Part shown: in pieces, positions 1-64,000 of the stretch
Layout of the letters: each line of letters begins with the position of its first letter
Position numbering within the stretch: the first letter of the stretch is position 1
IMG/VR virus record: IMGVR_UViG_3300028920_000022
Coordinates: 310,001-374,000 of that record
Length of the DNA: 64,000 bases
Reading direction: 5' to 3' (one strand)
The notes under the pieces: generated by a model
Databases searched by the model: none
Told to the model about the DNA's origin: nothing
What the model saw: only the letters and a program-made list of their open reading frames with translations
Position numbers and translations under genes: made by a program

Positions 1-2
1 TT

Positions 3-3000
3 TCGTTCAGCCGCACAGATATTTTTGGAACTGAGCTATATTACGACAGTCAAATTTTGACAGCAACAGCTAACACAAATAGATTATTGGTTGGGCAATA
101 TCAGATAGATTATCGCAATGGAATAGTTTATGTTGGTGTAAGTGCTAGCCAAGATTTGGATTTGGGAACCATTAATTATAAAAACGGTGTAATAAGACCG
201 GAAAACCAGCACGTCACTGCTGTTTCTGAAGTTTATTATAGTATTAGCAACATTACCGGTATAGCAGAACGTTTAGAATATGACAGTTTTGCAGATCAAG
301 CTATTACACCTAGTGACTATGATGTTACTGATGAGCGATTTTTGAATGAAGACACTACATTACCATATATTAACAGTGCTGGTCAAATCACAGTTTCTGA
401 TGATATCAAAGCTGTGCGCGGAGTATATGACGCTTATGACTTGAATAATCATGCTGAGGTAACTAATTTTGCTGTTGGAGCTACGGTTTCTTCAAACGTT
501 ATTACGCTGGACTCTGCCGGCGTAGAAAAAACAGAAAATTATACAATTAGTGCTGGCGGAACCGTGGTTGTTGATACTATTACTGCTGGCGCAGCTATTG
601 TGGGTGTGACGAGCGTTCTAAGACTTGCTGATAATGTAGAGTTGTGGGACAATGGCGGAGTATTTAACTCATACACGATTACCTTGTCTGGCGCCGGCAC
701 TCCTGTTGTCGGGCAAGCAGTAAGAGTTATTTATAATGTACAATTAAATGGTGGTGCAACCCCGGTGGTTGATTACAACCGTGGGGATTATTTTATTGAT
801 TATGAATATTTGGCGGATGAAATACTGGTAAGTTACGAATATGGTGATAATAAGATAGATTTTCGTAGTAGCTTAGCAATAGATGAAGGAGAAACTTACT
901 ACGTTACTTATAGTATCGGGGCGTTGCGTAATTCTTTATTGAGCAATTTTGGTAGTTTGGTGGATGTTCCTATTCTGAATACATTTGATGTTTCTTTGGA
1001 TAGAGAAATTTATCGTGATGCATTACAAGCGGCTTTACAGTCGTTTACCAAAGGTCCCACACTACCCGCCATTAGCCTGTTGGTTTCTCAGATTACCAAA
1101 ATTGATCCTCGTATTACCGAGTCTGTGTTTGATATTTGGTCTTTAGGGGTAAGTAATCTGTATTGGAATGCGGTAGATTATACCGGAACTCCCACCTTAA
1201 TGGCAGGAAAATTTGATAATGGCGTATTGTTGGATACATCCGGTCAGACCATCACTTTTCCTGTGTCCAGCAATTTGCGATTAGAAGAAGGCACGTTGGA
1301 GTGTTGGGTAATTCCAGAGTGGGACGGTTTAGATAATGATGCCACTTTGACCTTTTCTGATTTGACTCGGGATGGGTATCGTCTTTCTACTTCTAATATT
1401 TTTATTGGAGCCGATAGCCATAATCCAACTTATTCAGATACTTATACGTTTTCTGTTAACAGGACAGACACTAACAGCCCAATTGGCTTGCCTTCTGCTG
1501 TATATACTCAGGCTGGCTTATTTGTTTATTATGATGATGTGTTGAAGCGATGGTATATGTTAGTAAAGGATCGTCCAGACGGTTACACATATCAAGGAAC
1601 CATCCAATCATCTGGTGAAGTTTACGACGTAAATTATATTACCGATTTAGGTGAAATTACCGATTCTACTCGTAGTTTTACAGATAAAATAGAATTTTCT
1701 TTAAAGTTAGATACACACGATGCGTTAAGTCCTGACGGATATACTACCGGGGATGGTTATGTACCCGGCTATTCTTTTGATGGGATTACGTTTATGGCAG
1801 ATGATCAGCATTATATTTTTGATGCTGGTGGCACCACAAGTACCAACCGTTTTTCCATTTATAAGGATGGGCGCGGGTATTTGAATTTTGCTGTATGTGA
1901 CAATGGTCGTAGTGCTAGCGGTAAACATACTTATAAAGTAAGTGCGGATATATCGGATTGGTTAGCTGGACAAGCTCATCATTTGGCTATTTCTTGGAAA
2001 CTTAACTCTTCTGATCGCCGTGATGAAATGCATTTATTCCTGGACGGAGAAGAGGTTCCAAACATTTTACGCTTTGGTGGTCGTCCGGTATCTTCAGGTA
2101 CTGATAGGTTTAGGACAGTTAAGCCAGAATATGTGGTTGGGGCGGTTCCTAGACCTGCGTTGACTAATGATGATATGACAACCACAGTCGGTTCGGACAC
2201 AGTCGTTTCTGCTAGTGTAAACTTTACTACAGCAGGTATACTTCCCGGCGATACTATTGAAATACTAGAGGTGGGTTTTGGAACCTACACTATTTTAGCA
2301 GTAGCTGGTAATACTTTACAGTTAAATGCCGCTGTTCCTTCCAGTTTTAGTGATGCTAGGTTTACTGTTAATCAATATGCGGTAGTGGTAGAAAGCGCAA
2401 TTGATTTGTATAGCAATATAGCCGTTTCTCTGTTAAGAGGGGGTATTGAAACAGAGCTTCCTGGTGTGAGGGCAGATATCCCAGGGTATAGTATAAGTAA
2501 AAACGCCCAATTACAGAATGTTTTAACAATATTAGGAAACGCTCAGGTTGGTGATCAAATTGTTATTCGTACTTTGGGTTTGAATTTTAGGCGATGTAGA
2601 GATCGTATCTATTTATGGGGGGACATCACCAGTGTTTTAAAGACACAATTGCCGCCACCTATAAACCTGGACGAAGTCACAATAGTGCCTGTTTTGTTGC
2701 CATTGACACCAATAGGACCCAGCAACGCCACGTTGGTGGGTGGTAATTTTGTTGCTACTGGCATTGCTGCAACTCAGCCATCCAACGAAACTGAAGGCAG
2801 GGTATTAGCAGTTAGAGTGACTGGAGGAAACGTTGACTTTAGTACAAACGTAACCGTTACTATTAATGGTGCTTCAGATGGCGGAGCAACAGAGGTATTG
2901 TCGTTTAGTGCTGCGGGAATTACAAACACCGCAAACCGGTGGCAAGTTGTAACTTCTGTAGATGTTACATGTAAACCCTTAGTAACAACCTCAAACTCTA

Positions 3001-4820
3001 CCGCTGTAGAGATTAAAGAAGCATATAGCATTACCGATTCTGATGGCAACACTATTTACCCAATAATACGTTTTAGCTTCAAAACTCAAACTGGTGCCAC
3101 TTTAACAGGAGATGGATCAACAACAGTTAGCGATAGTAACGGTGTGTTTGTTGACTCTGATATTGGAAATAAAATGGTTATTAGTGCACCAGCGGCTGTG
3201 GCTGGTACTTACACCATTATCGCTCGCACATCTACTACAGAAATTAGAATTACTCCCGCTCCCGGTATAGCATTTGCCAACGGGACTTATGACATATATA
3301 ACGTTTCTCTCGGCAGAAGCGGTTTCCAGAATGGGTTTTTTACTTTTGAAACTGCTGGGCAAGTAGATGGTTATTACAATTTGCCCCAGGGCTATTATGA
3401 TTTTGATTATTCTGCATACTTAGAGGTACCATTAGATCCAGTACAAAATTCTATTGCATATATTGGGTCCGATCTAAACGGAGAAAAACAAGCTAAAGCA
3501 ATAATTGATGAATTTAGAATTCTTTCTGAAACCAGAACGGATACTCGTACAGGAGAATCTATTGATAGTAGTGAGCAGTCTATTACTACAGATTACAATT
3601 CGTTGACAGCATTTACTTCGGATAGTAGCACTTTAATGCTTCTGCATTTTGATGAATTACCATTTGTTAATGATTCTGAGTTTTGGATTAGTTCTAATAG
3701 GGATTATTTGCAGTCCGGCTCTAGTATCAATAGCAATTTTAATCAAAGCATTGTAATAACCGACCAACCGTTGGTAATTGATAACACCGGCAGATTATCC
3801 ACTACTTCAGAGGGCACCATTGAATTTTGGGTTAGCCCCCGTTTTGATACATATAACGATCCAAATGTACGTTTTTATTTTGATGCTTCCGGTTCCATAG
3901 TAGAAAACTCTACTTCCTTAACCGTAGGAACTGTACAAACGGCAGGCAGGGTTTCTAGTGTAGTAAGTGTGCGGTTACAAACTGATACTCAAAACACAGG
4001 AACTGATTATTTTGTAGGGGGAAGCGTTGCTAGCGATTATAGAACTATTAATTTGGGCAAGGCACTACCTTCTCAGAATACTCCCGTCAAGGTAACATAT
4101 GTTCCGGCAGGGCTGTCTGGAGATCGTATTTCTATATACAAAGACAACACAGGGTTCCTTAATTTCAACGTTACAGCTTCAGGAATAGACTATCAGGTAC
4201 GGCAGCCCATCTTTTGGCAGAGAGACACTTGGCACCGAATAATGGCAACCTATAAATTCAACACCTCCAGCAATTTAGATGAAGTTCGTTTATTTGTGGA
4301 TGGTGAAGAGCGTGGTATGATTTTGTTTGGGGCTGGGTTAATATTTGGCACAGGAGCTGTATTTGGGCAGGGGTTAGCCGGGCTAGATAATAGTCATTTA
4401 ATTGCAGATATTAACTTCTATGATCCTATAAATCAGTTCTACGTTGGTTCCGACTATCTTGGAGCCAATACAGCCCATGCTCGGTTTGATAATTTAAAGC
4501 TAAGTAATATCGCCAGGACTCCTACAACTATCGTGGGACAGGCTAAAGACATAAATTACAGTTCCAATTTGAGTGTGGTTTATCCTGTGGTAGAAGATGT
4601 ATACACTACATATTTGATTAATTTTGACCAACTTGTTACCAAGACCGAAGATTTGGCAGTATTAAGAGATGCTGAATATGGCATTTTCAACTTTACCTTA
4701 GACATCATTGATTCTTTTGGTATAGTAACGGAAGACGCTAAAGTGCAGCAAATTATAGAAAATCTCATTACCGCCTTGAAACCCGGACAGTCTAAGGTGA
4801 CAATTAACTATATTGAGTGA
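3..4820 (+). CDS. Large virion structural protein (baseplate wedge-like) with LamG/ConA-like domains; 5'-partial
   Basis: Frame is open from position 3, so the gene starts upstream of the window. LamG-like motifs EGTLECWV..HHLAISW..MHLFLDG and EGTIEFWV..WHRIMATY..VRLFVDG. FTKGPT and the C-terminal ALKPGQSKV resemble baseplate wedge termini. 5 DGY motifs. Confidence 0.6.
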   Translation, partial: SFSRTDIFGTELYYDSQILTATANTNRLLVGQYQIDYRNGIVYVGVSASQDLDLGTINYKNGVIRPENQHVTAVSEVYYSISNITGIAERLEYDSFADQAITPSDYDVTDERFLNEDTTLPYINSAGQITVSDDIKAVRGVYDAYDLNNHAEVTNFAVGATVSSNVITLDSAGVEKTENYTISAGGTVVVDTITAGAAIVGVTSVLRLADNVELWDNGGVFNSYTITLSGAGTPVVGQAVRVIYNVQLNGGATPVVDYNRGDYFIDYEYLADEILVSYEYGDNKIDFRSSLAIDEGETYYVTYSIGALRNSLLSNFGSLVDVPILNTFDVSLDREIYRDALQAALQSFTKGPTLPAISLLVSQITKIDPRITESVFDIWSLGVSNLYWNAVDYTGTPTLMAGKFDNGVLLDTSGQTITFPVSSNLRLEEGTLECWVIPEWDGLDNDATLTFSDLTRDGYRLSTSNIFIGADSHNPTYSDTYTFSVNRTDTNSPIGLPSAVYTQAGLFVYYDDVLKRWYMLVKDRPDGYTYQGTIQSSGEVYDVNYITDLGEITDSTRSFTDKIEFSLKLDTHDALSPDGYTTGDGYVPGYSFDGITFMADDQHYIFDAGGTTSTNRFSIYKDGRGYLNFAVCDNGRSASGKHTYKVSADISDWLAGQAHHLAISWKLNSSDRRDEMHLFLDGEEVPNILRFGGRPVSSGTDRFRTVKPEYVVGAVPRPALTNDDMTTTVGSDTVVSASVNFTTAGILPGDTIEILEVGFGTYTILAVAGNTLQLNAAVPSSFSDARFTVNQYAVVVESAIDLYSNIAVSLLRGGIETELPGVRADIPGYSISKNAQLQNVLTILGNAQVGDQIVIRTLGLNFRRCRDRIYLWGDITSVLKTQLPPPINLDEVTIVPVLLPLTPIGPSNATLVGGNFVATGIAATQPSNETEGRVLAVRVTGGNVDFSTNVTVTINGASDGGATEVLSFSAAGITNTANRWQVVTSVDVTCKPLVTTSNSTAVEIKEAYSITDSDGNTIYPIIRFSFKTQTGATLTGDGSTTVSDSNGVFVDSDIGNKMVISAPAAVAGTYTIIARTSTTEIRITPAPGIAFANGTYDIYNVSLGRSGFQNGFFTFETAGQVDGYYNLPQGYYDFDYSAYLEVPLDPVQNSIAYIGSDLNGEKQAKAIIDEFRILSETRTDTRTGESIDSSEQSITTDYNSLTAFTSDSSTLMLLHFDELPFVNDSEFWISSNRDYLQSGSSINSNFNQSIVITDQPLVIDNTGRLSTTSEGTIEFWVSPRFDTYNDPNVRFYFDASGSIVENSTSLTVGTVQTAGRVSSVVSVRLQTDTQNTGTDYFVGGSVASDYRTINLGKALPSQNTPVKVTYVPAGLSGDRISIYKDNTGFLNFNVTASGIDYQVRQPIFWQRDTWHRIMATYKFNTSSNLDEVRLFVDGEERGMILFGAGLIFGTGAVFGQGLAGLDNSHLIADINFYDPINQFYVGSDYLGANTAHARFDNLKLSNIARTPTTIVGQAKDINYSSNLSVVYPVVEDVYTTYLINFDQLVTKTEDLAVLRDAEYGIFNFTLDIIDSFGIVTEDAKVQQIIENLITALKPGQSKVTINYIE

Positions 4821-4821
4821 C

Positions 4822-7748
4822 ATGACAAAGAGAATAGATGTATCTACAGTTCAGAATACCTGGCATGACGCACAGTTCGTTGATAAAGCGGATATGGACG
4901 TTGAACAAAACTACAATAACGTTTCAAACTCTGCTATTGTCAATAACTTCATGGGTTCCGGAGTTTTGCCAGACAACCCCCAACAGCTAGTTTTATTCGA
5001 TTCAGATGATTTGACCGGAACACAGGCGGAAATCTTAGCCGCTGGCAATTTGATGGTACCGGTTTAGATGTGCATTCGCAACCCAGCGATACTACTTTGG
5101 GGAACCAAATTGAAGTAGAGCTAACCGGATCTGATGTATTAGGCAGATTGAGTGTAAAGGTGCTAATTGTGGGCTTGTCTTTTGATGGCGAACTACAAAT
5201 GGACCGTATGTACTTCTATGTTAACGAAAAACAGGTTACGTCCAAGCATTATGCCGAAGTTTTAACCATTATGTTTAATGACTTCAAGGGCAATAATAAT
5301 TGTTCTCGCGCTCTTGGTGGCAGGATTGTGATGCGGGAGGCGAACTCTTTTCAACTTTCTCGCGATGCCAAGATGGTAGCGCAAGATATCATGCCGGATT
5401 TGTTTTTCCGAGATTTTAAAGTGGCGGATCAAAGTGTTGGTTTGTTTGCTACTTTGCAGGCAGGAATTGGTTCAGAACATGATGTAGACGCTCTTGCAAT
5501 CAACGTGACCGGCAAACAGCCACATCGAACTATAAACCCCAATGATGTTACAACCCAAATAGGACAGAAATTCTTGGCACGTTCTGACAATATTCAGAAG
5601 GTAACTTTATTGTTGGGCGTTGAACGAAATACCTCTGCTACCGAAGATGCTTGGTATGATTGGTCTGGGGATTTGGTGGTAAGCATTTATTCTTTGCAAA
5701 CTACCGTCAATTGTCCAACACAAATAGTTCCGGGTTTGGACATTGAATATGATCCTAGTGCAGCTCCTTTGGCAGAGGTAAGTTTTAGCCAGGCAGAGCT
5801 GGAAAGTGTAGGATATGTATTAACCGCTGTAGCTCAGCCTGTAGATTTTGTTTTTAGTAATACATCTATAGCTAGCGCTGGTGGAATCACTTCTGGGAAC
5901 TATTATGCAGTTACTTTTAGACGATCTGGTGCTGCAGCAGACGGATACATATTTTCCGAAGTAGCTACTAACAAGATAGACGATTCCAGGTTAACAATAT
6001 ATAGTGGAATATGGACCGATGTTGTAGAAGAAGATTTGTGGTTCCAGGTATGGTCTGATGCCGCCAAAGTATCTGATGGTAAGGGATATGATGCCGGAAA
6101 CGGAATACAGTATAATAAAACTGTTTTAAGTTCAACAACCGGTGCCTACATAGACAATGAAGTTGGCGGATTTTCGTTTGTAAACACCGGGCAGGGAATT
6201 ACAAACACTGGTATAATTCAAGCCACCACTCAACAAAGTGTTACGACTCAAGACGAACGTACCGGTGATAATACCTATTCGCGCAAACAGTATATTCCAT
6301 CATTTAGTTTTGTAAACTCTACTACTTTAGCTAGTTTGAAGGTAACTTCTGAACCATTAATTATTGGTTGCGCCGTTGATATTAACCCTCAGGTTACAGA
6401 TACTATCACTGGAAATCAAGATTATCCAGGTCTAGCTAAAGGTGACGAATTTACCATAATTAACCCCGATGCTTCTTTACTTTCGCTTCGGTTGATGGGT
6501 AGAAAGCTAATTCCAAACAATACCTGCAACGCGGTAGGTTATCGTATATATGGTGTTGATTTGTGTGTGGATGGCTATGGCGATGTTAATGGAGACGGAT
6601 ATATAGACAGTTCCGATGTTGCCGCCGCTGCGGCTCTTTTAGGAGAAAGCGTTTGGTCTTCTTCTACTCAGCAGAAAATAGTTGATGGCTATATTACTAC
6701 GTTAGAACTATTGCGGGCGGATGTGGACGGAGATGGGTATATTACATCTAACGATGTTGATTTAATTACAAATTTTGTAAACCGTAGTATTAATGCGTTC
6801 CCCGTAGGCACATCATTCAACCACCTTACTCTGACGGTACAACAGAGTATAGGGCGATATGATGGGTATTTCGATTGTAATGGTCGTGTCAGGCTGGATG
6901 GATATAGTGGATATAACATTGTTGATCCTTCCAGTTTAAGTGCTGCTGAGCTGATTTATGATGGATATTTGTCCGCGGTCAGTATTGATGGTAGTGACAG
7001 CGCTTTTACCACAGTCCCATTTGTTACAGTACCTTATCAAGTAGAGTTCCAACCATTCTGGCAGGACTATTTGTTGTCCTTTTCCAGTAGTGCCAGAATG
7101 CTACCAGCTTCATTTACTTATGCCACCAGTGCAACTGCGACCTCCTGTGCTACAGCCACCACGTTTGAATGTACCAACAGGAATGAGGGGACCCCTTCGT
7201 GCGATCCTGGTAGAACAGAAATTATGGTTCCTTCTAATCTAATCATTGGTACAGGAGGAGAGATCCTTCGACCAGATGGCAATCATTATAAAGTGGATAT
7301 GGAAATTGGTACGGTAATATTACGTTTGCCGGATAGCCCACTTTCCGAATCGGTAATTGATGTTTTCCGCAGTTTCGTAGCAGATCGTGGCGATGGGTTT
7401 ACCAACCATGCGTACCCTGCCATGCGTTATGCTGATTGTACTACTGTTCAACCGGAAGATTTGGCTTTAAATAAGGTACGTTTTGGCGTTTCACTGCAGT
7501 CATTTGCCCCCAATTTGGATGGCTATACAGATGCCGATGGTTATGGCATTATTATTGATGACATTATTGGCGTTTATATGGACCATAGTTCCGGTATTTT
7601 GAAGTTAACAATTAAGGATTTGTCTGTTGATAGCATTTATCTTACTCTGGTGACAAAGATTCAAATCCAGGTTTTCCTGAAGAAGGGAGGGTGGAATAAC
7701 AGTGTTTTGATTGTGGAACCAGATGAAGTCTCAGGGCTAATTTCCTAA
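4822..7748 (+). CDS. Virion structural protein with dockerin/EF-hand-like Ca-binding pair; one gene interrupted by a 1-nt frameshift near 5049-5051
   Basis: ORFs 4813-5067 (probable ATG 4822) and 5070-7748 join as ...AAGN-F-DGTGLDVHSQPSD if one T is added to AATTTGAT. Contains GDVNGDGYIDSSD and ADVDGDGYITSND. 10 DGY motifs. Confidence 0.6.
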
Positions 7749-7763
7749 TCGCGCGTTATATAG

Positions 7764-7796
7764 AAAGCCGGCTATCAAAAGATAGCCGGCTTTTTT
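7764..7796 (+). terminator. Rho-independent terminator
   Basis: 13-bp perfect stem AAAGCCGGCTATC / GATAGCCGGCTTT, AAAA loop and T6 tail, just after the structural gene stop. Confidence 0.9.
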
Positions 7797-7833
7797 GTCG
7801 AGAGCATTCTAGCATTACCGTTTCAAAATTCTT

Positions 7834-9000
7834 ATGAAGATCAAAATTCAACAGTTTTTATTTGGGAAAAACCATTCTTGGGCAGTTGTTGGACAAAATA
7901 TTGGACGAGCATTATTAAAAAAAGGTCACGAGGTTCATTTTGTATCTACGGATGGCATTAAAGAAAAATTTATCCCAGAAGACTTGAAACCTCATATTAA
8001 AGAAAAACCTCAAGGTTCGTATGATATGCAGATTTCATATACAGCAATGAAGAATTTTCCAGCTTTCCTAAGTAGCGGAGATAAAAATCGTTTTGGTATT
8101 TGGAATTATGAAACTACAATAATTCCTCCAGGTTTTGCGAAATACTATAAATTTACTGATAAGTTTTTGCCTTCTTCAGAATTTGCTGCAAAAATATTTA
8201 TTGATAATGGTGTTCCGTCCGATTATGTGCGCGTTATCCCACACGGAATTAATGTACAAGAATATTTATCTTATGACGTTTATCCATTAAAAACTAAAAA
8301 ACGTTATAAAATATTAGCCAATATTGCTCAACCGCATGTGAGAAAAAACATAGACGGTTTATTTGAATCTTATGGTATGGCTTTTACCCAAGATGATGAT
8401 GTATGTTTGGTGGCAAAAGTGAGCGCTAAAAGACTTGCCCCCACCCCACAAATAACCGCTAGAACTAGACGCGGCGCCAGGAAACAACAAGCTAAACAAC
8501 AGCTTGATGACAATAGAACTCGTGGTTTTGAAGTAGATTTCTTTGACATTTATAATAAATTTTGTAAAAAATACCCAAAACATGCTGAAGTAGAAATAAT
8601 AAACGAATTTGTGCCCAGCATGGTTTCTATTTATAACGCTTGTGATATCGTTTATTCAGTGACTCATGCCGAATGTTTCTGGCTTCCCGGTTTGGAAGGA
8701 ATGGCTACTAACAACTTGGTTATTGCTCCAAATTGGGGAGGACAATTGGAATACATGAATGAGGATAATTCTTTGTTGATTGCAGGAAAAGAAGGTAGAG
8801 CACCAAAGAAAATGCAATATTGGGTTCCTTCACCTTATGCTGTTACGTTTTTGCCAGATTTGGATGATTCTGTTGCCAAATTGCAAATGGCAGTAGGAAA
8901 CTATGAGAACTTAATGAAAAAGTTTAAACCAGGAATGAAAGAACAACTGGAAAGATTAACTTGGGAAAATGTTGCTGGAAAGATTTTGGACCTCACATGA
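7834..9000 (+). CDS. Glycosyltransferase, GT4-like (GT-B fold)
   Basis: RKNIDGLF and ECFWLPGLEGMA (E-x7-E motif), VIAPNWGGQLEY. Confidence 0.85.
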   Translation: MKIKIQQFLFGKNHSWAVVGQNIGRALLKKGHEVHFVSTDGIKEKFIPEDLKPHIKEKPQGSYDMQISYTAMKNFPAFLSSGDKNRFGIWNYETTIIPPGFAKYYKFTDKFLPSSEFAAKIFIDNGVPSDYVRVIPHGINVQEYLSYDVYPLKTKKRYKILANIAQPHVRKNIDGLFESYGMAFTQDDDVCLVAKVSAKRLAPTPQITARTRRGARKQQAKQQLDDNRTRGFEVDFFDIYNKFCKKYPKHAEVEIINEFVPSMVSIYNACDIVYSVTHAECFWLPGLEGMATNNLVIAPNWGGQLEYMNEDNSLLIAGKEGRAPKKMQYWVPSPYAVTFLPDLDDSVAKLQMAVGNYENLMKKFKPGMKEQLERLTWENVAGKILDLT

Positions 9001-9716
9001 AACTGTCTATTGTAATACCTGTACACAATAATTTTAACTTTACCAAGGCGTGCATAAACGATCTGCGTAGATTACCAAAAGATCACGAAATTATTATTGT
9101 GGATAATGGATCTAGCAAACCAGACAAGAAGAGAAAAATGATTACGGATCGAACTGCACCATATGTTTCTATGCTAGCTAAAGAAATGGAAAATTTGGTG
9201 TACATCAGGAATGATGAGAATCTGGGGTTTGCCAAGGCATCCAATCAGGGCTATGCGGCATCACAAGGAGAGTTTGTGATGTTTTTGAATAACGATATTC
9301 GAGTCAAAAGCGATCATGAAACCTGGACACAACCGATTATGGCGGCTGCTGAGGATGGCTCTCTTGTTGGTCCAACTGGGGGTCTGTTGGACGAGAACTT
9401 AAAATTCCTGAGAGAAGAAGATAAACTTATTGATTCTAAATATTTCTATATGTGTGCTTGGAATTTGACCGCTAAAAAAGAAACGTGGGAAAAACTTAAG
9501 GTGGATGATTGTGTTGGACCGTTTATAGAAGACTGGGGGTCCTATTTTGAAGATACTGATTTGTCATTTAGAGCTAAAGAACTAAATATTTCATTTAAAA
9601 TACTACCCGCCCCTGTTTTACATTTTGGTCGGATGACAGGAAAGCAGCTAGGCTTGCAACAACTATATGCAGAAGCACATACAAAATTCGTTAACAAGTG
9701 GGTTGGTCGCATATGA
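8997..9716 (+). CDS. Glycosyltransferase family 2
   Basis: KLSIVIPVHN, IIIVDNGS, NLGFAKASNQG, FLNND, YFEDTDL. ATG 8997 overlaps the upstream stop (ATGA). Confidence 0.9.
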   Translation: MKLSIVIPVHNNFNFTKACINDLRRLPKDHEIIIVDNGSSKPDKKRKMITDRTAPYVSMLAKEMENLVYIRNDENLGFAKASNQGYAASQGEFVMFLNNDIRVKSDHETWTQPIMAAAEDGSLVGPTGGLLDENLKFLREEDKLIDSKYFYMCAWNLTAKKETWEKLKVDDCVGPFIEDWGSYFEDTDLSFRAKELNISFKILPAPVLHFGRMTGKQLGLQQLYAEAHTKFVNKWVGRI

Positions 9717-10567
9717 AAGTACACATACTTACATTGAACTGGAATGGAAAGCATTATCTTTCTGAGTTATCCAAACAGCTCGGTTGGGAAACCGGATTTT
9801 GTTGGGAGGATGGTAAGATAAAAGAGGATTGGGATTATCCTGTTTGGCATATTAGGGACAACGGTTCCAAAGACGGTTCTATAGATGAGATCAATCGTTG
9901 GCAGCTTATGAGTGACTGTAGGATTTCGGCGAAGGTATATGATATTGGACACAACCGAGATAGTTTTGCTAAGGGCATGAATTACCTATTTGATCAAGCA
10001 AACCCGGCGGATGATGATTTGGTTTATTTGTTGAATAACGATGTTTCTTTTACTTGTCAGGGAAAGCCGGTTTTGGAAACAATGTGGAATTTACAGAAGA
10101 AAACCAAAGCAGGAGTGGTGGGTGTTCGTTTACTTTACAATAATACTGATAAGCTACAGCATGCTGGAGTAATTTTTAGTCACAGGTATAACGATCTACC
10201 TTTTCATTTCAGACCAGGAGAGAAGTCTGACGCTAATGCTAAGAAAAACAGGTATTTTCAAGTGGTAACTGCAGCTTTATGTTTGGTCAATCCTATAAGT
10301 TGGCGAAGAGTTGGTGGTTTTGATGAGAGGTATTCGTGGGCATTTGACGATGTTGACTTAAATCTAAAAATAGGACAAACAGAAAAAATTGCCTACTGTG
10401 GGGAAACATTTGCCTATCATGAAGAAAGTGCATCATTAAAAAAGAACCCAGCGCATAAGCTATTTATGAATCAAAACGTTAGGATTTTGAGAGAAAAGTG
10501 GGCTGGTAAATATAAAATAGATCATGATAGATATCTTAAAGATCCTAATTATAACATAATAAAGTAA
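9713..10567 (+). CDS. Glycosyltransferase family 2
   Basis: TLNWNG, RDNGSKDGS, LLNNDV, LQHAGV, GGFDERY, DDVDL. Confidence 0.9.
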   Translation: MKVHILTLNWNGKHYLSELSKQLGWETGFCWEDGKIKEDWDYPVWHIRDNGSKDGSIDEINRWQLMSDCRISAKVYDIGHNRDSFAKGMNYLFDQANPADDDLVYLLNNDVSFTCQGKPVLETMWNLQKKTKAGVVGVRLLYNNTDKLQHAGVIFSHRYNDLPFHFRPGEKSDANAKKNRYFQVVTAALCLVNPISWRRVGGFDERYSWAFDDVDLNLKIGQTEKIAYCGETFAYHEESASLKKNPAHKLFMNQNVRILREKWAGKYKIDHDRYLKDPNYNIIK

Positions 10568-11523
10568 TGCCAAAAACTATAAACACGAAATATTTTCCAT
10601 TTGCACCAGGATTACCATATAAAATCAAAAATGGAAGATATGTTATTCCTACTATGGATTATTCTTATTGGCAAAAAGCTTTAGATTGTGAAGAAATAGT
10701 TGTAGCAGCTTATAAAGGTTTATTTGAATCTTTGTTTTCTTTATCTATATTCGAAGCAATAAATTATGTGTTTCCCGGAAAAACACTATACTGGTCAGGT
10801 AATACAGAGTTTAATCAATTGGTTTATTTAAATGGTCTGGGATCTTCTGCTTATTTTTTAAATCAAGAGCAGCTTGAACAATATCCGGTTCCAATATTTT
10901 TTGATGCAGAAGGTAGAACTTATTTTAATTGTTTGAATAATTATATTGATGTTAAAACTTATCAAGGAGAATTTAGATATCAAGACCGAAAACCGGCAGC
11001 TGAACAGTTGTTTCGTAACGCTTTGGTAGATTGGTCTATTCAATATTTGCCTAAATGGCGGCATTTGGCAGAACCTCCGGATTTAAAAGAATGGTCAATA
11101 GCACATCATTTTAGGGCAAACAGATCATTCGTGTTGTTTGTGGAAGGTTTATCTGCCCATGAACCTTCAGGTTTAAACTGGTCAATCGCAGATCTTCGGT
11201 CTTTTTCTGCCATGCTCAGATCTAGCCTATTACCTTTTGTGGTTTTAACTCAGCGCCCTCAGAAATATGCAGGGCTCAATGTCTACCTGCCCCCATTCGA
11301 ATTAAATACAGCCCTGTATCTAATTTCTAAAGCGCATTCTGTGTTGTCTCCGGATATGGACTGGTTATTAGCCGCTATGTTGATGGAAAAATCAGTCGTG
11401 GGAAATTCCCAAAAGGGTATATTTGATTTGGAAAAAAATAAACGATATTTAAAGGTGGATGGTAAAATATGTTTTTTTAAAGACATTACTCCACTTCAAG
11501 CCTTTGGAGCCGTCAAGATATGA
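10567..11523 (+). CDS. Hypothetical protein in glycosylation cluster (possible degenerate GT-B/GT9-like)
   Basis: 318-aa ORF coupled on both sides; only weak resemblance to GT9 C-terminal features. Confidence 0.45.
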   Translation: MPKTINTKYFPFAPGLPYKIKNGRYVIPTMDYSYWQKALDCEEIVVAAYKGLFESLFSLSIFEAINYVFPGKTLYWSGNTEFNQLVYLNGLGSSAYFLNQEQLEQYPVPIFFDAEGRTYFNCLNNYIDVKTYQGEFRYQDRKPAAEQLFRNALVDWSIQYLPKWRHLAEPPDLKEWSIAHHFRANRSFVLFVEGLSAHEPSGLNWSIADLRSFSAMLRSSLLPFVVLTQRPQKYAGLNVYLPPFELNTALYLISKAHSVLSPDMDWLLAAMLMEKSVVGNSQKGIFDLEKNKRYLKVDGKICFFKDITPLQAFGAVKI

Positions 11524-12320
11524 TTTATGCTTTAACATTAACATGGAATAATTGTGAAAAATTGCAAAACCTTTATAATTCTTTAATTGAGGTTAGAAAA
11601 TTTACAGATTTAAAATGGTTTGTGCGGGATAATAATTCACAAGATGAAACTGAGGAATTTGCGAAAACAATGAATCCTGAGTTTGTGTATTACTATAAAT
11701 ACAAAAACAATGATGAAAGTTTTTCGCAAGGTAATAATTTTCTTTTTAATAAAGCAAAAGAAGCGGGGTTAGGCGGGGATGATTTTATTTTATTGTTAAA
11801 TGATGATATTATTTTTAAAAACCCTGAATCTTTAAAAAATATGTTATCTTTAATGACGGAAAGAGTGGCAATAGTAGGAACTAGATTATTATTTCCGGAT
11901 GGGCATTTGCAACATGCTGGGGTGGTGTTTGTAGAAAATGATAAAGGTAGATTTCCACACAATTACAGATCTGGAGAACCAGATGATTCTATTGCCCAAA
12001 TGAATAGGGAATTTCAGGCAGTAACCGGAGCCTGTATGCTAATTAGGGCAAAATATATACATTCTGTTTTACTGGACACGAATTATATTTGGGGATACGA
12101 AGATGTTGATCTTGCCTTACGCATGGTTGCAAAAAAGAAACGGGTTTTATATTGCGGAAATACGCACATCATACATGATGAAAGCTCGTCACTGAATAAA
12201 AACCCACAAAACAAAAAATTCTTCTTTAAAAATCTAGCTTATTTTAATCGACAGTGGGCTGGTAAATTTGATGTGGATATAGAAAAGTATCGAAAAAACC
12301 AATTATATAGGGCTCTATGA
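11520..12320 (+). CDS. Glycosyltransferase family 2 (paralog of 9713-10567)
   Basis: RDNNSQD, LLLNDD, LQHAGV, AVTGACML, YEDVDL. Confidence 0.9.
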   Translation: MIYALTLTWNNCEKLQNLYNSLIEVRKFTDLKWFVRDNNSQDETEEFAKTMNPEFVYYYKYKNNDESFSQGNNFLFNKAKEAGLGGDDFILLLNDDIIFKNPESLKNMLSLMTERVAIVGTRLLFPDGHLQHAGVVFVENDKGRFPHNYRSGEPDDSIAQMNREFQAVTGACMLIRAKYIHSVLLDTNYIWGYEDVDLALRMVAKKKRVLYCGNTHIIHDESSSLNKNPQNKKFFFKNLAYFNRQWAGKFDVDIEKYRKNQLYRAL

Positions 12321-13105
12321 CAGACACAACAATAATGATGGTAACTTTTAATCGCTTAGAATTAACCAAAGATACGTTTAAATTATCATTAAATACTACT
12401 GGTAAAAAGTTTAATTTAGTAGTGGTGGACAATGGTTCAACAGATGGGACCCAAGAATGGTTAAAAAATAAGGAATTTGATTGTCCTTGTTTGGCAAGTT
12501 TGACGTTGTTATTGCTACCGGAGAATAGAGGTATTGCTTATGGCAGAAATGCGGCGTTGAAAGCCGCCAAGGAAAAATACCCTGAAACAAAGTATTTTTG
12601 TACATTAGATAACGATATTGGCATACGAAACGATTGGTTAGTTGATTGTTGTGATGTTGTGGATGAGGTTCCGCGGGTAGGTATGTGTGGTGTTAACCTG
12701 GAAGGAAACACATATCCCAGAACAAATGTAAAAATTAAAGGGAGATCATTAACAATTCAGGTGAAACCTAGAGGAAATTTGGGGGCAGTGTGTACTGTAT
12801 TTACTAAAGAAACGCAAGAAAAAATTGGCTATTTTTGTGAGGAATATAAAATGTATGGTCACGAAGATGCGGATTATGGGTTTCGCATTCGAATGTTAGG
12901 GTTGGGTTTAGTTTATTTGAACGAGCCTGGGGTAGATTTATGTGCCGTTCATAAAGGCATTGATGAGGGAGAATACAGAGAATTTAAAAACAAGTTATTT
13001 AAGGAAAACCTAGGAGCTTTTCAAAAGAATGCGGCTAGTTATGCACGCAAGACCAAGCCCATATATGTAGACTTTTCTGAGGATATTTCGGCATTTATGG
13101 GGTAA
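12317..13105 (+). CDS. Glycosyltransferase family 2
   Basis: VTFNR, VVVDNGSTDGT, NRGIAYGRN, TLDND, YGHEDADY. Confidence 0.9.
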   Translation: MTDTTIMMVTFNRLELTKDTFKLSLNTTGKKFNLVVVDNGSTDGTQEWLKNKEFDCPCLASLTLLLLPENRGIAYGRNAALKAAKEKYPETKYFCTLDNDIGIRNDWLVDCCDVVDEVPRVGMCGVNLEGNTYPRTNVKIKGRSLTIQVKPRGNLGAVCTVFTKETQEKIGYFCEEYKMYGHEDADYGFRIRMLGLGLVYLNEPGVDLCAVHKGIDEGEYREFKNKLFKENLGAFQKNAASYARKTKPIYVDFSEDISAFMG

Positions 13106-13107
13106 TC

Positions 13108-15177
13108 ATGCAAATTAAACCAGACGAGTTAAACAAATATACTTCATCTTATCGTTCATGCAGCTTTACCCCATCCGGTTGCGTGCTAGCCCCAAGAAAC
13201 AGCATGTTATCTTTGGATTTTTCCTCTATAGAATGTCCAAATGAATGCACGCTACAGTTTAAACGCAAAAGCGGTAATGGCAAAATGACAATTCGTGCTG
13301 ATGGTGTAGCCAGCAGAACTTTTGCGAGAGCCATAACTACGCAAGGAATTACGGTTTCACTTGGTGGCGATAGGAAGGTTGATGTTTTAAGAGTAGCAGA
13401 TTGTTCTGGGGAAATATTGCTGTGTGGCGTAGAAATAAATGAAAATGGTTCTGCTGGCAAAGCCACTAAGAAACCTACTGTTTTAGTTCCACAGGAAACG
13501 AATTGGGATACGGTTTTGAAAGCCTGTGGCAAATATCGTGGACTTAAACTTTCAAAAGATATTTTATATGCAATCGAAGGGGCAACCATTGACGCTTATA
13601 ATATTGATAACATAGAGACTGAGCCACAGAATGTTGCGAAGTGCACGGGGGATATTATCAAGTTCGCGTATCCTTGTCAAATTTTATCCATAATTTTGAA
13701 TGACGCAGTACAGATTAAAGATCCTAAATACGTACACATGCAAAATTCGGCAATAGTGTCAGTTATAAAAAGCAAATCTGGTGACAAGAAAGTAAGTTCT
13801 GATGCTACATTACCACTGAAAACAGTAACAGACGTTTATGATAGTGCTGGCAAATGTTTATTTGAGGTTGCAACTCAAAAGAAAGACGTAGAGCGAAGTG
13901 GGGACAGTGTTATTTTAAAACGGCACGGAGAGATTACTATACCCATCGTTAATTTATCTTCAAGCATGATTTATACTGTAGTTCTTACGGTAGGGCGCAT
14001 AGGTGGAAATGGAAAAATTAGTGCTGAATTTGTTAACAAGCGTGGCATAGGACAGGGCACATCTACGTTCATTGCTTATGAGCGTGTACAGAACGGAGTT
14101 ATGCGTTTAGAATCTGGCATGGGACAAGCTGGTGAATATTCGTTACATATCTTTAGACCAGAAACTTCTGTAGGAAATGTACGAATCGATAGCGTTAAGA
14201 TTCCAGATGGTAAGCAGCATAACTTTGTTAATCCCATAATGTTACCAGACGTTAATTATAATACAGGAACACCTGCTCCCAAAGGATCTGTACGTAAAGT
14301 TTCTGATTATAGTCTTAGCGTAGTTAATGAGGACATTAAAGATATATTTAAATACTATGCTGTTTTAAATTCTCCTACGTATAAAAATGTTTATAATGAC
14401 GTTTCGGGTTCGGTGAATTTAATCGGGGCTGGTGCTAAACAGTGGTTTAATAAAATTTCGCCTTTATTTCCAAAAATAACGAAACAAGTTTGTGATTTTA
14501 CTGTTTGTTCTATTGGTAGTATAGTGCCGGCTTCAGTGGTATGGTTAGAGGAGTTTGATCATAATGTTAGGTTCGAAGATGTCGAATTATTGAAACCAGT
14601 TAATATTATTTGTACCCCATCATTGTCCAATTTGTATATGTTAAGGCGTTGGTTTCCTGATAAAAATGTAAAAGTGCAGCACCGTCCCTGGCCAATATTA
14701 GGTCCAAAAGCAAAAAGCAAACAAGATTATTATGTTTATTTAGAAAAAGACTCTAATGTTACACAATTATTATTACAATTGTGGAAAAAAGAATATGGAA
14801 AATTATACGTGGTTGGCGCTAGATGTAAGATACCTGAACATATAAATTATATTTCCGAATACGAGCCATACAATGAATTATACAAAGTAATTGCTGGCGC
14901 ATATGGCATTATAGATATTAGTGCCAATTCTCATTATATTTCTGGAATCCTAGAGTTAGCCTGTGTATTGGGTTTGCAAGTAATCACTAACAATCATAAG
15001 TATTTATCATATACTCCATATATAATTAGAAATAGCCGTGGTAATAATGAATATTATGTATTAAAAAAGGACATTATTTCAACTATAGAAAGATGCATAC
15101 ACGGTAGTTTTGTACCGAAACCAACACATTATAATACCAAAATGGCGATGGCAAAAATGTTGGAGATCAAATGTTAA
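13108..15177 (+). CDS. Multi-domain hypothetical protein (beta-rich N-terminal domains, possible degenerate GT-B C-terminus)
   Basis: 689-aa ORF. C-terminal ELACVLGLQVITN resembles the GT-B EA..G.PVI motif; N-terminal part looks like beta-sandwich domains. Confidence 0.45.
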   Translation: MQIKPDELNKYTSSYRSCSFTPSGCVLAPRNSMLSLDFSSIECPNECTLQFKRKSGNGKMTIRADGVASRTFARAITTQGITVSLGGDRKVDVLRVADCSGEILLCGVEINENGSAGKATKKPTVLVPQETNWDTVLKACGKYRGLKLSKDILYAIEGATIDAYNIDNIETEPQNVAKCTGDIIKFAYPCQILSIILNDAVQIKDPKYVHMQNSAIVSVIKSKSGDKKVSSDATLPLKTVTDVYDSAGKCLFEVATQKKDVERSGDSVILKRHGEITIPIVNLSSSMIYTVVLTVGRIGGNGKISAEFVNKRGIGQGTSTFIAYERVQNGVMRLESGMGQAGEYSLHIFRPETSVGNVRIDSVKIPDGKQHNFVNPIMLPDVNYNTGTPAPKGSVRKVSDYSLSVVNEDIKDIFKYYAVLNSPTYKNVYNDVSGSVNLIGAGAKQWFNKISPLFPKITKQVCDFTVCSIGSIVPASVVWLEEFDHNVRFEDVELLKPVNIICTPSLSNLYMLRRWFPDKNVKVQHRPWPILGPKAKSKQDYYVYLEKDSNVTQLLLQLWKKEYGKLYVVGARCKIPEHINYISEYEPYNELYKVIAGAYGIIDISANSHYISGILELACVLGLQVITNNHKYLSYTPYIIRNSRGNNEYYVLKKDIISTIERCIHGSFVPKPTHYNTKMAMAKMLEIKC

Positions 15178-16112
15178 CGATTTTATATTTGCCCATCGGA
15201 TCTCAGCCGGGAACTGTAGATGCTTTTAAGAAAACTGGTGCAACGGTGCATGTGTTTGATTTTTTGGAACAAAAAGCATCTGCCAATGAGATGTTTCTAC
15301 GGTTTGTGGAGCGTTATAGTCCTGATTTAGTTCATATGCAGCTGCAGATGACTAACGCCATTAGACCAGAAACAATACAAAAAGCTAGACAAATTAGTCC
15401 AAAAACTATATTTACCAATTGGAGCGGAGATATTCGTAAACAAGCGGATCGTTATTTCGTTTCAATTTCTAAAGTTGTGGATTATTCTTTATTATCTAGC
15501 GTTGGACAAATAGAATTATATAAAAAAGCTGGCGCAAAAAATCCAGTTTATTGGCAAATTGGATATGATCCCAAGTTATATTATCCGAAAAATAAAACTG
15601 AATTTAAGTATGATGTTTCATTTATTGCCAATGCACATGCAAGTAATTTGTTTCCGGACGCTGCGTTGAGGAAACAAATAGTACAAAGGTTAAAAAATGA
15701 ATTTGGTGCTCGGGCTGGGATGTATGGATCTGGACATGGTCGCGGAATTGGTACCATTGACATTACTAAAGTAAACGAAGTATATACTGATAGTATTTGT
15801 GTGTTAAGTGTGAGCAACTTTAACGACGTTCCGCATTATTTTTCCGATCGTTTGTTGATGTGTATTGCATCTGGGCGACCAACAATTGCGTATAGGTTCC
15901 CCGGAATAGATAGTTATTTTGCCGAGAATGGTGATATTTTGGTTGCCCGAAACATAAATGATATAGTTTCGTTGGTTAAAAAGTGTAAAAATGATTTAAG
16001 TTTTGCCAATCGTGTCGGAAAATACGGTGGTCTCAAAGCTGCTGCCGAGCACACTTTTGAGTCTCGAATATGGGAATTGTTGGGGCTTACCAAACTGACT
16101 GGAAAATTATGA
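15171..16112 (+). CDS. CgeB-like glycosyltransferase (Glyco_trans_1_2)
   Basis: GYDPKLYYP, YDVSFIAN, FSDRLLMCIASG, AEHTFESRI. Confidence 0.8.
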   Translation: MLTILYLPIGSQPGTVDAFKKTGATVHVFDFLEQKASANEMFLRFVERYSPDLVHMQLQMTNAIRPETIQKARQISPKTIFTNWSGDIRKQADRYFVSISKVVDYSLLSSVGQIELYKKAGAKNPVYWQIGYDPKLYYPKNKTEFKYDVSFIANAHASNLFPDAALRKQIVQRLKNEFGARAGMYGSGHGRGIGTIDITKVNEVYTDSICVLSVSNFNDVPHYFSDRLLMCIASGRPTIAYRFPGIDSYFAENGDILVARNINDIVSLVKKCKNDLSFANRVGKYGGLKAAAEHTFESRIWELLGLTKLTGKL

Positions 16113-16735
16113 ACATTAATTTATACCTTAATCATTATGTAGATAAAAACCCAACCCGTCAGGGAGAAATAGAGGTATGTTTAAAGAAAAACTTATCCAA
16201 CCCATCCTTTAATGTTGTACTTTTTGAGTCACAGTCTAGAGTTAGATATCAAGATTTTTTTGATTTTATAAACAAATATTCTGCAGACGATGATATTAAT
16301 GTTATTGCTAATTTAGACATATATTTTGATGAGACTATTGATTTATGTCGAGACATGGAGAAAAACTCATTTTACGCTTTAAGCCGGTGGGATGTAAAAA
16401 AGAACAGAATTGTAGCGCACTATGCACGAGCCGAGAGCCAGGATGTGTGGGTATTTAAGGGCAAAGTAAATATTAAAGGTGATTTCTTTTTAGGGCTACG
16501 TGGGTGTGATAATAGGATTGCTTATGAAGCAAAAATGGCCGGTTACAACGTATTTAACCCTAGCCATACAATAAAAGCATATCATTATCATTCATCAAGG
16601 ATTAGGAATTATAGCATTAGGAACAAGAACGATGTTGTTCCTGGACCATATGTTGTAGTGCCACCTTGTGCTTTAAATTCTATGAATCCTTCTGCGGCTT
16701 ATGTTGTGGGATCTAGTCGAAGGAAACGCCGATGA
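16109..16735 (+). CDS. Putative GT-A fold glycosyltransferase-like protein
   Basis: IANLDIYFD, ALSRWD, SQDVWVF, GCDNRIA, HYH. Confidence 0.55.
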   Translation: MNINLYLNHYVDKNPTRQGEIEVCLKKNLSNPSFNVVLFESQSRVRYQDFFDFINKYSADDDINVIANLDIYFDETIDLCRDMEKNSFYALSRWDVKKNRIVAHYARAESQDVWVFKGKVNIKGDFFLGLRGCDNRIAYEAKMAGYNVFNPSHTIKAYHYHSSRIRNYSIRNKNDVVPGPYVVVPPCALNSMNPSAAYVVGSSRRKRR

Positions 16736-17397
16736 TAGAGCGTAAAATTCATATGTTATGGGTAACTGCTCGTCCTAATGTATTTAAAAAAACCCAGGCT
16801 GAATGGTTGTCCAAAGCTAAGAATCCTAAAGATGTTACTACTAAGGTTGCTGTAGACAATGTATGGGATGCTAGTTTTTTAGACGGTTATGATGTATTAG
16901 TCACTAATCCGCCCAGAAAAGGTGTAGCTTTTCCAGCTTATTGTCTCACAACCACTTTTTCGATTCCTAGTTTAAATGATATAATTATTTTAGCTTCTGA
17001 TGATTTTTATCCTCCCGACCAATGGGATGTGTTTATTAATCAAGAAATGGAACAAAGACGTTGTTTATTGGTTAATGATGGGGTTGTTAAATTAGACGCC
17101 AATGTAGTTACAATACCTATAATGGACGGTTATGCGTTTATGGCTTTAAATAGAATATTATACCATAAAGCTTATAGGCACATGTTTAGTGATGCTGAAT
17201 TATATCAAAACTGTAACGAACTGGGTTTAATTAAAAATATAAGAGACAAGGATGTAGTATTTCAGCACAAGCACTATACACACAAAACAAGAGAAAAAGA
17301 TTCGCTTGATTATCACAATCAAAAGAAATTTTATATTGATAAGAAGATTTTTAATTACCGCATGCGCAAAAGTTTGAAGTTTCGGATTAAAATATGA
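16732..17397 (+). CDS. Putative GT-A glycosyltransferase
   Basis: ILASDDFYPP, LVNDG, TIPIM, YRHMFSDAE, FQHKH. Confidence 0.6.
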   Translation: MIERKIHMLWVTARPNVFKKTQAEWLSKAKNPKDVTTKVAVDNVWDASFLDGYDVLVTNPPRKGVAFPAYCLTTTFSIPSLNDIIILASDDFYPPDQWDVFINQEMEQRRCLLVNDGVVKLDANVVTIPIMDGYAFMALNRILYHKAYRHMFSDAELYQNCNELGLIKNIRDKDVVFQHKHYTHKTREKDSLDYHNQKKFYIDKKIFNYRMRKSLKFRIKI

Positions 17398-18140
17398 AAA
17401 TCGTTAAACAAGAGAAAAAGAAAATAATTTCTGTATTGGGAGCCCCTCATACAGGAACGACCATTGTTAATAATATATTAAATTCAATGGACAATGCTTT
17501 TTGTATTTCTGAGCCACACTGGGTGTTGTGCAAGAACAGAAAGAAACTGAAGCTGGATAAAATTAAGAATATTAACTTTACTGACAAAAATGATTTTATG
17601 GAAGGTTTGGCTAAAAAATTACACAAAAGTGGATATGATTTTGGTGGAGTAAAAGAAACCTATAGGCACGGAGAAAACAAACTAAAACAAATATATCAAA
17701 AAATAATTAATATGTCAGATATCGTAATATTTGTATACCGAGACCCGGCAGCTTTATATAATAGTCAGAAAAAGATCAGACCTGAACGAAGCGATGATGC
17801 AAATGCTCGTGCTATTAAAGGTATGATGTTTAATTTTGAAAAACAATATGAATTAATGAAAAGTTGTGAAAATAAAGCTGTTAACATTGTATTGGAAGAT
17901 TTGTGTGGCGCAGGCAACAATAAAGCTATTAAATATTTGAACACAGTTTTTGCTGGAAAAGCGCAGTTTGAGGGACCATTTTCTTTACATAAAACAGATT
18001 TTATTTTTGGGAACCCTCAAGCGAATAGGAGTAACAATTTGCGCCCAGCTAATATGGACACTTCGTTAGTTACTAACAAAGAACGTCGCAAACTAAATGC
18101 TATTTATCAAACCTATGAATCCTTAAAGGTAAAATTATGA
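17394..18140 (+). CDS. Sulfotransferase-family (PAPS-binding P-loop) protein
   Basis: VLGAPHTGTTIVNNIL..SEP (5'-PSB-like loop) and VYRDPAALYNS (3'-PB-like). Confidence 0.7.
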   Translation: MKIVKQEKKKIISVLGAPHTGTTIVNNILNSMDNAFCISEPHWVLCKNRKKLKLDKIKNINFTDKNDFMEGLAKKLHKSGYDFGGVKETYRHGENKLKQIYQKIINMSDIVIFVYRDPAALYNSQKKIRPERSDDANARAIKGMMFNFEKQYELMKSCENKAVNIVLEDLCGAGNNKAIKYLNTVFAGKAQFEGPFSLHKTDFIFGNPQANRSNNLRPANMDTSLVTNKERRKLNAIYQTYESLKVKL

Positions 18141-19027
18141 AAAAAGTATTGGCTAGTCATCTTATACGCGCTTCTACTAAATGCGCTCATGGGGGTTTAT
18201 TTTTAGTTGATGTTGAAACCGGCAAATATAAAAAATTATTTGATTGGGATGAAGATATTGAACTTGTAGGTAGAGCCGGAGATAGGGGATTGCGCGGAAT
18301 ATCAGTTTATAAGAATAAAATATATGTTGCTTCAGCAAAAAGTATTTTAATATTTGATAATAAATTTAAACTTATTAACAGATTAAAGAATGGCTATCTG
18401 GGGGCATGCCATGAAACTATGGTTTTTAATGATAAATTATATATTGTATCTACTGGATTTGATTCATTAATAGTATTTGATTTGACTAAAGATGAATTTG
18501 AATATGGTTTGTTAGTACGTGGTAAAAATGCAAAAAAATTTAATTGTAATAAACCAAATCAAATAAAAAAGAATGAAACTATTCATTTAAATAGTGTTTG
18601 TAATTTTGCTGGTAGTGTGTTCTTTTCTGGAACACACACGAGGTCTTTGTTAAAAATAGAAAAAGATATGAAAATATCTCGCAAATTGGGAATTCCAGCT
18701 GGAACCCATAATTGTTACATTATAAACAAAAGAGAGATAATAAAAAACGATACGCAAGGTAACAGAATAGTATTAACCAATCATGGTGGTAAAGTATTAA
18801 AAAGTGTAGCTATTAAGAGAGTACCTTGTAAGAAAACAGAAGTAGGTGAAAGTGTTGCTAGGCAACCATTTGCTAGAGGTTTGGTTTATGATTCCAAATA
18901 TGTAGTTGGAGGCTCTTCTCCAGCAATGGTATCGGTTTATGACAGGAAGACTCTTACAAATATTAGAGACATTATTATGTCAGATGATATTCGTATGAGC
19001 ATACATGGTATTGCCATTTGGGAGTAA
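18137..19027 (+). CDS. Beta-propeller protein
   Basis: Repeated blade motifs GLRGI, ACHE, IHLNSV, GTHN, FARGL. Confidence 0.55.
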   Translation: MKKVLASHLIRASTKCAHGGLFLVDVETGKYKKLFDWDEDIELVGRAGDRGLRGISVYKNKIYVASAKSILIFDNKFKLINRLKNGYLGACHETMVFNDKLYIVSTGFDSLIVFDLTKDEFEYGLLVRGKNAKKFNCNKPNQIKKNETIHLNSVCNFAGSVFFSGTHTRSLLKIEKDMKISRKLGIPAGTHNCYIINKREIIKNDTQGNRIVLTNHGGKVLKSVAIKRVPCKKTEVGESVARQPFARGLVYDSKYVVGGSSPAMVSVYDRKTLTNIRDIIMSDDIRMSIHGIAIWE

Positions 19028-19741
19028 ATGAAAGCAATTGTATTAACATATGATGAGCGGGCAACTTTTGCTGATTTAACTATTAGCAGTTACATGCAGT
19101 CGTGGAAAAAATGTCCATTACAGTTTGTGGTACCGTATAATAACGAGAAACCTTATTATAAAGATAAGTTTGAAAACATAGAGTTTGTAAAAACAGACAA
19201 GAGCGTAAAAAATACCATGTGTTCTTTGTTGCAGCCAATTAATGATAATGAGTTTGTATATTGGTGTTTAGATGATATTTATCTTCATGAAATTAAAAAT
19301 CAACATTTGTTGAACTTTATATTTAACATTGCCAATAAAAAAAACACATTTGATGTCTTGAGATTACGTAACCCACCAAGAAGATTAAGGTGGGAAAATG
19401 TTGTTATTAAGAATAAACATTTTTATAGAACAGGATTTGGTCATAGCCAGTTTTGGTTTCATTACTTTGTCCGAGCAAAAGTATTAAAAAAGATATTTTT
19501 TTCTGATATAATAAAACCTAATGCCACAATAGGCAAAATAGGAATAGAAAGGAGAAAAATATTAACGCCCAATTATTCTGTTTTATATCCACAACGTGAT
19601 GTTGTTATTTTTGGAGAAAGCACACGGCGTGGTACTAACACACTAAATTGTAAGGAGGCGTTGGAAAAATACAACATTAAACATAATATTACGAAGTTTA
19701 GTAGGATTAGAATATTTAATAACTTTATAAGGAGGGTATGA
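19028..19741 (+). CDS. Putative GT-A glycosyltransferase-like protein
   Basis: AIVLTYD start and YWCLDDIYL acidic motif. Confidence 0.5.
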   Translation: MKAIVLTYDERATFADLTISSYMQSWKKCPLQFVVPYNNEKPYYKDKFENIEFVKTDKSVKNTMCSLLQPINDNEFVYWCLDDIYLHEIKNQHLLNFIFNIANKKNTFDVLRLRNPPRRLRWENVVIKNKHFYRTGFGHSQFWFHYFVRAKVLKKIFFSDIIKPNATIGKIGIERRKILTPNYSVLYPQRDVVIFGESTRRGTNTLNCKEALEKYNIKHNITKFSRIRIFNNFIRRV

Positions 19742-20643
19742 GAATAATATTTTTTAATAATTGGCATTATGGTGATTTACATGTTTCGCGTGGTTTTGTT
19801 GATGCCATTCGCAATTATGTAAAGGCTGATGAATTTTTGTATGCCCATAATAATAGTCATGTTTTTGGCGGGTCAATTATTGAAGACAAAAAATTATTGC
19901 AAGGTTTAGATAAGTGGGTACCGTTCATTAAAAAGGGAAACGATTTATTTATAAATACTTGGTATGGAACTAGTAAAAGAAAATATGTATACCAGGAGAC
20001 CTTAAGTTTTTCTTGTTTATATTCGTTGTTTGAAAGTACGTGCAAGGAAGCTTTGGGTATAAATTTGTCTGAAATACATTCGGACCCATGTAAATTTTAT
20101 CCTCAAATAGATTATAGTTTATATAAAATTGATTCCATAAACAGTTTTATGGAAAAGCACAAAGGTGTACGCAAAGTTCTTGTTTGCAATGGTAATGTTA
20201 ACTCATGCCAAGCGGTAAATTTTGATATGTGGCCAAGTATCCAACATGTGGCTAAAAAACATCCACGCACATTGTGGTTAGTAACTAATAACAACATTAA
20301 AACACAAGGAAACATTATTTATACACCAGATATAATTCAAAAAGAAAATGGCAATGACTTGAATGAAAATTCTTACATAAGCACATTTTGTGATTTAATT
20401 GTGGGAAGGTTTTCAGGACCACACACATATTCGTATACTAAAGATAATTTATTTAATTCAAACAAAACCATACTTTCATTTTATAATTCACGAAATAAAG
20501 TTATAGCTTCGACTGATTGGATAGGTAATAGATTTAGAAATAAGATAAAGTATTCTGCTAAAATTGTAGATTCTGTTTATGTTGACACAAAAAACGTAGC
20601 AAACGAGATAAGTAAACAAATAAAATTAAGGAAAGGAAAATAA
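19738..20643 (+). CDS. Putative GT-B-like hypothetical protein
   Basis: NNWHYGDLHVSR N-terminus and CDLIVGRFSGP, GT9-like. Confidence 0.45.
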   Translation: MRIIFFNNWHYGDLHVSRGFVDAIRNYVKADEFLYAHNNSHVFGGSIIEDKKLLQGLDKWVPFIKKGNDLFINTWYGTSKRKYVYQETLSFSCLYSLFESTCKEALGINLSEIHSDPCKFYPQIDYSLYKIDSINSFMEKHKGVRKVLVCNGNVNSCQAVNFDMWPSIQHVAKKHPRTLWLVTNNNIKTQGNIIYTPDIIQKENGNDLNENSYISTFCDLIVGRFSGPHTYSYTKDNLFNSNKTILSFYNSRNKVIASTDWIGNRFRNKIKYSAKIVDSVYVDTKNVANEISKQIKLRKGK

Positions 20644-20952
20644 ATGTCAGATACACTAGGGTCTTTAATTGATAAATTATTAACTGCCGATTTAAAAATG
20701 TGGCACAACCAAGAAGTGCTTTATCAAATACGTCGTATGACTTTTGATGAATTTAAAGAAAAATATTGGCAAACTGAAGATGGAGCAGAAAAACTGTGGC
20801 AAGCATTAAAGAAGGCATGTGATCTGAATGTTCAGCGTAATCAGTTAATTGACGAAGTGGATGAAAAGATTGTGGAAATGATTGCTGACGCAAAAAATGG
20901 GGAAAATTTAGATAATGGAAAACATATTCAAAGAAAACATAAAACCTATTAA
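20644..20952 (+). CDS. DUF4254-like helical protein
   Basis: TLGSLIDKL and DLNVQRNQLIDEVD; purine-rich RBS (GGAAAGGA) upstream. Confidence 0.5.
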   Translation: MSDTLGSLIDKLLTADLKMWHNQEVLYQIRRMTFDEFKEKYWQTEDGAEKLWQALKKACDLNVQRNQLIDEVDEKIVEMIADAKNGENLDNGKHIQRKHKTY

Positions 20953-21400
20953 TATAGAATGTAGAGTTTTAAAAAATACAGACGTTGATAGTTTAAGTAT
21001 TTTTTTTGATGAAATTATGTCCAATAATGATAATGAATTGTTTTGTCCGCACCCATTTACAAAGGAGTATGCACATAAAATTTGCAATTATAGTGGTTTA
21101 GATGTGTATTGTGCTGTGTTTGGTGATAAAAACATATTAGGTTATGGAATGTTGCGGGGATGGGATGAAGGATTTGAAATACCATCTCTTGGTATTGCAA
21201 TTAGTAGAAGTGCTCGTGGGATAGGCTTGGGTAAAATGTTTATGTTGTTTTTGCACAGCTTCGCAAAATGTAGGGGTTCAAAATATATAAGACTAACAGT
21301 ATATGATAAAAATATAATTGCTAAAAATTTGTATAATGAATTGGGTTATAGTTTTAAACGATATGATGAAAACAGCGCTGTTGGTATTTTGGAATTATGA
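20915..21400 (+). CDS. GNAT N-acetyltransferase
   Basis: SLGIAI..ARGIGLG and LTVYDKNIIAKNLYNELGY. Confidence 0.85.
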   Translation: MENIFKENIKPINIECRVLKNTDVDSLSIFFDEIMSNNDNELFCPHPFTKEYAHKICNYSGLDVYCAVFGDKNILGYGMLRGWDEGFEIPSLGIAISRSARGIGLGKMFMLFLHSFAKCRGSKYIRLTVYDKNIIAKNLYNELGYSFKRYDENSAVGILEL

Positions 21401-22221
21401 GTTCACGATTAGAGTTAAAACTTTCTATACGTTTAGGGCTGGGAGATTGTATTTATATATGGGGAGCCTTAAATGGTGTTAAAAATAATTATAAGCGAAT
21501 TTATGTTAACGCCGACTGGCACATATTAAAGTTATATAAAAATAATTCGCAAAAATATAAGAAGTTTTTTATAAAATTTATGGAACTGGTATATAGCGAC
21601 CCCTGTTTTATATTAAATAGTAAAACAGAATGTCCTGGTAGAAATTTGGTTAACAAATGGTTTCCCGGTATTCCGCCAGCAATTCCAAGAATTTCAAGAT
21701 TGTGTGACAACCATCCGAAAAAACCAAATGAAGATTATATAGTTATAACAACTAAAGTAAGAGAGTTTAATAGACAGTGGTTTGTTGAATTGCAGAGCGA
21801 ACTAATGGCAGAAATTAAACGGTTATCTGAAAAATACAAAATTGTAGTGATAGGCGAAAGAGAAGTAGAAATGAATGCCGAATATAAAATTCATGGATCG
21901 TTAAAAATATATTCATTGTACAATGATTTTAATAATGAATTTAATTTTATAGATTTAACAGTACCGACATTATGCGGAGAACTACCGCCCGATATAGACA
22001 ACATAAAGATAGATTGTGGGTTAATGCGCGATGCGAAGGCAGTAATTACAATCGGTAGTGGTGGAAACCTTGCGTTAGCCACAGCTACAGCTACAAATCT
22101 AATTGGGATAAGAAAAGATCGTTATAGGTTTATGGATTCAATTTATAAAAATTATACCAACAACATTAAAGTTAGCGATAACGCATCGCAATTTTTAGAA
22201 AGATTACGTGAAGTGAAGTGA
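21397..22221 (+). CDS. Hypothetical GT9-like protein
   Basis: GLGDCI N-terminal motif, IVVIGE, ITIGSGGN. Confidence 0.45.
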   Translation: MSSRLELKLSIRLGLGDCIYIWGALNGVKNNYKRIYVNADWHILKLYKNNSQKYKKFFIKFMELVYSDPCFILNSKTECPGRNLVNKWFPGIPPAIPRISRLCDNHPKKPNEDYIVITTKVREFNRQWFVELQSELMAEIKRLSEKYKIVVIGEREVEMNAEYKIHGSLKIYSLYNDFNNEFNFIDLTVPTLCGELPPDIDNIKIDCGLMRDAKAVITIGSGGNLALATATATNLIGIRKDRYRFMDSIYKNYTNNIKVSDNASQFLERLREVK

Positions 22222-22222
22222 A

Positions 22223-22963
22223 ATGAATTTAATATTATGTTGTTATAACCGTGTAGGGTATGAAATATTAAATTATACCATTAATAACTGTAAATTTTCT
22301 CGAATTGCGGTATTTACCCATGATAACGGCATTGATGGCAGAATTATAGATAAATGTAAAGATAATAATATATTTTGTTCAACAGAGAATATAAACAAAG
22401 TAGATTTGCCATTTAAACCGGATATTATCTCTAGTGTTTATTACAGGTATATAATTAAGGAACATGTTATAAAAGCGTGTAATGGTAAAATATTTAATGC
22501 GCACCCATCATTATTGCCAAAGCATAGAGGGTGCTCCTCGGTACCTTGGGCTATTATCGAAGGAGATCAAGTAACTGGAATTACTTTTCATTATATAGAT
22601 AAGAACATAGATACTGGAAGGATATTGTTACAAATTTCAATACAAATATCAAAAGATGAAACTCAGGAAAGTTTATATAATAAATGTATGGATAAAGTAA
22701 GAGATATTATGGATAAAGTAAGAGATATGTGGCCGGCGGCTTTATCTTTGGTACAAAATGGTTTTGTTGGAATTTGCCAAGAAGGAATTTCTTCATATCA
22801 TAAAAGAGGAGTACCTTATGATGGAAAAATTGATCCGAATTGGAACGAAGATAAAGTGTGTCGTTTTATAAGGGCAATGTATTTTCCTCCATTACCAGGA
22901 CCTACGTTAAATGGTAAAGTAATTACATCAATAAAAAGTTTCCGAGAGGAGGTTTTAAAATGA
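22223..22963 (+). CDS. Sugar N-formyltransferase (Fmt/ArnA/WbkC-like)
   Basis: FNAHPSLLPKHRG, TGITFHYIDKNIDTG, FIRAMYFPP. Confidence 0.88.
   Translation: MNLILCCYNRVGYEILNYTINNCKFSRIAVFTHDNGIDGRIIDKCKDNNIFCSTENINKVDLPFKPDIISSVYYRYIIKEHVIKACNGKIFNAHPSLLPKHRGCSSVPWAIIEGDQVTGITFHYIDKNIDTGRILLQISIQISKDETQESLYNKCMDKVRDIMDKVRDMWPAALSLVQNGFVGICQEGISSYHKRGVPYDGKIDPNWNEDKVCRFIRAMYFPPLPGPTLNGKVITSIKSFREEVLK
22687..22728 (+). repeat. Perfect 21-bp tandem duplication, in frame
   Basis: TATGGATAAAGTAAGAGATAT twice, encoding MDKVRDI-MDKVRDM. Confidence 0.95.
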
Positions 22964-23769
22964 AACATTGTTGCTTTAGTATTTTGTATAACGAACTTCC
23001 GTTTTTAAAACAAAAATTACCATTTCTTTATAAGTATTTTGATCAAATAATTTTATATGATTTACATGTTGATTCGAAAACATTTTCTACAGATGGCAGC
23101 CACGAGTACATTAAAAAATACCCAGATCCAAAGAATAAAATAACATTGATAGAAAAAAAAGATTTGTCTGGTGTTAAGGGCGTGGGTATAAGCTTTGAGA
23201 CAAAAAGAAAGATGTTTGCTGTTGGGTCTAGATATGTAAGAAATGATATTGATGTTTTTTGGTGTCCAGATTTAGATGAGTTTTTTTCTAAATCGTTAAT
23301 TTCTAAAGTTGAAAAACTTTTCTCATCTAAAAGTGGTACTATAATGATCCCTCACGTTATATTTTTTAAAAATGAAAAATTTGTTTTTTGTAAAAAGAAC
23401 GGTGATGATAGAATAATATTACCGTACTCAAGAATAGCAAAGCATAAACCGGGAAACGTGTATGGGCATTGCAACATACAAAACCAACATAAGCCATTGA
23501 TTAGAATTTCTGACGAATTCCTGTTTCATTTTGCTTATGTTGGTAAAAACAAAATGAAATTTAAAAAAGGTTTGTATGCCAGATTTACCCCTAAAATTGT
23601 TGGGTACTACAATGATGTGTGGAAAAACTTTGATGAATCAAAAGTAGGAGATGATGTGTATGGTTTTCCCAACATGCACCCGGCTCTACAAGTAGGTATC
23701 AAAAGACATTCTTATAATTTCCCGGATTACATAAATATTCATGAAATGATTAACGATTTGTATGTCTAA
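22960..23769 (+). CDS. Glycosyltransferase family 2-like
   Basis: ILYNE, STDGS, WCPDLDEFF (DxD), HFAYV. Confidence 0.65.
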   Translation: MKHCCFSILYNELPFLKQKLPFLYKYFDQIILYDLHVDSKTFSTDGSHEYIKKYPDPKNKITLIEKKDLSGVKGVGISFETKRKMFAVGSRYVRNDIDVFWCPDLDEFFSKSLISKVEKLFSSKSGTIMIPHVIFFKNEKFVFCKKNGDDRIILPYSRIAKHKPGNVYGHCNIQNQHKPLIRISDEFLFHFAYVGKNKMKFKKGLYARFTPKIVGYYNDVWKNFDESKVGDDVYGFPNMHPALQVGIKRHSYNFPDYINIHEMINDLYV

Positions 23770-24854
23770 AATAATACTAAATGATAATGATCTGGTGACT
23801 CATCCGCTATCAAGCGGTTCTGTTTTTTATTATAAAGATAAATTATACGTATCTTGGAACCCTATCGGTTTAAATATATTGGAAAAACTTCCGATACAAA
23901 AAGTGAAACCAACTAACTTTTTGTATCTAGAAACCCCAGTGTGGGAGTTAAATAACTATGAACATAGGGTTAGAATTCAAGAATGTACTCCGTACATGGT
24001 TAAAGAACTGTTATTAGCTTTGTGTAATTTACACATTGAATTGCACAAATGCGGTTTATTTTTACATGATGTGCACGAGGCTAACATAAATTATACACAA
24101 GATGGTATTGTTTGGTTAGATTTAGGATCTATAAAAGTAGGGAAGGGACATACAGAACCTGCGTTTTTTGGTACATGTTATCTTGCGCAAAAATATTTAT
24201 ATAATGATTTTAAATTTGGGCATACTAAATATAACATAAAACAGTTACAAAAAAGCACAGCTCCAATACGCAATCTTGTCACAATAAAAGAAAATACACT
24301 TGTTTGGAATGAATTTAAAAAAATAATTAACAATAAAGAGGTAAAAATTAAAAAATCATAAAAATGTTAATAAAAAAGCCTGTATAGTTACCGATATGAT
24401 GAATGATATAAGTTTTAGAACTGTAACCGATGTGGCGTGTAATAAAGGATATTATGCGATGTATGCCGCAAAACGTGCGCAGTCGGTGGTTGGTTTTGAT
24501 GTAGATGTTCAATGTGTTCATGAAGCTACAAAATTAGCAAAGAAAAGGAAAGCCAATGCTATATTTGCTGTGAAAAACGTGAATACTTTAGTTAATTGCA
24601 AGCTGCATGAAAATTTAAGATTTTACTCAGATTTAGTGTTGGCTTTGGCAATTGTTCATCATTTAAATGGAGTGGTTAAACCAAAGGCTTTTGCTAGAGG
24701 ACTTAGTAATATTTCAAATAAATATATTCTTATAGAAGATATTAATTCTGCAAAATTATATAAAGATGAGTTTGTAAAATTGGGATTTGAATTAATCAGG
24801 CGTGAGGAAAGCTATCCTTTGCCAAGATCGTTGTCGTTATACAGGAGAAAATAA
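23762..24854 (+). pseudogene. NoeA-like kinase-fold/SAM-methyltransferase gene split into two ORFs (23762-24361 and 24396-24854)
   Basis: First ORF has LHDVHEANI..WLDLGS (kinase-like). Second has DVACNKGYY, VGFD and LALAIVHH, and its frame is open upstream to 24345, overlapping the first in an A-rich tract. Confidence 0.55.
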
Positions 24855-25472
24855 ATGTATTATGGGCAATTTTTAATTGATAAATATTTGCATCAAACAT
24901 TTTTTAATGATAAAAAGCGTGGTTTTTTTGTAGAATGTGGCGCTTTAGATGGCAAGTTGGAATCATCTTGTTTGTTTTTTGAGCATTCGTTGTCGTGGAC
25001 TGGAATGAATATAGAAGCTGTTCCTCCATTATTTAAAATGTTGCAGAAAAATCGCCCAAACTGTATTAATATAAATATAGCATTATCTAATAATAACGAT
25101 GAAGCAATTTTTAAACATGCAATCCACCCTAAACACGGGATGTTGTTTGGGAACGGATCTTTGGGGCACCACGAATCCCACATGCAAGATTTATTAAAAC
25201 AAGGGTGCAACTTTAAGGAATACAAAGTACAATGTAAAAAATTTTCTCAAGTGTTTAAAAATGAAGTTCCGATTGATTTATTTGTTTTAGACGTAGAAGG
25301 ACATGAGCTACAGGCTCTTGAAGGAATTTTGGAAATAGACGATGAATTTTTGCCTAAGATATTTTGTATCGAATATACTTTTTCTGGACTAGATAACATT
25401 TCTAATATGTTAAAAAAATATAAATTACACTCAACGCGCCAACAAAACGCTATATATGTAAAAAATGTCTAG
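24855..25472 (+). CDS. FkbM-family methyltransferase
   Basis: FFVECGALDG, WTGMNIEA, LDVEGHELQAL. Confidence 0.88.
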   Translation: MYYGQFLIDKYLHQTFFNDKKRGFFVECGALDGKLESSCLFFEHSLSWTGMNIEAVPPLFKMLQKNRPNCININIALSNNNDEAIFKHAIHPKHGMLFGNGSLGHHESHMQDLLKQGCNFKEYKVQCKKFSQVFKNEVPIDLFVLDVEGHELQALEGILEIDDEFLPKIFCIEYTFSGLDNISNMLKKYKLHSTRQQNAIYVKNV

Positions 25473-26088
25473 ATTACAGTTTGTTCAACCAATTTTAGAT
25501 ATTTCTCCATCGATTGCTATCGTTGGATCAAGTGGGAATCTGTGTAATCATAAATATGGAAAAATTATTGATCAGTTTCAGGATGTTATTAGATTTAATC
25601 GTGCTCCAACAAAAAATTATGAAGAAATAGTTGGACATAAAACTACTCTTCGTGTAGCTAATAATCATGTTTTTATTAATCTTGCTCCATCACTAAAAGG
25701 ATTTACTGATCAGCCGCCAGATTTTATTAGGAATCTTCGTAATAGTAGAATTTTGTACATGGGTCCGAGTATGGAACAAGAAAATAAAGAAAAGCATACC
25801 CATGCAAGTAATGAGTTGTTTGTGTTTAAATTTGAAAGTTTGGGAGATTTAAAACGCGCTGTTGGATTTGTTTCGCCTCGTCCTCCCAGCGTAGGGTGTA
25901 TAATGATTTGTTTATGTGTGATAGCGAACATAAAACCATATTTATTTGGATTCGATTTAAATGTAAATGATTCATCTAGAACGCATTATTGGGAAGATAG
26001 ACCAAGCTTAAGCCCATGTCATAAAATAGATTATGAGAAGAGGTTTTTAAACAAATTAGCAAAAGCGGGGAAAATAAAAATTAAATGA
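25465..26088 (+). CDS. GT29 sialyltransferase-like glycosyltransferase
   Basis: Sialylmotif L (IAIVGSSGNL..YGKIID..VIRFNRAP..VGHKTTLR), motif S (PSVG..C..LFGF), HYW, and VS-like H-x4-E (HKIDYE). Confidence 0.8.
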   Translation: MSRLQFVQPILDISPSIAIVGSSGNLCNHKYGKIIDQFQDVIRFNRAPTKNYEEIVGHKTTLRVANNHVFINLAPSLKGFTDQPPDFIRNLRNSRILYMGPSMEQENKEKHTHASNELFVFKFESLGDLKRAVGFVSPRPPSVGCIMICLCVIANIKPYLFGFDLNVNDSSRTHYWEDRPSLSPCHKIDYEKRFLNKLAKAGKIKIK

Positions 26089-27047
26089 ATACAAATCTTA
26101 AAAAACATTGGTCTAATATGCACGGTGAGCGCAGACATCTTTTGTCAAATTTGCCGAAGTGGAAAGTTAAGAGAATTATTTCTAATTTTAATAATTATTT
26201 TGTAAATAATTTACCTATGGAAAAAATTAACTTTGCAATAGATTGGGGCTGCGGCGGCGGGGTTTTAACAAATGAATTGAAAAAAGTAACTTCCGTATTG
26301 GCTCTTGATATTTGTGAAGATAGCCTTAGTAACTGTGTAAAATATGCAAACCCAGATCGTGCCGAATTACTACCTAACAGCTTGTGTGATTTTAAATATA
26401 ATTACGGAAAAGCTGATTTAATTTTAGCACATGCCGTGGTCTGGCATTTCCCTACGTTGGAATATTTTAAACAAGTAGTTGACATTTGGACTAATGATAT
26501 ACAGGCAACATATATTGCCTTCAATACAAAAAAAATAACTAAACAGAACTTTGTGCAGGCTACAAATTACAAAAATGATTTTTTAGACGCTTTACTTTTA
26601 AAAGATGAGTTTGTTATAGATTTGTTTAATTCAAAAGGTTATTCGTTGTTGTTTTCAGGTACATTTAATAGGAAACCAAAGCCTCAAACATATTTTATAT
26701 TTTTTAAGGATCCGCGTAAAATATTGATAGATATAGATGAAACTATCTGTACTACTCCTGGAAACAAAAATATACCGAGAGATTATAATACAGCATCCCC
26801 GATTATCGAAAATATAAAAGCAATTAATAAATTATATGATACTGGGCATCACATAACCTATTGGACGGCTAGAGGATCTGGGACTGGAGTTGATTGGTCC
26901 GACGTTACATATAAACAATTAAAAAAATGGGGTGTTAAATATCATAAAGTGTTGTTTGGGAAACCAGAGTATGATTTGTTTATTGATGATAAAGTGTTAA
27001 ATGTTAGAGATTGGGAAAAAAATAAACGATTTTTGCCAAAATATTAA
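26085..27047 (+). CDS. Fusion of class I SAM methyltransferase and HAD phosphatase
   Basis: N-terminal DWGCGGG; C-terminal DIDETIC, WTARG, GKP..DLFIDDK. Confidence 0.8.
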   Translation: MNTNLKKHWSNMHGERRHLLSNLPKWKVKRIISNFNNYFVNNLPMEKINFAIDWGCGGGVLTNELKKVTSVLALDICEDSLSNCVKYANPDRAELLPNSLCDFKYNYGKADLILAHAVVWHFPTLEYFKQVVDIWTNDIQATYIAFNTKKITKQNFVQATNYKNDFLDALLLKDEFVIDLFNSKGYSLLFSGTFNRKPKPQTYFIFFKDPRKILIDIDETICTTPGNKNIPRDYNTASPIIENIKAINKLYDTGHHITYWTARGSGTGVDWSDVTYKQLKKWGVKYHKVLFGKPEYDLFIDDKVLNVRDWEKNKRFLPKY

Positions 27048-27063
27048 TATTTTGCTGTTTAGA

Positions 27064-28023
27064 ATGTATGAGAAAATGTATAATAGAAATATTAGAATGT
27101 ATGATGAGCCACACGCTCCTGTTTTTATCAGCAAAAATAAATGCAAACATAAGAGTGTAATTGCTATTCCGCCATCTTATTATAAAAATGAATGCCTTGA
27201 CGTTCAGGGTGTTTTAAAATATATACATTATTTAGTTGAATGCGGTGCTACAACGCTAATGACTACTGCAGGCACATCACAATTTAATCTATTAACAACA
27301 AATGAAATTCATATATTTAATAAAGTGGTGGCAACAGCCAAATGCTCAAAGATATTTGGAATACCTCCTATTTCTTCAAATGAATCTGTTAAGTTTGTGC
27401 GACGGGCAAAAGAATATATTGGCAAATCAAATCTTATGGTTTTGTATCCAGATAGGTTTTATGATTATGGGTCTATATATTCCCATATTGCAAAAATTAG
27501 GGAGGCGTCTTTATATCCAGTGTATTTACACGCCATGCCAATGCGTAAAGGTACTGGTGGAGAATGGAACTTTACTTCTGATATAATATCAAGTTTATTT
27601 GAAAAAAAACTGATATGTGGAATAAAAGAAGAACATAGTAATCTTCAAGAGTCATATAATTTTATTAGAAATTTGCCCCCGAATTTAGACGTGATCGTTG
27701 CTGGTGGTAGCATGAGACGTCATCAGTTTTTAAAAACGGCCGGAGCTAATTCATTTTTGTCTGGAATAGGAAATTTATTTCCACAAATAGAAATCAATTA
27801 TTGTAACGAAATAGATAGTGGGCGTTTTGGTGACAGTCAAATAGCTTTAGAGTCGAAATTGTTCGATGTCTTTTTAAAATATGGGTGGCACCCAAGTTTA
27901 AGAGTAGCCTTGGCTCATTTGGGCTTATTGAGTCATTATAATCGTAATCCGTGGCCTAAATTAAGCGGTGCTGCGATTGATGAAATTAAAAATGTAATAT
28001 CCGAGGTCGTAAATGAAAAATAA
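27064..28023 (+). CDS. DapA/NanA-family (DHDPS-like) aldolase/lyase; start uncertain (27001, 27064 or 27097)
   Basis: MTTAGTSQFNLL, GIKEE Schiff-base Lys region, GANSFLSG. Confidence 0.65.
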   Translation: MYEKMYNRNIRMYDEPHAPVFISKNKCKHKSVIAIPPSYYKNECLDVQGVLKYIHYLVECGATTLMTTAGTSQFNLLTTNEIHIFNKVVATAKCSKIFGIPPISSNESVKFVRRAKEYIGKSNLMVLYPDRFYDYGSIYSHIAKIREASLYPVYLHAMPMRKGTGGEWNFTSDIISSLFEKKLICGIKEEHSNLQESYNFIRNLPPNLDVIVAGGSMRRHQFLKTAGANSFLSGIGNLFPQIEINYCNEIDSGRFGDSQIALESKLFDVFLKYGWHPSLRVALAHLGLLSHYNRNPWPKLSGAAIDEIKNVISEVVNEK

Positions 28024-28789
28024 AGTGTGGATTTTGGGTCCCTGTAGTTTAGAGGGTAGAGATTTATTTATAAACACATTATCAGCAATTGAACCAATTA
28101 TGCGTGGAAAACAATGGTATATGAAAGCTAGTTTTGATAAGGCAAACAGAACATCTCTGTATGGCGGTAGAGGTCCGGGATTAGAAGAGTCACAAAAAGT
28201 TTGGAAAGAAGCCCACGAACTTTTTCCACACGTTAAATTTATAACTGACGTTCATGAAGTACATCAGGTAGAAAAGCTGGTAGGATATGTAGATGTTGTA
28301 CAAACGCCAGCCTTTTTGTGCCGACAAACAGATCTTATCGTTGAATGTGCGAAGCATTTTCAAGCCATCAATATTAAAAAGGGACAATGGATAGGACCTA
28401 ACAATCTTATCAAATCTGTGGATAAAGTAAAAGAAACAAACCCAAATTGCGAAGCATGGATTTGTGATCGCGGATCTAATTTTGGATATCATGATTTGTT
28501 CGTTAATTTTGGAATTGTTGACGAATTAAAAGAATATTATGATAAGATTATTTTGGACTGTACGCATTCTACCCAACGGTCAAGAAAAGTACATGGAAAA
28601 CAGGGTGATAGAGTTTTGGCAGAACGATATTTTGTGTCTGCTGATGTTTTTAATTATGATGGCGTTTTTGCAGAAGTTCATCCAAACCCGCCTGAATCTG
28701 TTTCTGACGCTGATTGTGTTTTAGATTTGTTTAGATTAAAAATGTTAGTGCAAAAAGCAGATGCCGTTGGGAAGGTGGTTTGTGAATAA
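28013..28789 (+). CDS. kdsA: 3-deoxy-D-manno-octulosonate 8-phosphate synthase
   Basis: GPCSLE, KASFDKANRTS, TDVHE, PAFLCRQTDL, NIKKGQ, RGSNFGY, DCTHS, EVHPNP..SDA. Confidence 0.9.
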   Translation: MKNKVWILGPCSLEGRDLFINTLSAIEPIMRGKQWYMKASFDKANRTSLYGGRGPGLEESQKVWKEAHELFPHVKFITDVHEVHQVEKLVGYVDVVQTPAFLCRQTDLIVECAKHFQAINIKKGQWIGPNNLIKSVDKVKETNPNCEAWICDRGSNFGYHDLFVNFGIVDELKEYYDKIILDCTHSTQRSRKVHGKQGDRVLAERYFVSADVFNYDGVFAEVHPNPPESVSDADCVLDLFRLKMLVQKADAVGKVVCE

Positions 28790-29450
28790 ATTAGCTGTAA
28801 TCCCGGCAAGAGCAGGTTCAACTCGTCTAAAAAATAAAAATATATATCCATTAGGAGGTAAACCTTTAATAAGATGGGTTACTGAAGCAGTCGTTAATTC
28901 TGGGTGTTTTGATAAAATATTGGTTTCTACTGATGGAGATAAAATATTCGATGCCGTAAAGGATTTACCGGTAGAAAGGCATGTTAGACCGGCTAGTTTA
29001 GCAACTACAAAATCTACAGTTTTAAACGCTATGTTGGATTTAATTGAACATAGTAATGTAGAATATGATGTTTTTTCATATTTTTTGCCAACCTGTCCAT
29101 TTATTAATTGCCAAGATATACAAAATGGTATCAGACGAATAGATAAGTCTGATTTTGTAATAAGTATGACCGAGTTTTCTGAAACAATTCAGTTAGCGTG
29201 TTTAATTAATAATAGCAACGTTATTCCAGTTTTTGATAATTTAGAAATTGGCGCAACAAATAGCAAGTTTATTAAAAAGTACTACAAACCTTCAGGTGCA
29301 TTTTATATTGGTAAATGGGATAAAATTTTAGAATATAAAAATTTTTTTAGTGGAAATGTTCAGGCTGTTATTGTCCCAAAAGAACGCTCAATTGACATAA
29401 ATAACCACTATGATCTTTTATATGCCGAGAGTGTGTTAAAATTACGTTAA
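28782..29450 (+). CDS. CMP-ulosonic acid synthetase (NeuA/KdsB cytidylyltransferase family)
   Basis: IPARAGSTRLKNKN, LGGKPLI, VSTD, PTCPF, SIDIN. GTG start overlapping the kdsA end. Confidence 0.88.
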   Translation: MNKLAVIPARAGSTRLKNKNIYPLGGKPLIRWVTEAVVNSGCFDKILVSTDGDKIFDAVKDLPVERHVRPASLATTKSTVLNAMLDLIEHSNVEYDVFSYFLPTCPFINCQDIQNGIRRIDKSDFVISMTEFSETIQLACLINNSNVIPVFDNLEIGATNSKFIKKYYKPSGAFYIGKWDKILEYKNFFSGNVQAVIVPKERSIDINNHYDLLYAESVLKLR

Positions 29451-29458
29451 ATTTATCA

Positions 29459-30541
29459 GTGATGATTCCCGTTTATAAACCCTATCTTCCCAAACATATA
29501 TTACGATATGCGCATGATGCCTTAGGTTCCGGCTGGCTGTCTAGAGGTAAGTATAATGCACTAGCCTCTGAAAAACTTCAAGAAATTTTGAGAGTAAAAC
29601 ATGTGCTGCTGACTAGTAACGGAACTACTGCCGGGCACCTTGTCGCAATAGCTTTAAAAGATTGCTTTGGTTATAATGAAATAATTATGCCGAATAACGT
29701 TTACGTCGCTGCGTGGAATGTTTACAAATACGAAAATATCAAAATTAATATCGTGGACGCAAATATAAAAACTTGGAATTTCGATTATAAATTGTTAGAT
29801 AAAGCAATACGGAAAAATACAGATTGTGCAGTTGGTGTTGTCCATAATCTAGGGAATATCGTAAATGTCCCAAACTTAAAACAACAATATCCGAATACCA
29901 TGTTTGTTGAAGATGCATGTGAAGGGTTTTTAGGAGAGTATTCCGGAAAACCAGTTGGAAGTGAATCGCTTTCTTTTGTTTCTTTTTTTGGTAATAAAAA
30001 TATCACCTCCGGCGAAGGCGGGGCGGTTTTAATTAATGATACGGATATATACGAATATTTGAATTGTAAACATGGTCAGGGACAACATTTTGATGATGAG
30101 CGTTTTGTGCATAGAATGTTGGGTTATAATTATCGTATGACCAATGTGCAAGCTGCTTTATTGTGTGGACAGTTGGAATGTTTGGACCAAATTAAAGAAA
30201 ACAAGAAAAGAGTTTTTGATACCTACTATAAACATCTTGGCTCTGAATTTGTTTTGCAGGAAACCGATCCTAATACCGTTTCTGCTAATTGGATGTTAGG
30301 TATAAGAGTTTCCGGTTCAAACTATAAAAATGCAGAAAGTCTATTTTCGAGTCGTGGTATAGAAATAAGACCAATGTTCTGTGATGTTGGTTTGCATGGA
30401 CATTTTGGCGGAATTTCTACTTTCAATAATGCCTATCTTTTGCGCCGGGAATGTATTGTGCTGCCAAGTTATCCAGAGTTAACCGAAGACGAAATAAAAT
30501 ATATTGTTAAAACTCTAAAAGAATATAAAGAGAACCTATGA
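29459..30541 (+). CDS. DegT/DnrJ/EryC1/StrS aminotransferase (perosamine synthase-like)
   Basis: SNGTTA, VEDACE, SFFGNKNITSGEGG, GYNYRMTNVQAA. Confidence 0.9.
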   Translation: MMIPVYKPYLPKHILRYAHDALGSGWLSRGKYNALASEKLQEILRVKHVLLTSNGTTAGHLVAIALKDCFGYNEIIMPNNVYVAAWNVYKYENIKINIVDANIKTWNFDYKLLDKAIRKNTDCAVGVVHNLGNIVNVPNLKQQYPNTMFVEDACEGFLGEYSGKPVGSESLSFVSFFGNKNITSGEGGAVLINDTDIYEYLNCKHGQGQHFDDERFVHRMLGYNYRMTNVQAALLCGQLECLDQIKENKKRVFDTYYKHLGSEFVLQETDPNTVSANWMLGIRVSGSNYKNAESLFSSRGIEIRPMFCDVGLHGHFGGISTFNNAYLLRRECIVLPSYPELTEDEIKYIVKTLKEYKENL

Positions 30542-31515
30542 AAGCATGTTTGACTGGGATTACGGGACAGACCGGGTCTTATTTGGCAGAATTGTTGCTA
30601 GAAAAAGGCTACGATGTCTATGGACTGGTACGTAGAACTAGCTCTTTTAGTACAGGACGTATAGATCATATCTATGATAAATTGCACCTTACTTATGGTG
30701 ACTTGGCGGATTATTCCTCCATCTCTTCTTGGGTGGGAGATATAAAACCGGATTTGCTATTTAACATGGCGGCTCAAAGCCATGTTAAAGTCAGCTTCGA
30801 TATTCCGGAATATACAGCCGATGTAACTGGTACTAGCGTAATTAGAGTTTTGGAAGCTATTAGAAAAAATAGCCCCAAAACAAGGTTTCTTACGGCCAGC
30901 ACGTCAGAGTTGTTCGGTAGTAGCCCTCCGCCTCAAAATGAACAAACTCCCTTTCACCCTCGCTCCCCATACGCCGTAGCTAAATTGGCGGGATTTTGGG
31001 CAACTATAAATTATAGGGAAGCATATAATCTTTTCGCTACTAATGCTATTATGTTTAATACCGAGTCGGTGAGACGTGGAGAAACTTTTGTAACCAGAAA
31101 AATTACCAGAGCAGCTACTCGTATCAAACTTGGTCTGCAAGATAAACTGGTTCTAGGTAATATCTCTGCTAAACGAGATTGGAATCATAACAAAGATACC
31201 GTCAGAGGTATGCTCATGGCTATTACCGCCAACGAACCAGATGATTATGTGATTGCTTCCGGCGAAATGCACTCTGTTCAGGAATTCGTAGAGTTGGTAT
31301 TCTCTAAGCTAGATTTAGATTGGGAGAAATACGTGGAAATAGATGAACGCTATTATCGCCCATCTGAAGTTGATGCTCTTTGTGGTGATTCTACCAAGAT
31401 TCGTAATAAATTGGGTTGGGAACCAGAATTTTCTTTTAATGATCTAGTAGAGGAAATGGTCCAGCACGATCTCGCCCTGGCTGGTAAAGAAAAGCTTTTG
31501 AAGGAAGCGGTATGA
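30538..31515 (+). CDS. gmd: GDP-mannose 4,6-dehydratase
   Basis: TGITGQTGSYLAELLL, AAQSHVKVSF, PRSPYAVAK, RGETFVTRKIT, YYRPSEVD. Confidence 0.95.
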   Translation: MKACLTGITGQTGSYLAELLLEKGYDVYGLVRRTSSFSTGRIDHIYDKLHLTYGDLADYSSISSWVGDIKPDLLFNMAAQSHVKVSFDIPEYTADVTGTSVIRVLEAIRKNSPKTRFLTASTSELFGSSPPPQNEQTPFHPRSPYAVAKLAGFWATINYREAYNLFATNAIMFNTESVRRGETFVTRKITRAATRIKLGLQDKLVLGNISAKRDWNHNKDTVRGMLMAITANEPDDYVIASGEMHSVQEFVELVFSKLDLDWEKYVEIDERYYRPSEVDALCGDSTKIRNKLGWEPEFSFNDLVEEMVQHDLALAGKEKLLKEAV

Positions 31516-32477
31516 AAATTCTAGTCACAGGTAGTTCCGGGTTTCTAGGACATCATGTTCTGGAAGAATTTTATAACAAATCTAAAGAAACCATTATTTC
31601 TCCAGGAAGTATAAATTGCGATCTAACAAACCCTAATGATGTAGATAATTATTTTAAAAATACTAGGTGTGATTGTATTCTACATTTGGCTGCTGTTTGT
31701 GGCGGAATCTTGGCGAATCGCAATAGCCCTGCAGATTTTTTAGTTAAGAATTTGCAAATGGGAATAAATATATTCGAAGCTGCAAGAAAAAATGATATTA
31801 AATACGTGTATACTCTGGGTAGCGTGTGTGGTTATCCAAAGTATTGCCAAGTTCCTTTTAAGGAGGATAACCTGTGGAATGGTTATCCTGAAGGGACTAA
31901 TGCCCCGTATGGGCACGCAAAACGTACCCTTCTAATGCTTCAAAACACTTACCGAAAACAATACGGTATTAAAGGAACACACCTAATACCGGTGAACCTG
32001 TTTGGAACCCAAGACCATTTTGATCTAATCAATAGCCACGTAATTCCTGCATTAATTCGCAAGTTTCTTACTGCTGTAGATGAACCTGCTCCATCAGTAG
32101 AATTATGGGGTAGCGGGGAAGTCAGTAGGGAGTTTCTGTATGCTCCCGATTGTGCGGAAGCAATAGTTAAAACCGTTCTTATGAAGCTAGATTATCCAGA
32201 GCCCATTAATCTAGGGACAGGACGTGATATATCTATAAGGGAATTGGCAGAAACCATTGCCAAACTATGTGGATATAAAGGAGATATTGTCTTCAATACC
32301 AATATGCCAGATGGGCAACCTAAACGCAGATTAGATGTATCTAGGGCAAAAGAAGTTCTGGGTTGGGAAGCTAAAACTTCTCTGCTGGAAGGGTTAACCC
32401 ATACAATCACGTGGTACGAAGATAATAGGCACTTGACAGAGGATTCAAATGACAAGAACAACCAAAAAAGCTCGTAA
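31512..32477 (+). CDS. fcl: GDP-L-fucose synthase
   Basis: HLAAVCGGILAN, YGHAKR, SHVIPALIRK, WGSG..SREFLY, PDGQPKR. Confidence 0.9.
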   Translation: MKILVTGSSGFLGHHVLEEFYNKSKETIISPGSINCDLTNPNDVDNYFKNTRCDCILHLAAVCGGILANRNSPADFLVKNLQMGINIFEAARKNDIKYVYTLGSVCGYPKYCQVPFKEDNLWNGYPEGTNAPYGHAKRTLLMLQNTYRKQYGIKGTHLIPVNLFGTQDHFDLINSHVIPALIRKFLTAVDEPAPSVELWGSGEVSREFLYAPDCAEAIVKTVLMKLDYPEPINLGTGRDISIRELAETIAKLCGYKGDIVFNTNMPDGQPKRRLDVSRAKEVLGWEAKTSLLEGLTHTITWYEDNRHLTEDSNDKNNQKSS

Positions 32478-33033
32478 GACCACCAAGAAAACTAGCAAGA
32501 AAACTAGCAAGAAAACTAGCAAGAAAACTAGTAAGAAAACTGTAAAGAAAGCAAATGGCACCAAGGTAAGACGTGTTACTCCTGACAACACTATTAATGT
32601 TTCAGAAATAGCCTCTACATTGGGATATGATGAGTTGGCAAAACAGCTAACTGTCGAAAAACCAAAACCTGTAGTTACCGATGTTACCAGGAATGGCAAG
32701 AACGTTTATAAGCGGTATGACAATGCAAAGGTAGAGGAATCTTCGGATGAGTTTTTGCGTAAGTTTTCTGACATGAGTGAGACAGAGTTTGCTGCTTGGA
32801 TTTTGGGTAGAGAAGCTGCTGAAAAGATCGTTCAGGCTGAGGAAACCTTAGCCAAGCTGACCAAAGAATATTGGCAGGCAAAACGTAGGCTTATTTGTGC
32901 CACTCAGGCGCTTAATGCAGCTTATGCTAAACTAGAGGAAAAAGGCACTTTAGTCACTTCTAGTGAATTGTCCAAGAGCGAAGCCCGAACTGTTGTAGCG
33001 AAAGCATTAGAGGAAGAACTCTGGAATAGGTAA
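32449..33033 (+). CDS. Hypothetical protein with histone H1-like Lys-rich N-terminal tail and predicted coiled coil
   Basis: KKARKTTKKTSKKTSKKTSKKTSKKTVKK N-terminus. Confidence 0.6.
   Translation: MTRTTKKARKTTKKTSKKTSKKTSKKTSKKTVKKANGTKVRRVTPDNTINVSEIASTLGYDELAKQLTVEKPKPVVTDVTRNGKNVYKRYDNAKVEESSDEFLRKFSDMSETEFAAWILGREAAEKIVQAEETLAKLTKEYWQAKRRLICATQALNAAYAKLEEKGTLVTSSELSKSEARTVVAKALEEELWNR
32485..32541 (+). repeat. 12-bp tandem repeat (AAGAAAACTAGC), about 4.75 copies
   Basis: Three perfect units, one ending T, and one partial; encodes KKTS. Confidence 0.95.
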
Positions 33034-34010
33034 TGGGTAGGACCAAAATTTTATGCACAGGTAGTGGCGGGTTTATATTTTCTAATTTTGTTCGTCAAAT
33101 ATTAAAATTTAACCCACCATCTGTAAAAGCCAAATATGAAGTTGTTGGTGTGGATAAGTGTACTTTACCTAAAGTATTGAATACTATTTATACCAACAGA
33201 GGTCATAAGTTTCATATTGGTGATGTAACAGATAGACATTTTATGAATATTATATTTGAGCTAGAACGCCCAGATATAGTAATTCACGCTGCTGCCGAAA
33301 CTTTTGTTGATAATGCAATTGAAGATGCTAACAAATTTGTTAAAACAAATGTAGAGGGAACACAAGTTATAATAGACATGTGTTTAAAATGGAATGTAAA
33401 AAGATGTGTGTACATCTCTACTGACGAAGTATATGGGCATCTGGTTAGTGAAGATTTATCGTCTTGGACGGAACATTCTATTCTTAATCCACGCAACCCA
33501 TATTCTGCCACCAAGGCAGCTGGCGAGTTGCTAATAAGAGCTGCACATGAAACTCATGGATTGCCCTATAATATTACTCGATCTTGCAACAATTATGGTC
33601 CCAGACAACCAGTTCGTAATCTAATCCCTAAAATTATTGCCAACATTCATCATGAGAGACCGGTGCCTATTTTTGGCCAAGGTATGCAGATACGTGATTG
33701 GATCCATGTTCAGGACTGTTGTGCTGCAATAATTAAAATAATAGAAGATGCTCCACTTAATGAAATATATAACATATCTGCAAAACAGGAATATACGAAT
33801 ATAGAGGTATTTCATGAGATTTGCAATATATTGGGTCGAGGGCATGATCTATTAAAGTTTGTTGAAGACAGAAGGGGACATGATTTTCGATACTCAATAA
33901 ACAACCAAAAAATGTTAGATTTAGGTTGGGAACCCAAATTCAAGTTTAAAGCTGGGTTAGAGCATACGGTCGATTGGTACATGAAAAACACTTGGTTTTT
34001 GAAGGATTAA
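33033..34010 (+). CDS. rfbB: dTDP-glucose 4,6-dehydratase
   Basis: TGSGGFI, HAAAETFVD, ISTDEVYG, PYSATKA, NNYGPRQ, RDWIHVQD, DRRGHDFRY. Confidence 0.9.
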   Translation: MGRTKILCTGSGGFIFSNFVRQILKFNPPSVKAKYEVVGVDKCTLPKVLNTIYTNRGHKFHIGDVTDRHFMNIIFELERPDIVIHAAAETFVDNAIEDANKFVKTNVEGTQVIIDMCLKWNVKRCVYISTDEVYGHLVSEDLSSWTEHSILNPRNPYSATKAAGELLIRAAHETHGLPYNITRSCNNYGPRQPVRNLIPKIIANIHHERPVPIFGQGMQIRDWIHVQDCCAAIIKIIEDAPLNEIYNISAKQEYTNIEVFHEICNILGRGHDLLKFVEDRRGHDFRYSINNQKMLDLGWEPKFKFKAGLEHTVDWYMKNTWFLKD

Positions 34011-34013
34011 ACT

Positions 34014-34289
34014 GTGGGCAAGAAAGTATTTAAAAATGTGGAAGAGTTTTTGGAATCCGTATTGGCTTATCCACGCCGAGTAAAATTAAACGAAACTTCA
34101 AAATATGTTTCTTTTAAGGCAGATGACGGAGTTGTGTTTTCTATTAGCAAATCAGATTATGATAAAGGTATAAAAAAGGCAAATATTCCATATAGGGTTG
34201 GTGTTTTTGCTCAAGCTATGACCAGCAAAGCGGGGCAAGAGAAGTATTGTGAATCGTTGAACTATGGAAAGCCAGATTTTGAGGAATAA
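34014..34289 (+). CDS. Hypothetical protein
   Basis: 91-aa ORF in the operon; GTG start preceded by AAGGA. Confidence 0.5.
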   Translation: MGKKVFKNVEEFLESVLAYPRRVKLNETSKYVSFKADDGVVFSISKSDYDKGIKKANIPYRVGVFAQAMTSKAGQEKYCESLNYGKPDFEE

Positions 34290-34291
34290 AT

Positions 34292-34651
34292 ATGGATAAT
34301 TTAATTGATAAGATTGTACCATATTTACAAGCCAGGCTGTCAGATTCTGATGGGCAAGTTTTTGATATAGAAGATTTAAAGAAATTTATAAGAATATCTA
34401 TAAGTATTAATGCGCCATATCCTGATAATGATTTAGATAATTACTTTAAAATTCATTTGGAAAGCATAGTTAGTTATGCTGCTGTTAAAGCTTTGGCTGC
34501 ACATGCGTTGAAAGAAAAGGGTTGCGAGTTTAGAGATGTCACTGACACCACATTGCCACCTAAATTGAGTGAGTTTTTGTTACAGGCGTCTCAACAAGAG
34601 TTTGATAGTTGGATGCGTATAAAAGAATTAGAGGAAAGAAATGGGAGTTAA
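34292..34651 (+). CDS. Hypothetical protein
   Basis: 119-aa ORF with GAGG RBS. Confidence 0.55.
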   Translation: MDNLIDKIVPYLQARLSDSDGQVFDIEDLKKFIRISISINAPYPDNDLDNYFKIHLESIVSYAAVKALAAHALKEKGCEFRDVTDTTLPPKLSEFLLQASQQEFDSWMRIKELEERNGS

Positions 34652-36011
34652 AACAGAAGTAGTATCTGAAAAACCAGAAGAAATTGAAGATGACATTTCG
34701 CAAGAACCAGTTTCCGCCTCAAACGAAGATGAGGGTGTGAATCAGGACAAATTAGCAGAACTGAAAGCCAAAATGGCTTCAAAAAAACAAGGAGACAAAG
34801 TGCCACCACGTATAGTAGAAAAAAAGAAAAAGAGTCTTAATTTGGGCATTATAGGAAGCGGACAAGGAGGTTCGCGCGTTGCTTCTGCCTTCTATTCGCT
34901 AGGTTATAACGCTATTGTTTTTAACACTGCGCCTCAAGATTTAGAAGCAATTGATATTCCTGAAGATAAAAAATATCTTTTGGAGTATGGCATCGGTGGT
35001 GCCGCTAAAGATATACAAATTGGACATGATGCCGCAGAAGCTCACCGAGATGGTATAAACGCTTTAATCCAAGAGGAGTTGGCTGACGCCCAGGTTTTTG
35101 TGCTGTGTTTTAGTTTGGGTGGGGGCTCGGGCGCAGGATCGTTTGAGACAATAGTTGAGATTTTGGCAGAAACTGGACGACCTATTGTGGTTATTACGGT
35201 TCTTCCCATGAGCACAGATGATGCTTTAACTAAAAACAATTCATTACAAACACTATCTAAACTAAGCCAAATAGCACAAAATAAGGGAATTAATAATATC
35301 ATTGTTGTTGATAATGCTAAGCTGGAAACAATTTATAGTGATGTTGGTCATATGGATTTCTTTAAAGTAGGAAATCAGGCTATTGTTGAACCAATTGATG
35401 CTTTTAACCATCTTTCGTCTTTGGCGTCTCATGATAAGAGTATGGACCCAATGGAGTGGGCAAAGGTGCTTACTGATGGCGAAGGGTTTTGTGTGTATGG
35501 CGAAATGACTGTAGAAAACTATGAAGAAGAAACTGCCATTGCTGAGGCTGTATTGAACAACTTAGACAAGGGACTTTTGGCTAGTGGTTTTGATCTTGAG
35601 CAAACCAAATATGCTGGCGCGTTGGTCGTAGCCAATGAAAACGTGTGGAAGAAGATCCACCATGGTAGCGTAAATTATGCTATGAGTTTAATTAAAGAAA
35701 CCTGCAGCAGTGCTGAAGGTGTTTATCGTGGAACCTATGAAGTAGATATGGACCGAGATGTGGTCAAGGTTTATTCTATCTTCTCAGGTCTGGGACTTCC
35801 TGATAGCCGTGTACAACAGCTTAAAAAGGAAGCCGAAGCTGAAATTGCTAAAGCAAAACAACAAGCTAAAACCCGTAATACTAAGTTAACTCTGGATACT
35901 GGGACAGATAAGGTTGTTTCAAAGGCAGATGAAGTACGTGCGAAAATTGCCAAACGTAGCTCCTCGTTTGGTAAGAACTTTGCCAGTGGCAAAGATTTTC
36001 GTAAAAAGTAA
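34641..36011 (+). CDS. Tubulin/FtsZ-family GTPase (PhuZ/TubZ-like)
   Basis: GSGQGGSRVA, NTAPQDL, GGAAKD, signature SLGGGSGAG, VVDN; acidic N-terminal extension and basic C-terminal tail. Confidence 0.88.
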   Translation: MGVKTEVVSEKPEEIEDDISQEPVSASNEDEGVNQDKLAELKAKMASKKQGDKVPPRIVEKKKKSLNLGIIGSGQGGSRVASAFYSLGYNAIVFNTAPQDLEAIDIPEDKKYLLEYGIGGAAKDIQIGHDAAEAHRDGINALIQEELADAQVFVLCFSLGGGSGAGSFETIVEILAETGRPIVVITVLPMSTDDALTKNNSLQTLSKLSQIAQNKGINNIIVVDNAKLETIYSDVGHMDFFKVGNQAIVEPIDAFNHLSSLASHDKSMDPMEWAKVLTDGEGFCVYGEMTVENYEEETAIAEAVLNNLDKGLLASGFDLEQTKYAGALVVANENVWKKIHHGSVNYAMSLIKETCSSAEGVYRGTYEVDMDRDVVKVYSIFSGLGLPDSRVQQLKKEAEAEIAKAKQQAKTRNTKLTLDTGTDKVVSKADEVRAKIAKRSSSFGKNFASGKDFRKK

Positions 36012-37522
36012 TGCCAAAACTGATAATTGATAACAATAAACGGTGCCACCTTGATGACGAAAATGATGTTGATTTTCTCAGGGAGCTAGATACAGAATTA
36101 TCGTTTAATGTTCAAGGGGCACAATATACTGCGGCTTTCAAACATGGGTGGATGGATCCGTTCGAGGGGAAGTTTGTCCGCTGGGATGGAACGCAAAGAT
36201 TCCTGGAAGAAACGAATCTAAGTTTTCCTATTGGTTTGCGCCGCAGAGTAGAAGAGTTTTATGCTGGAAAAGCCAGGGATTTGGAAATATCAGATCTCCG
36301 TCCTCAGAAAACTATAAGCGATTGGGATCAATATCAGTATCCTGATGTTATTGCCCGGTTGCAAGAATGGGGGAAAATTCCGTACCCTCACCAGTTGGAA
36401 ACATTAAACGTTGTTAAACAACATGATCATGGTATTATTCGTATTGGTACCGGAGGGGGTAAAACCATCTGCGCAGCACTAATTGTCGCTAATCGTTGTA
36501 AAAAGTCTATCATTTATGTGGTAGGAAAAGACTTATTATATCAGATTTATAAACTGTTTTGTGCACTGTTTGATCAAGATAAAACAGAAATTGGTATTGT
36601 TGGCGATGGACAATGCAAAATAGGTGATATAAACATTGTCAGCGTTTGGACAGCAGGTTGCGCTTTGGGTATGAAGAAGGGCAATGTCTTGTTTGAATCT
36701 GATGGAGACGAAGCTCCGGTAGAGCCAGCAAAATATGTTGCTATCCGTCAAATGATGAAGGATGCCAAGCTCCATCTTCTGGATGAGTGTCATGTTGCTG
36801 CTTGCCAAACTATTCAGGAGTTGTCCAGACATATAAACCCTGAGTTTCTTTATGGTATGTCTGCTTCCCCTTGGCGAGATGATGGGGCAGATCTTATGAT
36901 AGAAAGCATTCTCGGAAATAGAATTATAGATATTTCCGCCAGCACGCTAATTAAACAAGGTCTTCTTGTTAAACCAATTATTAAATTCAAAAGAGTGCCG
37001 GGAACAAAAGTGGGAACAAATTACCAATCTATTTATAAAAACTATATAGTAGAAAACGATATAAGAAATAAAATGGTAACAGATTCCGCAGAAAACTTGG
37101 TCAAGAAGGGATATAAAACATTAGTTCTGTACAATAGTTTAAAACATGGAAAAATATTGGAAAAGCAAATTTCCCAACGAATACCTTGTAAGCTTTTGAG
37201 CGGGAAGGACCCTACTAGTGTAAGGGAATATGCCAGAGAGGATTTATTAAATAACAAGATAAATTGTATTATAGCATCAAGAATCTTTGATCTTGGGGTA
37301 GATATTCCTGAGTTGTCGGGATTAATTGTTGCCGGAAGTGGAAAAAGCTCAGTAAGAGCGTTGCAAAGGATCGGTCGAGTCATTCGTAGCAACCCAGGAA
37401 AGAAGGTAGCAGCCGTTATAGATTTTGTGGATGATGCCAAATATTTAAAGGATCATGCTCAATCTAGGAAACGAATCTATAGCAGCGAAGAAGAATTTGA
37501 TATTCGATGGCCAACCAAATGA
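36011..37522 (+). CDS. Superfamily II DExH helicase (UvsW/ResIII-like)
   Basis: GTGGGKT, LDECH, MSASP, GVDIPEL, QRIGRVIR. Confidence 0.92.
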   Translation: MPKLIIDNNKRCHLDDENDVDFLRELDTELSFNVQGAQYTAAFKHGWMDPFEGKFVRWDGTQRFLEETNLSFPIGLRRRVEEFYAGKARDLEISDLRPQKTISDWDQYQYPDVIARLQEWGKIPYPHQLETLNVVKQHDHGIIRIGTGGGKTICAALIVANRCKKSIIYVVGKDLLYQIYKLFCALFDQDKTEIGIVGDGQCKIGDINIVSVWTAGCALGMKKGNVLFESDGDEAPVEPAKYVAIRQMMKDAKLHLLDECHVAACQTIQELSRHINPEFLYGMSASPWRDDGADLMIESILGNRIIDISASTLIKQGLLVKPIIKFKRVPGTKVGTNYQSIYKNYIVENDIRNKMVTDSAENLVKKGYKTLVLYNSLKHGKILEKQISQRIPCKLLSGKDPTSVREYAREDLLNNKINCIIASRIFDLGVDIPELSGLIVAGSGKSSVRALQRIGRVIRSNPGKKVAAVIDFVDDAKYLKDHAQSRKRIYSSEEEFDIRWPTK

Positions 37523-38094
37523 CTATACCAACTGATGGGCTTTCTAAACATTGGCAAAAATTCTTTAAGCGGTTTGATGAAATTGATACCCTTAAAGTAT
37601 CACAATGGAAAGAAGTTCATTTTCTAGCTTATATTTGTAAACGTTTTAAAGATACGTTTGGTAGAAACTTTTCTGTCACTATTCAAAATTGCCCATCAAA
37701 ATCTCCAGATATTTATGCAATAAAAAGAATTATTGCTATGTTGGGAACCACCAACATGCGCACAGTAAAAGAATATATTGATTGGGTTTATGATAAAAAG
37801 ATAGTGCCAAAAAGAACACGTATAAGAAAAGTTGGATATTTTCTTACATCCGGGTTTGGTAATGAGTTTTATTTTGATAGGAAACAGGCGCCTAAAATAA
37901 AAAGATCAACTGAACTTCCCGATGATTATAAACGTGTTGCTACCACCTTGGGTGTCTCAGCTTCTACTTATGGCGATTTGGCGTTTATTAAAATGGCAGC
38001 CGATCAATCCCAATCGAGCCCATATAACGTGTTGTTTGCTAATTTGGAGGCAATGGGGTTCGATCTTGATATATTAAAGGAGATTGCAGAATGA
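37507..38094 (+). CDS. Hypothetical protein in replication module
   Basis: 195-aa ORF between the helicase and the loader. Confidence 0.55.
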   Translation: MANQMTIPTDGLSKHWQKFFKRFDEIDTLKVSQWKEVHFLAYICKRFKDTFGRNFSVTIQNCPSKSPDIYAIKRIIAMLGTTNMRTVKEYIDWVYDKKIVPKRTRIRKVGYFLTSGFGNEFYFDRKQAPKIKRSTELPDDYKRVATTLGVSASTYGDLAFIKMAADQSQSSPYNVLFANLEAMGFDLDILKEIAE

Positions 38095-38585
38095 GTATTG
38101 ATATTCCACAAAAAGATGATCAAATATTTATTAAATTGGTTGGAGCAGCTAGCGGTGATTATTGTTCGGTTATAGATTGGGGAGCAGACGGTTGGAATCA
38201 GAAATGGGCAATTTTAAATGTAAATGGCACAAAGTGTCAAATAAATATATCTCAAATAGCCCATTTTAACATTATTAAACGTGGTGATTCTAAACAATAT
38301 ACAATTAATAAATCTGCTAAACATGATAATCCCGCTTTAGCTAGAGCAACAAAACAGGCAATAGCTACAGTTACTAAAATGGAAAAGAGAGTCGAGCCCG
38401 ATCCAGATCCTACACCAGAATTACAAGGAGTGACTGATCCGACTCTGCGTGCCTTGAAATTGGTGGATTTGCGTAAAACACAGCAGAAAATTAAGGCAGA
38501 GCAAATTAGGGATCATATGACCGATTCGGAATTAAAACCTGTGAAACATCATTATGAAATGCCCAGCTTTAAGAAACGTACCTGA
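38091..38585 (+). CDS. Hypothetical protein
   Basis: 164-aa ORF with AAGGAG RBS and ATGA coupling. Confidence 0.55.
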   Translation: MSIDIPQKDDQIFIKLVGAASGDYCSVIDWGADGWNQKWAILNVNGTKCQINISQIAHFNIIKRGDSKQYTINKSAKHDNPALARATKQAIATVTKMEKRVEPDPDPTPELQGVTDPTLRALKLVDLRKTQQKIKAEQIRDHMTDSELKPVKHHYEMPSFKKRT

Positions 38586-39249
38586 AAATAAATTAACATT
38601 TGCTTTAAAACAAATAGATGAGAATTATGACGACGATTCCGTAATGGTTCGTCGTAAAGCCTGTCATAGATATTTCGATGCCAATATTCCCGTTAGATAT
38701 TGGAATCTGGAAATGCATCGGGATTTTGAGGGCGATAATGGTATCCTGTCTTATTATAAAAACCTGATAACGGACATCCCGAAATTATATAACGAGGGAT
38801 TAGCTATTATTTTAGCTGGGGGCTTTGGACGTGGCAAAACGATGGTTGCCACCAACTTGCTTAAACGCGCCTTAGAAAAAGGATATACCGGTCTGTACGT
38901 CGGTCTCAATGATGTTATTTCTGCAATTACATCTAATGAGAAATTTACAGCCAGACGGGAATTATTAGAAGCACATTTTCTAGTAATAGACGAATTTGAT
39001 TCCCGGCACATGGCGCAAAGCGGAAATGCTCAAGATTTCTTCGGAAGAATTATAGAAGATATCCTAAGAATACGTTTAAATAACCAAATGCCGATCATTT
39101 TGTGTACTAACAATATTGATGTAGTTTCCGCATTTAGGGACAGTTTGCAGGAGAGTTTAGCCAGTTTGATGAACTATATGGATATTGTGCCGGTTTTGGG
39201 TTCAGATTATCGTCCAATAGAGAAACAGAAAAGGCTTAGTGGAGAGTAA
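38554..39249 (+). CDS. DnaC/IstB-like AAA+ helicase loader
   Basis: ANIPVRY, Walker A GGFGRGKT, Walker B LVIDE, R..NQMPIILCTN; adjacent to DnaB. Confidence 0.85.
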   Translation: MKCPALRNVPENKLTFALKQIDENYDDDSVMVRRKACHRYFDANIPVRYWNLEMHRDFEGDNGILSYYKNLITDIPKLYNEGLAIILAGGFGRGKTMVATNLLKRALEKGYTGLYVGLNDVISAITSNEKFTARRELLEAHFLVIDEFDSRHMAQSGNAQDFFGRIIEDILRIRLNNQMPIILCTNNIDVVSAFRDSLQESLASLMNYMDIVPVLGSDYRPIEKQKRLSGE

Positions 39250-39251
39250 TT

Positions 39252-40697
39252 ATGGATTGGGACTTATTAAGAGCCATTTCTCAACATCAAAAATTAGCAT
39301 TAGATTTTTCTCTCCAATATGATGAGAGGATGTTTCTTGACAATAATGCCCAGCTTTTAGGTAGAGCATTTATTGATTATGTAAGAACATTCAAGAATCG
39401 TCCCACCAAACGTTCCATGTCTGAAGTCTATTCTTCAGATACCCAAATGTTGGGATTGATCGAAAATTTCTACAACAAACATAATACTCCCTATGATGAG
39501 GCAGATTATAGTTTTGATTTAGCTAGACTCAAACAACGATTTGGGGAAACCAAAATCAAAGAGGTCAAGGAATATCTCAATGCTGGCTCTTCTACAGATC
39601 TCACCAGTGCTATAAAGCATATTCAGAAACAGATTAACGAGGTTAAATCTGTTAGTTCTTCTAATCAAATATTTGCTCGTCAGACTCTAAAAGATCATAT
39701 TCCCGACTTTAAGAGAGATTATGTAGCCAAGACAAAAGATAAGGATCTTGGTAGGGGGATATTAACTGGTTACTCTTTTCTTGATTATATAAATAATGGG
39801 TTTAGACCGTCAGATTTGGTGATTATTGCAGCCGAGACTGGTGCGGGGAAGTCTATGTTTATGAGCAATATGGCGATCCAAACTTGGATGCAGAAGAATC
39901 AAATTACCACTCCAACGGATCAATTGCAAAAAGGATATAACGTTACTTACTTCAGTTTGGAAATGCCATATAGGGATTGTTTTCGTAGAGTTTTAGCTAG
40001 GCTCGCTGATGTTCCAAATTATGGTATTCGAGACGCAACTCTAACCCAAGCCGAGGCAGAATCGGTAATAACTGCGTTTGATTTTATCCAACGTTACCCT
40101 CATGAGTTTGACATTGTAGATGTACCCAGAGGGTTTTCAGTAGAGCAGTTGGAGCTGAAATTCGAGGAAATAAAAGCTGATTATACTCCAGATATTATAT
40201 TTATTGATTATATGGGTTTAATGGAGGATATGGATGAAGATTCGGAAGACTGGTTGGCATTGGGCAAATTAGCGGGGAAAATACATGAATTTGCCCGTGT
40301 ATATGGAATACCGGTAGTAACAGCTGTACAATTGAATCGATTGGCTCCCAGCAAAAATCAAACCGAGGTTCAGACAATAGGATTGCATAGAATAGGGCGC
40401 TCTTCTTTAATGGCACAGCATGCGACAGTGGTTATTCAGATTGAATCCCGTCCAGATGAGGATACCCACGATGATTTCATTTATCATATAATTAAGAATC
40501 GTGATGGGGAATCACGCAAGAAACATACCATTTGGAAGAATTTTAGTCATTCTTCGATTACGGATAAACCATATAATTCTAAAGATAATGAGAATTGGTC
40601 AGAGGAGGATGACATTTCAGTGGATATGTCAGGAATATTAGGACTTTTTGCGGATGAAAACACCAAAACAGACAGTAGCCAAAGCGATCAGGGTTGA
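39252..40697 (+). CDS. dnaB: Replicative DNA helicase
   Basis: TGYSFLD..GF, AAETGAGKS, FSLEM, IFIDY, TAVQLNR, IIKNRDG. Confidence 0.92.
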   Translation: MDWDLLRAISQHQKLALDFSLQYDERMFLDNNAQLLGRAFIDYVRTFKNRPTKRSMSEVYSSDTQMLGLIENFYNKHNTPYDEADYSFDLARLKQRFGETKIKEVKEYLNAGSSTDLTSAIKHIQKQINEVKSVSSSNQIFARQTLKDHIPDFKRDYVAKTKDKDLGRGILTGYSFLDYINNGFRPSDLVIIAAETGAGKSMFMSNMAIQTWMQKNQITTPTDQLQKGYNVTYFSLEMPYRDCFRRVLARLADVPNYGIRDATLTQAEAESVITAFDFIQRYPHEFDIVDVPRGFSVEQLELKFEEIKADYTPDIIFIDYMGLMEDMDEDSEDWLALGKLAGKIHEFARVYGIPVVTAVQLNRLAPSKNQTEVQTIGLHRIGRSSLMAQHATVVIQIESRPDEDTHDDFIYHIIKNRDGESRKKHTIWKNFSHSSITDKPYNSKDNENWSEEDDISVDMSGILGLFADENTKTDSSQSDQG

Positions 40698-40833
40698 GCA
40701 CGATCCAGACTCTGATGACTTATTTTTGGTTTTTGAGATTGTAGATGATGATTTCAAACGAAGAATCAAGCGAGATTGGACCGATGATATAGAATTAAAG
40801 TTGATAGGTAAAAATCTCGTATTGGAGGAATAA
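40654..40833 (+). CDS. Small hypothetical protein
   Basis: MKTPKQTVAK...; TAATG-coupled to the next gene. Confidence 0.5.
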   Translation: MKTPKQTVAKAIRVEHDPDSDDLFLVFEIVDDDFKRRIKRDWTDDIELKLIGKNLVLEE

Positions 40834-41150
40834 TGCCATTTTATGATCATGAATGTGATTTTTGCGGGTATATTTGGGAGGATTTTTATTCCATGGTTGA
40901 TGATCCGCCCACAACCTGTCCCAGCTGTAACACTACCGGAAAAGTAAAAAGGCTTATTTCCAACAATATAGCCGTGAGGGTAGCTTTACATGGTCAGGAA
41001 TTAAAAGACAAAATTAATGAAGACAGAAAGAAAATGTCCAGAGAAGTAGCTAAAGATGAGAATCTGAGGGCTAATATTATGGGTGAGGATAAATATCATC
41101 AAGATCAGATTCGAAGCAAAGAATTGGATGATAATCTTAAACAATTATGA
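40833..41150 (+). CDS. FmdB-family zinc ribbon protein
   Basis: MPFYDHECDFCG...CPSC...VKRLIS; GGAGG RBS. Confidence 0.8.
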   Translation: MPFYDHECDFCGYIWEDFYSMVDDPPTTCPSCNTTGKVKRLISNNIAVRVALHGQELKDKINEDRKKMSREVAKDENLRANIMGEDKYHQDQIRSKELDDNLKQL

Positions 41151-41278
41151 AAAGTCGTTTAATCGCAATATTAAAAATATTACTTGATATAGATGATATA
41201 GAAATTATCAAATGTGTTATCGAGTCTTTGATTGAAGAGCTTGGTGACAACGATAGTTCCATTGACAAAGGAGATTAA
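41147..41278 (+). CDS. 43-aa small protein (below ORF-track threshold)
   Basis: MKSRLIAILKILLDIDDIEIIKCVIESLIEELGDNDSSIDKGD; ATGA overlap upstream and TAATG overlap with the sigma gene. Confidence 0.6.
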   Translation: MKSRLIAILKILLDIDDIEIIKCVIESLIEELGDNDSSIDKGD

Positions 41279-41937
41279 TGAGTTCACCAGATCCGGCTGA
41301 AATTAATAAAATTGCTAATGAGTTTTTGAGATTAAAGAAATTAGTTGCTAAATACCCGAATGATATTAAAAAACTTAAGAAATATAGGCGGTTCCAAGAT
41401 TATTGTATGAGAAAGATGGCATATCTAGTTAATGTTCGTGTTGGTAAATATAAGCAATTTTCTAATTATAATGATTTAAAGCAAGATGGTTTTGAAGCTT
41501 TATTGATGGCATTTGAGACCTATGATACAAAGAAGGGCAATTTTTGTTGGTGGGCAGATCGTTACATAAACACCAGGATTTATAGATCAGCGAATGCTCA
41601 TTCTACTATTCGTTTTCCATTACGTAGAGCCAAAGAAACGCCCCCTCACAAAACCAACTCTATGCCAATATTGGTTGACCAAGAAAAAAACCCCAGCCAA
41701 CAAGTCGAGGAATCCCAGAATTTAGACTTTATTATGGACATTATCAATGAACTTCCTGAAGCACAAAAACAGGTTATTTTAATGCGTCACGAGTTCGATG
41801 GTGGAAAGAATTGTTCTGTAACTAAAATGTCTTCTTGTCTTAAAATATCTAGGAACACATGTAAACAATTACTAGAAGAAGCTGAACAGTTTTTGAAAGA
41901 TAAACTAACCCCTTACTACAGTGAAGTTCGAGGATAG
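41278..41937 (+). CDS. Sigma-70 family RNA polymerase sigma factor
   Basis: Region 2 DLKQDGFEALLMAFETYD..KGNFCWWA; region 4 LPEAQKQVILMR..HTH; AAGGAG RBS. Confidence 0.8.
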   Translation: MSSPDPAEINKIANEFLRLKKLVAKYPNDIKKLKKYRRFQDYCMRKMAYLVNVRVGKYKQFSNYNDLKQDGFEALLMAFETYDTKKGNFCWWADRYINTRIYRSANAHSTIRFPLRRAKETPPHKTNSMPILVDQEKNPSQQVEESQNLDFIMDIINELPEAQKQVILMRHEFDGGKNCSVTKMSSCLKISRNTCKQLLEEAEQFLKDKLTPYYSEVRG

Positions 41938-44900
41938 ATGTTTAAACAAGATATTTGTTATGAGATCTGGGGCGGGGAAAGCGGTAAGTATAGACTACGT
42001 GATAGTGATGGTACAGCCATTGATCAAAGTCCTGAAGATACTTGTGCCAGGGTAGCGAGGGCTTTGGCTGATGTAGAACCAGCAGATCAAGAAAAATGGT
42101 ATAAGGAGTTTGTTAGAGTTTTAGGAACACGGTTTGCTGGCGGTGGAAGGATTATGGCCAATGCCGGGGCTGGCAAATATAAGAAAGAGACCTCATGTAT
42201 AAACTGCGTTGTCATGCGTCAGCTGCCAGATTCGATGCTTGGGATAATGTCAGTTGCAACCGAAGCCGCTCTTACATTAAAAGCCGGCTGTGGTGTTGGT
42301 TATGATTTTTCTTCTATTCGACCTAAAGGTGCACATGTATTTGGGGCTGGTGCTGCCACTTCTGGAGTAATGTCCTTTATTGAAATATTTAATTCAGTAT
42401 GTCAAACTGTTATGTCTGGAGGGGGACGTAGAGGCGCACAGATGGGTTGCCTTGACGCCCAACATCCAGATATAGAAGAATTTATTTTGTCCAAACGAAA
42501 AGATGGTGCCTTTCGTTATTTCAATTTTTCCGTTTTGATTACTGATGCGTTTATGCATGCTGTAGAAAATGGTGATGATTGGGACCTATGGTTTTGGAAT
42601 AAATCAAACAAAACCAAAGATGAAGTTGATGTTAAAATAATTGAAAAGAACGATATACCATATAATCACCCGGAATCTCAGTATTTTAGTTTTGCTGAAG
42701 ATCATGTGGAGTGTGTATATAGTAAGAGAACTCCAGATGTTGTTTTTGAGAAGAAGGTTTTTAGGACATTAAAAGCCAATGAATTATTTGAACTAATTAC
42801 TAAATCTACTTATAATTTTAGTGATCCTGGTTTCATATTAATTGATAAGATGAACCGGGAAAATAACTTATATTTCTTGGAAACCATTAGATCAACAAAT
42901 CCATGTGTAACTGGAGATACATTAATATCAACCAATGAAGGGCTGGTTCCGGCAAAAAACTTGGTAGGAAAAAAGATTACTGTTCCTGTTGATTTTAGAA
43001 TGGAACGTGGGGTTAATGCTGAAACATCTTATTGGAAGAAGACTAGAGAAGATGCTCAAATTTTGAAATTACAGACAAAAGAGGGTTATTCTATTAAAGC
43101 TACTCCAGATCATCGCATTATGACCAATGATGGTTGGAAGGAATTGCAAAACTTAAGTCCTGGCGATAAAGTTCATATATACCAAGGCAATGGTGCTTTT
43201 GGTAGCAAGGGATCGTTTGGGGAAGGTGCGGTTTTTGGTTGGTTAGTTGGAGATGGGACTATTACGGGTCAAAAAGCTGTATTATCTTTTTGGGGAGAAG
43301 AAGAACATATATTGGCAAAATCGATGGCGAAGTATGCCAGCAAAATGGTTGCTAATGAGACTAGTGCTAAAGCCAACCGATCTTATGATGAGCTGTGTGC
43401 ATATTCAGTAGAAGAGCGCAATGAAAGTCGTGTAGCTTCTGTAAGGCTGCGAAGGATTGTGGAACGTGAAGGTTTGGTTGAAAACAAACTTCAGGTACCA
43501 CCATCTGTTTGGGCTGGCACAGAAGCAATGCAAAGAGGATTTTTGAGTGGGTTGTTTAGCGCAGATGGGACTGTGGGAAATAAAAACAGCGTTTCTGTTC
43601 GTTTATCATCCACATCTCCTGATTTATTGTCACAGGTTCAAGTTTTACTACAAGGTTTTGGTATTGCTAGTAAAATATATTTAAATAGAAATCCCGCAGG
43701 ATATAGATCTTTGCCCGATGGGCATGGAGGACATAAAGAATATTTGTGCAAAGCGGGTCATGAGTTGATAATTTCCAAGTATAATCTTGTTAATTTTATG
43801 AACCGAATTGGTTTTTTGTTGCCTTATAAACAAAAAGCCCTGCTAAACAACATAGATAGTTTGAATGTGTTGGGTCCTCGTCCTGAGCATTTTACAGCTA
43901 CAGTAGAAAGTGTGACTAAAGATGGAATTGAGGATGTATATGATTGTTCAGTACCTGGAGTAAATGCATTTATAGCGAATGGTTTAGTTATTCATAATTG
44001 TAGCGAACAGCCACTATCCCCCTTATCCAACTGTCTTTTAGGTTCCATGATGTTGCCGGTATATGTAAGGAACCCATTTACCTCTGATGCTTATTTTGAT
44101 TGGGAAGGGTTTGCCAAAGATGTCCGTGTGGCTTCTCGTATGTTGGATAATGTTATTGAGATTAACAATCTACCTCTACCAGAATTAGAGGAAAACCTAC
44201 GATATCAGCGCCGTCATGGTTTGGGTTTTACCGGATTAGGCTCAGTACTAAATATGTTGGGTATTAAGTACAATTCCTCAACTGGTGTTGCTTTTGGCGA
44301 AAAGATTTCTAAAACCATGGCACAACAAAGCCTGTTAGAATCTATTCATTTAGCTAGAGAAAAGGGTCCTGCACCATTTTCTGAACTAATAGAAAACCGG
44401 GCTAGGTTTTTAAATTCCGAGTATAATAAACGTTTATTGGAAACTTTTCAAGAAACACAAGCTATTATTGAACAGGTTATGGAATATGGTGTACGCTGGA
44501 GCCACGCTACATCTTTAGCTCCAACCGGCACAATGTCTCTTACTTGGGGTAACAATTGTTCTAACGGTTTAGAGCCGGTATTTATGAATTCGTATTTGCG
44601 AAACATAAGAATGCCAGGGAAAAAGACCAAAACTCAGATGGAAGTTTTCGATTATGCCTATTATGAATGGAGACAATTATTCGGAGACGATCCGCTACCT
44701 AATACCTGGGTAACAACGGATGATTTAACCATTGAAGACCATTTAAATATGCAGGCAGCAATTCAGAAATATGTTGATTCTGCCACCTCTAAAACAATAA
44801 ATGTACCCACCGAATGTTCATATGAAGATTTTAAAAATGTATATATTGAAGGATGGAAACGAGGATTAAAGGGAGTAACGACTTATCGTTTTAATCCAAA

Positions 44901-45081
44901 GATTACATCAGGAGTATTGGTAAGGAAGGAAGATATTGCTAATACTAGTTATGTATTCGAGCTAGAGGATGGAGAAGAAATCACTCTACGAGGTGACGAA
45001 AAGGTAGAATATGATGGTGAAACTCATATTGCTGCTAATTTATACGAGGCGTTAAAAGAAGGTATTTACGGTAACATGTGA
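41938..45081 (+). CDS. nrdJa: Class II (B12-dependent) ribonucleotide reductase, large part, intein-containing
   Basis: GGRIMANAG, SCINC, GGGRRGAQM, TNP[intein]CSEQPL, APTGT, SKTINVP, GLKGVTTYR; NrdJa-type C-terminus EYDGETHIAANLYEALKEG. Confidence 0.9.
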   Translation: MFKQDICYEIWGGESGKYRLRDSDGTAIDQSPEDTCARVARALADVEPADQEKWYKEFVRVLGTRFAGGGRIMANAGAGKYKKETSCINCVVMRQLPDSMLGIMSVATEAALTLKAGCGVGYDFSSIRPKGAHVFGAGAATSGVMSFIEIFNSVCQTVMSGGGRRGAQMGCLDAQHPDIEEFILSKRKDGAFRYFNFSVLITDAFMHAVENGDDWDLWFWNKSNKTKDEVDVKIIEKNDIPYNHPESQYFSFAEDHVECVYSKRTPDVVFEKKVFRTLKANELFELITKSTYNFSDPGFILIDKMNRENNLYFLETIRSTNPCVTGDTLISTNEGLVPAKNLVGKKITVPVDFRMERGVNAETSYWKKTREDAQILKLQTKEGYSIKATPDHRIMTNDGWKELQNLSPGDKVHIYQGNGAFGSKGSFGEGAVFGWLVGDGTITGQKAVLSFWGEEEHILAKSMAKYASKMVANETSAKANRSYDELCAYSVEERNESRVASVRLRRIVEREGLVENKLQVPPSVWAGTEAMQRGFLSGLFSADGTVGNKNSVSVRLSSTSPDLLSQVQVLLQGFGIASKIYLNRNPAGYRSLPDGHGGHKEYLCKAGHELIISKYNLVNFMNRIGFLLPYKQKALLNNIDSLNVLGPRPEHFTATVESVTKDGIEDVYDCSVPGVNAFIANGLVIHNCSEQPLSPLSNCLLGSMMLPVYVRNPFTSDAYFDWEGFAKDVRVASRMLDNVIEINNLPLPELEENLRYQRRHGLGFTGLGSVLNMLGIKYNSSTGVAFGEKISKTMAQQSLLESIHLAREKGPAPFSELIENRARFLNSEYNKRLLETFQETQAIIEQVMEYGVRWSHATSLAPTGTMSLTWGNNCSNGLEPVFMNSYLRNIRMPGKKTKTQMEVFDYAYYEWRQLFGDDPLPNTWVTTDDLTIEDHLNMQAAIQKYVDSATSKTINVPTECSYEDFKNVYIEGWKRGLKGVTTYRFNPKITSGVLVRKEDIANTSYVFELEDGEEITLRGDEKVEYDGETHIAANLYEALKEGIYGNM
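42904..43998 (+). mobile_element. Intein with LAGLIDADG homing endonuclease (365 aa)
   Basis: Begins CVTGDT, block B ATPDHRI, LAGLIDADG motifs FGWLVGDG and LSGLFSADG, ends VYD..VIHN followed by extein Cys. Inserted in the TNP/C.E active-site motif. Confidence 0.95.
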
Positions 45082-45683
45082 TGGAAAAAATATCTAAAAA
45101 AATAGTTGATTGTAGAATTAGCAAAGAAATCCCTCGTAAAGAACATTATCGTAGTGTGCCGGAACGCCCCAAAACTTTACAATCTGAAACTAAGAAAATA
45201 AAATTAGATACCGGCGATGGGGTCAAAAACGCTTATATTACTGTTTCGTTTTATGCTGGCAGCAGAGACCCTTACGAAGTTTTTATAAATACTCCCATTG
45301 GTAATAATTTAAAAGATTTGCAAATATTGGAATTATCTGCGCGAATGACAAGTTTAGCGTTAAGACACGGGGTTCCGGTAAATCATATTGTAAATCAGTT
45401 AAATAAAATTGATGGACAATATATCTATTCAATTCCTGCAAATCTAGCTAAGGCATTGCAAAGTTATATTCCAAAAGAAAAACACGAAGAAGAATCTAAT
45501 AATGAAATTATTTGTGAACCTGAAGAAATGTCAGACGAGGAACTGGATCGTTTAATTTTAGGGGAAGATTCGGTAGAGACCGGGGTAGCGGGAACTAGCT
45601 GTCCTAAATGTAAGAAAAACGCATATATAATGCAAGAGGGTTGTGGAAGGTGTTTAAGCTGTGGTTATAGTGGCTGTTCATGA
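45078..45683 (+). CDS. nrdJb: Class II RNR small part (TSCPD domain and C-terminal Cys ribbon)
   Basis: KISKKIV, ERPKTL, YITV..PYEVFIN, SLALRHG, CPKC..EGC..CLSCGYSGC. Confidence 0.85.
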   Translation: MMEKISKKIVDCRISKEIPRKEHYRSVPERPKTLQSETKKIKLDTGDGVKNAYITVSFYAGSRDPYEVFINTPIGNNLKDLQILELSARMTSLALRHGVPVNHIVNQLNKIDGQYIYSIPANLAKALQSYIPKEKHEEESNNEIICEPEEMSDEELDRLILGEDSVETGVAGTSCPKCKKNAYIMQEGCGRCLSCGYSGCS

Positions 45684-46057
45684 AAGATACGTTATTTTCA
45701 GACCGAGAAGATGTATTCAAAGTTGTAGAAAAGGTTAGATTTTCTTGGTTAAGGTTTATTTTAGAGCAGAGCGGTTTAGATATTGAAGACTGTATGCCGG
45801 AGGACGAAGATCCGGAAAAGATGACTATTGCTCAAAAAGCAAAGTTAAGGCATATTTTAGATAAGAATAAGATTTTAATATTAGATGATCATGACGGAGG
45901 CATTCGGTTATATATAGATGAGGACTTAATTGCCGAGTGGAAAAAGCCCGTATGCGATCTTCGGCATGATAACAAACAACTAGATCCTAGAAAAAAGTAT
46001 TATGTAGGAATTAATATTGACTATTGGTCAGTTTTTGATGAAGAAATGGAGAAGTAA
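45680..46057 (+). CDS. Hypothetical protein
   Basis: 125-aa coupled ORF. Confidence 0.55.
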   Translation: MKDTLFSDREDVFKVVEKVRFSWLRFILEQSGLDIEDCMPEDEDPEKMTIAQKAKLRHILDKNKILILDDHDGGIRLYIDEDLIAEWKKPVCDLRHDNKQLDPRKKYYVGINIDYWSVFDEEMEK

Positions 46058-46332
46058 TGGAAGAAAAAGTTGAAGAAGCTGTTGTTGAAGAAACCATAGA
46101 ATCTACGGAACCTGAGAAGGTTAGCCAGGAAGATTTAACATTAGTTAGCAATGCTAGAAATAAACTTACTCAAGCTAACTTGGAAGCTGAAAAAGCGGTA
46201 GCTATTAAACATATTGCAGAACTAGAATTAAAAAATGTAATTCTGGAACTCTTTAATAAATATAAGATCACTTATGGGGTAGATTCTGTAATGGAAGATG
46301 GCACCATAGTTAAACCTGGAGAGAAAGAATGA
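46057..46332 (+). CDS. Hypothetical acidic coiled-coil protein
   Basis: 91-aa ORF with GGAG RBS and TAATG coupling. Confidence 0.55.
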   Translation: MEEKVEEAVVEETIESTEPEKVSQEDLTLVSNARNKLTQANLEAEKAVAIKHIAELELKNVILELFNKYKITYGVDSVMEDGTIVKPGEKE

Positions 46333-46730
46333 AAGACGAAGTCCTATCGAGATTAGCTAACATTGCAATAGTACAAACTAATGTGCTGCGAGTATTGGGT
46401 ATAGTTCGTGGTGTAATCAGTAGAGAAAAACTACAAGCTTTACAAAACAGATCTCGTACTTTGGATGTAGAATTTGTTGATCTTTTCTTGGCAGCAAACG
46501 AAAATAAGCAAGACGATATTGATATTGCTGAAAAGGTCAAACAGGCTAAAGCTGCGTTGGCAGGACAAAAAAACCTTAAGACATCTGTCGAGGCTGTAGA
46601 TGGAGGAGTAGTAGTTAATGCTCCCGAGGATGAGTCGGAATTGCCAGAACATGTCAAAAAGACAGCTAAAAAGAAGGCAAAAAAGACTACTCGCAAAGCC
46701 AAAGTAAATGCGAAAAATCAAGAAGAATAA
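46329..46730 (+). CDS. Hypothetical protein with Lys-rich histone-like C-terminal tail
   Basis: KKTAKKKAKKTTRKAK near the C-terminus. Confidence 0.55.
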   Translation: MKDEVLSRLANIAIVQTNVLRVLGIVRGVISREKLQALQNRSRTLDVEFVDLFLAANENKQDDIDIAEKVKQAKAALAGQKNLKTSVEAVDGGVVVNAPEDESELPEHVKKTAKKKAKKTTRKAKVNAKNQEE

Positions 46731-47553
46731 TTTTGGTCGTGACGAACTAATTACGTTAAAAGACGAAATATGGCTGCGTTACCAGAAAGTTGCTGGTAAA
46801 TGCGTGGCTAATGTTTTTTCTGCGTGCGCTCAAGAAATAAAAAACCAAACACCCAATTTGTCTTTAAAAAACCTAGAAGAAATTGCTATTTCTAAATGTA
46901 AAGAAATGGATTGTTCTCCTACATTTTTAGGATATCGTGGTTTTCCTAGTGCCATATGTACATCTGTTAATGAACAGGTAGTTCATGGGATTGCTACAGA
47001 TTATGTATTACAAGAAGGTGATTTGATTTCTGTAGATTTAGGCGCAACTTATAATGGTGCAATTGCTGATGCCGCTAGAACCTGGATTTATGGCGAACCC
47101 AAGGAAGACCGTCATGTAGTAATGTTAGAGGCGTGTAAGGAAGCATTGCAACGCGGTATTGATGCTGTTATAGTTGGTAATCAAATAGGTGCTATTGGAC
47201 ATCGTATTTATAAATATGTAGTAGGCGGTTCAGCGGGACATTTTGGATATTTTGGTTTAGTAACAGATTTTGGAGGGCATGGGCTGGATTGGAACCAACC
47301 ACATGCGGATCCGTTTGTATCCAACCGATCAGAACCATGGGAAGGCGCTAGAATTGTTCCTGGTTTGGCTATTGCTATTGAACCAATGTTAACATTGTCG
47401 TTTAAACGTTCTGTAGAAGTGCCTACCAGAATTTTAGATGATAAATGGACTGTAGTTACGGATAGTTTAAGTTGCCATTTTGAAGATTCTGTTACTGTAA
47501 TGGAAGACGGGGTGCATGTTGTCACAGGAGGAAACAGTGAAGATACAGTTTGA
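46708..47553 (+). CDS. map: Methionine aminopeptidase type I
   Basis: CTSVNEQVVHG, DLGA..ADAART, GGHG, AIEPM, HFEDSV metal ligands. Confidence 0.92.
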   Translation: MRKIKKNNFGRDELITLKDEIWLRYQKVAGKCVANVFSACAQEIKNQTPNLSLKNLEEIAISKCKEMDCSPTFLGYRGFPSAICTSVNEQVVHGIATDYVLQEGDLISVDLGATYNGAIADAARTWIYGEPKEDRHVVMLEACKEALQRGIDAVIVGNQIGAIGHRIYKYVVGGSAGHFGYFGLVTDFGGHGLDWNQPHADPFVSNRSEPWEGARIVPGLAIAIEPMLTLSFKRSVEVPTRILDDKWTVVTDSLSCHFEDSVTVMEDGVHVVTGGNSEDTV

Positions 47554-47719
47554 TGAGGGGGGCTTTATTGAAATAAAAGCATCTTCTACCCCTAGCAAAG
47601 TAGATATTATACTTGCGGCAGTAGATTATGATAACCCATTAAAGAAAATTATTAATTCCGTCGAAATAGATGGCAAGGATTTTTTTAAACTAGTTAATTC
47701 GGTAAAACTTTCTGGGTAA
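47537..47719 (+). CDS. Small hypothetical protein
   Basis: GTG start after AGGAGG. Confidence 0.5.
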   Translation: MKIQFDEGGFIEIKASSTPSKVDIILAAVDYDNPLKKIINSVEIDGKDFFKLVNSVKLSG

Positions 47720-47794
47720 TACTGTCGAGGGTTGTGACTTGTATTCCTTATGATTTTCGGAGTTCAGAACTCTATTTTGCAAATAGGAGTGGTT

Positions 47795-48106
47795 ATGAGA
47801 AAGTATATTTCGAAATTTGTGAGGCGGTTGAATCCCAGAAGTTTTAGTAATAACAGACAGAAGGCTTTGTACCGGCTGTTAACCGCCAAGGGTGATGGTT
47901 GGGTGCGTTTGAACGATTTCAGGGTCCCTTCAGCGGGTTCTAGAATTCGAGATTTGCGCAAGAATGATTTTGGCGCCTTTGATGTTCGCTGCCGTTCTGC
48001 TGCAGATTTGGGGCGGGAAGGCGGAACCCATACATTTTACTACAGGTTGGCACAGCGTAATTTGACGCTGGAGAAGATTCGTAATGTGTTTGAAATAGAA
48101 GTCTAG
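47795..48106 (+). CDS. Basic hypothetical protein (possible winged-helix DNA-binding)
   Basis: ATG 47795 after AGGAG; SAGSRIRDLRK recognition-helix-like segment. Confidence 0.5.
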   Translation: MRKYISKFVRRLNPRSFSNNRQKALYRLLTAKGDGWVRLNDFRVPSAGSRIRDLRKNDFGAFDVRCRSAADLGREGGTHTFYYRLAQRNLTLEKIRNVFEIEV

Positions 48107-48130
48107 ACGTAGCTTTATAAATACGTTTTC

Positions 48131-48162
48131 AAAGCCCGGGGCTTATAGCCCCGGGCTTTTTT
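48131..48162 (+). terminator. Rho-independent terminator
   Basis: 13-bp perfect stem AAAGCCCGGGGCT / AGCCCCGGGCTTT, TAT loop and T6 tail. Confidence 0.9.
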
Positions 48163-48228
48163 GTGCCTGCAATCGTATCGGCATAATTCCGAATATATTT
48201 GAATCTCTATGCTTTTTTGCAGGCTTAA

Positions 48229-51200
48229 ATGACACGTTATCCTGATAATGTAGATACAGGCGGGACTGGTGCATCAGCAACTCTGCCAGACGTAATTGAC
48301 AACGTTTCCCCAGTTAGTGCAATAGTAGTAAATAGGCTACGTAATGCAATTCTGGCTATCGAGAACGAGCTGGGTATAAACCCTAGCGAACGTTTTGGTA
48401 CAGTTAGAGACCGTTTAGATTGCTTGGAGTTTGGTCCTTGTGGTAGTGGCGGGGGCGGATCTTTATCTACTATCCTTCAAGATGGCGTCACGGTTATGAA
48501 CAATGTAGAGGCTCTGAATATTATTGGAGCCAATGTTACGGATGCAGGCGACCACCAGGCAGATGTTAATTTTTCTACTTTTATGTTGCTGGACGGATCC
48601 AGAGCAGCTACCGCTAATTGGGACCTGGGCGGAAATCGTATTACTAACCTAGCTGACCCTATTAATCCCCAGGACGCAGTAACAATGGCATATGTAGATG
48701 CTTTGTTCTCAGATGGCTATGCACCCGTATTAGAAACATTAACAGTATCTGCTGATGGACAAACTGTATTTACCTTAAGTCAAGTACCAGAATTACCAGG
48801 CGCTGTAGCGTTTTTCGCAGAGGGTATTAAACAGGAATTTGGTGTAGATTATACAGTGTCTGGTGCGAATATACATTATACCGGCGCAGAACCACTGTTA
48901 ACTACGGACACTATTGATGTTATTTATTATGTGTTAAGCTCTGGTTTTCCTGGTGGTGGAATACATCAGACATTAGCACAAACATTATTTTATGGAAATG
49001 TTACCGGCGGAGAAGATATCGTTGTCTCTGTCACTGACGCTATTACTAGCGAAAACCCCGCTGTTCCCGTATCTGTTATTGGTGACTTAAGTATAACTGG
49101 AAAATTAACTGTAGGTGGACTAATTGATCCAACCGGTCTTGTTCTTGATACACAGGGAAGCACTCCTGGGGGTGTACCTGCAGCTAATAAAGGAACCATT
49201 TGGTATCGCGCAAGTGATGAGCACATGGTTTACACTACAGATGCTGGTTTGGTGATTGATTTAACTACGGGAATAGTACCAACATTGGCAGAGGTTTTGG
49301 ATGCTGGTAACACTACGGATGGTTATGATATTATCATGTCAAATGGTAGTATTATTACCGCAACTACCGGCACTGGTGCCACTGACGGTTCTGATGTAGA
49401 TATATTAGCTGGTCCTGCTACCGGTACAGGGGCAGGTGGAGCAGTTAATATCAATGGTGGGTCAGCGGCAGCCGGAGCAGGTGGTAATGTAGTTATATAT
49501 GGCGGAGATGGTGGTACTGAAGGCGACGTATTAGTTGGGGCGGCTGGGAATACAGTTTTTTCTGTTATTGGTGATGTTTTAGGAACTATTACTTTTGATA
49601 AGGATGTTGCTCCCATTATCAATCAAACAGCTCCAACTTCTGGTGCCGGGTCTGATTTTCGTATTGATGTTCAGGACGCAACAACTACGGGAACTGGCGG
49701 AGATTTTATAGTTAATGCCGGATCGGGAGCGGGAGTATCACAGGGCGGAGCGATTGATCTTAATGCTGGCGGAACAGGAACGGGTTCTGGCGGTATAGTT
49801 TCCATTACTGGCGGGGATGGAACAATTAATGGCGGAACAATAACCCTTGAATCTGGTGCAGCAGCAACCGGCGGGGATTTGGAGTTGTTTGCCGGAGATT
49901 CTGCGGCAGGTACAGGTGGCAACGTTATAGTAAAAACTCAGGGCAACACAATTGGCGATATACAGTTTTTGTTGGATGCCAACACTGTAGCAGAGTTTTT
50001 GGGAAGTGCGCTGGGTACTTTTAGGTTTGGTAGGGCAACCACTCCTGTAATTAATGTTGAACAAAATACATCAGGAGCTGGTGCTGCTTTTACTATCACT
50101 TCACAGAAAGGCGGAAGTGGTGGGGTTAACGATGGTGGTGGATTATTCTTAAATGGTGGTAATGCTAGTGATTTGGGTGGCGACGGTGGAGCTGTTGAGA
50201 TTAGTGGTGGTACCGGAACTAATACTGGAATAATTGCACTTCATACAAATATTATAGAAATTGATGAAAATACTGTTGATATTCGTTCTGTAACCGATGG
50301 GTCTGTAAATGCAGATAGTGGTAGTTTTGCGATTCATTCAGGCAACATTACTGATGCAGGAAATAGTGGCTCGGTTATTTTCAATAGTGGATCTTCAGCA
50401 GGTGGAGATTCTGGCAATTTAGATTTATATACTGGCGGGGCGTCTACCTCAGGATCTATCCAGGCGTATACTGGAGATGGATATACAGATTCAGGTGATA
50501 TTGACATATACACCGGAGACGGGTACACAAGCTCTGGTGACATTGATATAGTAACTGGGGATGCCACTTACGGAACTGCTGGGCATTTACATCTTACTGC
50601 TGGTGATAGTTTATCAGGAAATCAGTCGGATATCTATATTGCTAGCGGAAGGGTGTTAACGGGGACTGATCGTAATCTAGTGAATATTTATGGCGGAGAT
50701 GGGTATTCTAATGGGTCTACGATTAATATTATTGCTGGAGCCGGGTATTGGGGTAGTGGTGGTACTCTTAATTTATATGGTGGATCCGGATCTACCAGTT
50801 CTGTACACGCTGATGATTTAGGACCTGGAGATGGAGGATCTGTTTTAGTTAGTGGAGGGGGTTGCATAAGTGGTACATGTGGTGATGCGAGCCTAGGTGG
50901 TGGCGTTACTGCACACGGAACTGGGGGCAATGTTTATATAAACGGTGGATTTACTCATGATGGACCATCAGCTGGAAGTGTTTATATTTCTGGTGGTGTA
51001 GATTATGGTGGAAATGATGATGGTTATGTAATATTTAGTATGGCTGACGAAGAAGTTGGCAGATTCGGGCGCGATCCGAGTGCATTAGTGTGTTCCTTAC
51101 AGGTACCAATTAAACTGAAGGAAGTTGCCAATCCGGGAAGACCAGCGACAGGATATGCTTATTTGTATTTATCGTCAACTGATGGGCATTTATGGATAAA

Positions 51201-51237
51201 TAAAGATGATGGCTCTGCTAGGGATTTGGAGACATAA
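48229..51237 (+). CDS. Glycine-rich fibre-like virion protein
   Basis: RITNLADPINPQDAVTMAYVD neck motif; many GG-x-hydrophobic-x-I-x-x-G beta-repeats; 6 DGY. Confidence 0.7.
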   Translation: MTRYPDNVDTGGTGASATLPDVIDNVSPVSAIVVNRLRNAILAIENELGINPSERFGTVRDRLDCLEFGPCGSGGGGSLSTILQDGVTVMNNVEALNIIGANVTDAGDHQADVNFSTFMLLDGSRAATANWDLGGNRITNLADPINPQDAVTMAYVDALFSDGYAPVLETLTVSADGQTVFTLSQVPELPGAVAFFAEGIKQEFGVDYTVSGANIHYTGAEPLLTTDTIDVIYYVLSSGFPGGGIHQTLAQTLFYGNVTGGEDIVVSVTDAITSENPAVPVSVIGDLSITGKLTVGGLIDPTGLVLDTQGSTPGGVPAANKGTIWYRASDEHMVYTTDAGLVIDLTTGIVPTLAEVLDAGNTTDGYDIIMSNGSIITATTGTGATDGSDVDILAGPATGTGAGGAVNINGGSAAAGAGGNVVIYGGDGGTEGDVLVGAAGNTVFSVIGDVLGTITFDKDVAPIINQTAPTSGAGSDFRIDVQDATTTGTGGDFIVNAGSGAGVSQGGAIDLNAGGTGTGSGGIVSITGGDGTINGGTITLESGAAATGGDLELFAGDSAAGTGGNVIVKTQGNTIGDIQFLLDANTVAEFLGSALGTFRFGRATTPVINVEQNTSGAGAAFTITSQKGGSGGVNDGGGLFLNGGNASDLGGDGGAVEISGGTGTNTGIIALHTNIIEIDENTVDIRSVTDGSVNADSGSFAIHSGNITDAGNSGSVIFNSGSSAGGDSGNLDLYTGGASTSGSIQAYTGDGYTDSGDIDIYTGDGYTSSGDIDIVTGDATYGTAGHLHLTAGDSLSGNQSDIYIASGRVLTGTDRNLVNIYGGDGYSNGSTINIIAGAGYWGSGGTLNLYGGSGSTSSVHADDLGPGDGGSVLVSGGGCISGTCGDASLGGGVTAHGTGGNVYINGGFTHDGPSAGSVYISGGVDYGGNDDGYVIFSMADEEVGRFGRDPSALVCSLQVPIKLKEVANPGRPATGYAYLYLSSTDGHLWINKDDGSARDLET

Positions 51238-51239
51238 AT

Positions 51240-51626
51240 ATGGGAACTTATTCAGAACGAGTTATTGGGTATGAGTTTGGACCTGTTGTTATTTCAACTA
51301 TCACTACAGTTACTGTGGGAACGATTGATGGAACCGATTTGAGAGGAATAACACAGAATTATAGCGCAGACGTTGAAATTCATGCGGTCCGATATGGAGG
51401 TGCTACGGGTTATACAGGTACAGCTACCAACACCGCGTCTGCGGAGCGAGGCACTGGTGACGTTCTTTGTCATAATGGTACGGCTGTTCTACTTGGAAAT
51501 GGTATAGCGAATGTATCGTTGGATGATAGTGGAACCGACATTTTAGTCAAATTGTCGACTAATCAGAATGGAGCCATGTCACACTTTGTCTGGCTTGTAT
51601 TTCGGGTAGCGGGTGATGTAGCATGA
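51240..51626 (+). CDS. Hypothetical beta-rich protein (possibly fibre-associated)
   Basis: 128-aa ORF directly after the fibre gene, with GGAG RBS. Confidence 0.5.
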   Translation: MGTYSERVIGYEFGPVVISTITTVTVGTIDGTDLRGITQNYSADVEIHAVRYGGATGYTGTATNTASAERGTGDVLCHNGTAVLLGNGIANVSLDDSGTDILVKLSTNQNGAMSHFVWLVFRVAGDVA

Positions 51627-52408
51627 GAATTACTGTTCTTTGCCCAACACATCGCGGTCCAACTGAGTTGCTTAGTGTGACCCGAATGTTTCGGAATCAG
51701 CGTCACCAGGATCGGCGATTGGTGTTTATTGAGAACGGACCTGCGCTGGGCGTCTCACGGTCGTTAGGAATTGTTGCGGATGCTGTGATGCAGTCCGATC
51801 ATTCCAAAGTTTCGGCGCTCAACGTCGGGTTGGCGTGGCTCCGCACGCATGGAGGCGGGGCTTGGGCTTTATGGGATGATGACGACTACTATGGTCCTGA
51901 ATATTTAACCGGAGTAGCTGTTGTTTTGCCAAAATATAATTTGATTGGTAAACGTTCCTTATATGTACGCCGTAATGATGGGCGGTTGTGGTTGATAGAA
52001 CGTTCTGCCGGATGGCCACTTGGTCATAGCTTTGCTGGTTGGTCGGATTGTTGTGATTTTCGTGAGTGTAATAGGTGGGGAGAAGATGATTTCTTCGTAC
52101 AAGATATGTTAGATCATGGTGCACAAATTGGCGACTCTGGCGCCACTTCATTTGTGTGGCAACGATCAGGTGATTTATCGAAACATATTTGGCCAGCTAC
52201 GGATGACCAAATTGCCCAAATTTTAACACTTAAAAGCGCCAATAGTAAAATTATTGATTATGGAAATGCGAATCGCATATTGGTAGACTGTGTTGAGAAA
52301 CAGTCAGGAAGAGTTGTAGAACTTCCTGATTTCGATCCGCTCAACGTACCTGGAATTCCCATCGAATTCCAAGAAAAAATTAAACAGTTGAGGGTTAATA
52401 ATGGTTAG
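51623..52408 (+). CDS. Glycosyltransferase family 2 embedded in the fibre module
   Basis: RITVLCPT, ALNVG, ALWDDDDYYGPEYL, GEDD. Confidence 0.8.
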   Translation: MRITVLCPTHRGPTELLSVTRMFRNQRHQDRRLVFIENGPALGVSRSLGIVADAVMQSDHSKVSALNVGLAWLRTHGGGAWALWDDDDYYGPEYLTGVAVVLPKYNLIGKRSLYVRRNDGRLWLIERSAGWPLGHSFAGWSDCCDFRECNRWGEDDFFVQDMLDHGAQIGDSGATSFVWQRSGDLSKHIWPATDDQIAQILTLKSANSKIIDYGNANRILVDCVEKQSGRVVELPDFDPLNVPGIPIEFQEKIKQLRVNNG

Positions 52409-55400
52409 AACTAGAGAAGGATTTTTAGGCGGAATAACCATATTGGATGAGGATGGTTACGGATTGGTTACAGCTAGTAATGCCCGTATTACCAACGTTA
52501 CCGACCCTGTTAATCCACAAGATGCTGCCACTAAAAACTATGTAGATGGTTATTTTGAAGCTCATAATGAATGGAGTGAAATTTTAGCTATTGGAAATAT
52601 AACTGATGGAAATAATCCTACAATTAGTACTGGAGACAAGATTGTAGGAGAAACAGATCTTGAATTAGACTGTGCTGCTGATGGATATGTAATAGTTAAT
52701 GCTGGTGGAACTGAAATTGTTCGTTTCGGTTTGGGAAGCTTGGCGATGCAGTTTGGGGATTCTGATAATGCAATTATTGGATTCCCCACTTCGGCTACTG
52801 ATGGTGTTAGCCTTACTATTAGGGGACAGGGTGGGAACGCAAGTTTCGCAGATGGCGGAAATGTGTTTATCATGGGTGGTGATAGCGGTGGCGGTGGCGG
52901 TTCTGCTGGTGGAAATGTTAACATTTCATCTGGCGACGGCTCGGGGGGCTCCCCGGGTGACATTAATATTGAAACCCCAGCCGTGACAAGTTCTTGTGGC
53001 GGAAGTATTAATATAAACACCGCCAACTCTAGCGCTTGTGGTCCTGGTGGAATTTTTGTCACTGTTGGAAATACTTCTGCTGGTTATGGTGACAGCTACT
53101 CATATAGTCCTAATGTTGGCTCGATACCATCTCCAGTATCTTATAAACTTGTTTTAAGAACAGAAGACGGATCTGCTGTAGGCAGTTGCGGAGGTATTTT
53201 ATTTAAAGTTGGTGATGCCAATTATACCCCAGCTCCATTGACTTTAATTGGTGGTGACTCATCTTCTGCTACAGGGACCAAGGGTGGAGATGTTATAGTT
53301 CGTTCGGGTAATAGTGACTTTGGTGAAGGTGGGGACCTTTTTATTATATCGGGATCATCTAGTGGTACCGGAGATGGTGGAGATATTTATATTCGTACCG
53401 GAGATGGTGGAGTAGGTGCCGGGGATGGCTATATTATCTTCGAAGCCACTTCGAGTAATGAAATTGCTCAATTTAATAATTTAAACGGAAATCCTACACT
53501 TCAATTTGGCAATCATGGAGCCGCACTAATTACACAAGATAGCATAGCAACTGCCGCTGAAGCGTTTACCATTAGAGCACAATCTTCCACTGGTTCAACT
53601 GGCGGTGATTTAGAATTATATTCTGGTGATTCTGCTTATGCCCAGTACCCAGGTGATGTTAACATTTACAGCGGTGTTGGTGGAGGACAAGTTTATTCTG
53701 GTAATATTAATCTTTCTACGGATTTGGGGTATACTTCGATCGGTGGTGGCGGCAATATTTCTATTACCACAAATCAAAGCAATGGTTTGAGGGGTGGATC
53801 TATTCTTTTGCAAACCGGTGACGCTTCTAGTGGTGGCCCAGGTACTATCACAATTGCAACCGGAAATGCGAATTCTGGCACTGGGAACCAACATATCAAT
53901 ATAACTGCCGGAAACCAAATCGCTTCATTTAGCGGCGCAGCGGGTAGCGTAAATCTTACTTCCGGAAATGGTACCGGAACATCTGATGCCGGAAGTGTAA
54001 CACTTACAGCAGGAAATTGTGATACTGGGGCGCCAGGAACAATTCTTCTTGTTGCTGGAGATGCCGGCGGCGGAGTAGATGGTGGCGACGTTACTATTCG
54101 AAGTGGATCTGGCGGCAGCGGAGCAGGAGATGGTTATATTATTTTTGAAGCCAGTGTTAGCGGTGAAATTGCTCAATTCAACAATTTAAACGGAAATCCT
54201 ACACTTCAGTTTGATAATCACGGATCTGCAGAAATTAATGGATCTCAAAATTTCTCAATCTATGGGTTAGATAGCGGAACCGTTGATACTTTAATGATGG
54301 GATTGAGCGGTGATAATCTTTTGGTTGGCGATGGCACAAGCGTTGATGATGTGAGGTTGCAATCAGCAACCGCGGTTGAAGCATGGGTTGCAGGATCCAG
54401 AGTGATCGAAATGAGTACCGGCAGTCTTTTCTTTGCATCAGCGGTTGCCGGACCGGTTATTCAACAAGAGCAGACAGGCAACGAAAATTGTGATGATTTG
54501 ACATTACACGCTCAAAATGTCGTAGTAACAGCTGGTGGTCCATTTACTGCAGGAGATATGGTCGTTGCAGCCGGGCAGGTTTCATCAGATAGTGGCGCCG
54601 GCACCAGTAGTGGTGGTGATGTAATCTTACAACACGGAAAATACCAAGACACTGGTTTGCTTCAAGGCGCTAAATTAGGACAAGATGTAAATGGACAATA
54701 TATAAGTGTAGGAGCCGCTTCGGTTTCATCAACCGGCATGGTGCGTGGACCGGAAGACTTCTCGATCTATGGATTAAACACTACTCCGGCTAATGCTAGA
54801 TTAATAGCTTTTGATGATGACGATCTTAGAGTTGGTGATACTAATAATAGCAATTTGTATCTTTCAACTGGTCCCGCTGCGGGAGCCGACGGGTATGTTG
54901 TTTTAGAATCTGATGTTAATGAAATTGTTAGGTTTAGCAGTGATGGAACAGGGGATGCATTTATAGGGTTTGATGTTGGATTTACTAATGGTATTGGTTT
55001 AGCCATAGAGGCTCAAACTACCATGGCTGGAATTGGTGGCGAGCTTTATTTAGCCGCAGGTGATAGTAGCTCTGGATTCGATGGAAATGATGTAACTATA
55101 AAATCTGGCACAGCAGGTGCCGGGCCAGGTAGTGATGGATACATTATTGGAATGATTGGCGGCACAACTGAGTTTACAATAGGACCCAATTACTTTGCGC
55201 ATAGCCCTAATGGATGTAATGTTTCTAGAACAGGTTATTGGCGTAACGGAGAAATATTAGACATTGCTGCACTTGTGAACGGAGGAGCGTTTGATGCCAA
55301 TATTTTGTGGTGGTACAATGATACACTTTTACTTGGAGATGCTACTCGTTCTGACTCTTCTACTTTAGCATCTAATACTGCAGTAAATTTGCGTATTGGT

Positions 55401-56765
55401 AATGATGGTGTTTTTAGGGTTCGTAGTGGCTGGGTAGAAATTCACCCTAATGGAGCCGCCAGCTCTGGGCTTGGAACCATTGCCGGACCTGAAAATTTTG
55501 ACATTTATGGGTTAAATACTGTTCCTGCTGACGCAAGACTAATAGGGCTGGATGGTAACGATCTTCGTGTTGGTGACGCTAATAATAGCAATTTGTATCT
55601 GTCAACCGGACAAGCCGTACCATCTGGGGTTGATGGATATATTATATTCGAACGTGGCTCCGGAAATGAAATATTTAGAGTAGATGAAGATGGTTATAAT
55701 AATATAGATCGTATTTTCTTCTATGGTGATCGTGATTATGATACCATGATTACTAGAGATATTCCAGGAGCTACCACTAGTAACTTATCTAGAGATTTAA
55801 TCATACAAGGACAAACTGGATATTATCCAAATAGATCTGGAAATCTTATCTTGTCCAGCGGTGACTTGACTTCCTACGGTAGTGGAAGTCTGTATGGCGC
55901 CATTGAGTTTCATATTGGAGGATATGAGTCCGATACCACCTTTAAGATGAATGATGATGGTAGAATTGAGTGGGGCGCTGATAGTTTGATGGGGCTTGTG
56001 GCTACTAGTACTACAGGCGCCGGTGCGACTATGGAAATATACGCTCAAGAATCTTCCGCCAATAACGGTGGAGATGTAGATATCCGAGGCGGAGAGGCTT
56101 CTGGTGTGACGGGCGATGGTGGTGATGTTGATATCACTGGAGGAGCATGTCCTAGCAATACCGGCGGAAATGTTAATATATATTCTGGTGATGGTGACGC
56201 AAGCGGTGTGGTCAATATAGGCTATAGCGGATCCTTTGATATCGTTACTTTTGGGGTACAGACACTTGTTGAACCAACGACTGCATACTACATTTCTCGC
56301 TCTAGAGTAGCATCTTCTGATGAATACGCCCTGAAAGCTTTTTCTCCTAATTCGGTATTAACTACACTTGCCCCAAATGGTACCGCTGATGGCTATACCC
56401 AACAGGTTATCTTTGAAGTAGGAACAACAACTACTTGGAATGGCGATCAGGAAACCTGTTTGGCCGTTGCTATACCTACAAATTATTATGGGAAAATAAC
56501 TGTGGATGTTACCGCAGAAGACCAGGCTGATCCCCAGAACGCTTATGGCTATGCTAATTCGTTCTTGATCAGTAATGATGCAGGTGTAGTTACCATCAGA
56601 GATAGTAGCCTGGCTCCTACTGAACAAGATCCTCAGGCTACCGGTGTGTCAGCGACAGTAGATGCAAATGGTGATGATGTTAGGGTTAGAGTAACAGGTA
56701 ATGTTGGAGAAAATTGGACCTGGACAGCTATGATGCATGGAATTGTATGTGAGCGTAGTGTATGA
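52401..56765 (+). CDS. Glycine-rich fibre-like virion protein with internal duplicated modules
   Basis: RITNVTDPVNPQDAATKNYVD neck motif, GGD-x-x-I repeats, duplicated modules; 10 DGY. Confidence 0.7.
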   Translation: MVRTREGFLGGITILDEDGYGLVTASNARITNVTDPVNPQDAATKNYVDGYFEAHNEWSEILAIGNITDGNNPTISTGDKIVGETDLELDCAADGYVIVNAGGTEIVRFGLGSLAMQFGDSDNAIIGFPTSATDGVSLTIRGQGGNASFADGGNVFIMGGDSGGGGGSAGGNVNISSGDGSGGSPGDINIETPAVTSSCGGSININTANSSACGPGGIFVTVGNTSAGYGDSYSYSPNVGSIPSPVSYKLVLRTEDGSAVGSCGGILFKVGDANYTPAPLTLIGGDSSSATGTKGGDVIVRSGNSDFGEGGDLFIISGSSSGTGDGGDIYIRTGDGGVGAGDGYIIFEATSSNEIAQFNNLNGNPTLQFGNHGAALITQDSIATAAEAFTIRAQSSTGSTGGDLELYSGDSAYAQYPGDVNIYSGVGGGQVYSGNINLSTDLGYTSIGGGGNISITTNQSNGLRGGSILLQTGDASSGGPGTITIATGNANSGTGNQHINITAGNQIASFSGAAGSVNLTSGNGTGTSDAGSVTLTAGNCDTGAPGTILLVAGDAGGGVDGGDVTIRSGSGGSGAGDGYIIFEASVSGEIAQFNNLNGNPTLQFDNHGSAEINGSQNFSIYGLDSGTVDTLMMGLSGDNLLVGDGTSVDDVRLQSATAVEAWVAGSRVIEMSTGSLFFASAVAGPVIQQEQTGNENCDDLTLHAQNVVVTAGGPFTAGDMVVAAGQVSSDSGAGTSSGGDVILQHGKYQDTGLLQGAKLGQDVNGQYISVGAASVSSTGMVRGPEDFSIYGLNTTPANARLIAFDDDDLRVGDTNNSNLYLSTGPAAGADGYVVLESDVNEIVRFSSDGTGDAFIGFDVGFTNGIGLAIEAQTTMAGIGGELYLAAGDSSSGFDGNDVTIKSGTAGAGPGSDGYIIGMIGGTTEFTIGPNYFAHSPNGCNVSRTGYWRNGEILDIAALVNGGAFDANILWWYNDTLLLGDATRSDSSTLASNTAVNLRIGNDGVFRVRSGWVEIHPNGAASSGLGTIAGPENFDIYGLNTVPADARLIGLDGNDLRVGDANNSNLYLSTGQAVPSGVDGYIIFERGSGNEIFRVDEDGYNNIDRIFFYGDRDYDTMITRDIPGATTSNLSRDLIIQGQTGYYPNRSGNLILSSGDLTSYGSGSLYGAIEFHIGGYESDTTFKMNDDGRIEWGADSLMGLVATSTTGAGATMEIYAQESSANNGGDVDIRGGEASGVTGDGGDVDITGGACPSNTGGNVNIYSGDGDASGVVNIGYSGSFDIVTFGVQTLVEPTTAYYISRSRVASSDEYALKAFSPNSVLTTLAPNGTADGYTQQVIFEVGTTTTWNGDQETCLAVAIPTNYYGKITVDVTAEDQADPQNAYGYANSFLISNDAGVVTIRDSSLAPTEQDPQATGVSATVDANGDDVRVRVTGNVGENWTWTAMMHGIVCERSV

Positions 56766-57685
56766 AAAAGTTAGTACATAATATTCTGCACCCAACAAAT
56801 ATCCCAAATTGCAAATTATGGTGGGAAGGAGATTTTACCCCTAACGCGGGTAACGTTATAGATGCTGATGGTGATGATTATGTTTATTCTTCTATTCCCA
56901 ATCGCGGAGAACTTGGAGGAGACTTTAGTTCTGCCACTTATAAACCATTAGTTTCTCACCTAGAGAGCGGAGGTTTTCCTAGAAGAGTACCATATTTTAC
57001 AGACGGTTATCAAATAAGCTCTTTGGCTCCAAGTAGCTGGAAGTTTTTGCATAAGGAATTTACTCTTGTGTTTGTAGTTTTTTGTGCCGATACAGGTACA
57101 ATATTTAGTACTTTTAGTGATCCTAGTGATTCAGGAATAGATATAGTTTTGTGGAAAGAAGCGGATGGTGGAGATATAACATTGTATGTTGGTGATGGTT
57201 CTGGTGGCGTGGCTATAAATGATAGCGCCCATGGTTTAACGGATAATATATTACATGTGTGTTCAATTAGATTAGCACAAACCGGTTATGATGTTAGGAT
57301 TGATCAAGAAACAAAATTAGAAGATGTTCCAGCTTGGCCGTTAACTGTGGATGATCCCCCAGATACCTTAAACATTGCATGCCGAAGCGGAGTTACTAAT
57401 CAATTTACGGGTAATCTAATCGCTGCTGTTGCATATGATGGCTATCTGGCTTTAGAGCAATTGGAACAAATAGAATATCACTTTATCTCTAAATATGGAG
57501 ATCAAAGCGTTCATGTGGCTCAAAAACCTACTTTTTATTTTAATATTGATATGACACCCTATGGTTATCATATAGACGTTGAAAATCCGGATTCGGGGTT
57601 GTATGCGAATAGATTGGCGGATTTTTCTGGGAATGCTCATGATGCTTTCCAAAATACCAAAAATAAACAGGGAAAAATAGATTAG
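56762..57685 (+). CDS. LamG-like receptor-binding/fibre protein, short paralog of 58273 and 60834
   Basis: CKLWWEGDF..SIPNRG, WKFLH, KPTFYF, DFSGNAH..QNTKNKQG all align with the N-terminal parts of the two downstream genes. Confidence 0.65.
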   Translation: MKKLVHNILHPTNIPNCKLWWEGDFTPNAGNVIDADGDDYVYSSIPNRGELGGDFSSATYKPLVSHLESGGFPRRVPYFTDGYQISSLAPSSWKFLHKEFTLVFVVFCADTGTIFSTFSDPSDSGIDIVLWKEADGGDITLYVGDGSGGVAINDSAHGLTDNILHVCSIRLAQTGYDVRIDQETKLEDVPAWPLTVDDPPDTLNIACRSGVTNQFTGNLIAAVAYDGYLALEQLEQIEYHFISKYGDQSVHVAQKPTFYFNIDMTPYGYHIDVENPDSGLYANRLADFSGNAHDAFQNTKNKQGKID

Positions 57686-57717
57686 CTAATATTTCGACAT
57701 CACAATAAAGGAGAAAT

Positions 57718-58269
57718 ATGAGCGGTTTTGGTCCATCAAGTGTAGCTACTATTCAAGCCGATATTACCGCAATTGAAACCGATCTTGCGTCAATTGAAGA
57801 TCGTGCTGTCACTATTCCCGCTGGTACTACTTCAGTAGCAGAGCGGTTTATTACGCCATTAACGGCACATGTAGCTTCTCAAGCTTTACCTGTAGCTGGG
57901 GCTTTTACAAATCAAGCTTTGGCAGCCATACCTGATGGAGCGAAGCGAATCATATTTTGGGTTGCATTTACCCGAGGCTCTGCCACAAGTTCGGCTAGAT
58001 TTAGAGTAGAATTTAGCCCTGATGATGCCAACGGGTATAGAACTTCTGTTATCAATGATTCTAGTTTTTATTCTTCTGGGCAGGAAGGTAATGTTGAGTT
58101 TTATACAGAAACTGTTGAAGGTCCGGTGCCTGATGCGGCTGCAGCTACGAGGTATATATTAGCTTTTGATATACCATCTGGATCCAGTTCGTTTAGGCTT
58201 TTAGCGGCAGAAATGGGAGATGTGGGAAACCCGGGAACAATAGCTATAGATTATGTGGCAGAAGGATAA
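57718..58269 (+). CDS. Hypothetical virion protein
   Basis: 183-aa ORF with AAGGAG RBS; short N-terminal coiled coil then beta-rich domain. Confidence 0.55.
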   Translation: MSGFGPSSVATIQADITAIETDLASIEDRAVTIPAGTTSVAERFITPLTAHVASQALPVAGAFTNQALAAIPDGAKRIIFWVAFTRGSATSSARFRVEFSPDDANGYRTSVINDSSFYSSGQEGNVEFYTETVEGPVPDAAAATRYILAFDIPSGSSSFRLLAAEMGDVGNPGTIAIDYVAEG

Positions 58270-58272
58270 AAA

Positions 58273-60837
58273 ATGGTTCTTGGTTCATTTGCTAAAAGAA
58301 CATTATTAAACCCTGGTAGTGTAACTAGAGTTTCTGCTGGTACTAAATTAACTTATGCGTCTAATGTGCCGATTCCGACATTATGGGTTGAGTTTGATTA
58401 TGGGACCTCGATTGACTCTGCTTCTGAGCCGTGGGTGTATTCGTCGGTAACGAACCGGGGCACGTTGGGCGGAACATTTTCGTCTGCCGGAGCTGCGAGG
58501 CTTCAGGTCGCGCACATCGAGAGTGGTAGCTTTGCGCGTCAGGTTGCGCGGGGAGACGGAAGCGCGACGTATGCGGACTGGAGTGCTGCCCTAGCGGACC
58601 AGAAGTTCCTGCACGGCGATAAGGTAATGATCGACCTCACCTTGCGAGTGAACAGCTTTACCGCTGGCGACACGGTGATCGATTCCTGCGCTTGGGGCGG
58701 AGGAAACACCGGGATCCTTGTCTACGTGTCGGCCGTTGGGCAGCTGACAATCGTGCTCAATAATGGCACGGGCACGACGTGCGTTGCCTACACAACCGGT
58801 AGTAACAATATCGTAGCTGGTACGGTTCACACCGTGACCTTGATCCACGATTCGACCCGTTCGCCGCAGACCGAAGTTCTAGTCGACGGAGTGCAGGTCA
58901 ACACCCATGCCATGACGGGTACGCCGTCTACCGGTAATGCGACCTATTCGTTGCGCTTGGGACACCGCAATTCGGGCGGCACCGCGTTTGATGGTCAAAT
59001 CCTTGCGCTCGTTGCTCGTGTTGGCACGTATGTAGCGGCAGAGGGTGCGCTAGTGCGTGGCTACCTCTCCGCGAAGTACCAGCAGCAGAACGCTCAGTCT
59101 CTCCAAGTGCCGACATTCTATTTTAATCTTTCTGTTTATGACGATTATACGATTGACACTGGCAATGCGGAGCCGGGAGACCAAGTAAATCGAATTATAG
59201 ATCTTAGTGGAAATATTCATACTGCGATCCAGAACACCGACGCCAAGCAAGGCACCCTCGGCACCGACAGCGACGGTAACACCGAGATCGCGGTGGACGG
59301 AACGGCGGACTACTACGGGGTTGCGGCTGGTGGCGGTTGGCCGTCGGGAACAAGCCACACGATCTGGGCCGAACTTGACAGCGACAACCCGACTGTCCCA
59401 ACAGAGTTTTTGTTCGATTTCCAAACCGGGCGACTTGCGCTTGGGACGCGGATGGGCGGGACCGGAAAGGCAGGAATATACATATCCGGATATACCGGAG
59501 TCGCTGACAACATCGCTGGTGAACAGTCACTAGAGTGGCACCTCGACGACACCGCTAACACGGTAAGCATGTACCGGACCGGGCAATACTTGGGAGAGGG
59601 CGCGTACATTGGATCAATTGCTATGGGCGGGACCGTCACCCTGGGCATTCACCACAACGGTAGCTCAGCCCCATGGGACGGGGCATTCCAAGAACTCTGG
59701 GCCCGCGATTCCCTCCAGTCCACTACCGAAATCTTCGAGTCCCGCGCCGCACGAGCCGCACGCTACCCGACGCGGTGGGCGGACACGCTGCCGCTGGTTG
59801 TACCGGTGGGCCCCGAAGGTTGCTGGTTCGATACGAGTGACGCGGCGAATTTCGTGCTGGATGGGACCGACATCATCGTCGCCAAGGACTGCAGCCGGCT
59901 GATTGACGATCCGGTCAGCAATGGGGACTTTGAGACGGGCAGTCCGCCGAGCGATTGGACTGCTATTAGCGGTGATACCCTGTCGGCACAGGCAGGCGCG
60001 CGAACCGGCGGCAGTGGTTCACAGATCCTTCGCGGTAGGATCGAGATAGGAGACACGCTTGGATATGCCGTGCAGTCCTGCCTCACGGTTGGACAGCGAT
60101 CCATGTTCGACATTTGGATGCGCGGTGACGGTACCAACGGCTACCCGAGGGTAACGGACAGTGGCGGGGTGAATGTCTGGACCGGGACCACATCCAACAC
60201 GTGGCAGCACGCAATAGCTGTCGTGAACTCGAACCACGCCGATCTAACGCTGCAGACACGTGGTGACAACGCGACCCAGGACTACGCCGAATTTGACGAC
60301 CTGATCGTCACCCCCGGCAACCACGCCTACCAGCCCACCGCCGCGAACCGGCCGACGTATGACGTGGCGAACGGGTGTATGAACTTCGTGGCGGCGAACT
60401 CGGAGTGGGCGGACACGGGGATCGTACCGGGCGTGGCTGGGTCGGTTGACTTGTGGGTCAAGCAGACTGCCGGCACCTACGCATGGGGAGCGTACAACGC
60501 TGGCGCGAACAAACTCTGGCTCCAGAACAGCGGCGGAAATTGGCTCCTCGCGCTGGGGACGGATACGCTGCCGAGCGGGGTTGCAGTGTCCGGTGCGTGG
60601 CAACACGTAACGTGCACGTGGGGTGCCGGAGCATATTCGATCACCGTCGATGGCACGCGAGTGACCGGGACATACACCAGCGGGCTACCAACGATCGCAA
60701 TCTTCCTCGCGTGCCGTAACTTGATCGGCGTAGCAAACACGTTCAGCGATGTCCAAATCAGCGGCTACCAGCATCGCCCCTACGCCATGACTGCCGATCA
60801 AATTGCGTACCTCCACACCCTCGGGCGCAACCCATGA
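58273..60837 (+). CDS. Multi-LamG/CBM-like putative receptor-binding protein (GC mosaic)
   Basis: LamG-like repeats (VDLWVK, WQHVTCTW, ITVDG) and CBM-like SNGDFETG..W; paralog of 60834-63386. Confidence 0.7.
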   Translation: MVLGSFAKRTLLNPGSVTRVSAGTKLTYASNVPIPTLWVEFDYGTSIDSASEPWVYSSVTNRGTLGGTFSSAGAARLQVAHIESGSFARQVARGDGSATYADWSAALADQKFLHGDKVMIDLTLRVNSFTAGDTVIDSCAWGGGNTGILVYVSAVGQLTIVLNNGTGTTCVAYTTGSNNIVAGTVHTVTLIHDSTRSPQTEVLVDGVQVNTHAMTGTPSTGNATYSLRLGHRNSGGTAFDGQILALVARVGTYVAAEGALVRGYLSAKYQQQNAQSLQVPTFYFNLSVYDDYTIDTGNAEPGDQVNRIIDLSGNIHTAIQNTDAKQGTLGTDSDGNTEIAVDGTADYYGVAAGGGWPSGTSHTIWAELDSDNPTVPTEFLFDFQTGRLALGTRMGGTGKAGIYISGYTGVADNIAGEQSLEWHLDDTANTVSMYRTGQYLGEGAYIGSIAMGGTVTLGIHHNGSSAPWDGAFQELWARDSLQSTTEIFESRAARAARYPTRWADTLPLVVPVGPEGCWFDTSDAANFVLDGTDIIVAKDCSRLIDDPVSNGDFETGSPPSDWTAISGDTLSAQAGARTGGSGSQILRGRIEIGDTLGYAVQSCLTVGQRSMFDIWMRGDGTNGYPRVTDSGGVNVWTGTTSNTWQHAIAVVNSNHADLTLQTRGDNATQDYAEFDDLIVTPGNHAYQPTAANRPTYDVANGCMNFVAANSEWADTGIVPGVAGSVDLWVKQTAGTYAWGAYNAGANKLWLQNSGGNWLLALGTDTLPSGVAVSGAWQHVTCTWGAGAYSITVDGTRVTGTYTSGLPTIAIFLACRNLIGVANTFSDVQISGYQHRPYAMTADQIAYLHTLGRNP

Positions 60838-62465
60838 CGCGCATTTTAACCTCAAAGAATTTATTTAGTGTAACCGGTTCCGACAAAATCGGATGGAGCC
60901 CCGCCTCAATCGCAGATTGTCAACTGTGGTGGGAATGTGATTTTTCAGATAAAAGAGGAAGATCTATTACACCCGGACCGCCAGATGTATATGATTCAAT
61001 TCCAAATTTAGGCAGATTTCTGGGTACGTTTGATGCCGCCGCAGCTGCGCGCCCTACCGTTGCCTATATAACCTCAAATGATGTAATTAGACAAGTTGCC
61101 CTCTTTGACGCTACCAATGATAGATTGCAAAGTAGCTTGGCTGCCACTAATTGGAAAAATTTGCACTCAGGTAACTTTACCATATTTGCCGTATATAGAC
61201 CTACGACTGATTCTGCTGGATATATTTTCGCTACCCAGGAAAATAACGCCAATAATACCGGAGTAGCTATATATTTCAATACCGAGGCTAATGGTGGAGG
61301 GTTTACCGTAAGTAATGGAACCGGCGTTTATGTCATTAATCAAAGCTCTGGCGTTGATACAGTAACCGTTGGTGAAGTGTGTATCCAGGAAGTATACGTA
61401 GAACAAGGAGCTATTACCGAATATGAAATTGTTATCAATGGTATAGCTAATGTTGGAGGACCATTAATAGGCGATCCGTCTAGTGGAGATCCCACAAATA
61501 CCGCAGCAATTGGGGCTGGAAGTAATGCTTCTACAGATCCTTTCGGTGGTCAAATAATGGCGATTATTGGATACGATCGATCACTTACAGATTTAGAAAG
61601 AGCGGTGATTAGGGATTATTTAGCAAGTAAGTATCAAGAGAATGGAGTTTCGGTAGAACAGAATCCTACGTTTTATTTCGATTTTAGTACAAAAAGAAGT
61701 TACCATATAGACACAGGAAATGCTCAAGCTGGGGAACAGGCGGATATTTTATATGATTTAAGTGGAAATGCTCATCAGGGTATTCAAAATACAAATAATA
61801 AGCAGGGTACTATGGGTTTTGATGATGATAATAATAGGGAAGTGGAAGTTGATGGGACGGCTGATTGTTATGCATTGAGCGCCGCCGCGGGTTGGCCGGC
61901 TGGAACGAGCCACTCGTTTTGGTGTGAATACGATCCTGACGGCTCCACCGGCGCAAATCAGTATTTCGTGGACTTCGCCACCGGGCGCCTAATCTTTGCG
62001 CACCTTGGCGTGACCGGAAAATTGGGTGTGTACGATGGGTCATGGAGAGGATTGGGATCTGCGATTACCGGTGAGCAGTCAGTGGAATTTCACTGCAACG
62101 ACACAGCCAACACGATCGAGGCTTACCGAACCGGCACCCTAGTTGGACAGGCTACTTACGGCGCATCCGTGGCGATGGGCGGAACCACTGCGCTGTTATC
62201 GCACAATGGGCAAGCGGCTGGGTTTATTGATGGTTCCATCCAAGAACTCTGGGGCCGCGATTCCCTCATGTCGACCACCGAAATCTTCGAGTCCCGCGCC
62301 GCCCGTGCAGCAAAGTATCCTACTCGGTGGGCTGATACTTTACCATTAGTTGTACCAGTGGGACCGGAAGGATGTTGGTTCGATACTAGTTCAGCTGATA
62401 ATTTTGTATTGGATGGCACGGACATCATCGTCGCCAAGGACTGCAGCCGGCAGATTGACGATCCG
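59687..62465 (+). repeat. Dispersed direct repeats between the two LamG paralogs
   Basis: 59687-59750 similar to 62239-62302; 59869-59913 vs 62421-62465 (44/45 identical). Further blocks outside this span: 60342-60365 = 62882-62905 (24 bp) and 60821-60838 = 63370-63387 (18 bp). Confidence 0.9.
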
Positions 62466-63386
62466 CTGGTGGACGGTGACATGGAAGCGGTGGGGACCGC
62501 TAACTGGGCGTCACTGTCCGGCGCCACGATCACGAAACAGGGCGGCGCATATCAGGGCGCACAATGCCTGCGTGCCGCTCTCGCCGTCGCTGACACGTTC
62601 GGGGCCGCCCGTCAGGTGGCGTTGACGGTCGGCGAGCGGTATTTGGTCGAAGGTGTTGCTCAGGGTGACGGCACCAACGGTTTCCCGCGTCTATATTTTG
62701 GCGGTTCTCAGAACCTGTGGAACGGCACAACGGCCAACGCTTGGCAGGAGTGCGTAGCGGTCGAAACGGCTGGGTTCACTCAACTGGACTTGGGCGTCGG
62801 TGGTGTCAATGGCACGGCTGACTATGCTGAGTGGGATGCAGTCACCATCACCCCCGGAAACCACGGCTACCAGGCTACGAGCGCGAACCGGCCGACGTAT
62901 GACGTAGCCAACAAATGCATGACATTCACGGCGGCGAACAGTGAACTTCTAGACTGGGTGGTCCCGAACGCAAGCGCGGGAACATTGTTGGGGTGGGTTA
63001 AGTTCGGGGGTGTGCAACAAACACTGGCTGGATCATGGGATACCAGCGACTATTGCTTGCTCGAATTGGACGGCGCACAAAAGGTTCGGGCATATGTCGG
63101 AACACACGTTATCGTTAGTACAAACACACTGTCTACTGGTGTGTGGCACCTTCTGGCTATAACGTGGGACGGATCATCTGAAACGTTATACATTGACAAC
63201 TTGCCCCCGCAGTCTAAATCAGACGGGGACTCTGCCAGCACCCGTGCCTTGACCGTTGGGGCGCGTGATTTCAACGGTGCGATCGATTGGTATTTGAACG
63301 GATCGATCAGCGACGTACAGCTTCGTCCCTACGCAATCACGGCGGCTGAGTACGCCTACCTCTACGGCATCGGGCGCAACCCATGA
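60834..63386 (+). CDS. Multi-LamG/CBM-like putative receptor-binding protein (GC mosaic)
   Basis: TLLGWVK, WHLLAITWDG, LYID, YLNGSISDV; collinear with 58273-60837, and both end in GRNP. Confidence 0.7.
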   Translation: MTRILTSKNLFSVTGSDKIGWSPASIADCQLWWECDFSDKRGRSITPGPPDVYDSIPNLGRFLGTFDAAAAARPTVAYITSNDVIRQVALFDATNDRLQSSLAATNWKNLHSGNFTIFAVYRPTTDSAGYIFATQENNANNTGVAIYFNTEANGGGFTVSNGTGVYVINQSSGVDTVTVGEVCIQEVYVEQGAITEYEIVINGIANVGGPLIGDPSSGDPTNTAAIGAGSNASTDPFGGQIMAIIGYDRSLTDLERAVIRDYLASKYQENGVSVEQNPTFYFDFSTKRSYHIDTGNAQAGEQADILYDLSGNAHQGIQNTNNKQGTMGFDDDNNREVEVDGTADCYALSAAAGWPAGTSHSFWCEYDPDGSTGANQYFVDFATGRLIFAHLGVTGKLGVYDGSWRGLGSAITGEQSVEFHCNDTANTIEAYRTGTLVGQATYGASVAMGGTTALLSHNGQAAGFIDGSIQELWGRDSLMSTTEIFESRAARAAKYPTRWADTLPLVVPVGPEGCWFDTSSADNFVLDGTDIIVAKDCSRQIDDPLVDGDMEAVGTANWASLSGATITKQGGAYQGAQCLRAALAVADTFGAARQVALTVGERYLVEGVAQGDGTNGFPRLYFGGSQNLWNGTTANAWQECVAVETAGFTQLDLGVGGVNGTADYAEWDAVTITPGNHGYQATSANRPTYDVANKCMTFTAANSELLDWVVPNASAGTLLGWVKFGGVQQTLAGSWDTSDYCLLELDGAQKVRAYVGTHVIVSTNTLSTGVWHLLAITWDGSSETLYIDNLPPQSKSDGDSASTRALTVGARDFNGAIDWYLNGSISDVQLRPYAITAAEYAYLYGIGRNP

Positions 63387-63447
63387 CCCGTCTCGCCGCG
63401 GTCGCCCCGTTCGTTGCGGAGCCGACCAACAAAGGTTATCGCAAAAC

Positions 63448-64000
63448 ATGAAAGAGGAAATGGAGAAACTGCTGATACGAATTATACTTCTTATTACCGC
63501 TTGCACCCCGCCAATACAACAACCAAATCCCGAACAATCGGCAGCAGTCCTGCTACGTCTTAATCACCCATATTGTGGCGCCGTGGCGGTTAGTCCACAC
63601 CACCTCGTAACCACCGAACATTGTATGATGGGAGCTACTATAGTAGAATACCTGGATCAAGATGGTTGGCGATTCTGGAACCCACATTCGGCAACATTAA
63701 TACGTACCGATAAACCACGAGACCTAGCCCTGCTCGAAACCGAATACCCGCTTACTTCATGGAGTAAACCTCGCACCGAAGAATTAGTTGCGGGTGAACC
63801 GGTATGCACCAGTGCTCGATTTACTTGGATCTGCGGCAAGGTAATACATCCACTCACGCTTGCATGTGTGGATCGTGGAAATGGTAAACTATGTTCGAAA
63901 AAATCCATCGAAGCCCAAGAATGGTTGACTGAAACAGATTTGCCCACTTGGGTTGGATTGAGCGGATCGGGTGTGTGGGATGCACAAGGTAGAATTGTGG
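63448..64000 (+). CDS. Trypsin-like (S1) serine protease lipoprotein, 3'-partial; absent from ORF track
   Basis: Manual translation: MKEEMEKLLIRIILLITAC (lipobox), CGAVAVSPHHLVTTEHC (His), RDLALL (Asp), GLSGSGVWDAQGRIV (Ser). Confidence 0.8.
   Translation, partial: MKEEMEKLLIRIILLITACTPPIQQPNPEQSAAVLLRLNHPYCGAVAVSPHHLVTTEHCMMGATIVEYLDQDGWRFWNPHSATLIRTDKPRDLALLETEYPLTSWSKPRTEELVAGEPVCTSARFTWICGKVIHPLTLACVDRGNGKLCSKKSIEAQEWLTETDLPTWVGLSGSGVWDAQGRIV

Follow-up and report, generated by a model that had tools for sequence, protein, structure and literature searches.

A strongly enriched Asp-Gly-Tyr tripeptide on tail proteins of uncultivated jumbo phages, a possible but unproven mark for glycan decoration

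In a large family of uncultivated jumbo phages, the outer baseplate and fibre proteins carry the tripeptide Asp-Gly-Tyr (DGY) about 16 times more often than chance predicts. In nearly all loci, the two baseplate genes concerned are followed by genes for soluble glycosyltransferases. We are highly confident that DGY is a real, selected motif on tail proteins. That it marks tyrosines for glycosylation by the phage is compatible with the data but remains tentative and, in our estimate, less likely than not, as no chemical evidence of any modification exists. The analysis started from a window of 64,000 nucleotides (positions 310,001 to 374,000 of IMG/VR record IMGVR_UViG_3300028920_000022, a jumbo-phage contig of 458 kb). 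All coordinates below refer to this window, and all genes given with coordinates lie on the plus strand.

To determine whether the motif is indeed overrepresented, we counted DGY in all open reading frames of the window. The original prediction, that DGY recurs in virion proteins between positions 1371 and 57445 and is nearly absent elsewhere, was confirmed, and all its counts were exact. DGY occurs 5 times in 3–4820, 10 times in 5070–7748 (where 10 of 16 DG are followed by Y), 6 times in 48229–51237, 10 times in 52401–56765, twice in 56762–57685, twice in 16732–17397, and not at all in any other ORF. The span from 1371 to 57445 runs from the first to the last in-frame DGY codon triplet. The five tail proteins comprise 5260 aa and hold 33 DGY, whereas composition predicts 2.09 (Poisson, P = 5.6e-28), in line with the roughly two copies estimated originally, and a first-order Markov model predicts 7.2 (P = 2.4e-12). 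DGY is by far the top tripeptide, as the next-best reaches only P of about 7e-5. The signal is thus stronger than initially stated. It is also highly specific: DGY accounts for 33 of 79 DG, while NGY occurs in 0 of 35 NG, SGY in 1 of 82 SG and GGY in 1 of 106 GG; DGF was found once and DGW not at all.

To exclude that the enrichment results from a DNA-level repeat or a restriction-type site, we searched for the corresponding degenerate sequence GAYGGNTAY, which occurs 35 times in frame but only twice off frame and once on the minus strand. Codon usage inside the motif equals the background, so the selection acts on the protein, as originally proposed. Since some copies lie in duplicated modules and tandem pairs, we further corrected for internal repeats. 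BLAST grouping left 29 components, merging of neighbours left 24, and the strictest manual grouping of shaft modules, dockerin loops and tandem pairs left 18, which still corresponds to P(≥18 | 2.09) = 1.3e-11. An artefact of composition, internal repeats or a DNA repeat is therefore practically excluded, and the excess was reproduced in 76 divergent loci (see below).

The first two carriers are predicted to be peripheral baseplate proteins. They directly follow a gp25-like gene (PF10934/phrog_2669) and a Baseplate_J/gp6-like gene (PF04865/phrog_6), an order corresponding to the baseplate periphery of contractile tails (sheath initiator, Baseplate_J, large wedge protein, fibre). However, no direct sequence or fold match to gp7 or gpI was obtained. 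ORF 3–4820 encodes the C-terminal 1605 aa of a 2218-aa protein with a LamG-like domain near the C-terminus, and its DGY codons are located at 1371, 1578, 1734, 1752 and 3366; those at 1734 and 1752 form a variable tandem (DGYx)n loop. The following region, 4822–7748, is a single gene of about 975 aa that is split in the window by a missing T near 5049–5056. This corrects the original prediction in that all ten of its DGY (5940, 6570, 6594, 6684, 6732, 6861, 6897, 6960, 7518 and 7536) lie in the 5070–7748 part. The product is a peripheral baseplate or fibre protein with jelly-roll/CBM-like domains and a dockerin.

The remaining carriers are located further downstream. ORF 48229–51237 encodes a Gly-rich fibre-like protein with a collar motif (..DA.T..YVD) and DGY at 48712, 49318, 50476, 50518, 50698 and 51019. 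ORF 52401–56765 encodes a fibre-like protein with repeated shaft modules, G..G..DGY(I/V)I(F)E...EI.(R/Q)F, and DGY at 52452, 52545, 52680, 53424, 54129, 54888, 55134, 55632, 55689 and 56388. The 307-aa ORF 56762–57685 downstream of it, to which no function was assigned, contains DGY at 57002 and 57437. No relatives of the 892-aa or 1454-aa proteins were found in INPHARED, no DGY protein matched a PHROG, and neither fibre had a sequence relative in the PDB. Foldseek searches returned only the dockerin and weak CBM/jelly-roll matches. Close homologues of the 52401 fibre in IMG/VR were limited to the contig itself, and more distant homologues were recovered only by wider protein searches; where DGY-rich fibres came from other samples, the contigs were too short to reveal their context.

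To determine whether the enrichment is conserved, we analyzed the two baseplate-periphery proteins in 76 related loci. Together they carry 932 DGY among 2407 DG (observed/expected 16), and DGY is the top tripeptide in both baseplate families and in the fibre homologues. The motif occurs at 45 and 83 distinct alignment sites in the two families, compared to 7/18 for DGF and 10/16 for NGY, indicating recurrent gains. No flanking consensus was apparent in 1049 contexts. Fibres sharing the collar motif displayed a bimodal distribution, 102 having no DGY and 28 having 5–18. In contrast, T4 virion proteins contain 4 DGY against 1.8 expected, 361 other viral ORFs have an observed/expected ratio of 1.2, and inner baseplate proteins and enzymes of the phages are not enriched. 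Thus, the excess is not a general property of phage tail proteins. Tandem DGYx arrays, however, are common in unrelated viral and bacterial proteins, and we accordingly gave the variable loop less weight as an indication of a sequon; the unit may have intrinsic structural merit.

We next determined the structural context of the motif. AlphaFold predictions, including one for the beta-sandwich segment 1158–2600, which holds four DGY, place DG either at the tip of a hairpin turn, with pLDDT above 90 and Tyr starting the next strand, or in flexible loops such as the loop at 190–205 of this model, which is predicted with low confidence and not as a helix. Where Tyr is absent from an aligned site, it is replaced by T, I, V, S, K, N or E, and Phe appears in only 6 of 332 cells. 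The tyrosines thus look exposed rather than buried, although exposure was inferred from substitutions and secondary structure and not from coordinates. The motif resides in unrelated structural contexts, as had been proposed, and two of the 33 sites (residues 509 and 555 of the 892-aa ORF) are true DxDxDG dockerin calcium loops.

These features raise the possibility that DGY is a lineage-specific structural idiom, that is, a favoured hairpin-closing or metal-binding unit stabilizing long beta-rich tail proteins and inherited with shared modules. Asp carboxylate and Tyr phenolate could bind Ca2+ or Fe3+, possibly on trimer axes, by analogy with the HxH iron sites of T4 fibres. The tight turns, the dockerin loops, the occurrence of D or N at position −2 in seven of 33 sites and the wide occurrence of tandem DGYx repeats are in agreement with this notion. 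In addition, many fibre DGY lie inside conserved shaft modules (DGYIIFE..EVARW; DGY-rich fibres share DGY(I/V)I(F)..E(V/I)ARW), where a structural role is plausible. However, a type I' turn should accept Asn-Gly and an aromatic packing site should accept Phe, both inconsistent with the observed frequencies, and the alternatives K, E, S and N point to an exposed site. Gains at about 128 different sites, in folds as different as a dockerin and a beta-sandwich, do not look like one structural module, and T4 tail proteins show no such excess. We therefore regard this explanation as unlikely, although it is not excluded. Known classes of Asp-Gly turns do not account for the motif either: neither DxDxDG calcium loops of the dockerin/EF-hand type nor Asx-Gly type I' hairpin turns require Tyr after Gly or exclude Asn-Gly, and together they cover only a minority of the sites.

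The two baseplate genes are followed by a glycan-synthesis cluster of about 30 ORFs (7834–34010). It begins with a GT-B (GT4/GT1-like) glycosyltransferase (7834–9000), which is the gene most constantly found right after the two DGY-rich genes, and a GT2 glycosyltransferase (8961–9716) as the second conserved neighbour. The cluster comprises GT4, several GT2/GT-A, GT1-like and GT29-like transferases, KdsA-like, CMP-sugar cytidylyltransferase and NanA/DHDPS-like enzymes, a DegT aminotransferase, GDP-mannose 4,6-dehydratase, epimerases, a formyltransferase, a GNAT and methyltransferases. The only non-tail ORF with DGY, the GT-A/GT2-like gene 16732–17397, is part of it and contains the motif in 2 of its 3 DG (16882 and 17125). 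No transmembrane-like segment was detected in any ORF of the cluster apart from one borderline window in the GT29-like ORF, and Pfam searches identified no Wzx, Wzy or oligosaccharyltransferase family. The absence of flippase, polymerase and oligosaccharyltransferase fits direct modification of a cytoplasmic acceptor, but argues against glycosylation as in S-layers, which uses membrane oligosaccharyltransferases.

To determine whether the glycosyltransferases co-occur with DGY-rich proteins, we examined the neighbourhood of the baseplate genes in the related loci. The GT4-like gene follows them in almost every relative, down to 28–30% identity. However, the number of DGY does not track the number of adjacent glycosyltransferase homologues (Spearman 0.21, p = 0.11), and exceptions occur. 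One relative (locus L204) has the glycosyltransferases but only 2 DGY in 3682 aa. Another (L163/L174) has 22 DGY but no GT4 homologue within 9.5 kb, nor on its 77–106 kb contigs by pattern search; as it harbours one weak GT1_3-like ORF nearby and is represented by partial contigs only, it is neither a clean counter-example nor a confirmation. Among the relatives examined, none was found that clearly lacks glycosyltransferases and could serve as a comparison.

The original prediction also considered sulfation of the tyrosine by a sulfotransferase encoded at 17394–18140. This assignment is weak: the protein matches PF13469 at E = 0.0015 and 19.3 bits, below the 27-bit cut-off, over 42 residues at its N-terminal end only (residues 12–53), and no PDB relative was found. 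The gene was not seen among the conserved neighbours in relatives, although the flanks examined do not reach that distance. Tyr sulfation prefers Asp at position −1, whereas here it is Gly. As no kinase, tyrosinase or peroxidase was found in the window, phosphorylation, oxidation to DOPA or dityrosine cross-linking lack a candidate enzyme there as well. Despite the specificity for Tyr, we consider a modification of this kind very unlikely.

Taken together, the proposal that DGY is a recognition motif for decoration of the particle is partly supported. The enrichment of DGY, its selection at the protein level, its recurrence on tail proteins and the predicted position of Asp-Gly in turns or loops with Tyr following are what the analysis demonstrates; exposure of the Tyr, recognition by another factor and attachment of a glycan are inferred. 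The strict D-G-Y requirement, the lack of any flanking consensus and the many independent gains suggest that a trans-acting factor of these phages reads the tripeptide. The leading candidate mechanism would be direct cytoplasmic O-glycosylation of the Tyr hydroxyl by the soluble glycosyltransferases encoded right after the baseplate genes, with the GT4-like (7834) and GT2 (8961) enzymes as conserved core. In this phage, the nucleotide-sugar, transferase and methyltransferase cluster would extend the glycan, resulting in a glycan coat on the outer tail parts. However, the glycosyltransferases could instead modify DNA or host glycans, and both roles are discussed in PMC12619734.

Alternatively, the Asp-Gly turn might present Tyr as a non-covalent contact element, either for multivalent weak adhesion to host surface glycans, as in Tyr/Gly/Asp-rich binding loops, or as a docking site for another virion protein, a possibility also raised originally. 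The host-facing nature of the carriers, the location at hairpin tips and flexible loops, the variable-length Tyr-rich loop inserted in a beta-hairpin, the recurrent gains and the lack of exchange with Phe would agree with such a role. In contrast, DGY runs along whole fibre shafts including the virion-proximal collar and is not concentrated at distal tips, and the probable receptor-binding LamG proteins have none. This reading also leaves unexplained the need for Asp rather than Asn, the need for Gly, and the conserved glycosyltransferase neighbour. We consider it possible but unlikely.

No DGY motif or sequon was found in the literature searched. PMC12619734 describes moraphages, another or an unresolved jumbo lineage, and only speculates on the roles of glycosyltransferases. 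According to the same paper, virion glycosylation in mycobacteriophages (Freeman et al. 2023) places glycans on the C-termini of capsid and tail-tube subunits; phage-encoded glycosyltransferases would similarly decorate structural proteins in the cytoplasm before release, but here the candidate acceptors are Tyr residues in a dispersed tripeptide on baseplate and fibre proteins. Chloroviruses and mimivirus glycosylate capsids or fibrils by soluble virus-encoded enzymes, with large sets of nucleotide-sugar enzymes, glycosyltransferases and methyltransferases, no membrane machinery and atypical sequons; these are eukaryotic viruses using Asn or unknown linkages, and no DGY motif is known to be involved. 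The O-glycosylation motif D-(S/T)-(A/I/L/V/M/T) of Bacteroidota is likewise a strict tripeptide starting with Asp, without a wider consensus and scattered over many surface proteins, but the acceptor is Ser or Thr at position 2 and the host-encoded reaction is periplasmic and uses a lipid-linked glycan. That system is the subject of PMC8698959. Tyrosine O-glycosylation of S-layer proteins in Paenibacillus and Thermoanaerobacter (PMC2943079) is a precedent for a Tyr-linked glycan in prokaryotes, but depends on membrane oligosaccharyltransferases and lipid carriers, and no DGY consensus is known. The tandem (DGYx)n arrays, but not the dispersed single sites, share the period of four with Gly repeats of the GxxxG type as in FliH/YscL.

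In its furthest-reaching form, which we consider doubtful, DGY would be the sequon of a previously unknown cytoplasmic, phage-encoded protein tyrosine O-glycosylation system, with which a widespread family of 200–460 kb jumbo phages coats its outer baseplate and fibres with complex glycans of the Kdo-like, amino-deoxy-sugar and methylated type. The number of sites would be tuned by recurrent gain and loss of the tripeptide and by expansion of (DGYx)n loops. If DGY is a glycosylation tag, it would be the first sequon defined for bacteriophage tail proteins and the first tyrosine-directed one in a virus. It would give a use to the large, unexplained glycosyltransferase clusters of jumbo phages and make virion glycan coats predictable from sequence, with a bearing on host range, defence evasion and immune recognition of phages. 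Even if it is not a sequon, a strict three-residue motif gained at more than a hundred sites in host-facing proteins across a whole phage family is an unusually clean case of selection on a short linear motif in viruses of bacteria and calls for a structural or biochemical explanation.

Finally, the window itself provides an internal negative control. Two paralogous LamG proteins encoded at 58273–60837 and 60834–63386 hold 19 DG but no DGY, as originally noted; their genes have a high GC content (0.51–0.55) and are probably a recent acquisition.

To determine whether the tripeptide Asp-Gly-Tyr (DGY) is as frequent as proposed, we translated every ORF of 100 aa or more in the window and counted the motif. 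The counts made by eye in the original prediction were reproduced exactly: 5 DGY in 3-4820, 10 in 5070-7748, where 10 of 16 DG are followed by Y, 6 in 48229-51237, 10 in 52401-56765, 2 in 56762-57685 and 2 in 16732-17397. No DGY occurs in any other ORF, including two LamG ORFs that hold 19 DG. Thus, the observation of a recurrent DGY motif held in full. The five DGY-rich proteins total 5260 aa, for which composition predicts 2.09 DGY and a first-order Markov model predicts 7.2. The observed number of 33 corresponds to P = 5.6e-28 and 2.4e-12, respectively, and no other tripeptide does better than about 7e-5. Tabulation of all x-G-z combinations gave a stark picture: D-G-Y occurs 33 times, while N-G-Y occurs in 0 of 35 NG, S-G-Y in 1 of 82, G-G-Y in 1 of 106, DGF once and DGW not at all.

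To determine whether the enrichment resides in the DNA or in the protein, we searched for GAYGGNTAY, which occurs 35 times in frame, twice off frame and once on the other strand. Codon choice within the motif equals the overall usage of the genes, and the signal is therefore in the protein, as had been proposed. Repeats do inflate the count, as there are shaft modules in 52401-56765, two dockerin loops and several tandem pairs. However, BLAST-based collapsing still leaves 29 groups, merging of neighbours leaves 24, and our strictest manual grouping leaves 18, giving P of about 1e-11.

The window represents positions 310001-374000 of IMGVR_UViG_3300028920_000022, a contig of 458,729 bp. The genes upstream occur in the order of a gp25-like sheath initiator (PF10934, phrog_2669), a Baseplate_J/gp6-like wedge protein of 1078 aa (PF04865, phrog_6), the 2218-aa protein whose C-terminal 1605 aa open the window (3-4820), and then gene 4822-7748. 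These two DGY-rich proteins therefore occupy the peripheral-wedge and fibre slots of a contractile-tail baseplate operon, while the inner parts carry 0-1 DGY. Gene 4822-7748 is a single gene of about 975 aa that is interrupted in the window (4822-5070, break near 5049-5056). The window reads AATTTGATGG where relatives read AACTTTGATGG or the like, so that one T of a T-run is missing and the reading frame is lost. All 20 or more relatives have one continuous ORF of about 975-1000 aa, indicating either an assembly error or a real frameshift. The AlphaFold model of this protein has a mean pLDDT of 65, and Foldseek shows jelly-roll/CBM-like domains and a bona fide dockerin. The proteins encoded by 48229-51237 and 52401-56765 are Gly-rich fibre proteins with the common collar motif (..DA.TK.YVD). 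They matched no PHROG and no PDB sequence, and a search of the deposited phage genomes (INPHARED), run for 52401-56765 only, likewise returned nothing. The two LamG proteins (58273-63386) are paralogous, with shared stretches that are 74-79% identical in DNA. Their GC content is 0.51-0.55 compared to 0.31-0.45 in the rest of the window, and with 19 DG but no DGY they look like a recent foreign acquisition.

The region 7834-34010 is a predicted glycan-synthesis cluster. It contains GT4-like, at least four GT2/GT-A-like, GT1-like and GT29-like transferases, KdsA-like, CMP-sugar cytidylyltransferase and NanA/DHDPS-like enzymes, a DegT aminotransferase, GDP-mannose 4,6-dehydratase, epimerases, a formyltransferase, a GNAT and several methyltransferases. 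The GT29-like ORF, of a eukaryote-type sialyltransferase family, lies beside the NanA/DHDPS-like, KdsA-like and CMP-sugar cytidylyltransferase genes (25465-29450), which looks like a Kdo- or sialic-acid-like ulosonic acid pathway and transferase in a phage. GC content drops to 0.30-0.32 in the middle of the cluster (18000-28000), compared to about 0.38-0.41 in the flanking tail and replication genes, and the cluster therefore seems mosaic in origin. The small enzyme encoded by 16732-17397 has a predicted GT-A/GT2-like fold (structure match TM 0.83) and is the only non-tail ORF with DGY, as 2 of its 3 DG are DGY, which may be chance or self-modification. By a hydropathy scan, no ORF of the cluster has a transmembrane segment, apart from one borderline window in the GT29-like ORF. 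Because no membrane enzyme is present, glycosylation of Tyr as in S-layers is not a fit mechanistically. Sulfation of the Tyr by the product of the ORF at 17394, the alternative modification offered by the original prediction, rests on a sub-threshold hit and is unlikely. The cluster is followed by a TubZ/PhuZ-like tubulin (34641-36011; PF00091 plus PF22453), which is conserved next to the glycan cluster in the far clade of relatives, by UvsW- and DnaB-type helicases, and by a ribonucleotide reductase (41938-45081). The latter matches phage RNRs in two pieces covering only 65-68% of its 1047 aa, suggesting a large insertion, possibly an intein.

To determine whether the motif is maintained among relatives, we performed pattern and profile searches of IMG/VR, which gave 79 loci of the same family on contigs of up to 458 kb. 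In the 76 loci where both baseplate proteins are complete, these hold 932 DGY among 2407 DG (39%), whereas only 58 are expected (observed/expected 16). Every locus has at least 2 DGY, and most have 8-23. DGY is the top tripeptide in each subfamily, but it is not enriched in the upstream gp6-like protein or in 144 downstream enzymes. Eight sites in the 975-aa protein are invariant DGY across the near clade (54-78% identity), while the same columns read MIY, DNY, DDY or DMV in the far clade. Across 70-71 non-identical sequences, DGY occupies 45 distinct sites in one family and 83 in the other, many of them in a single lineage. The corresponding numbers were lower for the controls DGF (7 and 18), NGY (10 and 16), DGI (16 and 34) and DGT (20 and 37). 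This pattern is recurrent gain and not just inheritance. In addition, one hairpin loop of the 2218-aa protein holds a tandem (DGYx)n array of three to eight units in different phages, for example PDGYVDGYADGYVDGYDGYSDGYYPLDGYVPGY, while part of the family lacks the loop entirely.

Fibre homologues from other metagenomes carry 6-13 DGY each, 81 in total compared to 4.5 expected. Among 150 representatives that share the collar motif, the count is bimodal, with 102 having none and 28 having 5-18. The collar is followed by DGY in 43 cases, but by DTK, DTE, DTQ and others in most. On one contig (locus L212), a fibre protein with 18 DGY has an anti-Pycsar Apyc1-like metallo-beta-lactamase gene two genes upstream (L212:562-1377). 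This contig comes from the same sample as L166, a member of the family. In contrast, the controls showed no excess: T4 virion proteins (8812 aa) have 4 DGY with 1.8 expected, 4 of 50 DG being followed by Y, and 361 other viral ORFs have an observed/expected ratio of 1.2.

To elucidate the structural context of the motif, we modelled the protein segment encoded by 1158-2600, which yielded a confident prediction (68 sequences, pLDDT 85.7). In this model, D72-G73 form a two-residue hairpin turn and Y74 starts the next strand, D141-G142 end a four-residue loop and Y143 starts the next strand, and the tandem DGY loop is a low-confidence excursion. In the model of the 892-aa ORF 5070-7748, one DGY precedes a strand, four lie in the dockerin, and five lie in segments that are highly conserved in sequence yet modelled below pLDDT 50. 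At DGY sites where DG is kept but Tyr is not, the replacement is T, I, V, S, K, N, E or Q, and Phe appears in only 6 of 332 cells. That points to an exposed strand-start position where Tyr is chosen for its own chemistry, although exposure is inferred here from substitutions and predicted structure. No flanking consensus exists in 1049 distinct 15-mers. A non-covalent, Tyr-presenting contact or docking element is a serious rival to modification, although we consider it less likely.

To determine whether glycosyltransferases are linked to the motif, we examined the genes next to the two baseplate genes. A homologue of the GT4-like gene 7834 follows them in nearly every locus that has enough downstream DNA, usually together with the GT2 gene 8961. 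The same holds in a clade only 28-30% identical, whose two proteins still have 6 and 3 DGY compared to 0.67 and 0.33 expected. In one distant relative (L176:12842-18859), the GT4-like neighbour is a 775-aa protein followed by a 1230-aa protein with the GT1-like domain of window ORF 15171, so these are larger multi-domain transferases. However, the link is not one-to-one. Locus L204 keeps the transferases but has only 2 DGY. Locus L163/L174 has 22 DGY, but an oxidoreductase, an exonuclease, one weak GT1_3-like ORF, a deoxyribosyltransferase and a radical-SAM gene lie downstream, and a pattern search found no GT4 homologue on its partial contigs. Furthermore, DGY number does not correlate with the number of neighbouring GT homologues (rho 0.21, p 0.11, without phylogenetic correction).

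Taken together, the analysis demonstrates a strict tripeptide that is selected at the protein level, is confined, apart from the two copies in 16732-17397, to host-facing tail proteins, has been gained repeatedly across a whole phage family, is located at turns and loops, and is accompanied by soluble glycosyltransferases. That a trans-acting factor reads the motif, and that this factor is a glycosyltransferase acting on the Tyr hydroxyl, is inferred. The original prediction that DGY serves as a sequon is thus supported in part: in our view it is the single most likely mechanism, but only tentatively so, and it remains unproven. It would account for the strictness of the motif, the missing flanks, the site turnover, the tandem arrays, the distribution along whole fibres and the conserved transferase neighbour. 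No paper in the searched library mentions a DGY motif, and phage virion glycosylation is known only for capsid and tail-tube C-termini in mycobacteriophages (as summarised in PMC12619734). If the motif proves to be a sequon, virion glycosylation would extend to a form that differs from those cases; if not, DGY is still an unexplained and unusually clean short linear motif in phage tail proteins.

A second serious rival, which we regard as only slightly less likely than a non-covalent element, is that DGY represents a lineage-specific structural or metal-binding idiom. The exclusion of Asn-Gly and of Phe stands against it, while it is supported by the conserved shaft module DGY(I/V)I(F)..E(V/I)ARW and by the finding that tandem DGYx repeats are common in unrelated viral and bacterial proteins. 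Coding arrays of (DGYx)3 are far more common than chance in unrelated sequences, with at least 119 viral loci (L030-L148) and at least 120 loci in bacterial genomes (L214-L333). Among these are small Gly/Tyr/Asp low-complexity phage proteins (GDGYGDGYGDGY...), Bacteroidota proteins of 500-630 aa (NGYWDGYYDGYY...), and Clostridia proteins with AKKDGYRDGYRDGYKEGK.

What the first reader, a model, noticed from the sequence alone, without database searches (positions are those of the whole stretch)
7834..34010. About 26-kb phage glycan biosynthesis island with no membrane or export machinery
Seen: about 30 coupled genes, including a dozen or more recognisable or putative glycosyltransferases, nucleotide-sugar enzymes and tailoring enzymes (formyl, acetyl, methyl, sulfo, kinase-like). 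They sit between virion genes and phage replication genes. None looks like a polytopic membrane protein: no Wzx, Wzy, ABC transporter, initiating undecaprenyl-P transferase or GtrABC. Known: O-antigen/capsule loci and serotype-conversion cassettes need such components, whereas virion glycosylation is documented in giant eukaryotic viruses and some mycobacteriophages. Inference: the acceptor is cytoplasmic, most plausibly virion proteins, forming a complex glycan coat. DNA hypermodification is an alternative.
Basis: partly seen in the sequence, partly recalled or inferred. Interest (0 to 1): 0.85.

Follow-up and report, generated by a model that had tools for sequence, protein, structure and literature searches.

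The report
Huge-phage sugar-coat gene island
An uncultivated phage with a 458,729-base contig carries a conserved 26-kb block of 32 soluble sugar-building enzymes, including a sialyltransferase-type enzyme, that probably coats either the phage's own fibre proteins or the host's outer surface; sequence alone cannot say which.

Summary
Window 7834-34010 contains 32 tightly packed same-strand ORFs. Eleven are supported glycosyltransferases and one more is weak. There are three nucleotide-sugar routes (GDP-6-deoxyhexose, dTDP-6-deoxyhexose, CMP-ulosonic acid), plus formyl-, acetyl-, methyl- and a weak sulfo-transferase. No polytopic membrane protein occurs anywhere in the 64 kb. I found no kinase-like gene.

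The island is not a chimera. A related phage, assembled independently from several samples, has the same order: giant fibre-like proteins, island, TubZ and replication genes. 27 of the 32 ORFs are orthologous.

The new element is a recurrent module: a minimal GT29 (sialyltransferase-family) enzyme, a Kdo-8-P-synthase-like or NeuB enzyme, a small HAD phosphatase, a DHDPS-like aldolase and a NeuA/PseF-like cytidylyltransferase. It also occurs in other huge phages and viral contigs.

LPS-core or lipooligosaccharide extension also needs no cluster-encoded membrane proteins, and the published reading of jumbo-phage glycan clusters is host-surface remodelling. Points favouring virion-protein glycosylation: a further GT2 lies between tail-fibre-like genes, some families are shared with giant viruses, and one bacterial GT29 homologue sits in a flagellin locus. 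I put virion glycosylation at about 0.45 and host envelope at about 0.35.

The parts
7834..9000 (+). GT4-type glycosyltransferase (GT-B)
   Evidence: Pfam Glyco_transf_4 E 2e-7. Ortholog 82% identical in relative L016.
8961..9716 (+). GT2 glycosyltransferase
   Evidence: Pfam Glycos_transf_2 E 1.5e-18. Ortholog 68% identical.
9698..10567 (+). GT2-like glycosyltransferase, paralogue of 11520
   Evidence: BLASTP to 11520-12320: 34% identity, E 4e-41. Ortholog 61-65% identical.
10567..11523 (+). GT-B glycosyltransferase with GT9 (heptosyltransferase)-like fold; no Pfam family
   Evidence: AF2 pLDDT 92.3. Foldseek WaaC/WaaF E 7e-9, TM 0.52-0.56.
11520..13105 (+). Two GT2 glycosyltransferases (11520-12320 and 12317-13105)
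   Evidence: Pfam Glyco_tranf_2_3 and Glycos_transf_2. Orthologs 70% and 78% identical.
13108..15177 (+). 689-aa protein: unknown beta-rich N-terminal 430 aa plus C-terminal GT-B glycosyltransferase domain
   Evidence: Atlas structural hits to GT4/GT1 families over residues 430-689. No Pfam or PDB sequence hit.
15171..16112 (+). GT-B glycosyltransferase (Glyco_trans_1_2)
   Evidence: Pfam E 2e-13. Ortholog 79% identical.
16070..17397 (+). Two conserved ORFs of 221 aa each (16070-16735 and 16732-17397), function unknown
   Evidence: No family. Orthologs 72% and 63% identical in the relative.
17394..18140 (+). Possible sulfotransferase (weak)
   Evidence: Pfam Sulfotransfer_3 E 0.0015, N-terminal P-loop only. 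Sulfotransferase-like genes also lie near GT29 in L004 and L014.
18137..19027 (+). Beta-propeller-like protein of a large family with no Pfam model
   Evidence: 459 representatives. Profile hits designed propeller Tako8 at E 4.5e-14 and WD40 blades. Homologue present in LR756508.
19028..19741 (+). Conserved ORF of 237 aa, function unknown
   Evidence: No family. Ortholog 44% identical in the relative.
19738..20643 (+). GT9-like GT-B glycosyltransferase of a virus-dominated family
   Evidence: Atlas score 0.98 to Uroviricota clusters; TM 0.69 to GT9. Homologues in the 636-kb and 735-kb phages LR756504 and LR756501.
20644..20952 (+). DUF4254-like 102-aa protein, always next to the GT9-like gene
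   Evidence: Pfam DUF4254 E 7e-5, below cut-off. 67-70% identical in L002 and LR756504.
20915..21400 (+). GNAT acetyltransferase (first gene of the variable tailoring cassette)
   Evidence: Pfam GNAT E 7e-10. No ortholog in the relative.
21397..22221 (+). GT-B glycosyltransferase, GT9/TibC-like fold; family with no Pfam model shared with other huge contigs and Mimiviridae bins
   Evidence: AF2 pLDDT 91.9. Foldseek TibC E 1e-6, WaaF E 7e-5. BFVD Hyperionvirus, Solumvirus and Mimivirus LCMiAC01, TM 0.64-0.73. Homologues on 200-500 kb contigs.
22223..22963 (+). Sugar N-formyltransferase
   Evidence: Pfam Formyl_trans_N E 5.5e-28. NCBIfam ArnA-type and sugar formyltransferases.
22960..23769 (+). 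Possible GT-A glycosyltransferase, conserved just upstream of GT29 in the relative
   Evidence: PHROG beta-1,4-glycosyltransferase E 0.003. 57% ortholog directly upstream of GT29 in L002/L003.
23762..25472 (+). Rest of the variable tailoring cassette: unknown 199-aa ORF (23762) and two methyltransferases (24396; 24855, FkbM type)
   Evidence: Pfam. No orthologs in the relative, which carries a C-methyltransferase and other genes instead.
25465..26088 (+). Minimal (207 aa) GT29 sialyltransferase-family enzyme, predicted CMP-ulosonic acid transferase
   Evidence: Pfam GT29 85.6 bits against a cut-off of 23. PDB ST3Gal-I and ST6Gal-I E 1e-10. All four sialyl motifs conserved in 17 homologues.
26085..27047 (+). 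Methyltransferase fused to a roughly 105-aa HAD-type phosphatase (residues 213-315, DIDET motif)
   Evidence: Pfam methyltransferase. The C-terminal part matches stand-alone 99-116 aa ORFs in L006, L008 and L011.
27001..28023 (+). DHDPS / N-acetylneuraminate-lyase superfamily enzyme with the Schiff-base lysine retained
   Evidence: Pfam DHDPS E 1.7e-11. K209 in 'GIKEE' is invariant in 6 homologues. Co-occurs with the GT29 module in L004, L006, L008, L014 and L017.
28013..28789 (+). 3-deoxy-8-phosphooctulonate (Kdo-8-P) synthase-like enzyme
   Evidence: NCBIfam Kdo8P synthase 226.6 bits against a cut-off of 242. 83% identical in the relative and 72% in L004.
28761..29450 (+). CMP-ulosonic acid synthetase (NeuA/PseF-like cytidylyltransferase)
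   Evidence: Pfam CTP_transf_3 E 3e-25. NCBIfam PseF 125 bits against KdsB 58 bits.
29459..30541 (+). DegT-family sugar aminotransferase
   Evidence: Pfam E 1e-60. 47% identical homologue in LR756504 beside the GT9-like genes.
30538..32477 (+). GDP-mannose 4,6-dehydratase (30538-31515) and GDP-L-fucose-synthase-like reductase/epimerase (31512-32477)
   Evidence: NCBIfam gmd 436 bits (cut-off 415); Fcl 282 bits (cut-off 500).
32449..33033 (+). Conserved 194-aa protein with a Thr/Ser/Lys-repeat N-terminus, function unknown
   Evidence: Sequence. 62% ortholog at the same place in L014.
33033..34010 (+). dTDP-glucose 4,6-dehydratase-like SDR
   Evidence: NCBIfam 343 bits against a cut-off of 365. 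79% ortholog.
57..7748 (+). Left neighbours: giant Laminin_G_3 protein (over 2200 aa, cut by the window edge) and a dockerin/EF-hand protein (split by a frameshift near 5045-5050)
   Evidence: Pfam. Upstream extension. Orthologs of 2217 aa and 974 aa, 76-81% identical, in the same position in L016.
48229..56765 (+). Outside the island: two giant Gly/Ser/Thr-rich tail-fibre-like ORFs (48229-51237 and 52401-56765), a 128-aa ORF (51240-51626), and a GT2-fold glycosyltransferase (51623-52408) whose ends overlap its neighbours by 4 and 8 nt
   Evidence: Weak Phage_T7_tail matches. Shared motifs between the two giant ORFs. GT2: Atlas score 0.98, TM 0.74, viral families.

Best explanation
The island is a self-contained, cytoplasmic glycan assembly line carried by a lineage of huge phages.

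Shown from sequence:
- It makes its own activated sugars from host GDP-mannose and dTDP-glucose. The predicted products are 6-deoxyhexoses and 4-amino-6-deoxyhexoses that are then N-formylated or N-acetylated.
- It also makes a CMP-activated 2-keto-3-deoxy ulosonic acid (Kdo-like). The route is Kdo-8-P-synthase-like enzyme, then HAD phosphatase, then NeuA/PseF-like cytidylyltransferase. A DHDPS-like aldolase-family enzyme of unknown role accompanies them.
- About a dozen soluble glycosyltransferases (GT2, GT4/GT-B, three GT9-like, one GT29) are encoded alongside.

Inferred:
- The GTs add sugars one at a time to build a long, non-repeating, methylated and possibly sulfated oligosaccharide. The GT29 enzyme adds the acidic ulosonic acid.
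- The acceptor is a phage protein made in the same cytoplasm. The most likely candidates are the giant fibre-like proteins encoded on both sides of the island, so that virions leave the cell with a glycan coat. This is what giant eukaryotic viruses and some mycobacteriophages do.
- The tailoring cassette differs between related phages, so the coat would differ between them.
For: 1. Complete soluble pathway set and 11-12 GTs.
2. No polytopic membrane ORF on the coding strand in the 64-kb window or the relative. The same holds for LR756508 (40 kb), LR756504 (40 kb; one 591-aa ORF there has two hydrophobic segments), L006 and L018; L017 has only one small 3-segment ORF on the non-coding strand. 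The same scan detects 7-TM and 6-TM ORFs in the bacterial-type locus L008.
3. The order 'giant Laminin_G_3 protein, dockerin protein, island, TubZ' is conserved in independently assembled relatives. The giant proteins are 76-81% identical.
4. A further GT2-fold enzyme (51623-52408) overlaps its neighbours in a cluster bounded by two tail-fibre-like ORFs and shares their GC content.
5. The 21397 family matches Mimiviridae-bin proteins at TM 0.64-0.73. The 51623 family is shared with Nucleocytoviricota. Virion glycosylation by virus-encoded enzymes is experimentally established in that group (PMC9614988).
6. The best solved-structure match of 21397 is TibC, a cytoplasmic protein O-heptosyltransferase (weak, TM 0.47).
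7. A bacterial GT29 homologue lies beside two flagellins, FlaG, FliD, FlgK and a TPR protein. Flagellin glycosylation islands are cytoplasmic, free of export genes and use ulosonic acids, including Kdo (10.1101/2020.06.03.131540).
8. Eleven to twelve GTs without a polymerase fit a long non-repeating glycan better than a repeat-unit polysaccharide (inference).
Against: - No acceptor protein or protein-specific initiating GT has been identified.
- The 'virion' status of the giant ORFs rests on composition and weak domain matches only.
- Three GTs have the LPS-core heptosyltransferase fold, next to a DUF4254-like gene.
- The sugars (Kdo-like, 6-deoxyhexoses, formylated amino sugars) are classic LPS or capsule sugars.
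- One bacterial GT29 homologue sits in a locus with multi-TM ORFs, which I read as Wzx/Wzy-like without checking (L008).
- LPS-core or LOS assembly needs no cluster-encoded membrane protein.
- A TubZ-type tubulin next to the island fits the pseudolysogeny scenario in which host-surface change would pay off (PMC7824862).
- About 390 kb of the genome was not examined.
Confidence: 0.45

Rival explanations
1. Host-envelope remodelling. The phage GTs act at the cytoplasmic face of the host inner membrane on lipid A-core (LOS-type extension) or on host Und-PP-linked intermediates. Housekeeping host proteins (MsbA, WecA, Wzx, WaaL) carry out the membrane steps. The altered surface blocks superinfection or grazing during a long or pseudolysogenic infection.
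For: - This is the published interpretation of jumbo-phage and cyanophage glycan clusters (PMC7824862 section 3.4.10; PMC12801897).
- Three GT9 (LPS heptosyltransferase)-like folds are present, together with a DUF4254-like partner.
- The sugars are Kdo-like, GDP-6-deoxyhexose and formylated amino-sugar types.
- The tailoring cassette varies between relatives, as in O-antigen loci.
- L008 shows GT29 in a polysaccharide locus with multi-TM proteins.
- A TubZ-like gene is adjacent.
- From established knowledge, waa core clusters encode no transporter.
Against: - None of the phage-like islands sampled carries any initiating, flipping or ligating protein, whereas bacterial loci usually carry their own.
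- Synthesis at the cytoplasmic face changes only newly made envelope, which is slow for a lytic cycle (inference).
- The island is linked to fibre-like genes, and a separate GT2 sits inside a fibre cluster.
- Some families are shared with giant viruses of eukaryotes, which have no LPS.
- The host is unknown and may not be Gram-negative.
Confidence: 0.35
2. The product is a soluble or secreted glycoconjugate or small-molecule glycoside, for example a glycosylated metabolite, a free oligosaccharide or a glycolipid that is not LPS. It would be made for host takeover or competition.
For: - Many tailoring enzymes (methyl, formyl, acetyl, possibly sulfo) and five ORFs of unknown function plus a beta-propeller of unknown role.
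- Iyer et al. note secondary-metabolite-like sugar clusters in cyanophages (PMC7824862).
Against: - No aglycone-forming enzymes (PKS, NRPS, halogenase, carbamoyltransferase) were detected in the window.
- Eleven to twelve GTs is far more than natural-product glycosylation normally uses (established knowledge).
Confidence: 0.08
3. DNA hypermodification: the sugars are attached to modified bases of the phage DNA.
For: - Phage GTs do glycosylate hydroxymethylated bases, sometimes with several sugars (cited in PMC12619734: Pyle et al. 2024).
- The rest of the genome was not examined.
Against: - No hydroxymethylase or thymidylate-synthase homologue or base-modifying kinase is in the window.
- The GT families (GT2, GT4, GT9-like, GT29) and the formyl, methyl and ulosonic-acid chemistry are those of complex glycans. 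Known DNA glycans are one to a few sugars (established knowledge).
Confidence: 0.03
4. Artefact: the contig is a chimera of phage sequence and a bacterial LPS or capsule locus.
For: GC drops to 0.30-0.33 in the middle of the island, against 0.38-0.44 in the flanks.
Against: - Both junctions (fibre-like genes to island, and island to TubZ) recur in contigs from four other samples (JGI 3300031578 and 3300031669; ENA ERZ27256808 and ERZ27256847). 27 of 32 ORFs are orthologous.
- Strand, packing and gene overlaps are continuous across the borders.
Confidence: 0.01

Closest known systems
Giant-virus glycogene clusters (CroV 38-kb, 34-ORF cluster; Mimivirus clade-specific clusters; chlorovirus PBCV-1 capsid glycosylation), PMC9614988
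   Same: - Virus-encoded nucleotide-sugar pathways, many soluble GTs and methyltransferases in one cluster, with no ER/Golgi or export genes.
- CroV is predicted to make Kdo using a NeuA-like rather than a KdsB-like cytidylyltransferase, as here.
- Some island families have structural homologues in Mimiviridae bins.
   Different: - The host here is a prokaryote and the virus is tailed.
- The Kdo pathway here lacks the arabinose-5-P isomerase and adds a DHDPS-like enzyme and a GT29 transferase.
- Nothing is known experimentally about the product.
'LPS' or cell-wall synthesis and modification clusters of large T4-like cyanophages (P-SSM2, S-SCSM1, S-SCSM2R) and jumbo-phage 'capsular polysaccharide modification systems' (PMC12801897, PMC7824862)
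   Same: - Large lytic phages with 13 or more GTs, NDP-sugar epimerases/dehydratases and KdsA/KdsB.
- Clusters are polymorphic between relatives.
- Function is unproven.
   Different: - Unrelated phage backbone: the only hit among 50,697 phage records was a 25%-identical TubZ match in Bacillus phage G.
- Only S-SCSM2R KdsA matches, at 39%. Among the 50,697 phage records the GT29 hit only the uncultured huge phage LR756508.
- The genes form one contiguous 32-gene block beside fibre-like genes.
Mycobacteriophage virion O-glycosylation (Freeman et al. 2023, cited in PMC12619734)
   Same: Phage-encoded soluble GTs next to structural genes modify virion proteins in the cytoplasm.
   Different: Those systems have one to a few GTs, no sugar-nucleotide pathways and an actinobacterial host, and they are experimentally shown.
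Bacterial flagellin glycosylation islands (Maf or FlmG with Pse, Leg or Kdo)
   Same: - Cytoplasmic protein O-glycosylation with CMP-ulosonic acids, accompanied by methyl and formyl tailoring and no export genes.
- One bacterial GT29 homologue lies in such a locus.
- The Maf GT-A domain resembles GT29 and GT42 (10.1101/2022.03.25.485807).
   Different: - No Maf (MAF_flag10) or FlmG-type TPR transferase is in the island.
- There are many more GTs here.
- The flagellin link rests on one locus only.
Eukaryotic GT29 sialyltransferases and plant GT29 RCKT1 (CMP-Kdo transferase of pectin RG-II; 10.1101/2023.11.15.567147)
   Same: - Sialyl motifs L, S, III (HYWE) and VS (H-x4-E) are all present.
- The gene is paired with a Kdo-type pathway, as for plant RCKT1.
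   Different: - Only 207 aa, with no transmembrane anchor or stem and none of the conserved disulfide cysteines.
- Prokaryotic-virus context.
- Donor and acceptor are untested.
LPS core (waa) assembly by GT9 heptosyltransferases WaaC/WaaF
   Same: Three island proteins have this fold. The enzymes are soluble or peripheral and act without a dedicated exporter.
   Different: - 8-17% sequence identity only.
- No ADP-heptose pathway, WaaA or WaaL in the window.
- The best match of one of them is the protein heptosyltransferase TibC.

Membership tests
CAZy GT29 (sialyltransferase family) | Match to the family model above the curated threshold | tested here: met
   PF00777 85.6 bits against a gathering score of 23, covering profile positions 58-271 of 272. 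ST3Gal-I and ST6Gal-I chains at E 1e-10 to 1e-9.
CAZy GT29 (sialyltransferase family) | Sialyl motifs L, S, III and VS, with the catalytic His of motif VS | tested here: met
   Alignment A1 of 17 homologues. It shows AIVGSSG..G..ID..D.VIRFNRAP (motif L), PS.G...L....I.P.LFGFD (motif S), HYWE (motif III; Y invariant, H conserved in at least 90%), and H186-x4-E191 invariant (motif VS).
CAZy GT29 (sialyltransferase family) | Uses a CMP-activated ulosonic acid donor with inversion | not testable with these tools
   Supported only by gene linkage to a cytidylyltransferase and a synthase in 8 loci.
CMP-Kdo pathway (KdsD, KdsA, KdsC, KdsB) | Kdo-8-P synthase (KdsA) | tested here: inconclusive
   NCBIfam NF003543 226.6 bits, just under the cut-off of 242. 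DAH7P synthase models score far lower.
CMP-Kdo pathway (KdsD, KdsA, KdsC, KdsB) | Arabinose-5-P isomerase (KdsD) | tested here: not met
   No SIS-domain or isomerase hit among the window ORFs. It would have to come from the host.
CMP-Kdo pathway (KdsD, KdsA, KdsC, KdsB) | Sugar-phosphate phosphatase (KdsC-type HAD) | tested here: inconclusive
   A roughly 105-aa HAD-like domain with a D-x-D-x-T motif is fused to the 26085 methyltransferase and conserved in four other modules. It is not a KdsC family member by any model. L018 has a Hydrolase_3 gene instead.
CMP-Kdo pathway (KdsD, KdsA, KdsC, KdsB) | KdsB-type CMP-Kdo synthetase | tested here: not met
   The best model is PseF (125 bits); KdsB models reach at most 58 bits. 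CroV shows the same situation (PMC9614988).
Wzx/Wzy- or ABC-dependent O-antigen or capsule locus | Initiating phosphoglycosyltransferase, flippase, polymerase or ABC transporter in the locus | tested here: not met
   No ORF with two or more hydrophobic segments on the coding strand and no such Pfam family in 64 kb. The positive control L008 shows 7-TM and 6-TM ORFs.
Serotype-conversion cassette (GtrABC, Oac) | Polytopic GtrA/GtrB/Gtr(type) or acyltransferase-3 membrane proteins | tested here: not met
   Same scans as above.
GDP-L-fucose / GDP-6-deoxyhexose pathway | Gmd plus a GDP-4-keto-6-deoxymannose epimerase/reductase | tested here: met
   Gmd TIGR01472 436 bits against a cut-off of 415. 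Fcl NF047922 282 bits, below its cut-off of 500, so the exact product of the second enzyme is open.
Virus-encoded virion glycosylation system (giant viruses, mycobacteriophages) | Virus-encoded GTs genetically linked to structural genes | tested here: inconclusive
   Linkage to giant fibre-like ORFs is conserved and a GT2 lies within a tail-fibre-like gene cluster. None of these ORFs is proven to be structural.
Virus-encoded virion glycosylation system (giant viruses, mycobacteriophages) | Glycan detected on virion proteins | not testable with these tools
   Uncultivated phage known only from metagenomes.
Phage DNA glycosylation | Base hydroxymethylase or other base-activating enzyme together with the GT | tested here: not met
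   None in the window. The other roughly 390 kb of the contig could not be read.

The most novel reading that the evidence does not exclude
Huge phages, like giant eukaryotic viruses, run an autonomous cytoplasmic protein-glycosylation system. It coats their virion fibres with long, lineage-specific, methylated glycans capped by a sialic-acid-like ulosonic acid. The cap would be transferred by a minimal, anchor-less member of the 'eukaryotic' GT29 sialyltransferase family. Parts of this toolkit (GT29, GT9-like families with no Pfam model, GT2) would be shared between huge phages and Nucleocytoviricota. That would make the phage world a reservoir, or even a source, of the GT29 fold.
Probability: 0.3. 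Interest if true: 0.85.

Novelty: new variant of a known kind. Interest (0 to 1): 0.62.

Why it matters
Large glycan clusters in big phages have been listed before, but nobody has tested what they do. This island is one of the largest and best-conserved examples.

- It ties such clusters to huge phages of about 460-735 kb and, by shared protein families, to giant eukaryotic viruses.
- It reveals a compact CMP-ulosonic-acid module built around a 207-aa GT29 enzyme. I found no paper describing this for phages or bacteria.
- If the acceptor is the virion, glycan coats would be a general trait of very large viruses across domains. That would bear on adsorption, grazing, colloidal behaviour and antibody or lectin recognition.
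- If the acceptor is the host envelope, it would be the most elaborate phage-driven surface conversion known.
- In either case the minimal soluble GT29 and its partner enzymes are attractive for enzymology and glycoengineering.

Tried and rejected
- Megablast of 24 kb against 50,697 phage records gave no match. tblastn of the giant ORFs gave no match either.
- PHROGs gave nothing for the nine large flank ORFs. For ten unassigned island ORFs it gave only two marginal hits. Pfam re-run at E up to 5 added nothing credible.
- Sigma-70 promoter and terminator scans across 4-44 kb were no better than shuffles. Operon boundaries and timing therefore could not be inferred.
- No tRNAs were found.
- The GTDB genome scan with a GT29 alignment found only two Opitutales MAGs, after a first alignment was too divergent to use. 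The L013 context was not informative, so the flagellin link rests on one locus (L005).
- An exact-protein look-up of a window-edge ORF failed. Walking by DNA pattern yields only about 5 kb per scan, so the rest of the 458,729-base contig was not surveyed.
- Single-sequence hhalign of 21397 and 19738 against the 10567 family found nothing. Structure prediction was needed.
- No collagen-like Gly-X-Y runs occur in the Gly-rich fibre ORFs.
- Literature searches for the sample ID, for phage with Kdo-8-P synthase as an auxiliary gene, and for GT29 with phage found no paper describing this system. Al-Shayeb et al. 2020 does not mention glycosyl or polysaccharide genes in its main text.
- I considered and rejected the chimera idea and the idea that the 102-aa DUF4254-like ORF is a gene fragment. 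Its orthologs have the same length.

Full report
**Origin and setting.** The window is part of IMGVR_UViG_3300028920_000022, a 458,729-bp viral contig, and window position 1 is about contig position 310,001. All credible genes lie on the + strand. No cultured phage is similar. Megablast of 24 kb found nothing, and the TubZ homologue matched only Bacillus phage G at 25% identity. Downstream of the island lie clear replication and maintenance genes: a TubZ-like tubulin, a UvsW-like helicase, an AAA protein, DnaB, a sigma-like factor, a class II ribonucleotide reductase with an intein, and a methionine aminopeptidase. This is a huge tailed phage.

**The observation.** Thirty-two ORFs fill 7834-34010. 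Twenty-four of the 32 successive junctions overlap and the largest gap is 34 nt.

Pfam and NCBIfam identify these glycosyltransferases:
- GT4 (7834)
- GT2 (8961, 11520, 12317)
- Glyco_trans_1_2 (15171)
- GT29 (25465)

Further work added five more:
- 9698 is a GT2 paralogue.
- The C-terminal third of the 689-aa ORF 13108 has a GT-B fold.
- 19738 has a GT9-like fold and belongs to a virus-dominated family.
- 10567 and 21397 gave confident AlphaFold models (pLDDT 92). Their best solved matches are the heptosyltransferases WaaC/WaaF and TibC/WaaF.

Sugar-nucleotide enzymes are:
- Gmd, above the curated cut-off, and an Fcl-like reductase
- an RmlB-like dehydratase and a DegT aminotransferase
- a Kdo-8-P-synthase-like enzyme, a NeuA/PseF-like cytidylyltransferase and a DHDPS-superfamily enzyme

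Tailoring enzymes are a formyltransferase, a GNAT, three methyltransferases and a weak sulfotransferase candidate. I found no kinase-like gene. Five ORFs remain without an assigned fold or function. A sixth, 18137, belongs to a large beta-propeller-like family with no Pfam model.

A hydropathy scan found no coding-strand ORF with two or more transmembrane-like segments anywhere in the window. The same scan flagged 7-TM and 6-TM ORFs in a bacterial-type control locus.

**Not a chimera; a conserved lineage trait.** Contigs from four other samples carry an orthologous island in the same order (JGI 3300031578 and 3300031669; ENA ERZ27256808 and ERZ27256847). The order is: a 2217-aa Laminin_G_3 protein, a 974-aa dockerin protein, GT4, GT2 and the rest of the island, a Thr/Ser/Lys-repeat protein, the RmlB-like gene, TubZ, helicases, the sigma-like factor and RNR.
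- 27 of the 32 island ORFs have orthologues at 44-86% identity.
- Replication genes are 51-85% identical and the giant left-flank proteins 76-81%.
- Five adjacent tailoring genes (20915-22221 and 23762-25472) have no counterpart. The relative carries a C-methyltransferase, further methyltransferases and an extra epimerase instead.

The glycan is therefore conserved in outline and variable in decoration. The low GC of the island centre (0.30-0.33) is a property of the lineage's island, not an assembly artefact.

**The ulosonic-acid module.**
- *GT29.* The 207-aa GT29 protein keeps all four sialyl motifs. These include HYWE (motif III) and the H-x4-E of motif VS. It matches mammalian ST3Gal and ST6Gal structures at E 1e-10.
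- *Phosphatase.* The ORF 26085 is a methyltransferase fused to a roughly 105-aa HAD-type phosphatase with a DIDET motif. This domain is a stand-alone gene in other loci.
- *Aldolase-family enzyme.* The DHDPS-like protein keeps its Schiff-base lysine in all six homologues compared.
- *Recurrence.* The set recurs in the relative, in a 96-kb phage-like contig (L004), in Tara and other marine-type contigs carrying PhoH or PD-(D/E)XK genes (L006, L017) and in L018 beside a dCMP deaminase. It also recurs in the 484-kb huge phage LR756508, which has five GT29 paralogues. The set is GT29, a small HAD, a synthase (Kdo8PS-like or NeuB), a DHDPS-like enzyme and a NeuA-like cytidylyltransferase.
- *Distribution.* Ninety-three GT29 homologues of about 207 aa exist in metagenomes. 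Only two were found among GTDB species representatives.
- *Precedents.* A plant GT29 member (RCKT1) is the proposed CMP-Kdo transferase for pectin (10.1101/2023.11.15.567147). CroV's predicted Kdo pathway also uses a NeuA-like cytidylyltransferase (PMC9614988).
- *Reading.* I therefore read the module as making and transferring a CMP-activated Kdo-like sugar. The exact sugar and the role of the DHDPS-like enzyme are open.

**Links to other very large viruses.**
- The GT9-like families 19738 and 21397 have no homologue in cultured phages. They do occur in LR756504 (636 kb) and LR756501/LR756503 (735 kb).
- In LR756504 they sit with the DUF4254-like gene (70% identical) and DegT in one block.
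- Many homologues of 21397 lie on contigs of 200-500 kb.
- The closest viral structural relatives of 21397 are proteins of Mimiviridae-type metagenomic bins, at TM 0.64-0.73.
- The separate GT2 at 51623 also belongs to families shared by phages and Nucleocytoviricota.

**What is the acceptor?** This cannot be settled from sequence.

For phage proteins:
- The island is linked in a conserved way to giant, acidic, Ser/Thr-rich fibre-like ORFs.
- A GT2 lies within, and overlaps its neighbours in, a cluster bounded by two tail-fibre-like ORFs.
- Families are shared with giant viruses, whose virion glycosylation is experimentally known (PMC9614988).
- The best PDB match of 21397 is the protein heptosyltransferase TibC, although this is weak.
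- One bacterial GT29 homologue lies in a flagellin locus.
- Every phage-like island sampled lacks polytopic membrane proteins.

For the host envelope:
- The sugar types and three LPS-heptosyltransferase-like folds point this way.
- One bacterial GT29 homologue lies in a locus with multi-TM ORFs, which I read as Wzx/Wzy-like without checking.
- The tailoring cassette is variable, as in O-antigen loci.
- A TubZ gene is adjacent.
- This is the published view of such clusters (PMC7824862, PMC12801897).

I rate virion or phage-protein glycosylation at about 0.45, host-envelope remodelling at about 0.35, another soluble product at about 0.08, DNA hypermodification at about 0.03 and a chimera at about 0.01.

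**Novelty.** Big glycan clusters in large phages and giant viruses are a known kind. The new points are:
- the size and conservation of this one in a roughly 460-kb phage lineage;
- its recurrence in the very largest phages;
- the families it shares with giant viruses;
- the minimal GT29-centred CMP-ulosonate module, for which I found no description.

I therefore class it as a new variant of a known kind, with interest 0.62.

Noticed in passing
window 4813-7748 (break near 5045-5050): The 84-aa ORF 4813-5067 and the 892-aa dockerin/EF-hand ORF 5070-7748 form one 974-aa ORF in the relative. The window has a 1-nt indel (AATTTGATGG against AACTTCGATGG). This is either a real frameshift or an assembly error.
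   Followed up: partly
window 57-4820 and L010 3127-5016: The Laminin_G_3 ORF is cut by the window edge. It runs at least 630 codons further upstream without a stop (the relative's ortholog is 2217 aa). Another ORF of more than 1039 aa precedes it.
   Followed up: partly
window 58273-63386 (and 56762-57685): GC jumps to 0.51-0.58, against 0.30-0.45 elsewhere. The region holds two 43%-identical 850-aa paralogues with Laminin_G_3 domains. The 307-aa ORF 56762-57685 is homologous to their N-termini. They may be fast-evolving or recently acquired receptor-binding proteins.
   Followed up: no
window 41938-45081; L002 17086-19335: The class II ribonucleotide reductase carries an intein with a LAGLIDADG endonuclease. 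In the relative, the Gmd gene of the island also carries an intein, which the window's Gmd lacks.
   Followed up: no
window 32449-33033: A conserved 194-aa protein has an N-terminal (T/S)KK repeat and a helical C-terminus. It lies between the Fcl-like and RmlB-like genes and has a 62% ortholog in the relative. It could be a DNA-binding protein or a Ser/Thr-rich acceptor.
   Followed up: no
window 20644-20952; L019 21493-21798: The 102-aa DUF4254-like protein is 67-70% identical between distantly related huge phages. That is more conserved than its neighbours, and it always sits beside a GT9-like gene. Its function is unknown.
   Followed up: partly
window 18137-19027: This beta-propeller-like protein belongs to a family with 459 representatives at 50% identity. 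Some members are fused into proteins of 500-1200 aa. There is no Pfam model, and His/Asn/Arg/Asp positions are conserved.
   Followed up: partly
window 34641-36011: A TubZ-like tubulin gene lies 631 nt downstream of the island, after two small ORFs. In the relative it directly follows the island's last gene. This is relevant to a possible pseudolysogenic or plasmid-like lifestyle.
   Followed up: no
L004 7130-7492: In another viral-type contig, a 120-aa three-TM PQ-loop (semiSWEET-like) ORF lies just upstream of the GT29 gene. It is the only membrane protein seen beside a phage-type GT29 module.
   Followed up: no
L011 (LR756508.1) 17213-22381: This 484-kb huge phage has five GT29 paralogues, four of them around a NeuB gene. 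A GIY-YIG/LEM-3-like nuclease ORF is inserted between NeuB and the paralogues.
   Followed up: partly

What the first reader, a model, noticed from the sequence alone, without database searches (positions are those of the whole stretch)
25465..29450. Self-contained ulosonic-acid pathway feeding a GT29 sialyltransferase-like enzyme
Seen: five contiguous genes: GT29-like transferase with L/S/III/VS sialylmotifs, methyltransferase-HAD phosphatase fusion, DapA/NanA-like aldolase, KdsA and a CMP-ulosonate synthetase. Known: synthase, phosphatase and cytidylyltransferase yield a CMP-activated ulosonate, and GT29 enzymes (best known from eukaryotes) use such donors. Inference: the phage makes and transfers Kdo or a novel, possibly methylated, Kdo-like sugar. 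The extra aldolase and the absence of kdsD in the window hint at a non-standard precursor.
Basis: partly seen in the sequence, partly recalled or inferred. Interest (0 to 1): 0.75.

Follow-up and report, generated by a model that had tools for sequence, protein, structure and literature searches.

The report
Phage Kdo-type sugar pathway with GT29 transferase
A 459-kb marine-sediment phage carries a tight five-gene module that should make a CMP-activated Kdo-type acidic sugar and attach it with a sialyltransferase-like (GT29) enzyme; the module recurs in many uncultured marine phages but has not been described.

Summary
Window 25465-29450 has five overlapping + strand genes:
- a 207-aa GT29 with all four sialylmotifs (Pfam E 5e-24; fold closest to mammalian sialyltransferases);
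- a SAM-methyltransferase fused to a small HAD phosphatase;
- a DHDPS/NAL-superfamily protein;
- a metal-type KDO8P synthase with every catalytic and A5P-binding residue I could check;
- a NeuA-like, not KdsB-like, CMP-ulosonate synthetase.

The genome is a 458,729-bp virus record. It has no other GT29, cytidylyltransferase or NeuB, and no KdsD. The pathway therefore runs through KdsA but is not self-contained.

The module recurs in dozens of marine viral contigs. GT29 lies beside a cytidylyltransferase in 24 of 27 loci. Natural fusions (HAD+NAL-like, synthetase+HAD, GT29+methyltransferase) tie the parts together. In near-identical backbones a [NAL-like + KdsA] cassette replaces a [NeuB + NAL-like + kinase] cassette.

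The NAL-like protein belongs to a virus-dominated clade. It keeps the Schiff-base lysine but has an invariant His where the catalytic Tyr normally sits. Its role is unknown.

No membrane, flippase or priming enzyme is present, so a cytoplasmic acceptor, probably virion proteins, is the most likely target. That step is inferred.

Verdict: real, and a new variant of known kinds.

The parts
25465..26088 (+). GT29-like CMP-ulosonate transferase, 207 aa. It is a soluble stand-alone catalytic domain. Motif L is 25513-25653, S is 25885-25953, III (HYWE) is 25984-25995 and VS (H186..E191) is 26020-26037.
   Evidence: Pfam PF00777 E 4.8e-24. Alignment to ST3Gal-I. Invariant R43 F44 N45 G144 G162 Y175 H186. 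AF2 pLDDT 93, and the top 30 PDB folds are all mammalian GT29, with GT42 next.
26085..26714 (+). N-terminal class I SAM-methyltransferase domain of the fusion protein (residues about 1-210).
   Evidence: PF13649/PF08241 E 2e-7. Stand-alone 203-213-aa homologues sit in the same position in related loci.
26715..27047 (+). C-terminal small HAD phosphatase domain (residues about 211-320, nucleophile motif D216-I-D218-E-T220). Proposed ulosonate-phosphate phosphatase. It is not a KdsC orthologue.
   Evidence: PDB 9iqw E 7.4e-14. Weak TIGR01689 hit. Stand-alone 100-120-aa homologues 46-60% identical in related loci. Fusions to the NAL-like protein and to the CMP synthetase occur elsewhere.
27097..28023 (+). 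DHDPS/NAL-superfamily protein of a virus-dominated clade. The ORF opens at 27001, and the likely start is 27064-27097. Schiff-base Lys177 is at 27625-27627 and invariant His145 at 27529-27531, numbered from 27097. Role unknown.
   Evidence: PF00701 E 1.7e-11, below every NCBIfam cut-off. Alignment to T. maritima DHDPS. Family alignments. AF2 pLDDT 93, TM 0.82 to E. coli NAL at 16-17% identity. Atlas clusters are up to 90% viruses.
28013..28789 (+). KdsA, 3-deoxy-8-phosphooctulonate synthase of the metal-dependent (Cys11) class, 258 aa.
   Evidence: NF003543 226.6 bits and TIGR01362 213.9 bits. E 1e-44 to Aquifex KDO8PS with C11, K38/K43, A-N-R-T-S, D79, H81, Q97, R104, K122, R153, H185, E221 and D232 conserved.
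28761..29450 (+). CMP-ulosonate synthetase, NeuA/PseF-like, 229 aa. It is the only CTP_transf_3 gene in the genome.
   Evidence: PF02348 E 3.4e-25. Best NCBIfam hit is PseF at 124.7 bits, against at most 58 bits for KdsB. Full-length match to PDB 9ftb 'NeuA' at E 5e-27, while KdsB structures match only the N-terminus. Single copy.
22960..25472 (+). Conserved upstream partners: a GT2-like protein (22960-23769), an unknown 199-aa ORF, a SAM methyltransferase (24396-24854) and an FkbM methyltransferase (24855-25472).
   Evidence: Cluster c2 (GT2-like via a homologue's Pfam hit) lies just upstream of GT29 in 19 loci. Pfam.
7834..34010 (+). Surrounding glycan island of about 26 kb. It holds GT4, three GT2 and a GT1-like gene, weak sulfotransferase-like, GNAT and formyltransferase genes, then DegT aminotransferase, GDP-mannose 4,6-dehydratase and two epimerase/reductases. 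All products are predicted soluble.
   Evidence: Pfam. No TM-like segment in any ORF. GC 34.4% against 39.5% for the genome.

Best explanation
The five genes form one operon-like module of a tailed jumbo phage. The module makes a CMP-activated 3-deoxy-2-ulosonic acid of the Kdo type and transfers it to a glycan.

Proposed steps:
1. KdsA condenses PEP with host-supplied arabinose-5-phosphate to Kdo-8-phosphate.
2. The small HAD domain removes the phosphate.
3. The NeuA-like cytidylyltransferase makes the CMP-sugar.
4. The soluble GT29-like enzyme, an inverting transferase with His186 as the predicted base, caps an acceptor glycan built by the neighbouring soluble glycosyltransferases.

The SAM-methyltransferase fused to the phosphatase most likely O-methylates the sugar. 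The NAL-superfamily protein is always paired with the synthase. It most likely does Schiff-base chemistry on the 2-keto-3-deoxy acid, but which reaction is unknown.

No membrane protein, flippase, polymerase or priming transferase is encoded, and fibre-like lectin-domain proteins flank the island. The most likely acceptor is therefore a cytoplasmic one, namely phage structural proteins.

Shown: gene identities, conserved residues, synteny, fusions, and the genome-wide absence of alternatives. Inferred: substrates, product, methylation site and acceptor.
For: - Family and fold assignments.
- KdsA active-site and A5P-site conservation across 10 phage homologues.
- The genome has one GT29, one cytidylyltransferase, no NeuB and no KdsD.
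- GT29 lies beside a cytidylyltransferase in 24 of 27 related loci. Each carries KdsA or NeuB plus a NAL-like gene and often a HAD gene.
- Rosetta-stone fusions: MT+HAD (here), HAD+NAL-like (P0170), CMP synthetase+HAD (P0250) and GT29+Methyltransf_11 (Atlas).
- GT29 enzymes are reported or proposed to use CMP-Kdo in plants, prasinophyte scales and the E. coli K6 capsule (PMC11288761, PMC13213038, PMC13171606).
- No TM segments in the island. No Bac_transf or Glycos_transf_4 priming enzyme. No Tet/JBP or ThyA-family enzyme for hydroxymethyl-pyrimidine DNA.
- Flanking proteins of 850-1587 aa carry ConA-like/Laminin_G domains and weak T7 tail-fibre hits.
Against: - No biochemical data exist.
- KdsA scores just under NCBIfam's equivalog cut-off (226.6 against 242).
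- The cytidylyltransferase is NeuA-like. In this subclade a conserved DID motif reads DIN.
- Closely related GT29 and cytidylyltransferase pairs (89% and 86% identical) serve a NeuB cassette in another contig. The donor could therefore be broader than, or different from, plain Kdo.
- The NAL-like protein's role is unexplained and could change the product.
- The virion-protein acceptor is inferred only from absences and neighbourhood. Host priming enzymes could still route the glycan to the cell surface.
Confidence: 0.65

Rival explanations
1. The module remodels the host cell surface (LPS core, O-antigen or capsule) during infection, for example for superinfection exclusion, rather than glycosylating virions.
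For: Cell-wall and LPS genes, including kdsA/kdsB in cyanophage S-SCSM2R, are usually read this way (PMC12801897). Bacterial GT29 are linked to LPS or capsule (PMC5811610, PMC13171606).
Against: No membrane protein, flippase, polymerase, ligase or priming phosphoglycosyl transferase is found in the island or the genome. A 26-kb all-soluble island would have to rely entirely on host export machinery.
Confidence: 0.25
2. The sugar is attached to phage DNA as a base hypermodification, as shown for Kdo on 5-hydroxymethylcytosine by other phage glycosyltransferases.
For: Phage GTs can place Kdo-like and other sugars on 5hmC (bioRxiv 10.1101/2023.12.21.572611). The island adjoins the replication module of TubZ, UvsW, DnaB and RNR.
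Against: Those DNA GTs are GT-B fold, not GT29. The genome has no Tet/JBP dioxygenase and no thymidylate-synthase-family hydroxymethylase (the Tet_JBP search had no positive control). More than eight GTs plus methyl-, formyl- and weak sulfotransferase-like genes fit a complex protein-linked or polysaccharide glycan better.
Confidence: 0.07
3. The product is not Kdo. The NAL-like enzyme, the methyltransferase or both convert the KdsA product into a new ulosonic acid, or the NAL-like enzyme itself builds a second one (for example a Dha-like 2-keto-3-deoxy-aldaric acid from pyruvate). That sugar is what is CMP-activated and transferred.
For: The NAL-like gene is translationally coupled to KdsA in every KdsA-type locus, and a second subfamily (about 22% identical) pairs with NeuB. 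Lys is invariant, His replaces Tyr, and several Arg are invariant, including the DHDPS R138-equivalent. The activating enzyme is NeuA-like rather than KdsB-like. HAD+NAL-like fusions exist.
Against: No known reaction can be assigned. The structure is equidistant from DHDPS and NAL. The complex prediction gave no answer.
Confidence: 0.3
4. The five genes are an accidental neighbourhood of unrelated auxiliary metabolic genes. KdsA and the cytidylyltransferase merely boost host LPS synthesis, and the GT29 uses another donor.
For: None specific. KdsA/KdsB occur without a detectable GT29 relative in S-SCSM2R.
Against: Recurrent synteny across loci whose GT29 proteins are only 35-57% identical, together with multiple domain fusions, is not expected by chance. 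GT29 donors known so far are CMP-ulosonates.
Confidence: 0.03

Closest known systems
Bacterial-type GT29 sialyltransferase-like proteins (Petit et al. 2018, PMC5811610) and plant GT29 RG-II CMP-Kdo transferase RCKT1/MGP2 (PMC11288761; PMC13213038)
   Same: All four sialylmotifs are present. As reported for bacterial GT29, there is no transmembrane domain and no conserved motif L/S disulfide. The fold is the GT29 variant of GT-A, and the predicted donor is a CMP-ulosonate, with Kdo as in plants.
   Different: It is phage-encoded and only 207 aa, a bare catalytic domain. It belongs to a clade whose nearest Atlas clusters are 75-100% viral. That clade was not found in 185,579 cellular species genomes by a narrow pattern search. 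The acceptor is unknown.
Canonical Kdo pathway KdsD-KdsA-KdsC-KdsB of Gram-negative bacteria, and phage/giant-virus copies such as cyanophage S-SCSM2R kdsA+kdsB (PMC12801897)
   Same: The KdsA homologue has the full active site, and the order is phosphatase then CMP activation.
   Different: There is no KdsD. The phosphatase is a small capsule-type HAD (9iqw-like), not KdsC, and is fused to a methyltransferase. The activating enzyme is NeuA/PseF-like, not KdsB. There is an extra NAL-like enzyme, and the transferase is GT29 rather than GT30/GT73/GT99/GT107.
Kdn pathway of Bacteroides (Kdn-9-P synthase, HAD Kdn-9-P phosphatase, CMP-Kdn synthetase); from my own knowledge, not checked here
   Same: The logic is the same: a PEP-dependent synthase acts on a sugar phosphate, followed by a HAD phosphatase and a NeuA-type synthetase. 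The sister 'NeuB flavour' of this phage module (L010, L061) looks like this.
   Different: The window uses a KdsA-type (DAHP_synth_1) synthase, not NeuB, and the genome has no NeuB.
DHDPS / N-acetylneuraminate lyase superfamily
   Same: It has the TIM-barrel fold (TM 0.8-0.83). The Schiff-base Lys sits in a GIKE motif, and a Thr/Ser-containing carboxylate-binding loop is kept.
   Different: Catalytic Tyr133/137 is replaced by an invariant His. GTTGE reads AGTSQ, and there is a clade-specific GWH motif. It scores below every NCBIfam cut-off.
Virus-encoded glycan machineries that decorate virions (giant-virus glycans, PMC9614988; mycobacteriophage capsid glycosylation, from my own knowledge)
   Same: It is a large island of soluble GTs and nucleotide-sugar enzymes with no export machinery.
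   Different: An acidic ulosonate cap added by a GT29 has not, to my knowledge or in the searched library, been described for a phage.

Membership tests
CAZy GT29 (sialyltransferase-like) | Sequence match to the family model above its curated threshold | tested here: met
   PF00777 scores 85.6 bits against a cut-off of 23, E 4.8e-24, covering model positions 58-271 of 272. Confirmed on the genome.
CAZy GT29 (sialyltransferase-like) | Sialylmotifs L, S, III and VS, with the motif III His-Tyr and the motif VS His...Glu | tested here: met
   Aligned to pig ST3Gal-I. R43 F44 N45, G144, G162, Y175 and H186 are invariant, and H174 and E191 are at least 90% conserved in 23 homologues.
CAZy GT29 (sialyltransferase-like) | GT-A variant fold of GT29, closer to GT29 than to GT42 | tested here: met
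   AF2 model pLDDT 93. Foldseek ranks 1-30 are all mammalian GT29 (E 3e-11 to 1e-6). GT42 CstII/CstI follow from rank 31 (E at least 2e-5).
CAZy GT29 (sialyltransferase-like) | Inverting transfer from a CMP-activated ulosonic acid | not testable with these tools
   Only context supports it: an adjacent cytidylyltransferase in 24 of 27 loci.
KDO8P synthase (KdsA) | Equivalog-level score to curated KdsA models | tested here: not met
   NF003543 scores 226.6 bits against a cut-off of 242, and TIGR01362 scores 213.9 against 314. This is a near miss. DAHP synthase models score about 50 bits, so it is clearly on the KdsA side.
KDO8P synthase (KdsA) | KANR(S/T)S motif and the A5P, PEP and metal ligands (Aquifex C11, K41, K46, N48, R49, S50, R106, K124, R154, H185, E222, D233; residue list from my own knowledge) | tested here: met
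   All are conserved in the pairwise alignment and invariant across 10 phage homologues. S50 is the exception and reads Thr, or Ser in one homologue.
KDO8P synthase (KdsA) | Catalyses PEP + D-arabinose-5-P -> Kdo-8-P | not testable with these tools
   An enzyme assay is needed.
CMP-Kdo synthetase (KdsB) | Match to KdsB models over the full length | tested here: not met
   KdsB models score at most 58 bits against cut-offs of 155-281, and only for the N-terminal 60-150 residues.
CMP-nonulosonate synthetase family (NeuA/PseF/LegF type, PF02348) | Family match and full-length similarity to solved NeuA enzymes | tested here: met
   PF02348 scores 89.6 bits against 22.6. 9ftb 'NeuA' matches at E 5e-27 and N. 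meningitidis NeuA at 2e-19, both full length. The PseF equivalog cut-off is not reached (124.7 against 205.7), so substrate specificity is open.
Kdo-8-P phosphatase KdsC (HAD subfamily IIIA) | Match to the KdsC/YrbI models | tested here: not met
   No KdsC model appears among NCBIfam hits at E up to 0.1. The domain instead matches PDB 9iqw 'capsule biosynthesis protein'.
HAD phosphatase superfamily | Motif I DxDx(T/V), motif II Ser/Thr, motif III Lys, motif IV acidic pair | tested here: met
   DIDET, WTARG, GKP and FIDDK are read from the translation and the 9iqw alignment.
DHDPS (DapA) / N-acetylneuraminate lyase (NanA) | Schiff-base lysine | tested here: met
   Lys177 in GIKEE aligns to the DHDPS catalytic Lys. 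It is invariant in 27 sequences.
DHDPS (DapA) / N-acetylneuraminate lyase (NanA) | Catalytic Tyr (DHDPS Y133 / NAL Y137) and the GxTGE loop | tested here: not met
   The Tyr is replaced by invariant His145. The loop reads AGTSQ in the KdsA-paired subfamily, and only its Ser is invariant across both subfamilies.
DHDPS (DapA) / N-acetylneuraminate lyase (NanA) | Equivalog-level score | tested here: not met
   dapA scores 49.7 bits against 206, and NanA scores 26.2 against 281.

The most novel reading that the evidence does not exclude
Marine tailed phages carry their own lineage of sialyltransferase-like GT29 enzymes and a modular 'ulosonate cassette'. The synthase (KdsA or NeuB) and a matched, previously uncharacterised His-for-Tyr NAL-superfamily enzyme are swapped as a unit. 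The phosphatase, CMP synthetase and GT29 stay the same. On this reading the NAL-like enzyme is a new ulosonate-forming or ulosonate-tailoring activity, and the phage caps its virion glycans with a new, probably methylated, acidic sugar. That would be a phage analogue of sialylation or of prasinophyte scale Kdo/5-O-methyl-Kdo/Dha chemistry.
Probability: 0.3. Interest if true: 0.8.

Novelty: new variant of a known kind. Interest (0 to 1): 0.62.

Why it matters
GT29 is the sialyltransferase family of animals, and its origin and non-sialic-acid donors are open questions. Here a compact, soluble, 207-aa GT29 sits in a phage next to the genes that should make its donor. That gives a tractable system, since all parts can be expressed in E. 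coli. It could be used to define a GT29 donor other than sialic acid and to test whether GT29 and NeuA-type enzymes are indifferent to 8- versus 9-carbon ulosonates.

It could also assign a function to a large virus-dominated NAL-superfamily clade with at least 419 members. If virions carry such acidic, methylated and possibly sulfated glycans, this would affect how marine phages stick to particles, hosts and grazers.

The phage clade is also a candidate reservoir in the evolutionary history of GT29.

Tried and rejected
- blastn of the five genes against 50,697 phage records found no match.
- tblastn of GT29 found only LR756508.1. tblastn of KdsA found only LR756500.1, S-SCSM2R and Acinetobacter contigs.
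- The genome contigs pattern scans found no GT29-clade hit. They found one 3.1-kb Flavobacteriales MAG contig for the NAL-like clade. The patterns are narrow, so this is weak evidence of absence.
- Promoter and terminator scans gave counts equal to shuffles and are uninformative.
- The complex prediction for NAL-like + KdsA returned 'no answer' and counts neither way.
- Pfam Gp23 and sheath searches of the genome were negative. The Gp23 search had no positive control, so the phage's morphotype is not settled. TubZ has only a 25%-identical relative in Bacillus phage G.
- Literature searches for phage GT29, phage ulosonate pathways and a DHDPS-like/KdsA pairing found nothing specific.
- I rejected a nonulosonate (sialic/Pse/Leg) product, because the genome has no NeuB.
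- I rejected a KdsB or KdsC orthologue assignment.
- I considered the NAL-like protein as a supplier of A5P. I judged this unlikely because the alpha-keto-acid-binding loop and Lys are retained, but I did not test it.
- Organism names for AlphaFold DB hits were masked, so no taxonomy is drawn.

Full report
**Setting**

The window is bases 310001-374000 of a single-contig 458,729-bp virus record that CheckV rates complete. DNA identical to the five-gene stretch is held by a marine-sediment metagenome run.

Every ORF of 100 aa or more that is not nested inside a longer ORF lies on the + strand. The window also encodes:
- a TubZ/PhuZ-type tubulin, a UvsW-like helicase and a DnaB helicase;
- a ribonucleotide reductase interrupted by a LAGLIDADG intein;
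- very large proteins with ConA-like/Laminin_G domains and weak T7 tail-fibre N-terminal matches.

The nearest ESM Atlas clusters of two of the module's proteins are labelled mostly Uroviricota. I therefore treat the genome as a jumbo tailed phage of unknown host.

**The observation**

The five ORFs are 25465-26088, 26085-27047, 27001-28023, 28013-28789 and 28761-29450. They overlap or abut on the + strand.

*Gene 1 (GT29).*
- It matches Pfam Glyco_transf_29 at E 4.8e-24, 85.6 bits against a cut-off of 23.
- phmmer aligns its motif L region (residues 17-74) and its motif S/III/VS region (139-206) to pig ST3Gal-I.
- In an alignment of 23 homologues, the invariant positions are exactly the sialylmotif residues: R43 F44 N45, G144, G162, Y175 and H186. 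H174 and E191 are at least 90% conserved.
- An AlphaFold2 model has pLDDT 93 and pTM 0.91. Its 30 best PDB matches are all mammalian GT29 enzymes (E 3e-11 to 1e-6). GT42 CstII/CstI appear only from rank 31.
- The protein is a bare 207-aa catalytic domain. My hydropathy scan flags one marginal stretch, which lies inside sialylmotif S and is not a membrane anchor. It has Ile where eukaryotic motif L has its disulfide Cys. Petit et al. reported the same features for bacterial GT29 (PMC5811610).

*Gene 2 (methyltransferase-HAD fusion).*
- The N-terminal half is a class I SAM methyltransferase (PF13649/PF08241).
- Residues 213-308 match PDB 9iqw, a 134-aa 'capsule biosynthesis protein', at E 7e-14.
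- The HAD motifs DIDET, WTARG, GKP and FIDDK are present.

*Gene 3 (DHDPS/NAL-like).*
- It is a DHDPS-family protein (PF00701, E 1.7e-11) but scores below every NCBIfam cut-off.
- Homologues are 285-300 aa, so the real start is probably 27064-27097.

*Gene 4 (KdsA).*
- NF003543 scores 226.6 bits, just under the cut-off of 242. DAHP synthase models score only about 50 bits.
- The match to Aquifex KDO8PS has E 1e-44.

*Gene 5 (cytidylyltransferase).*
- It is a CTP_transf_3 enzyme whose best model is PseF (124.7 bits), against at most 58 bits for KdsB.
- It aligns over its full length to solved NeuA enzymes, but only over the N-terminus to KdsB structures.

**Is it one pathway?**

Three lines of evidence say yes.

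*First, the genome offers no alternatives.* It has exactly one GT29, one CTP_transf_3 gene, no NeuB and no SIS-domain isomerase. The only ulosonate synthase that can feed the cytidylyltransferase is KdsA.

*Second, the arrangement recurs.*
- The GT29 has 93 relatives in a 5.8-billion-protein collection, nearly all about 205-225 aa and from marine metagenomes.
- A profile search of 1.84 billion cluster representatives finds 200 clusters at E of 1e-30 or better and 3,120 at 1e-10 or better.
- Fifty-one IMG/VR viral contigs carry a relative.
- I clustered the neighbouring ORFs of the window region and 26 fetched loci. GT29 lies next to a cytidylyltransferase in 24 of these 27.
- Loci whose GT29 is only 35-57% identical to the window's repeat the order GT29, (methyltransferase or HAD), NAL-like, KdsA, then cytidylyltransferase. 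Examples are L002, L003/L004, L014-L017, L024, L057 and L059.

*Third, natural fusions link the parts.*
- The window fuses methyltransferase to HAD. This fusion is unique in the 5.8-billion-protein collection.
- P0170 fuses HAD to the NAL-like protein, and P0250 fuses the cytidylyltransferase to HAD.
- An Atlas cluster of 71 mostly viral proteins fuses GT29 to a Methyltransf_11 domain.

**What sugar?**

The KdsA homologue retains every residue that I know to bind the metal, PEP and arabinose-5-phosphate in Aquifex KDO8PS. These are C11, K41, K46, N48, R49, S50 (here Thr), D81, H83, Q99, R106, K124, R154, H185, E222 and D233. All but the S50 position are invariant in ten phage homologues. The KANR signature separates KDO8PS from DAHP synthases.

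I therefore favour the ordinary reaction, PEP + A5P -> Kdo-8-P, and see no support for a non-standard precursor. Since no KdsD exists in the genome, the host must supply A5P. The pathway is not self-contained.

Two observations keep 'plain Kdo' from being certain.

*The NAL-like protein.*
- It is always translationally coupled to KdsA.
- It belongs to a clade of at least 419 metagenomic proteins. The nearest Atlas clusters of that clade are up to 90% viral.
- It keeps the Schiff-base Lys (GIKEE). It has an invariant His where DHDPS Y133 / NAL Y137 sits, AGTSQ in place of GTTGE, and a clade-specific GWH motif.
- Its model (pLDDT 93) is equidistant from DHDPS and NAL, with TM about 0.8 at 15-21% identity.

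*The cassette swap.*
- Many sister loci carry NeuB instead of KdsA, together with a second NAL-like subfamily that is about 22% identical. They often also carry an APH-type kinase, a cupin or TIM-barrel isomerase-like domain and the same small HAD.
- On a GT29 tree the two flavours are interleaved.
- Contigs L010 (NeuB) and L024 (KdsA) share GT29 at 89% identity, the cytidylyltransferase at 86% and the upstream GT2-like gene at 97%. The block [NeuB fusion + NAL-like B + kinase] is replaced by [NAL-like A + KdsA].
- Either the downstream enzymes are indifferent to chain length, or the two cassettes converge on similar products.
- The NAL-like subfamily co-varies with the synthase, while HAD, synthetase and GT29 do not. 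This suggests that the NAL-like enzyme handles the synthase's substrate or immediate product.

I could not assign the NAL-like reaction. A complex prediction for NAL-like + KdsA returned no answer.

Methylation of the sugar is plausible from the MT-HAD and GT29-MT fusions, but its site is unknown.

**What is the acceptor?**

The module sits in an island of about 26 kb (7834-34010). The island holds GT4, three GT2 and a GT1-like gene, several unannotated ORFs, and weak sulfotransferase-like, GNAT, formyltransferase and FkbM genes. It also holds a DegT aminotransferase, a GDP-mannose 4,6-dehydratase and two epimerase/reductases.

- None of its 33 ORFs has a convincing membrane-spanning segment. 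The only flagged stretch is the marginal one in the GT29 described above.
- The genome has neither family of priming phosphoglycosyl transferase.
- It has no Tet/JBP or thymidylate-synthase-family enzyme that would make hydroxymethyl-pyrimidine DNA for glycosylation.
- Large lectin-domain, fibre-like proteins flank the island.

I therefore rank virion-protein glycosylation first, host surface remodelling second and DNA modification a distant third. All three are inferences.

**Comparison with what is known**

- GT29 enzymes that use CMP-Kdo are reported for Arabidopsis RG-II synthesis. They are proposed for prasinophyte scales and for an E. coli K6 GT29-GT107 protein (PMC11288761, PMC13213038, PMC13171606).
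- Bacterial GT29 with all sialylmotifs are known (PMC5811610).
- Phage kdsA/kdsB were reported as a first for cyanophages in S-SCSM2R (PMC12801897).
- I found no description of a phage GT29 coupled to an ulosonate pathway, of the NAL-like/KdsA pair, or of the KdsA/NeuB cassette swap.
- The GT29 clade and the NAL-like clade were nearly absent from one-genome-per-species cellular contigs. The pattern-based scans are narrow.

I class this as a new variant of known kinds, not a new kind.

**Verdict**

The finding is real and correctly read in outline. The phage should make a CMP-activated Kdo-type sugar and transfer it with a GT29-like enzyme. 'Self-contained' and 'non-standard precursor' are not supported.

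The most interesting open parts are the His-for-Tyr NAL-like enzyme, the interchangeable KdsA/NeuB cassettes and the acceptor. Interest 0.62. Confidence in the core pathway is about 0.75, and in the virion acceptor about 0.4.

Noticed in passing
L010:8001-16328 versus L024:8001-14171: Two otherwise syntenic viral contigs share GT29 at 89% identity and the CMP synthetase at 86%. A block [NeuB-SAF-TIM-barrel fusion + NAL-like subfamily B + APH-type kinase] in one is replaced by [NAL-like subfamily A + KdsA] in the other. This looks like a clean cassette swap.
   Followed up: partly
window 41938-45081: The ribonucleotide reductase large subunit is interrupted by an intein with a LAGLIDADG homing-endonuclease domain.
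   Followed up: partly
L003:17086-19335: In a related contig the GDP-mannose 4,6-dehydratase (749 aa) carries an intein splicing domain. The flanking extein is 88% identical to the window's GMD.
   Followed up: no
window 58001-64000: GC content rises to 51-55%, against 39.5% for the genome and 30-34% in the glycan island. The rise lies in two genes of about 850 aa with ConA-like/Laminin_G domains. The island falls in the most AT-rich 20-kb bin of the genome.
   Followed up: partly
window 34641-36011: A TubZ/PhuZ-type tubulin lies next to the replication genes. Its only relative in deposited phages is Bacillus phage G, at 25% identity.
   Followed up: partly
window 5070-7748: An 892-aa protein with dockerin type I / EF-hand-like calcium-binding repeats lies directly upstream of the glycan island. 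Before it is a 1587-aa protein with a ConA-like domain. Both are possible fibre or glycan-acceptor proteins.
   Followed up: no
window 22223-22963 and 29459-32477: Formyltransferase, DegT aminotransferase, GDP-mannose 4,6-dehydratase and an epimerase/reductase together look like a route to a GDP-linked 4-amino-4,6-dideoxyhexose (perosamine-type), possibly N-formylated.
   Followed up: no
L060 (LR756508.1:309812-340429), about 12261-17354: A 484-kb uncultured phage has four tandem GT29 paralogues, followed by the same small HAD and preceded by a GMD.
   Followed up: partly
L057:1-13545: One contig carries three GT29 genes, both a NeuB and a NAL-like+KdsA pair, and two cytidylyltransferases. The one next to KdsA is 64% identical to the window's, and the other is 28% identical. 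It also carries a PhyH-type dioxygenase and a pyruvyl-transferase-like gene.
   Followed up: partly
window 28761-29450 (residues about 211-213): The DID motif of NeuA-type synthetases (Mg-binding, from my own knowledge) reads DIN in the window and in three related loci (L002, L003, L007). It reads DID in most other members of the cluster.
   Followed up: partly
window 46708-47553: A phage-encoded M24 metallopeptidase (methionine aminopeptidase-like), with a TSCPD-domain protein at 45078-45683.
   Followed up: no
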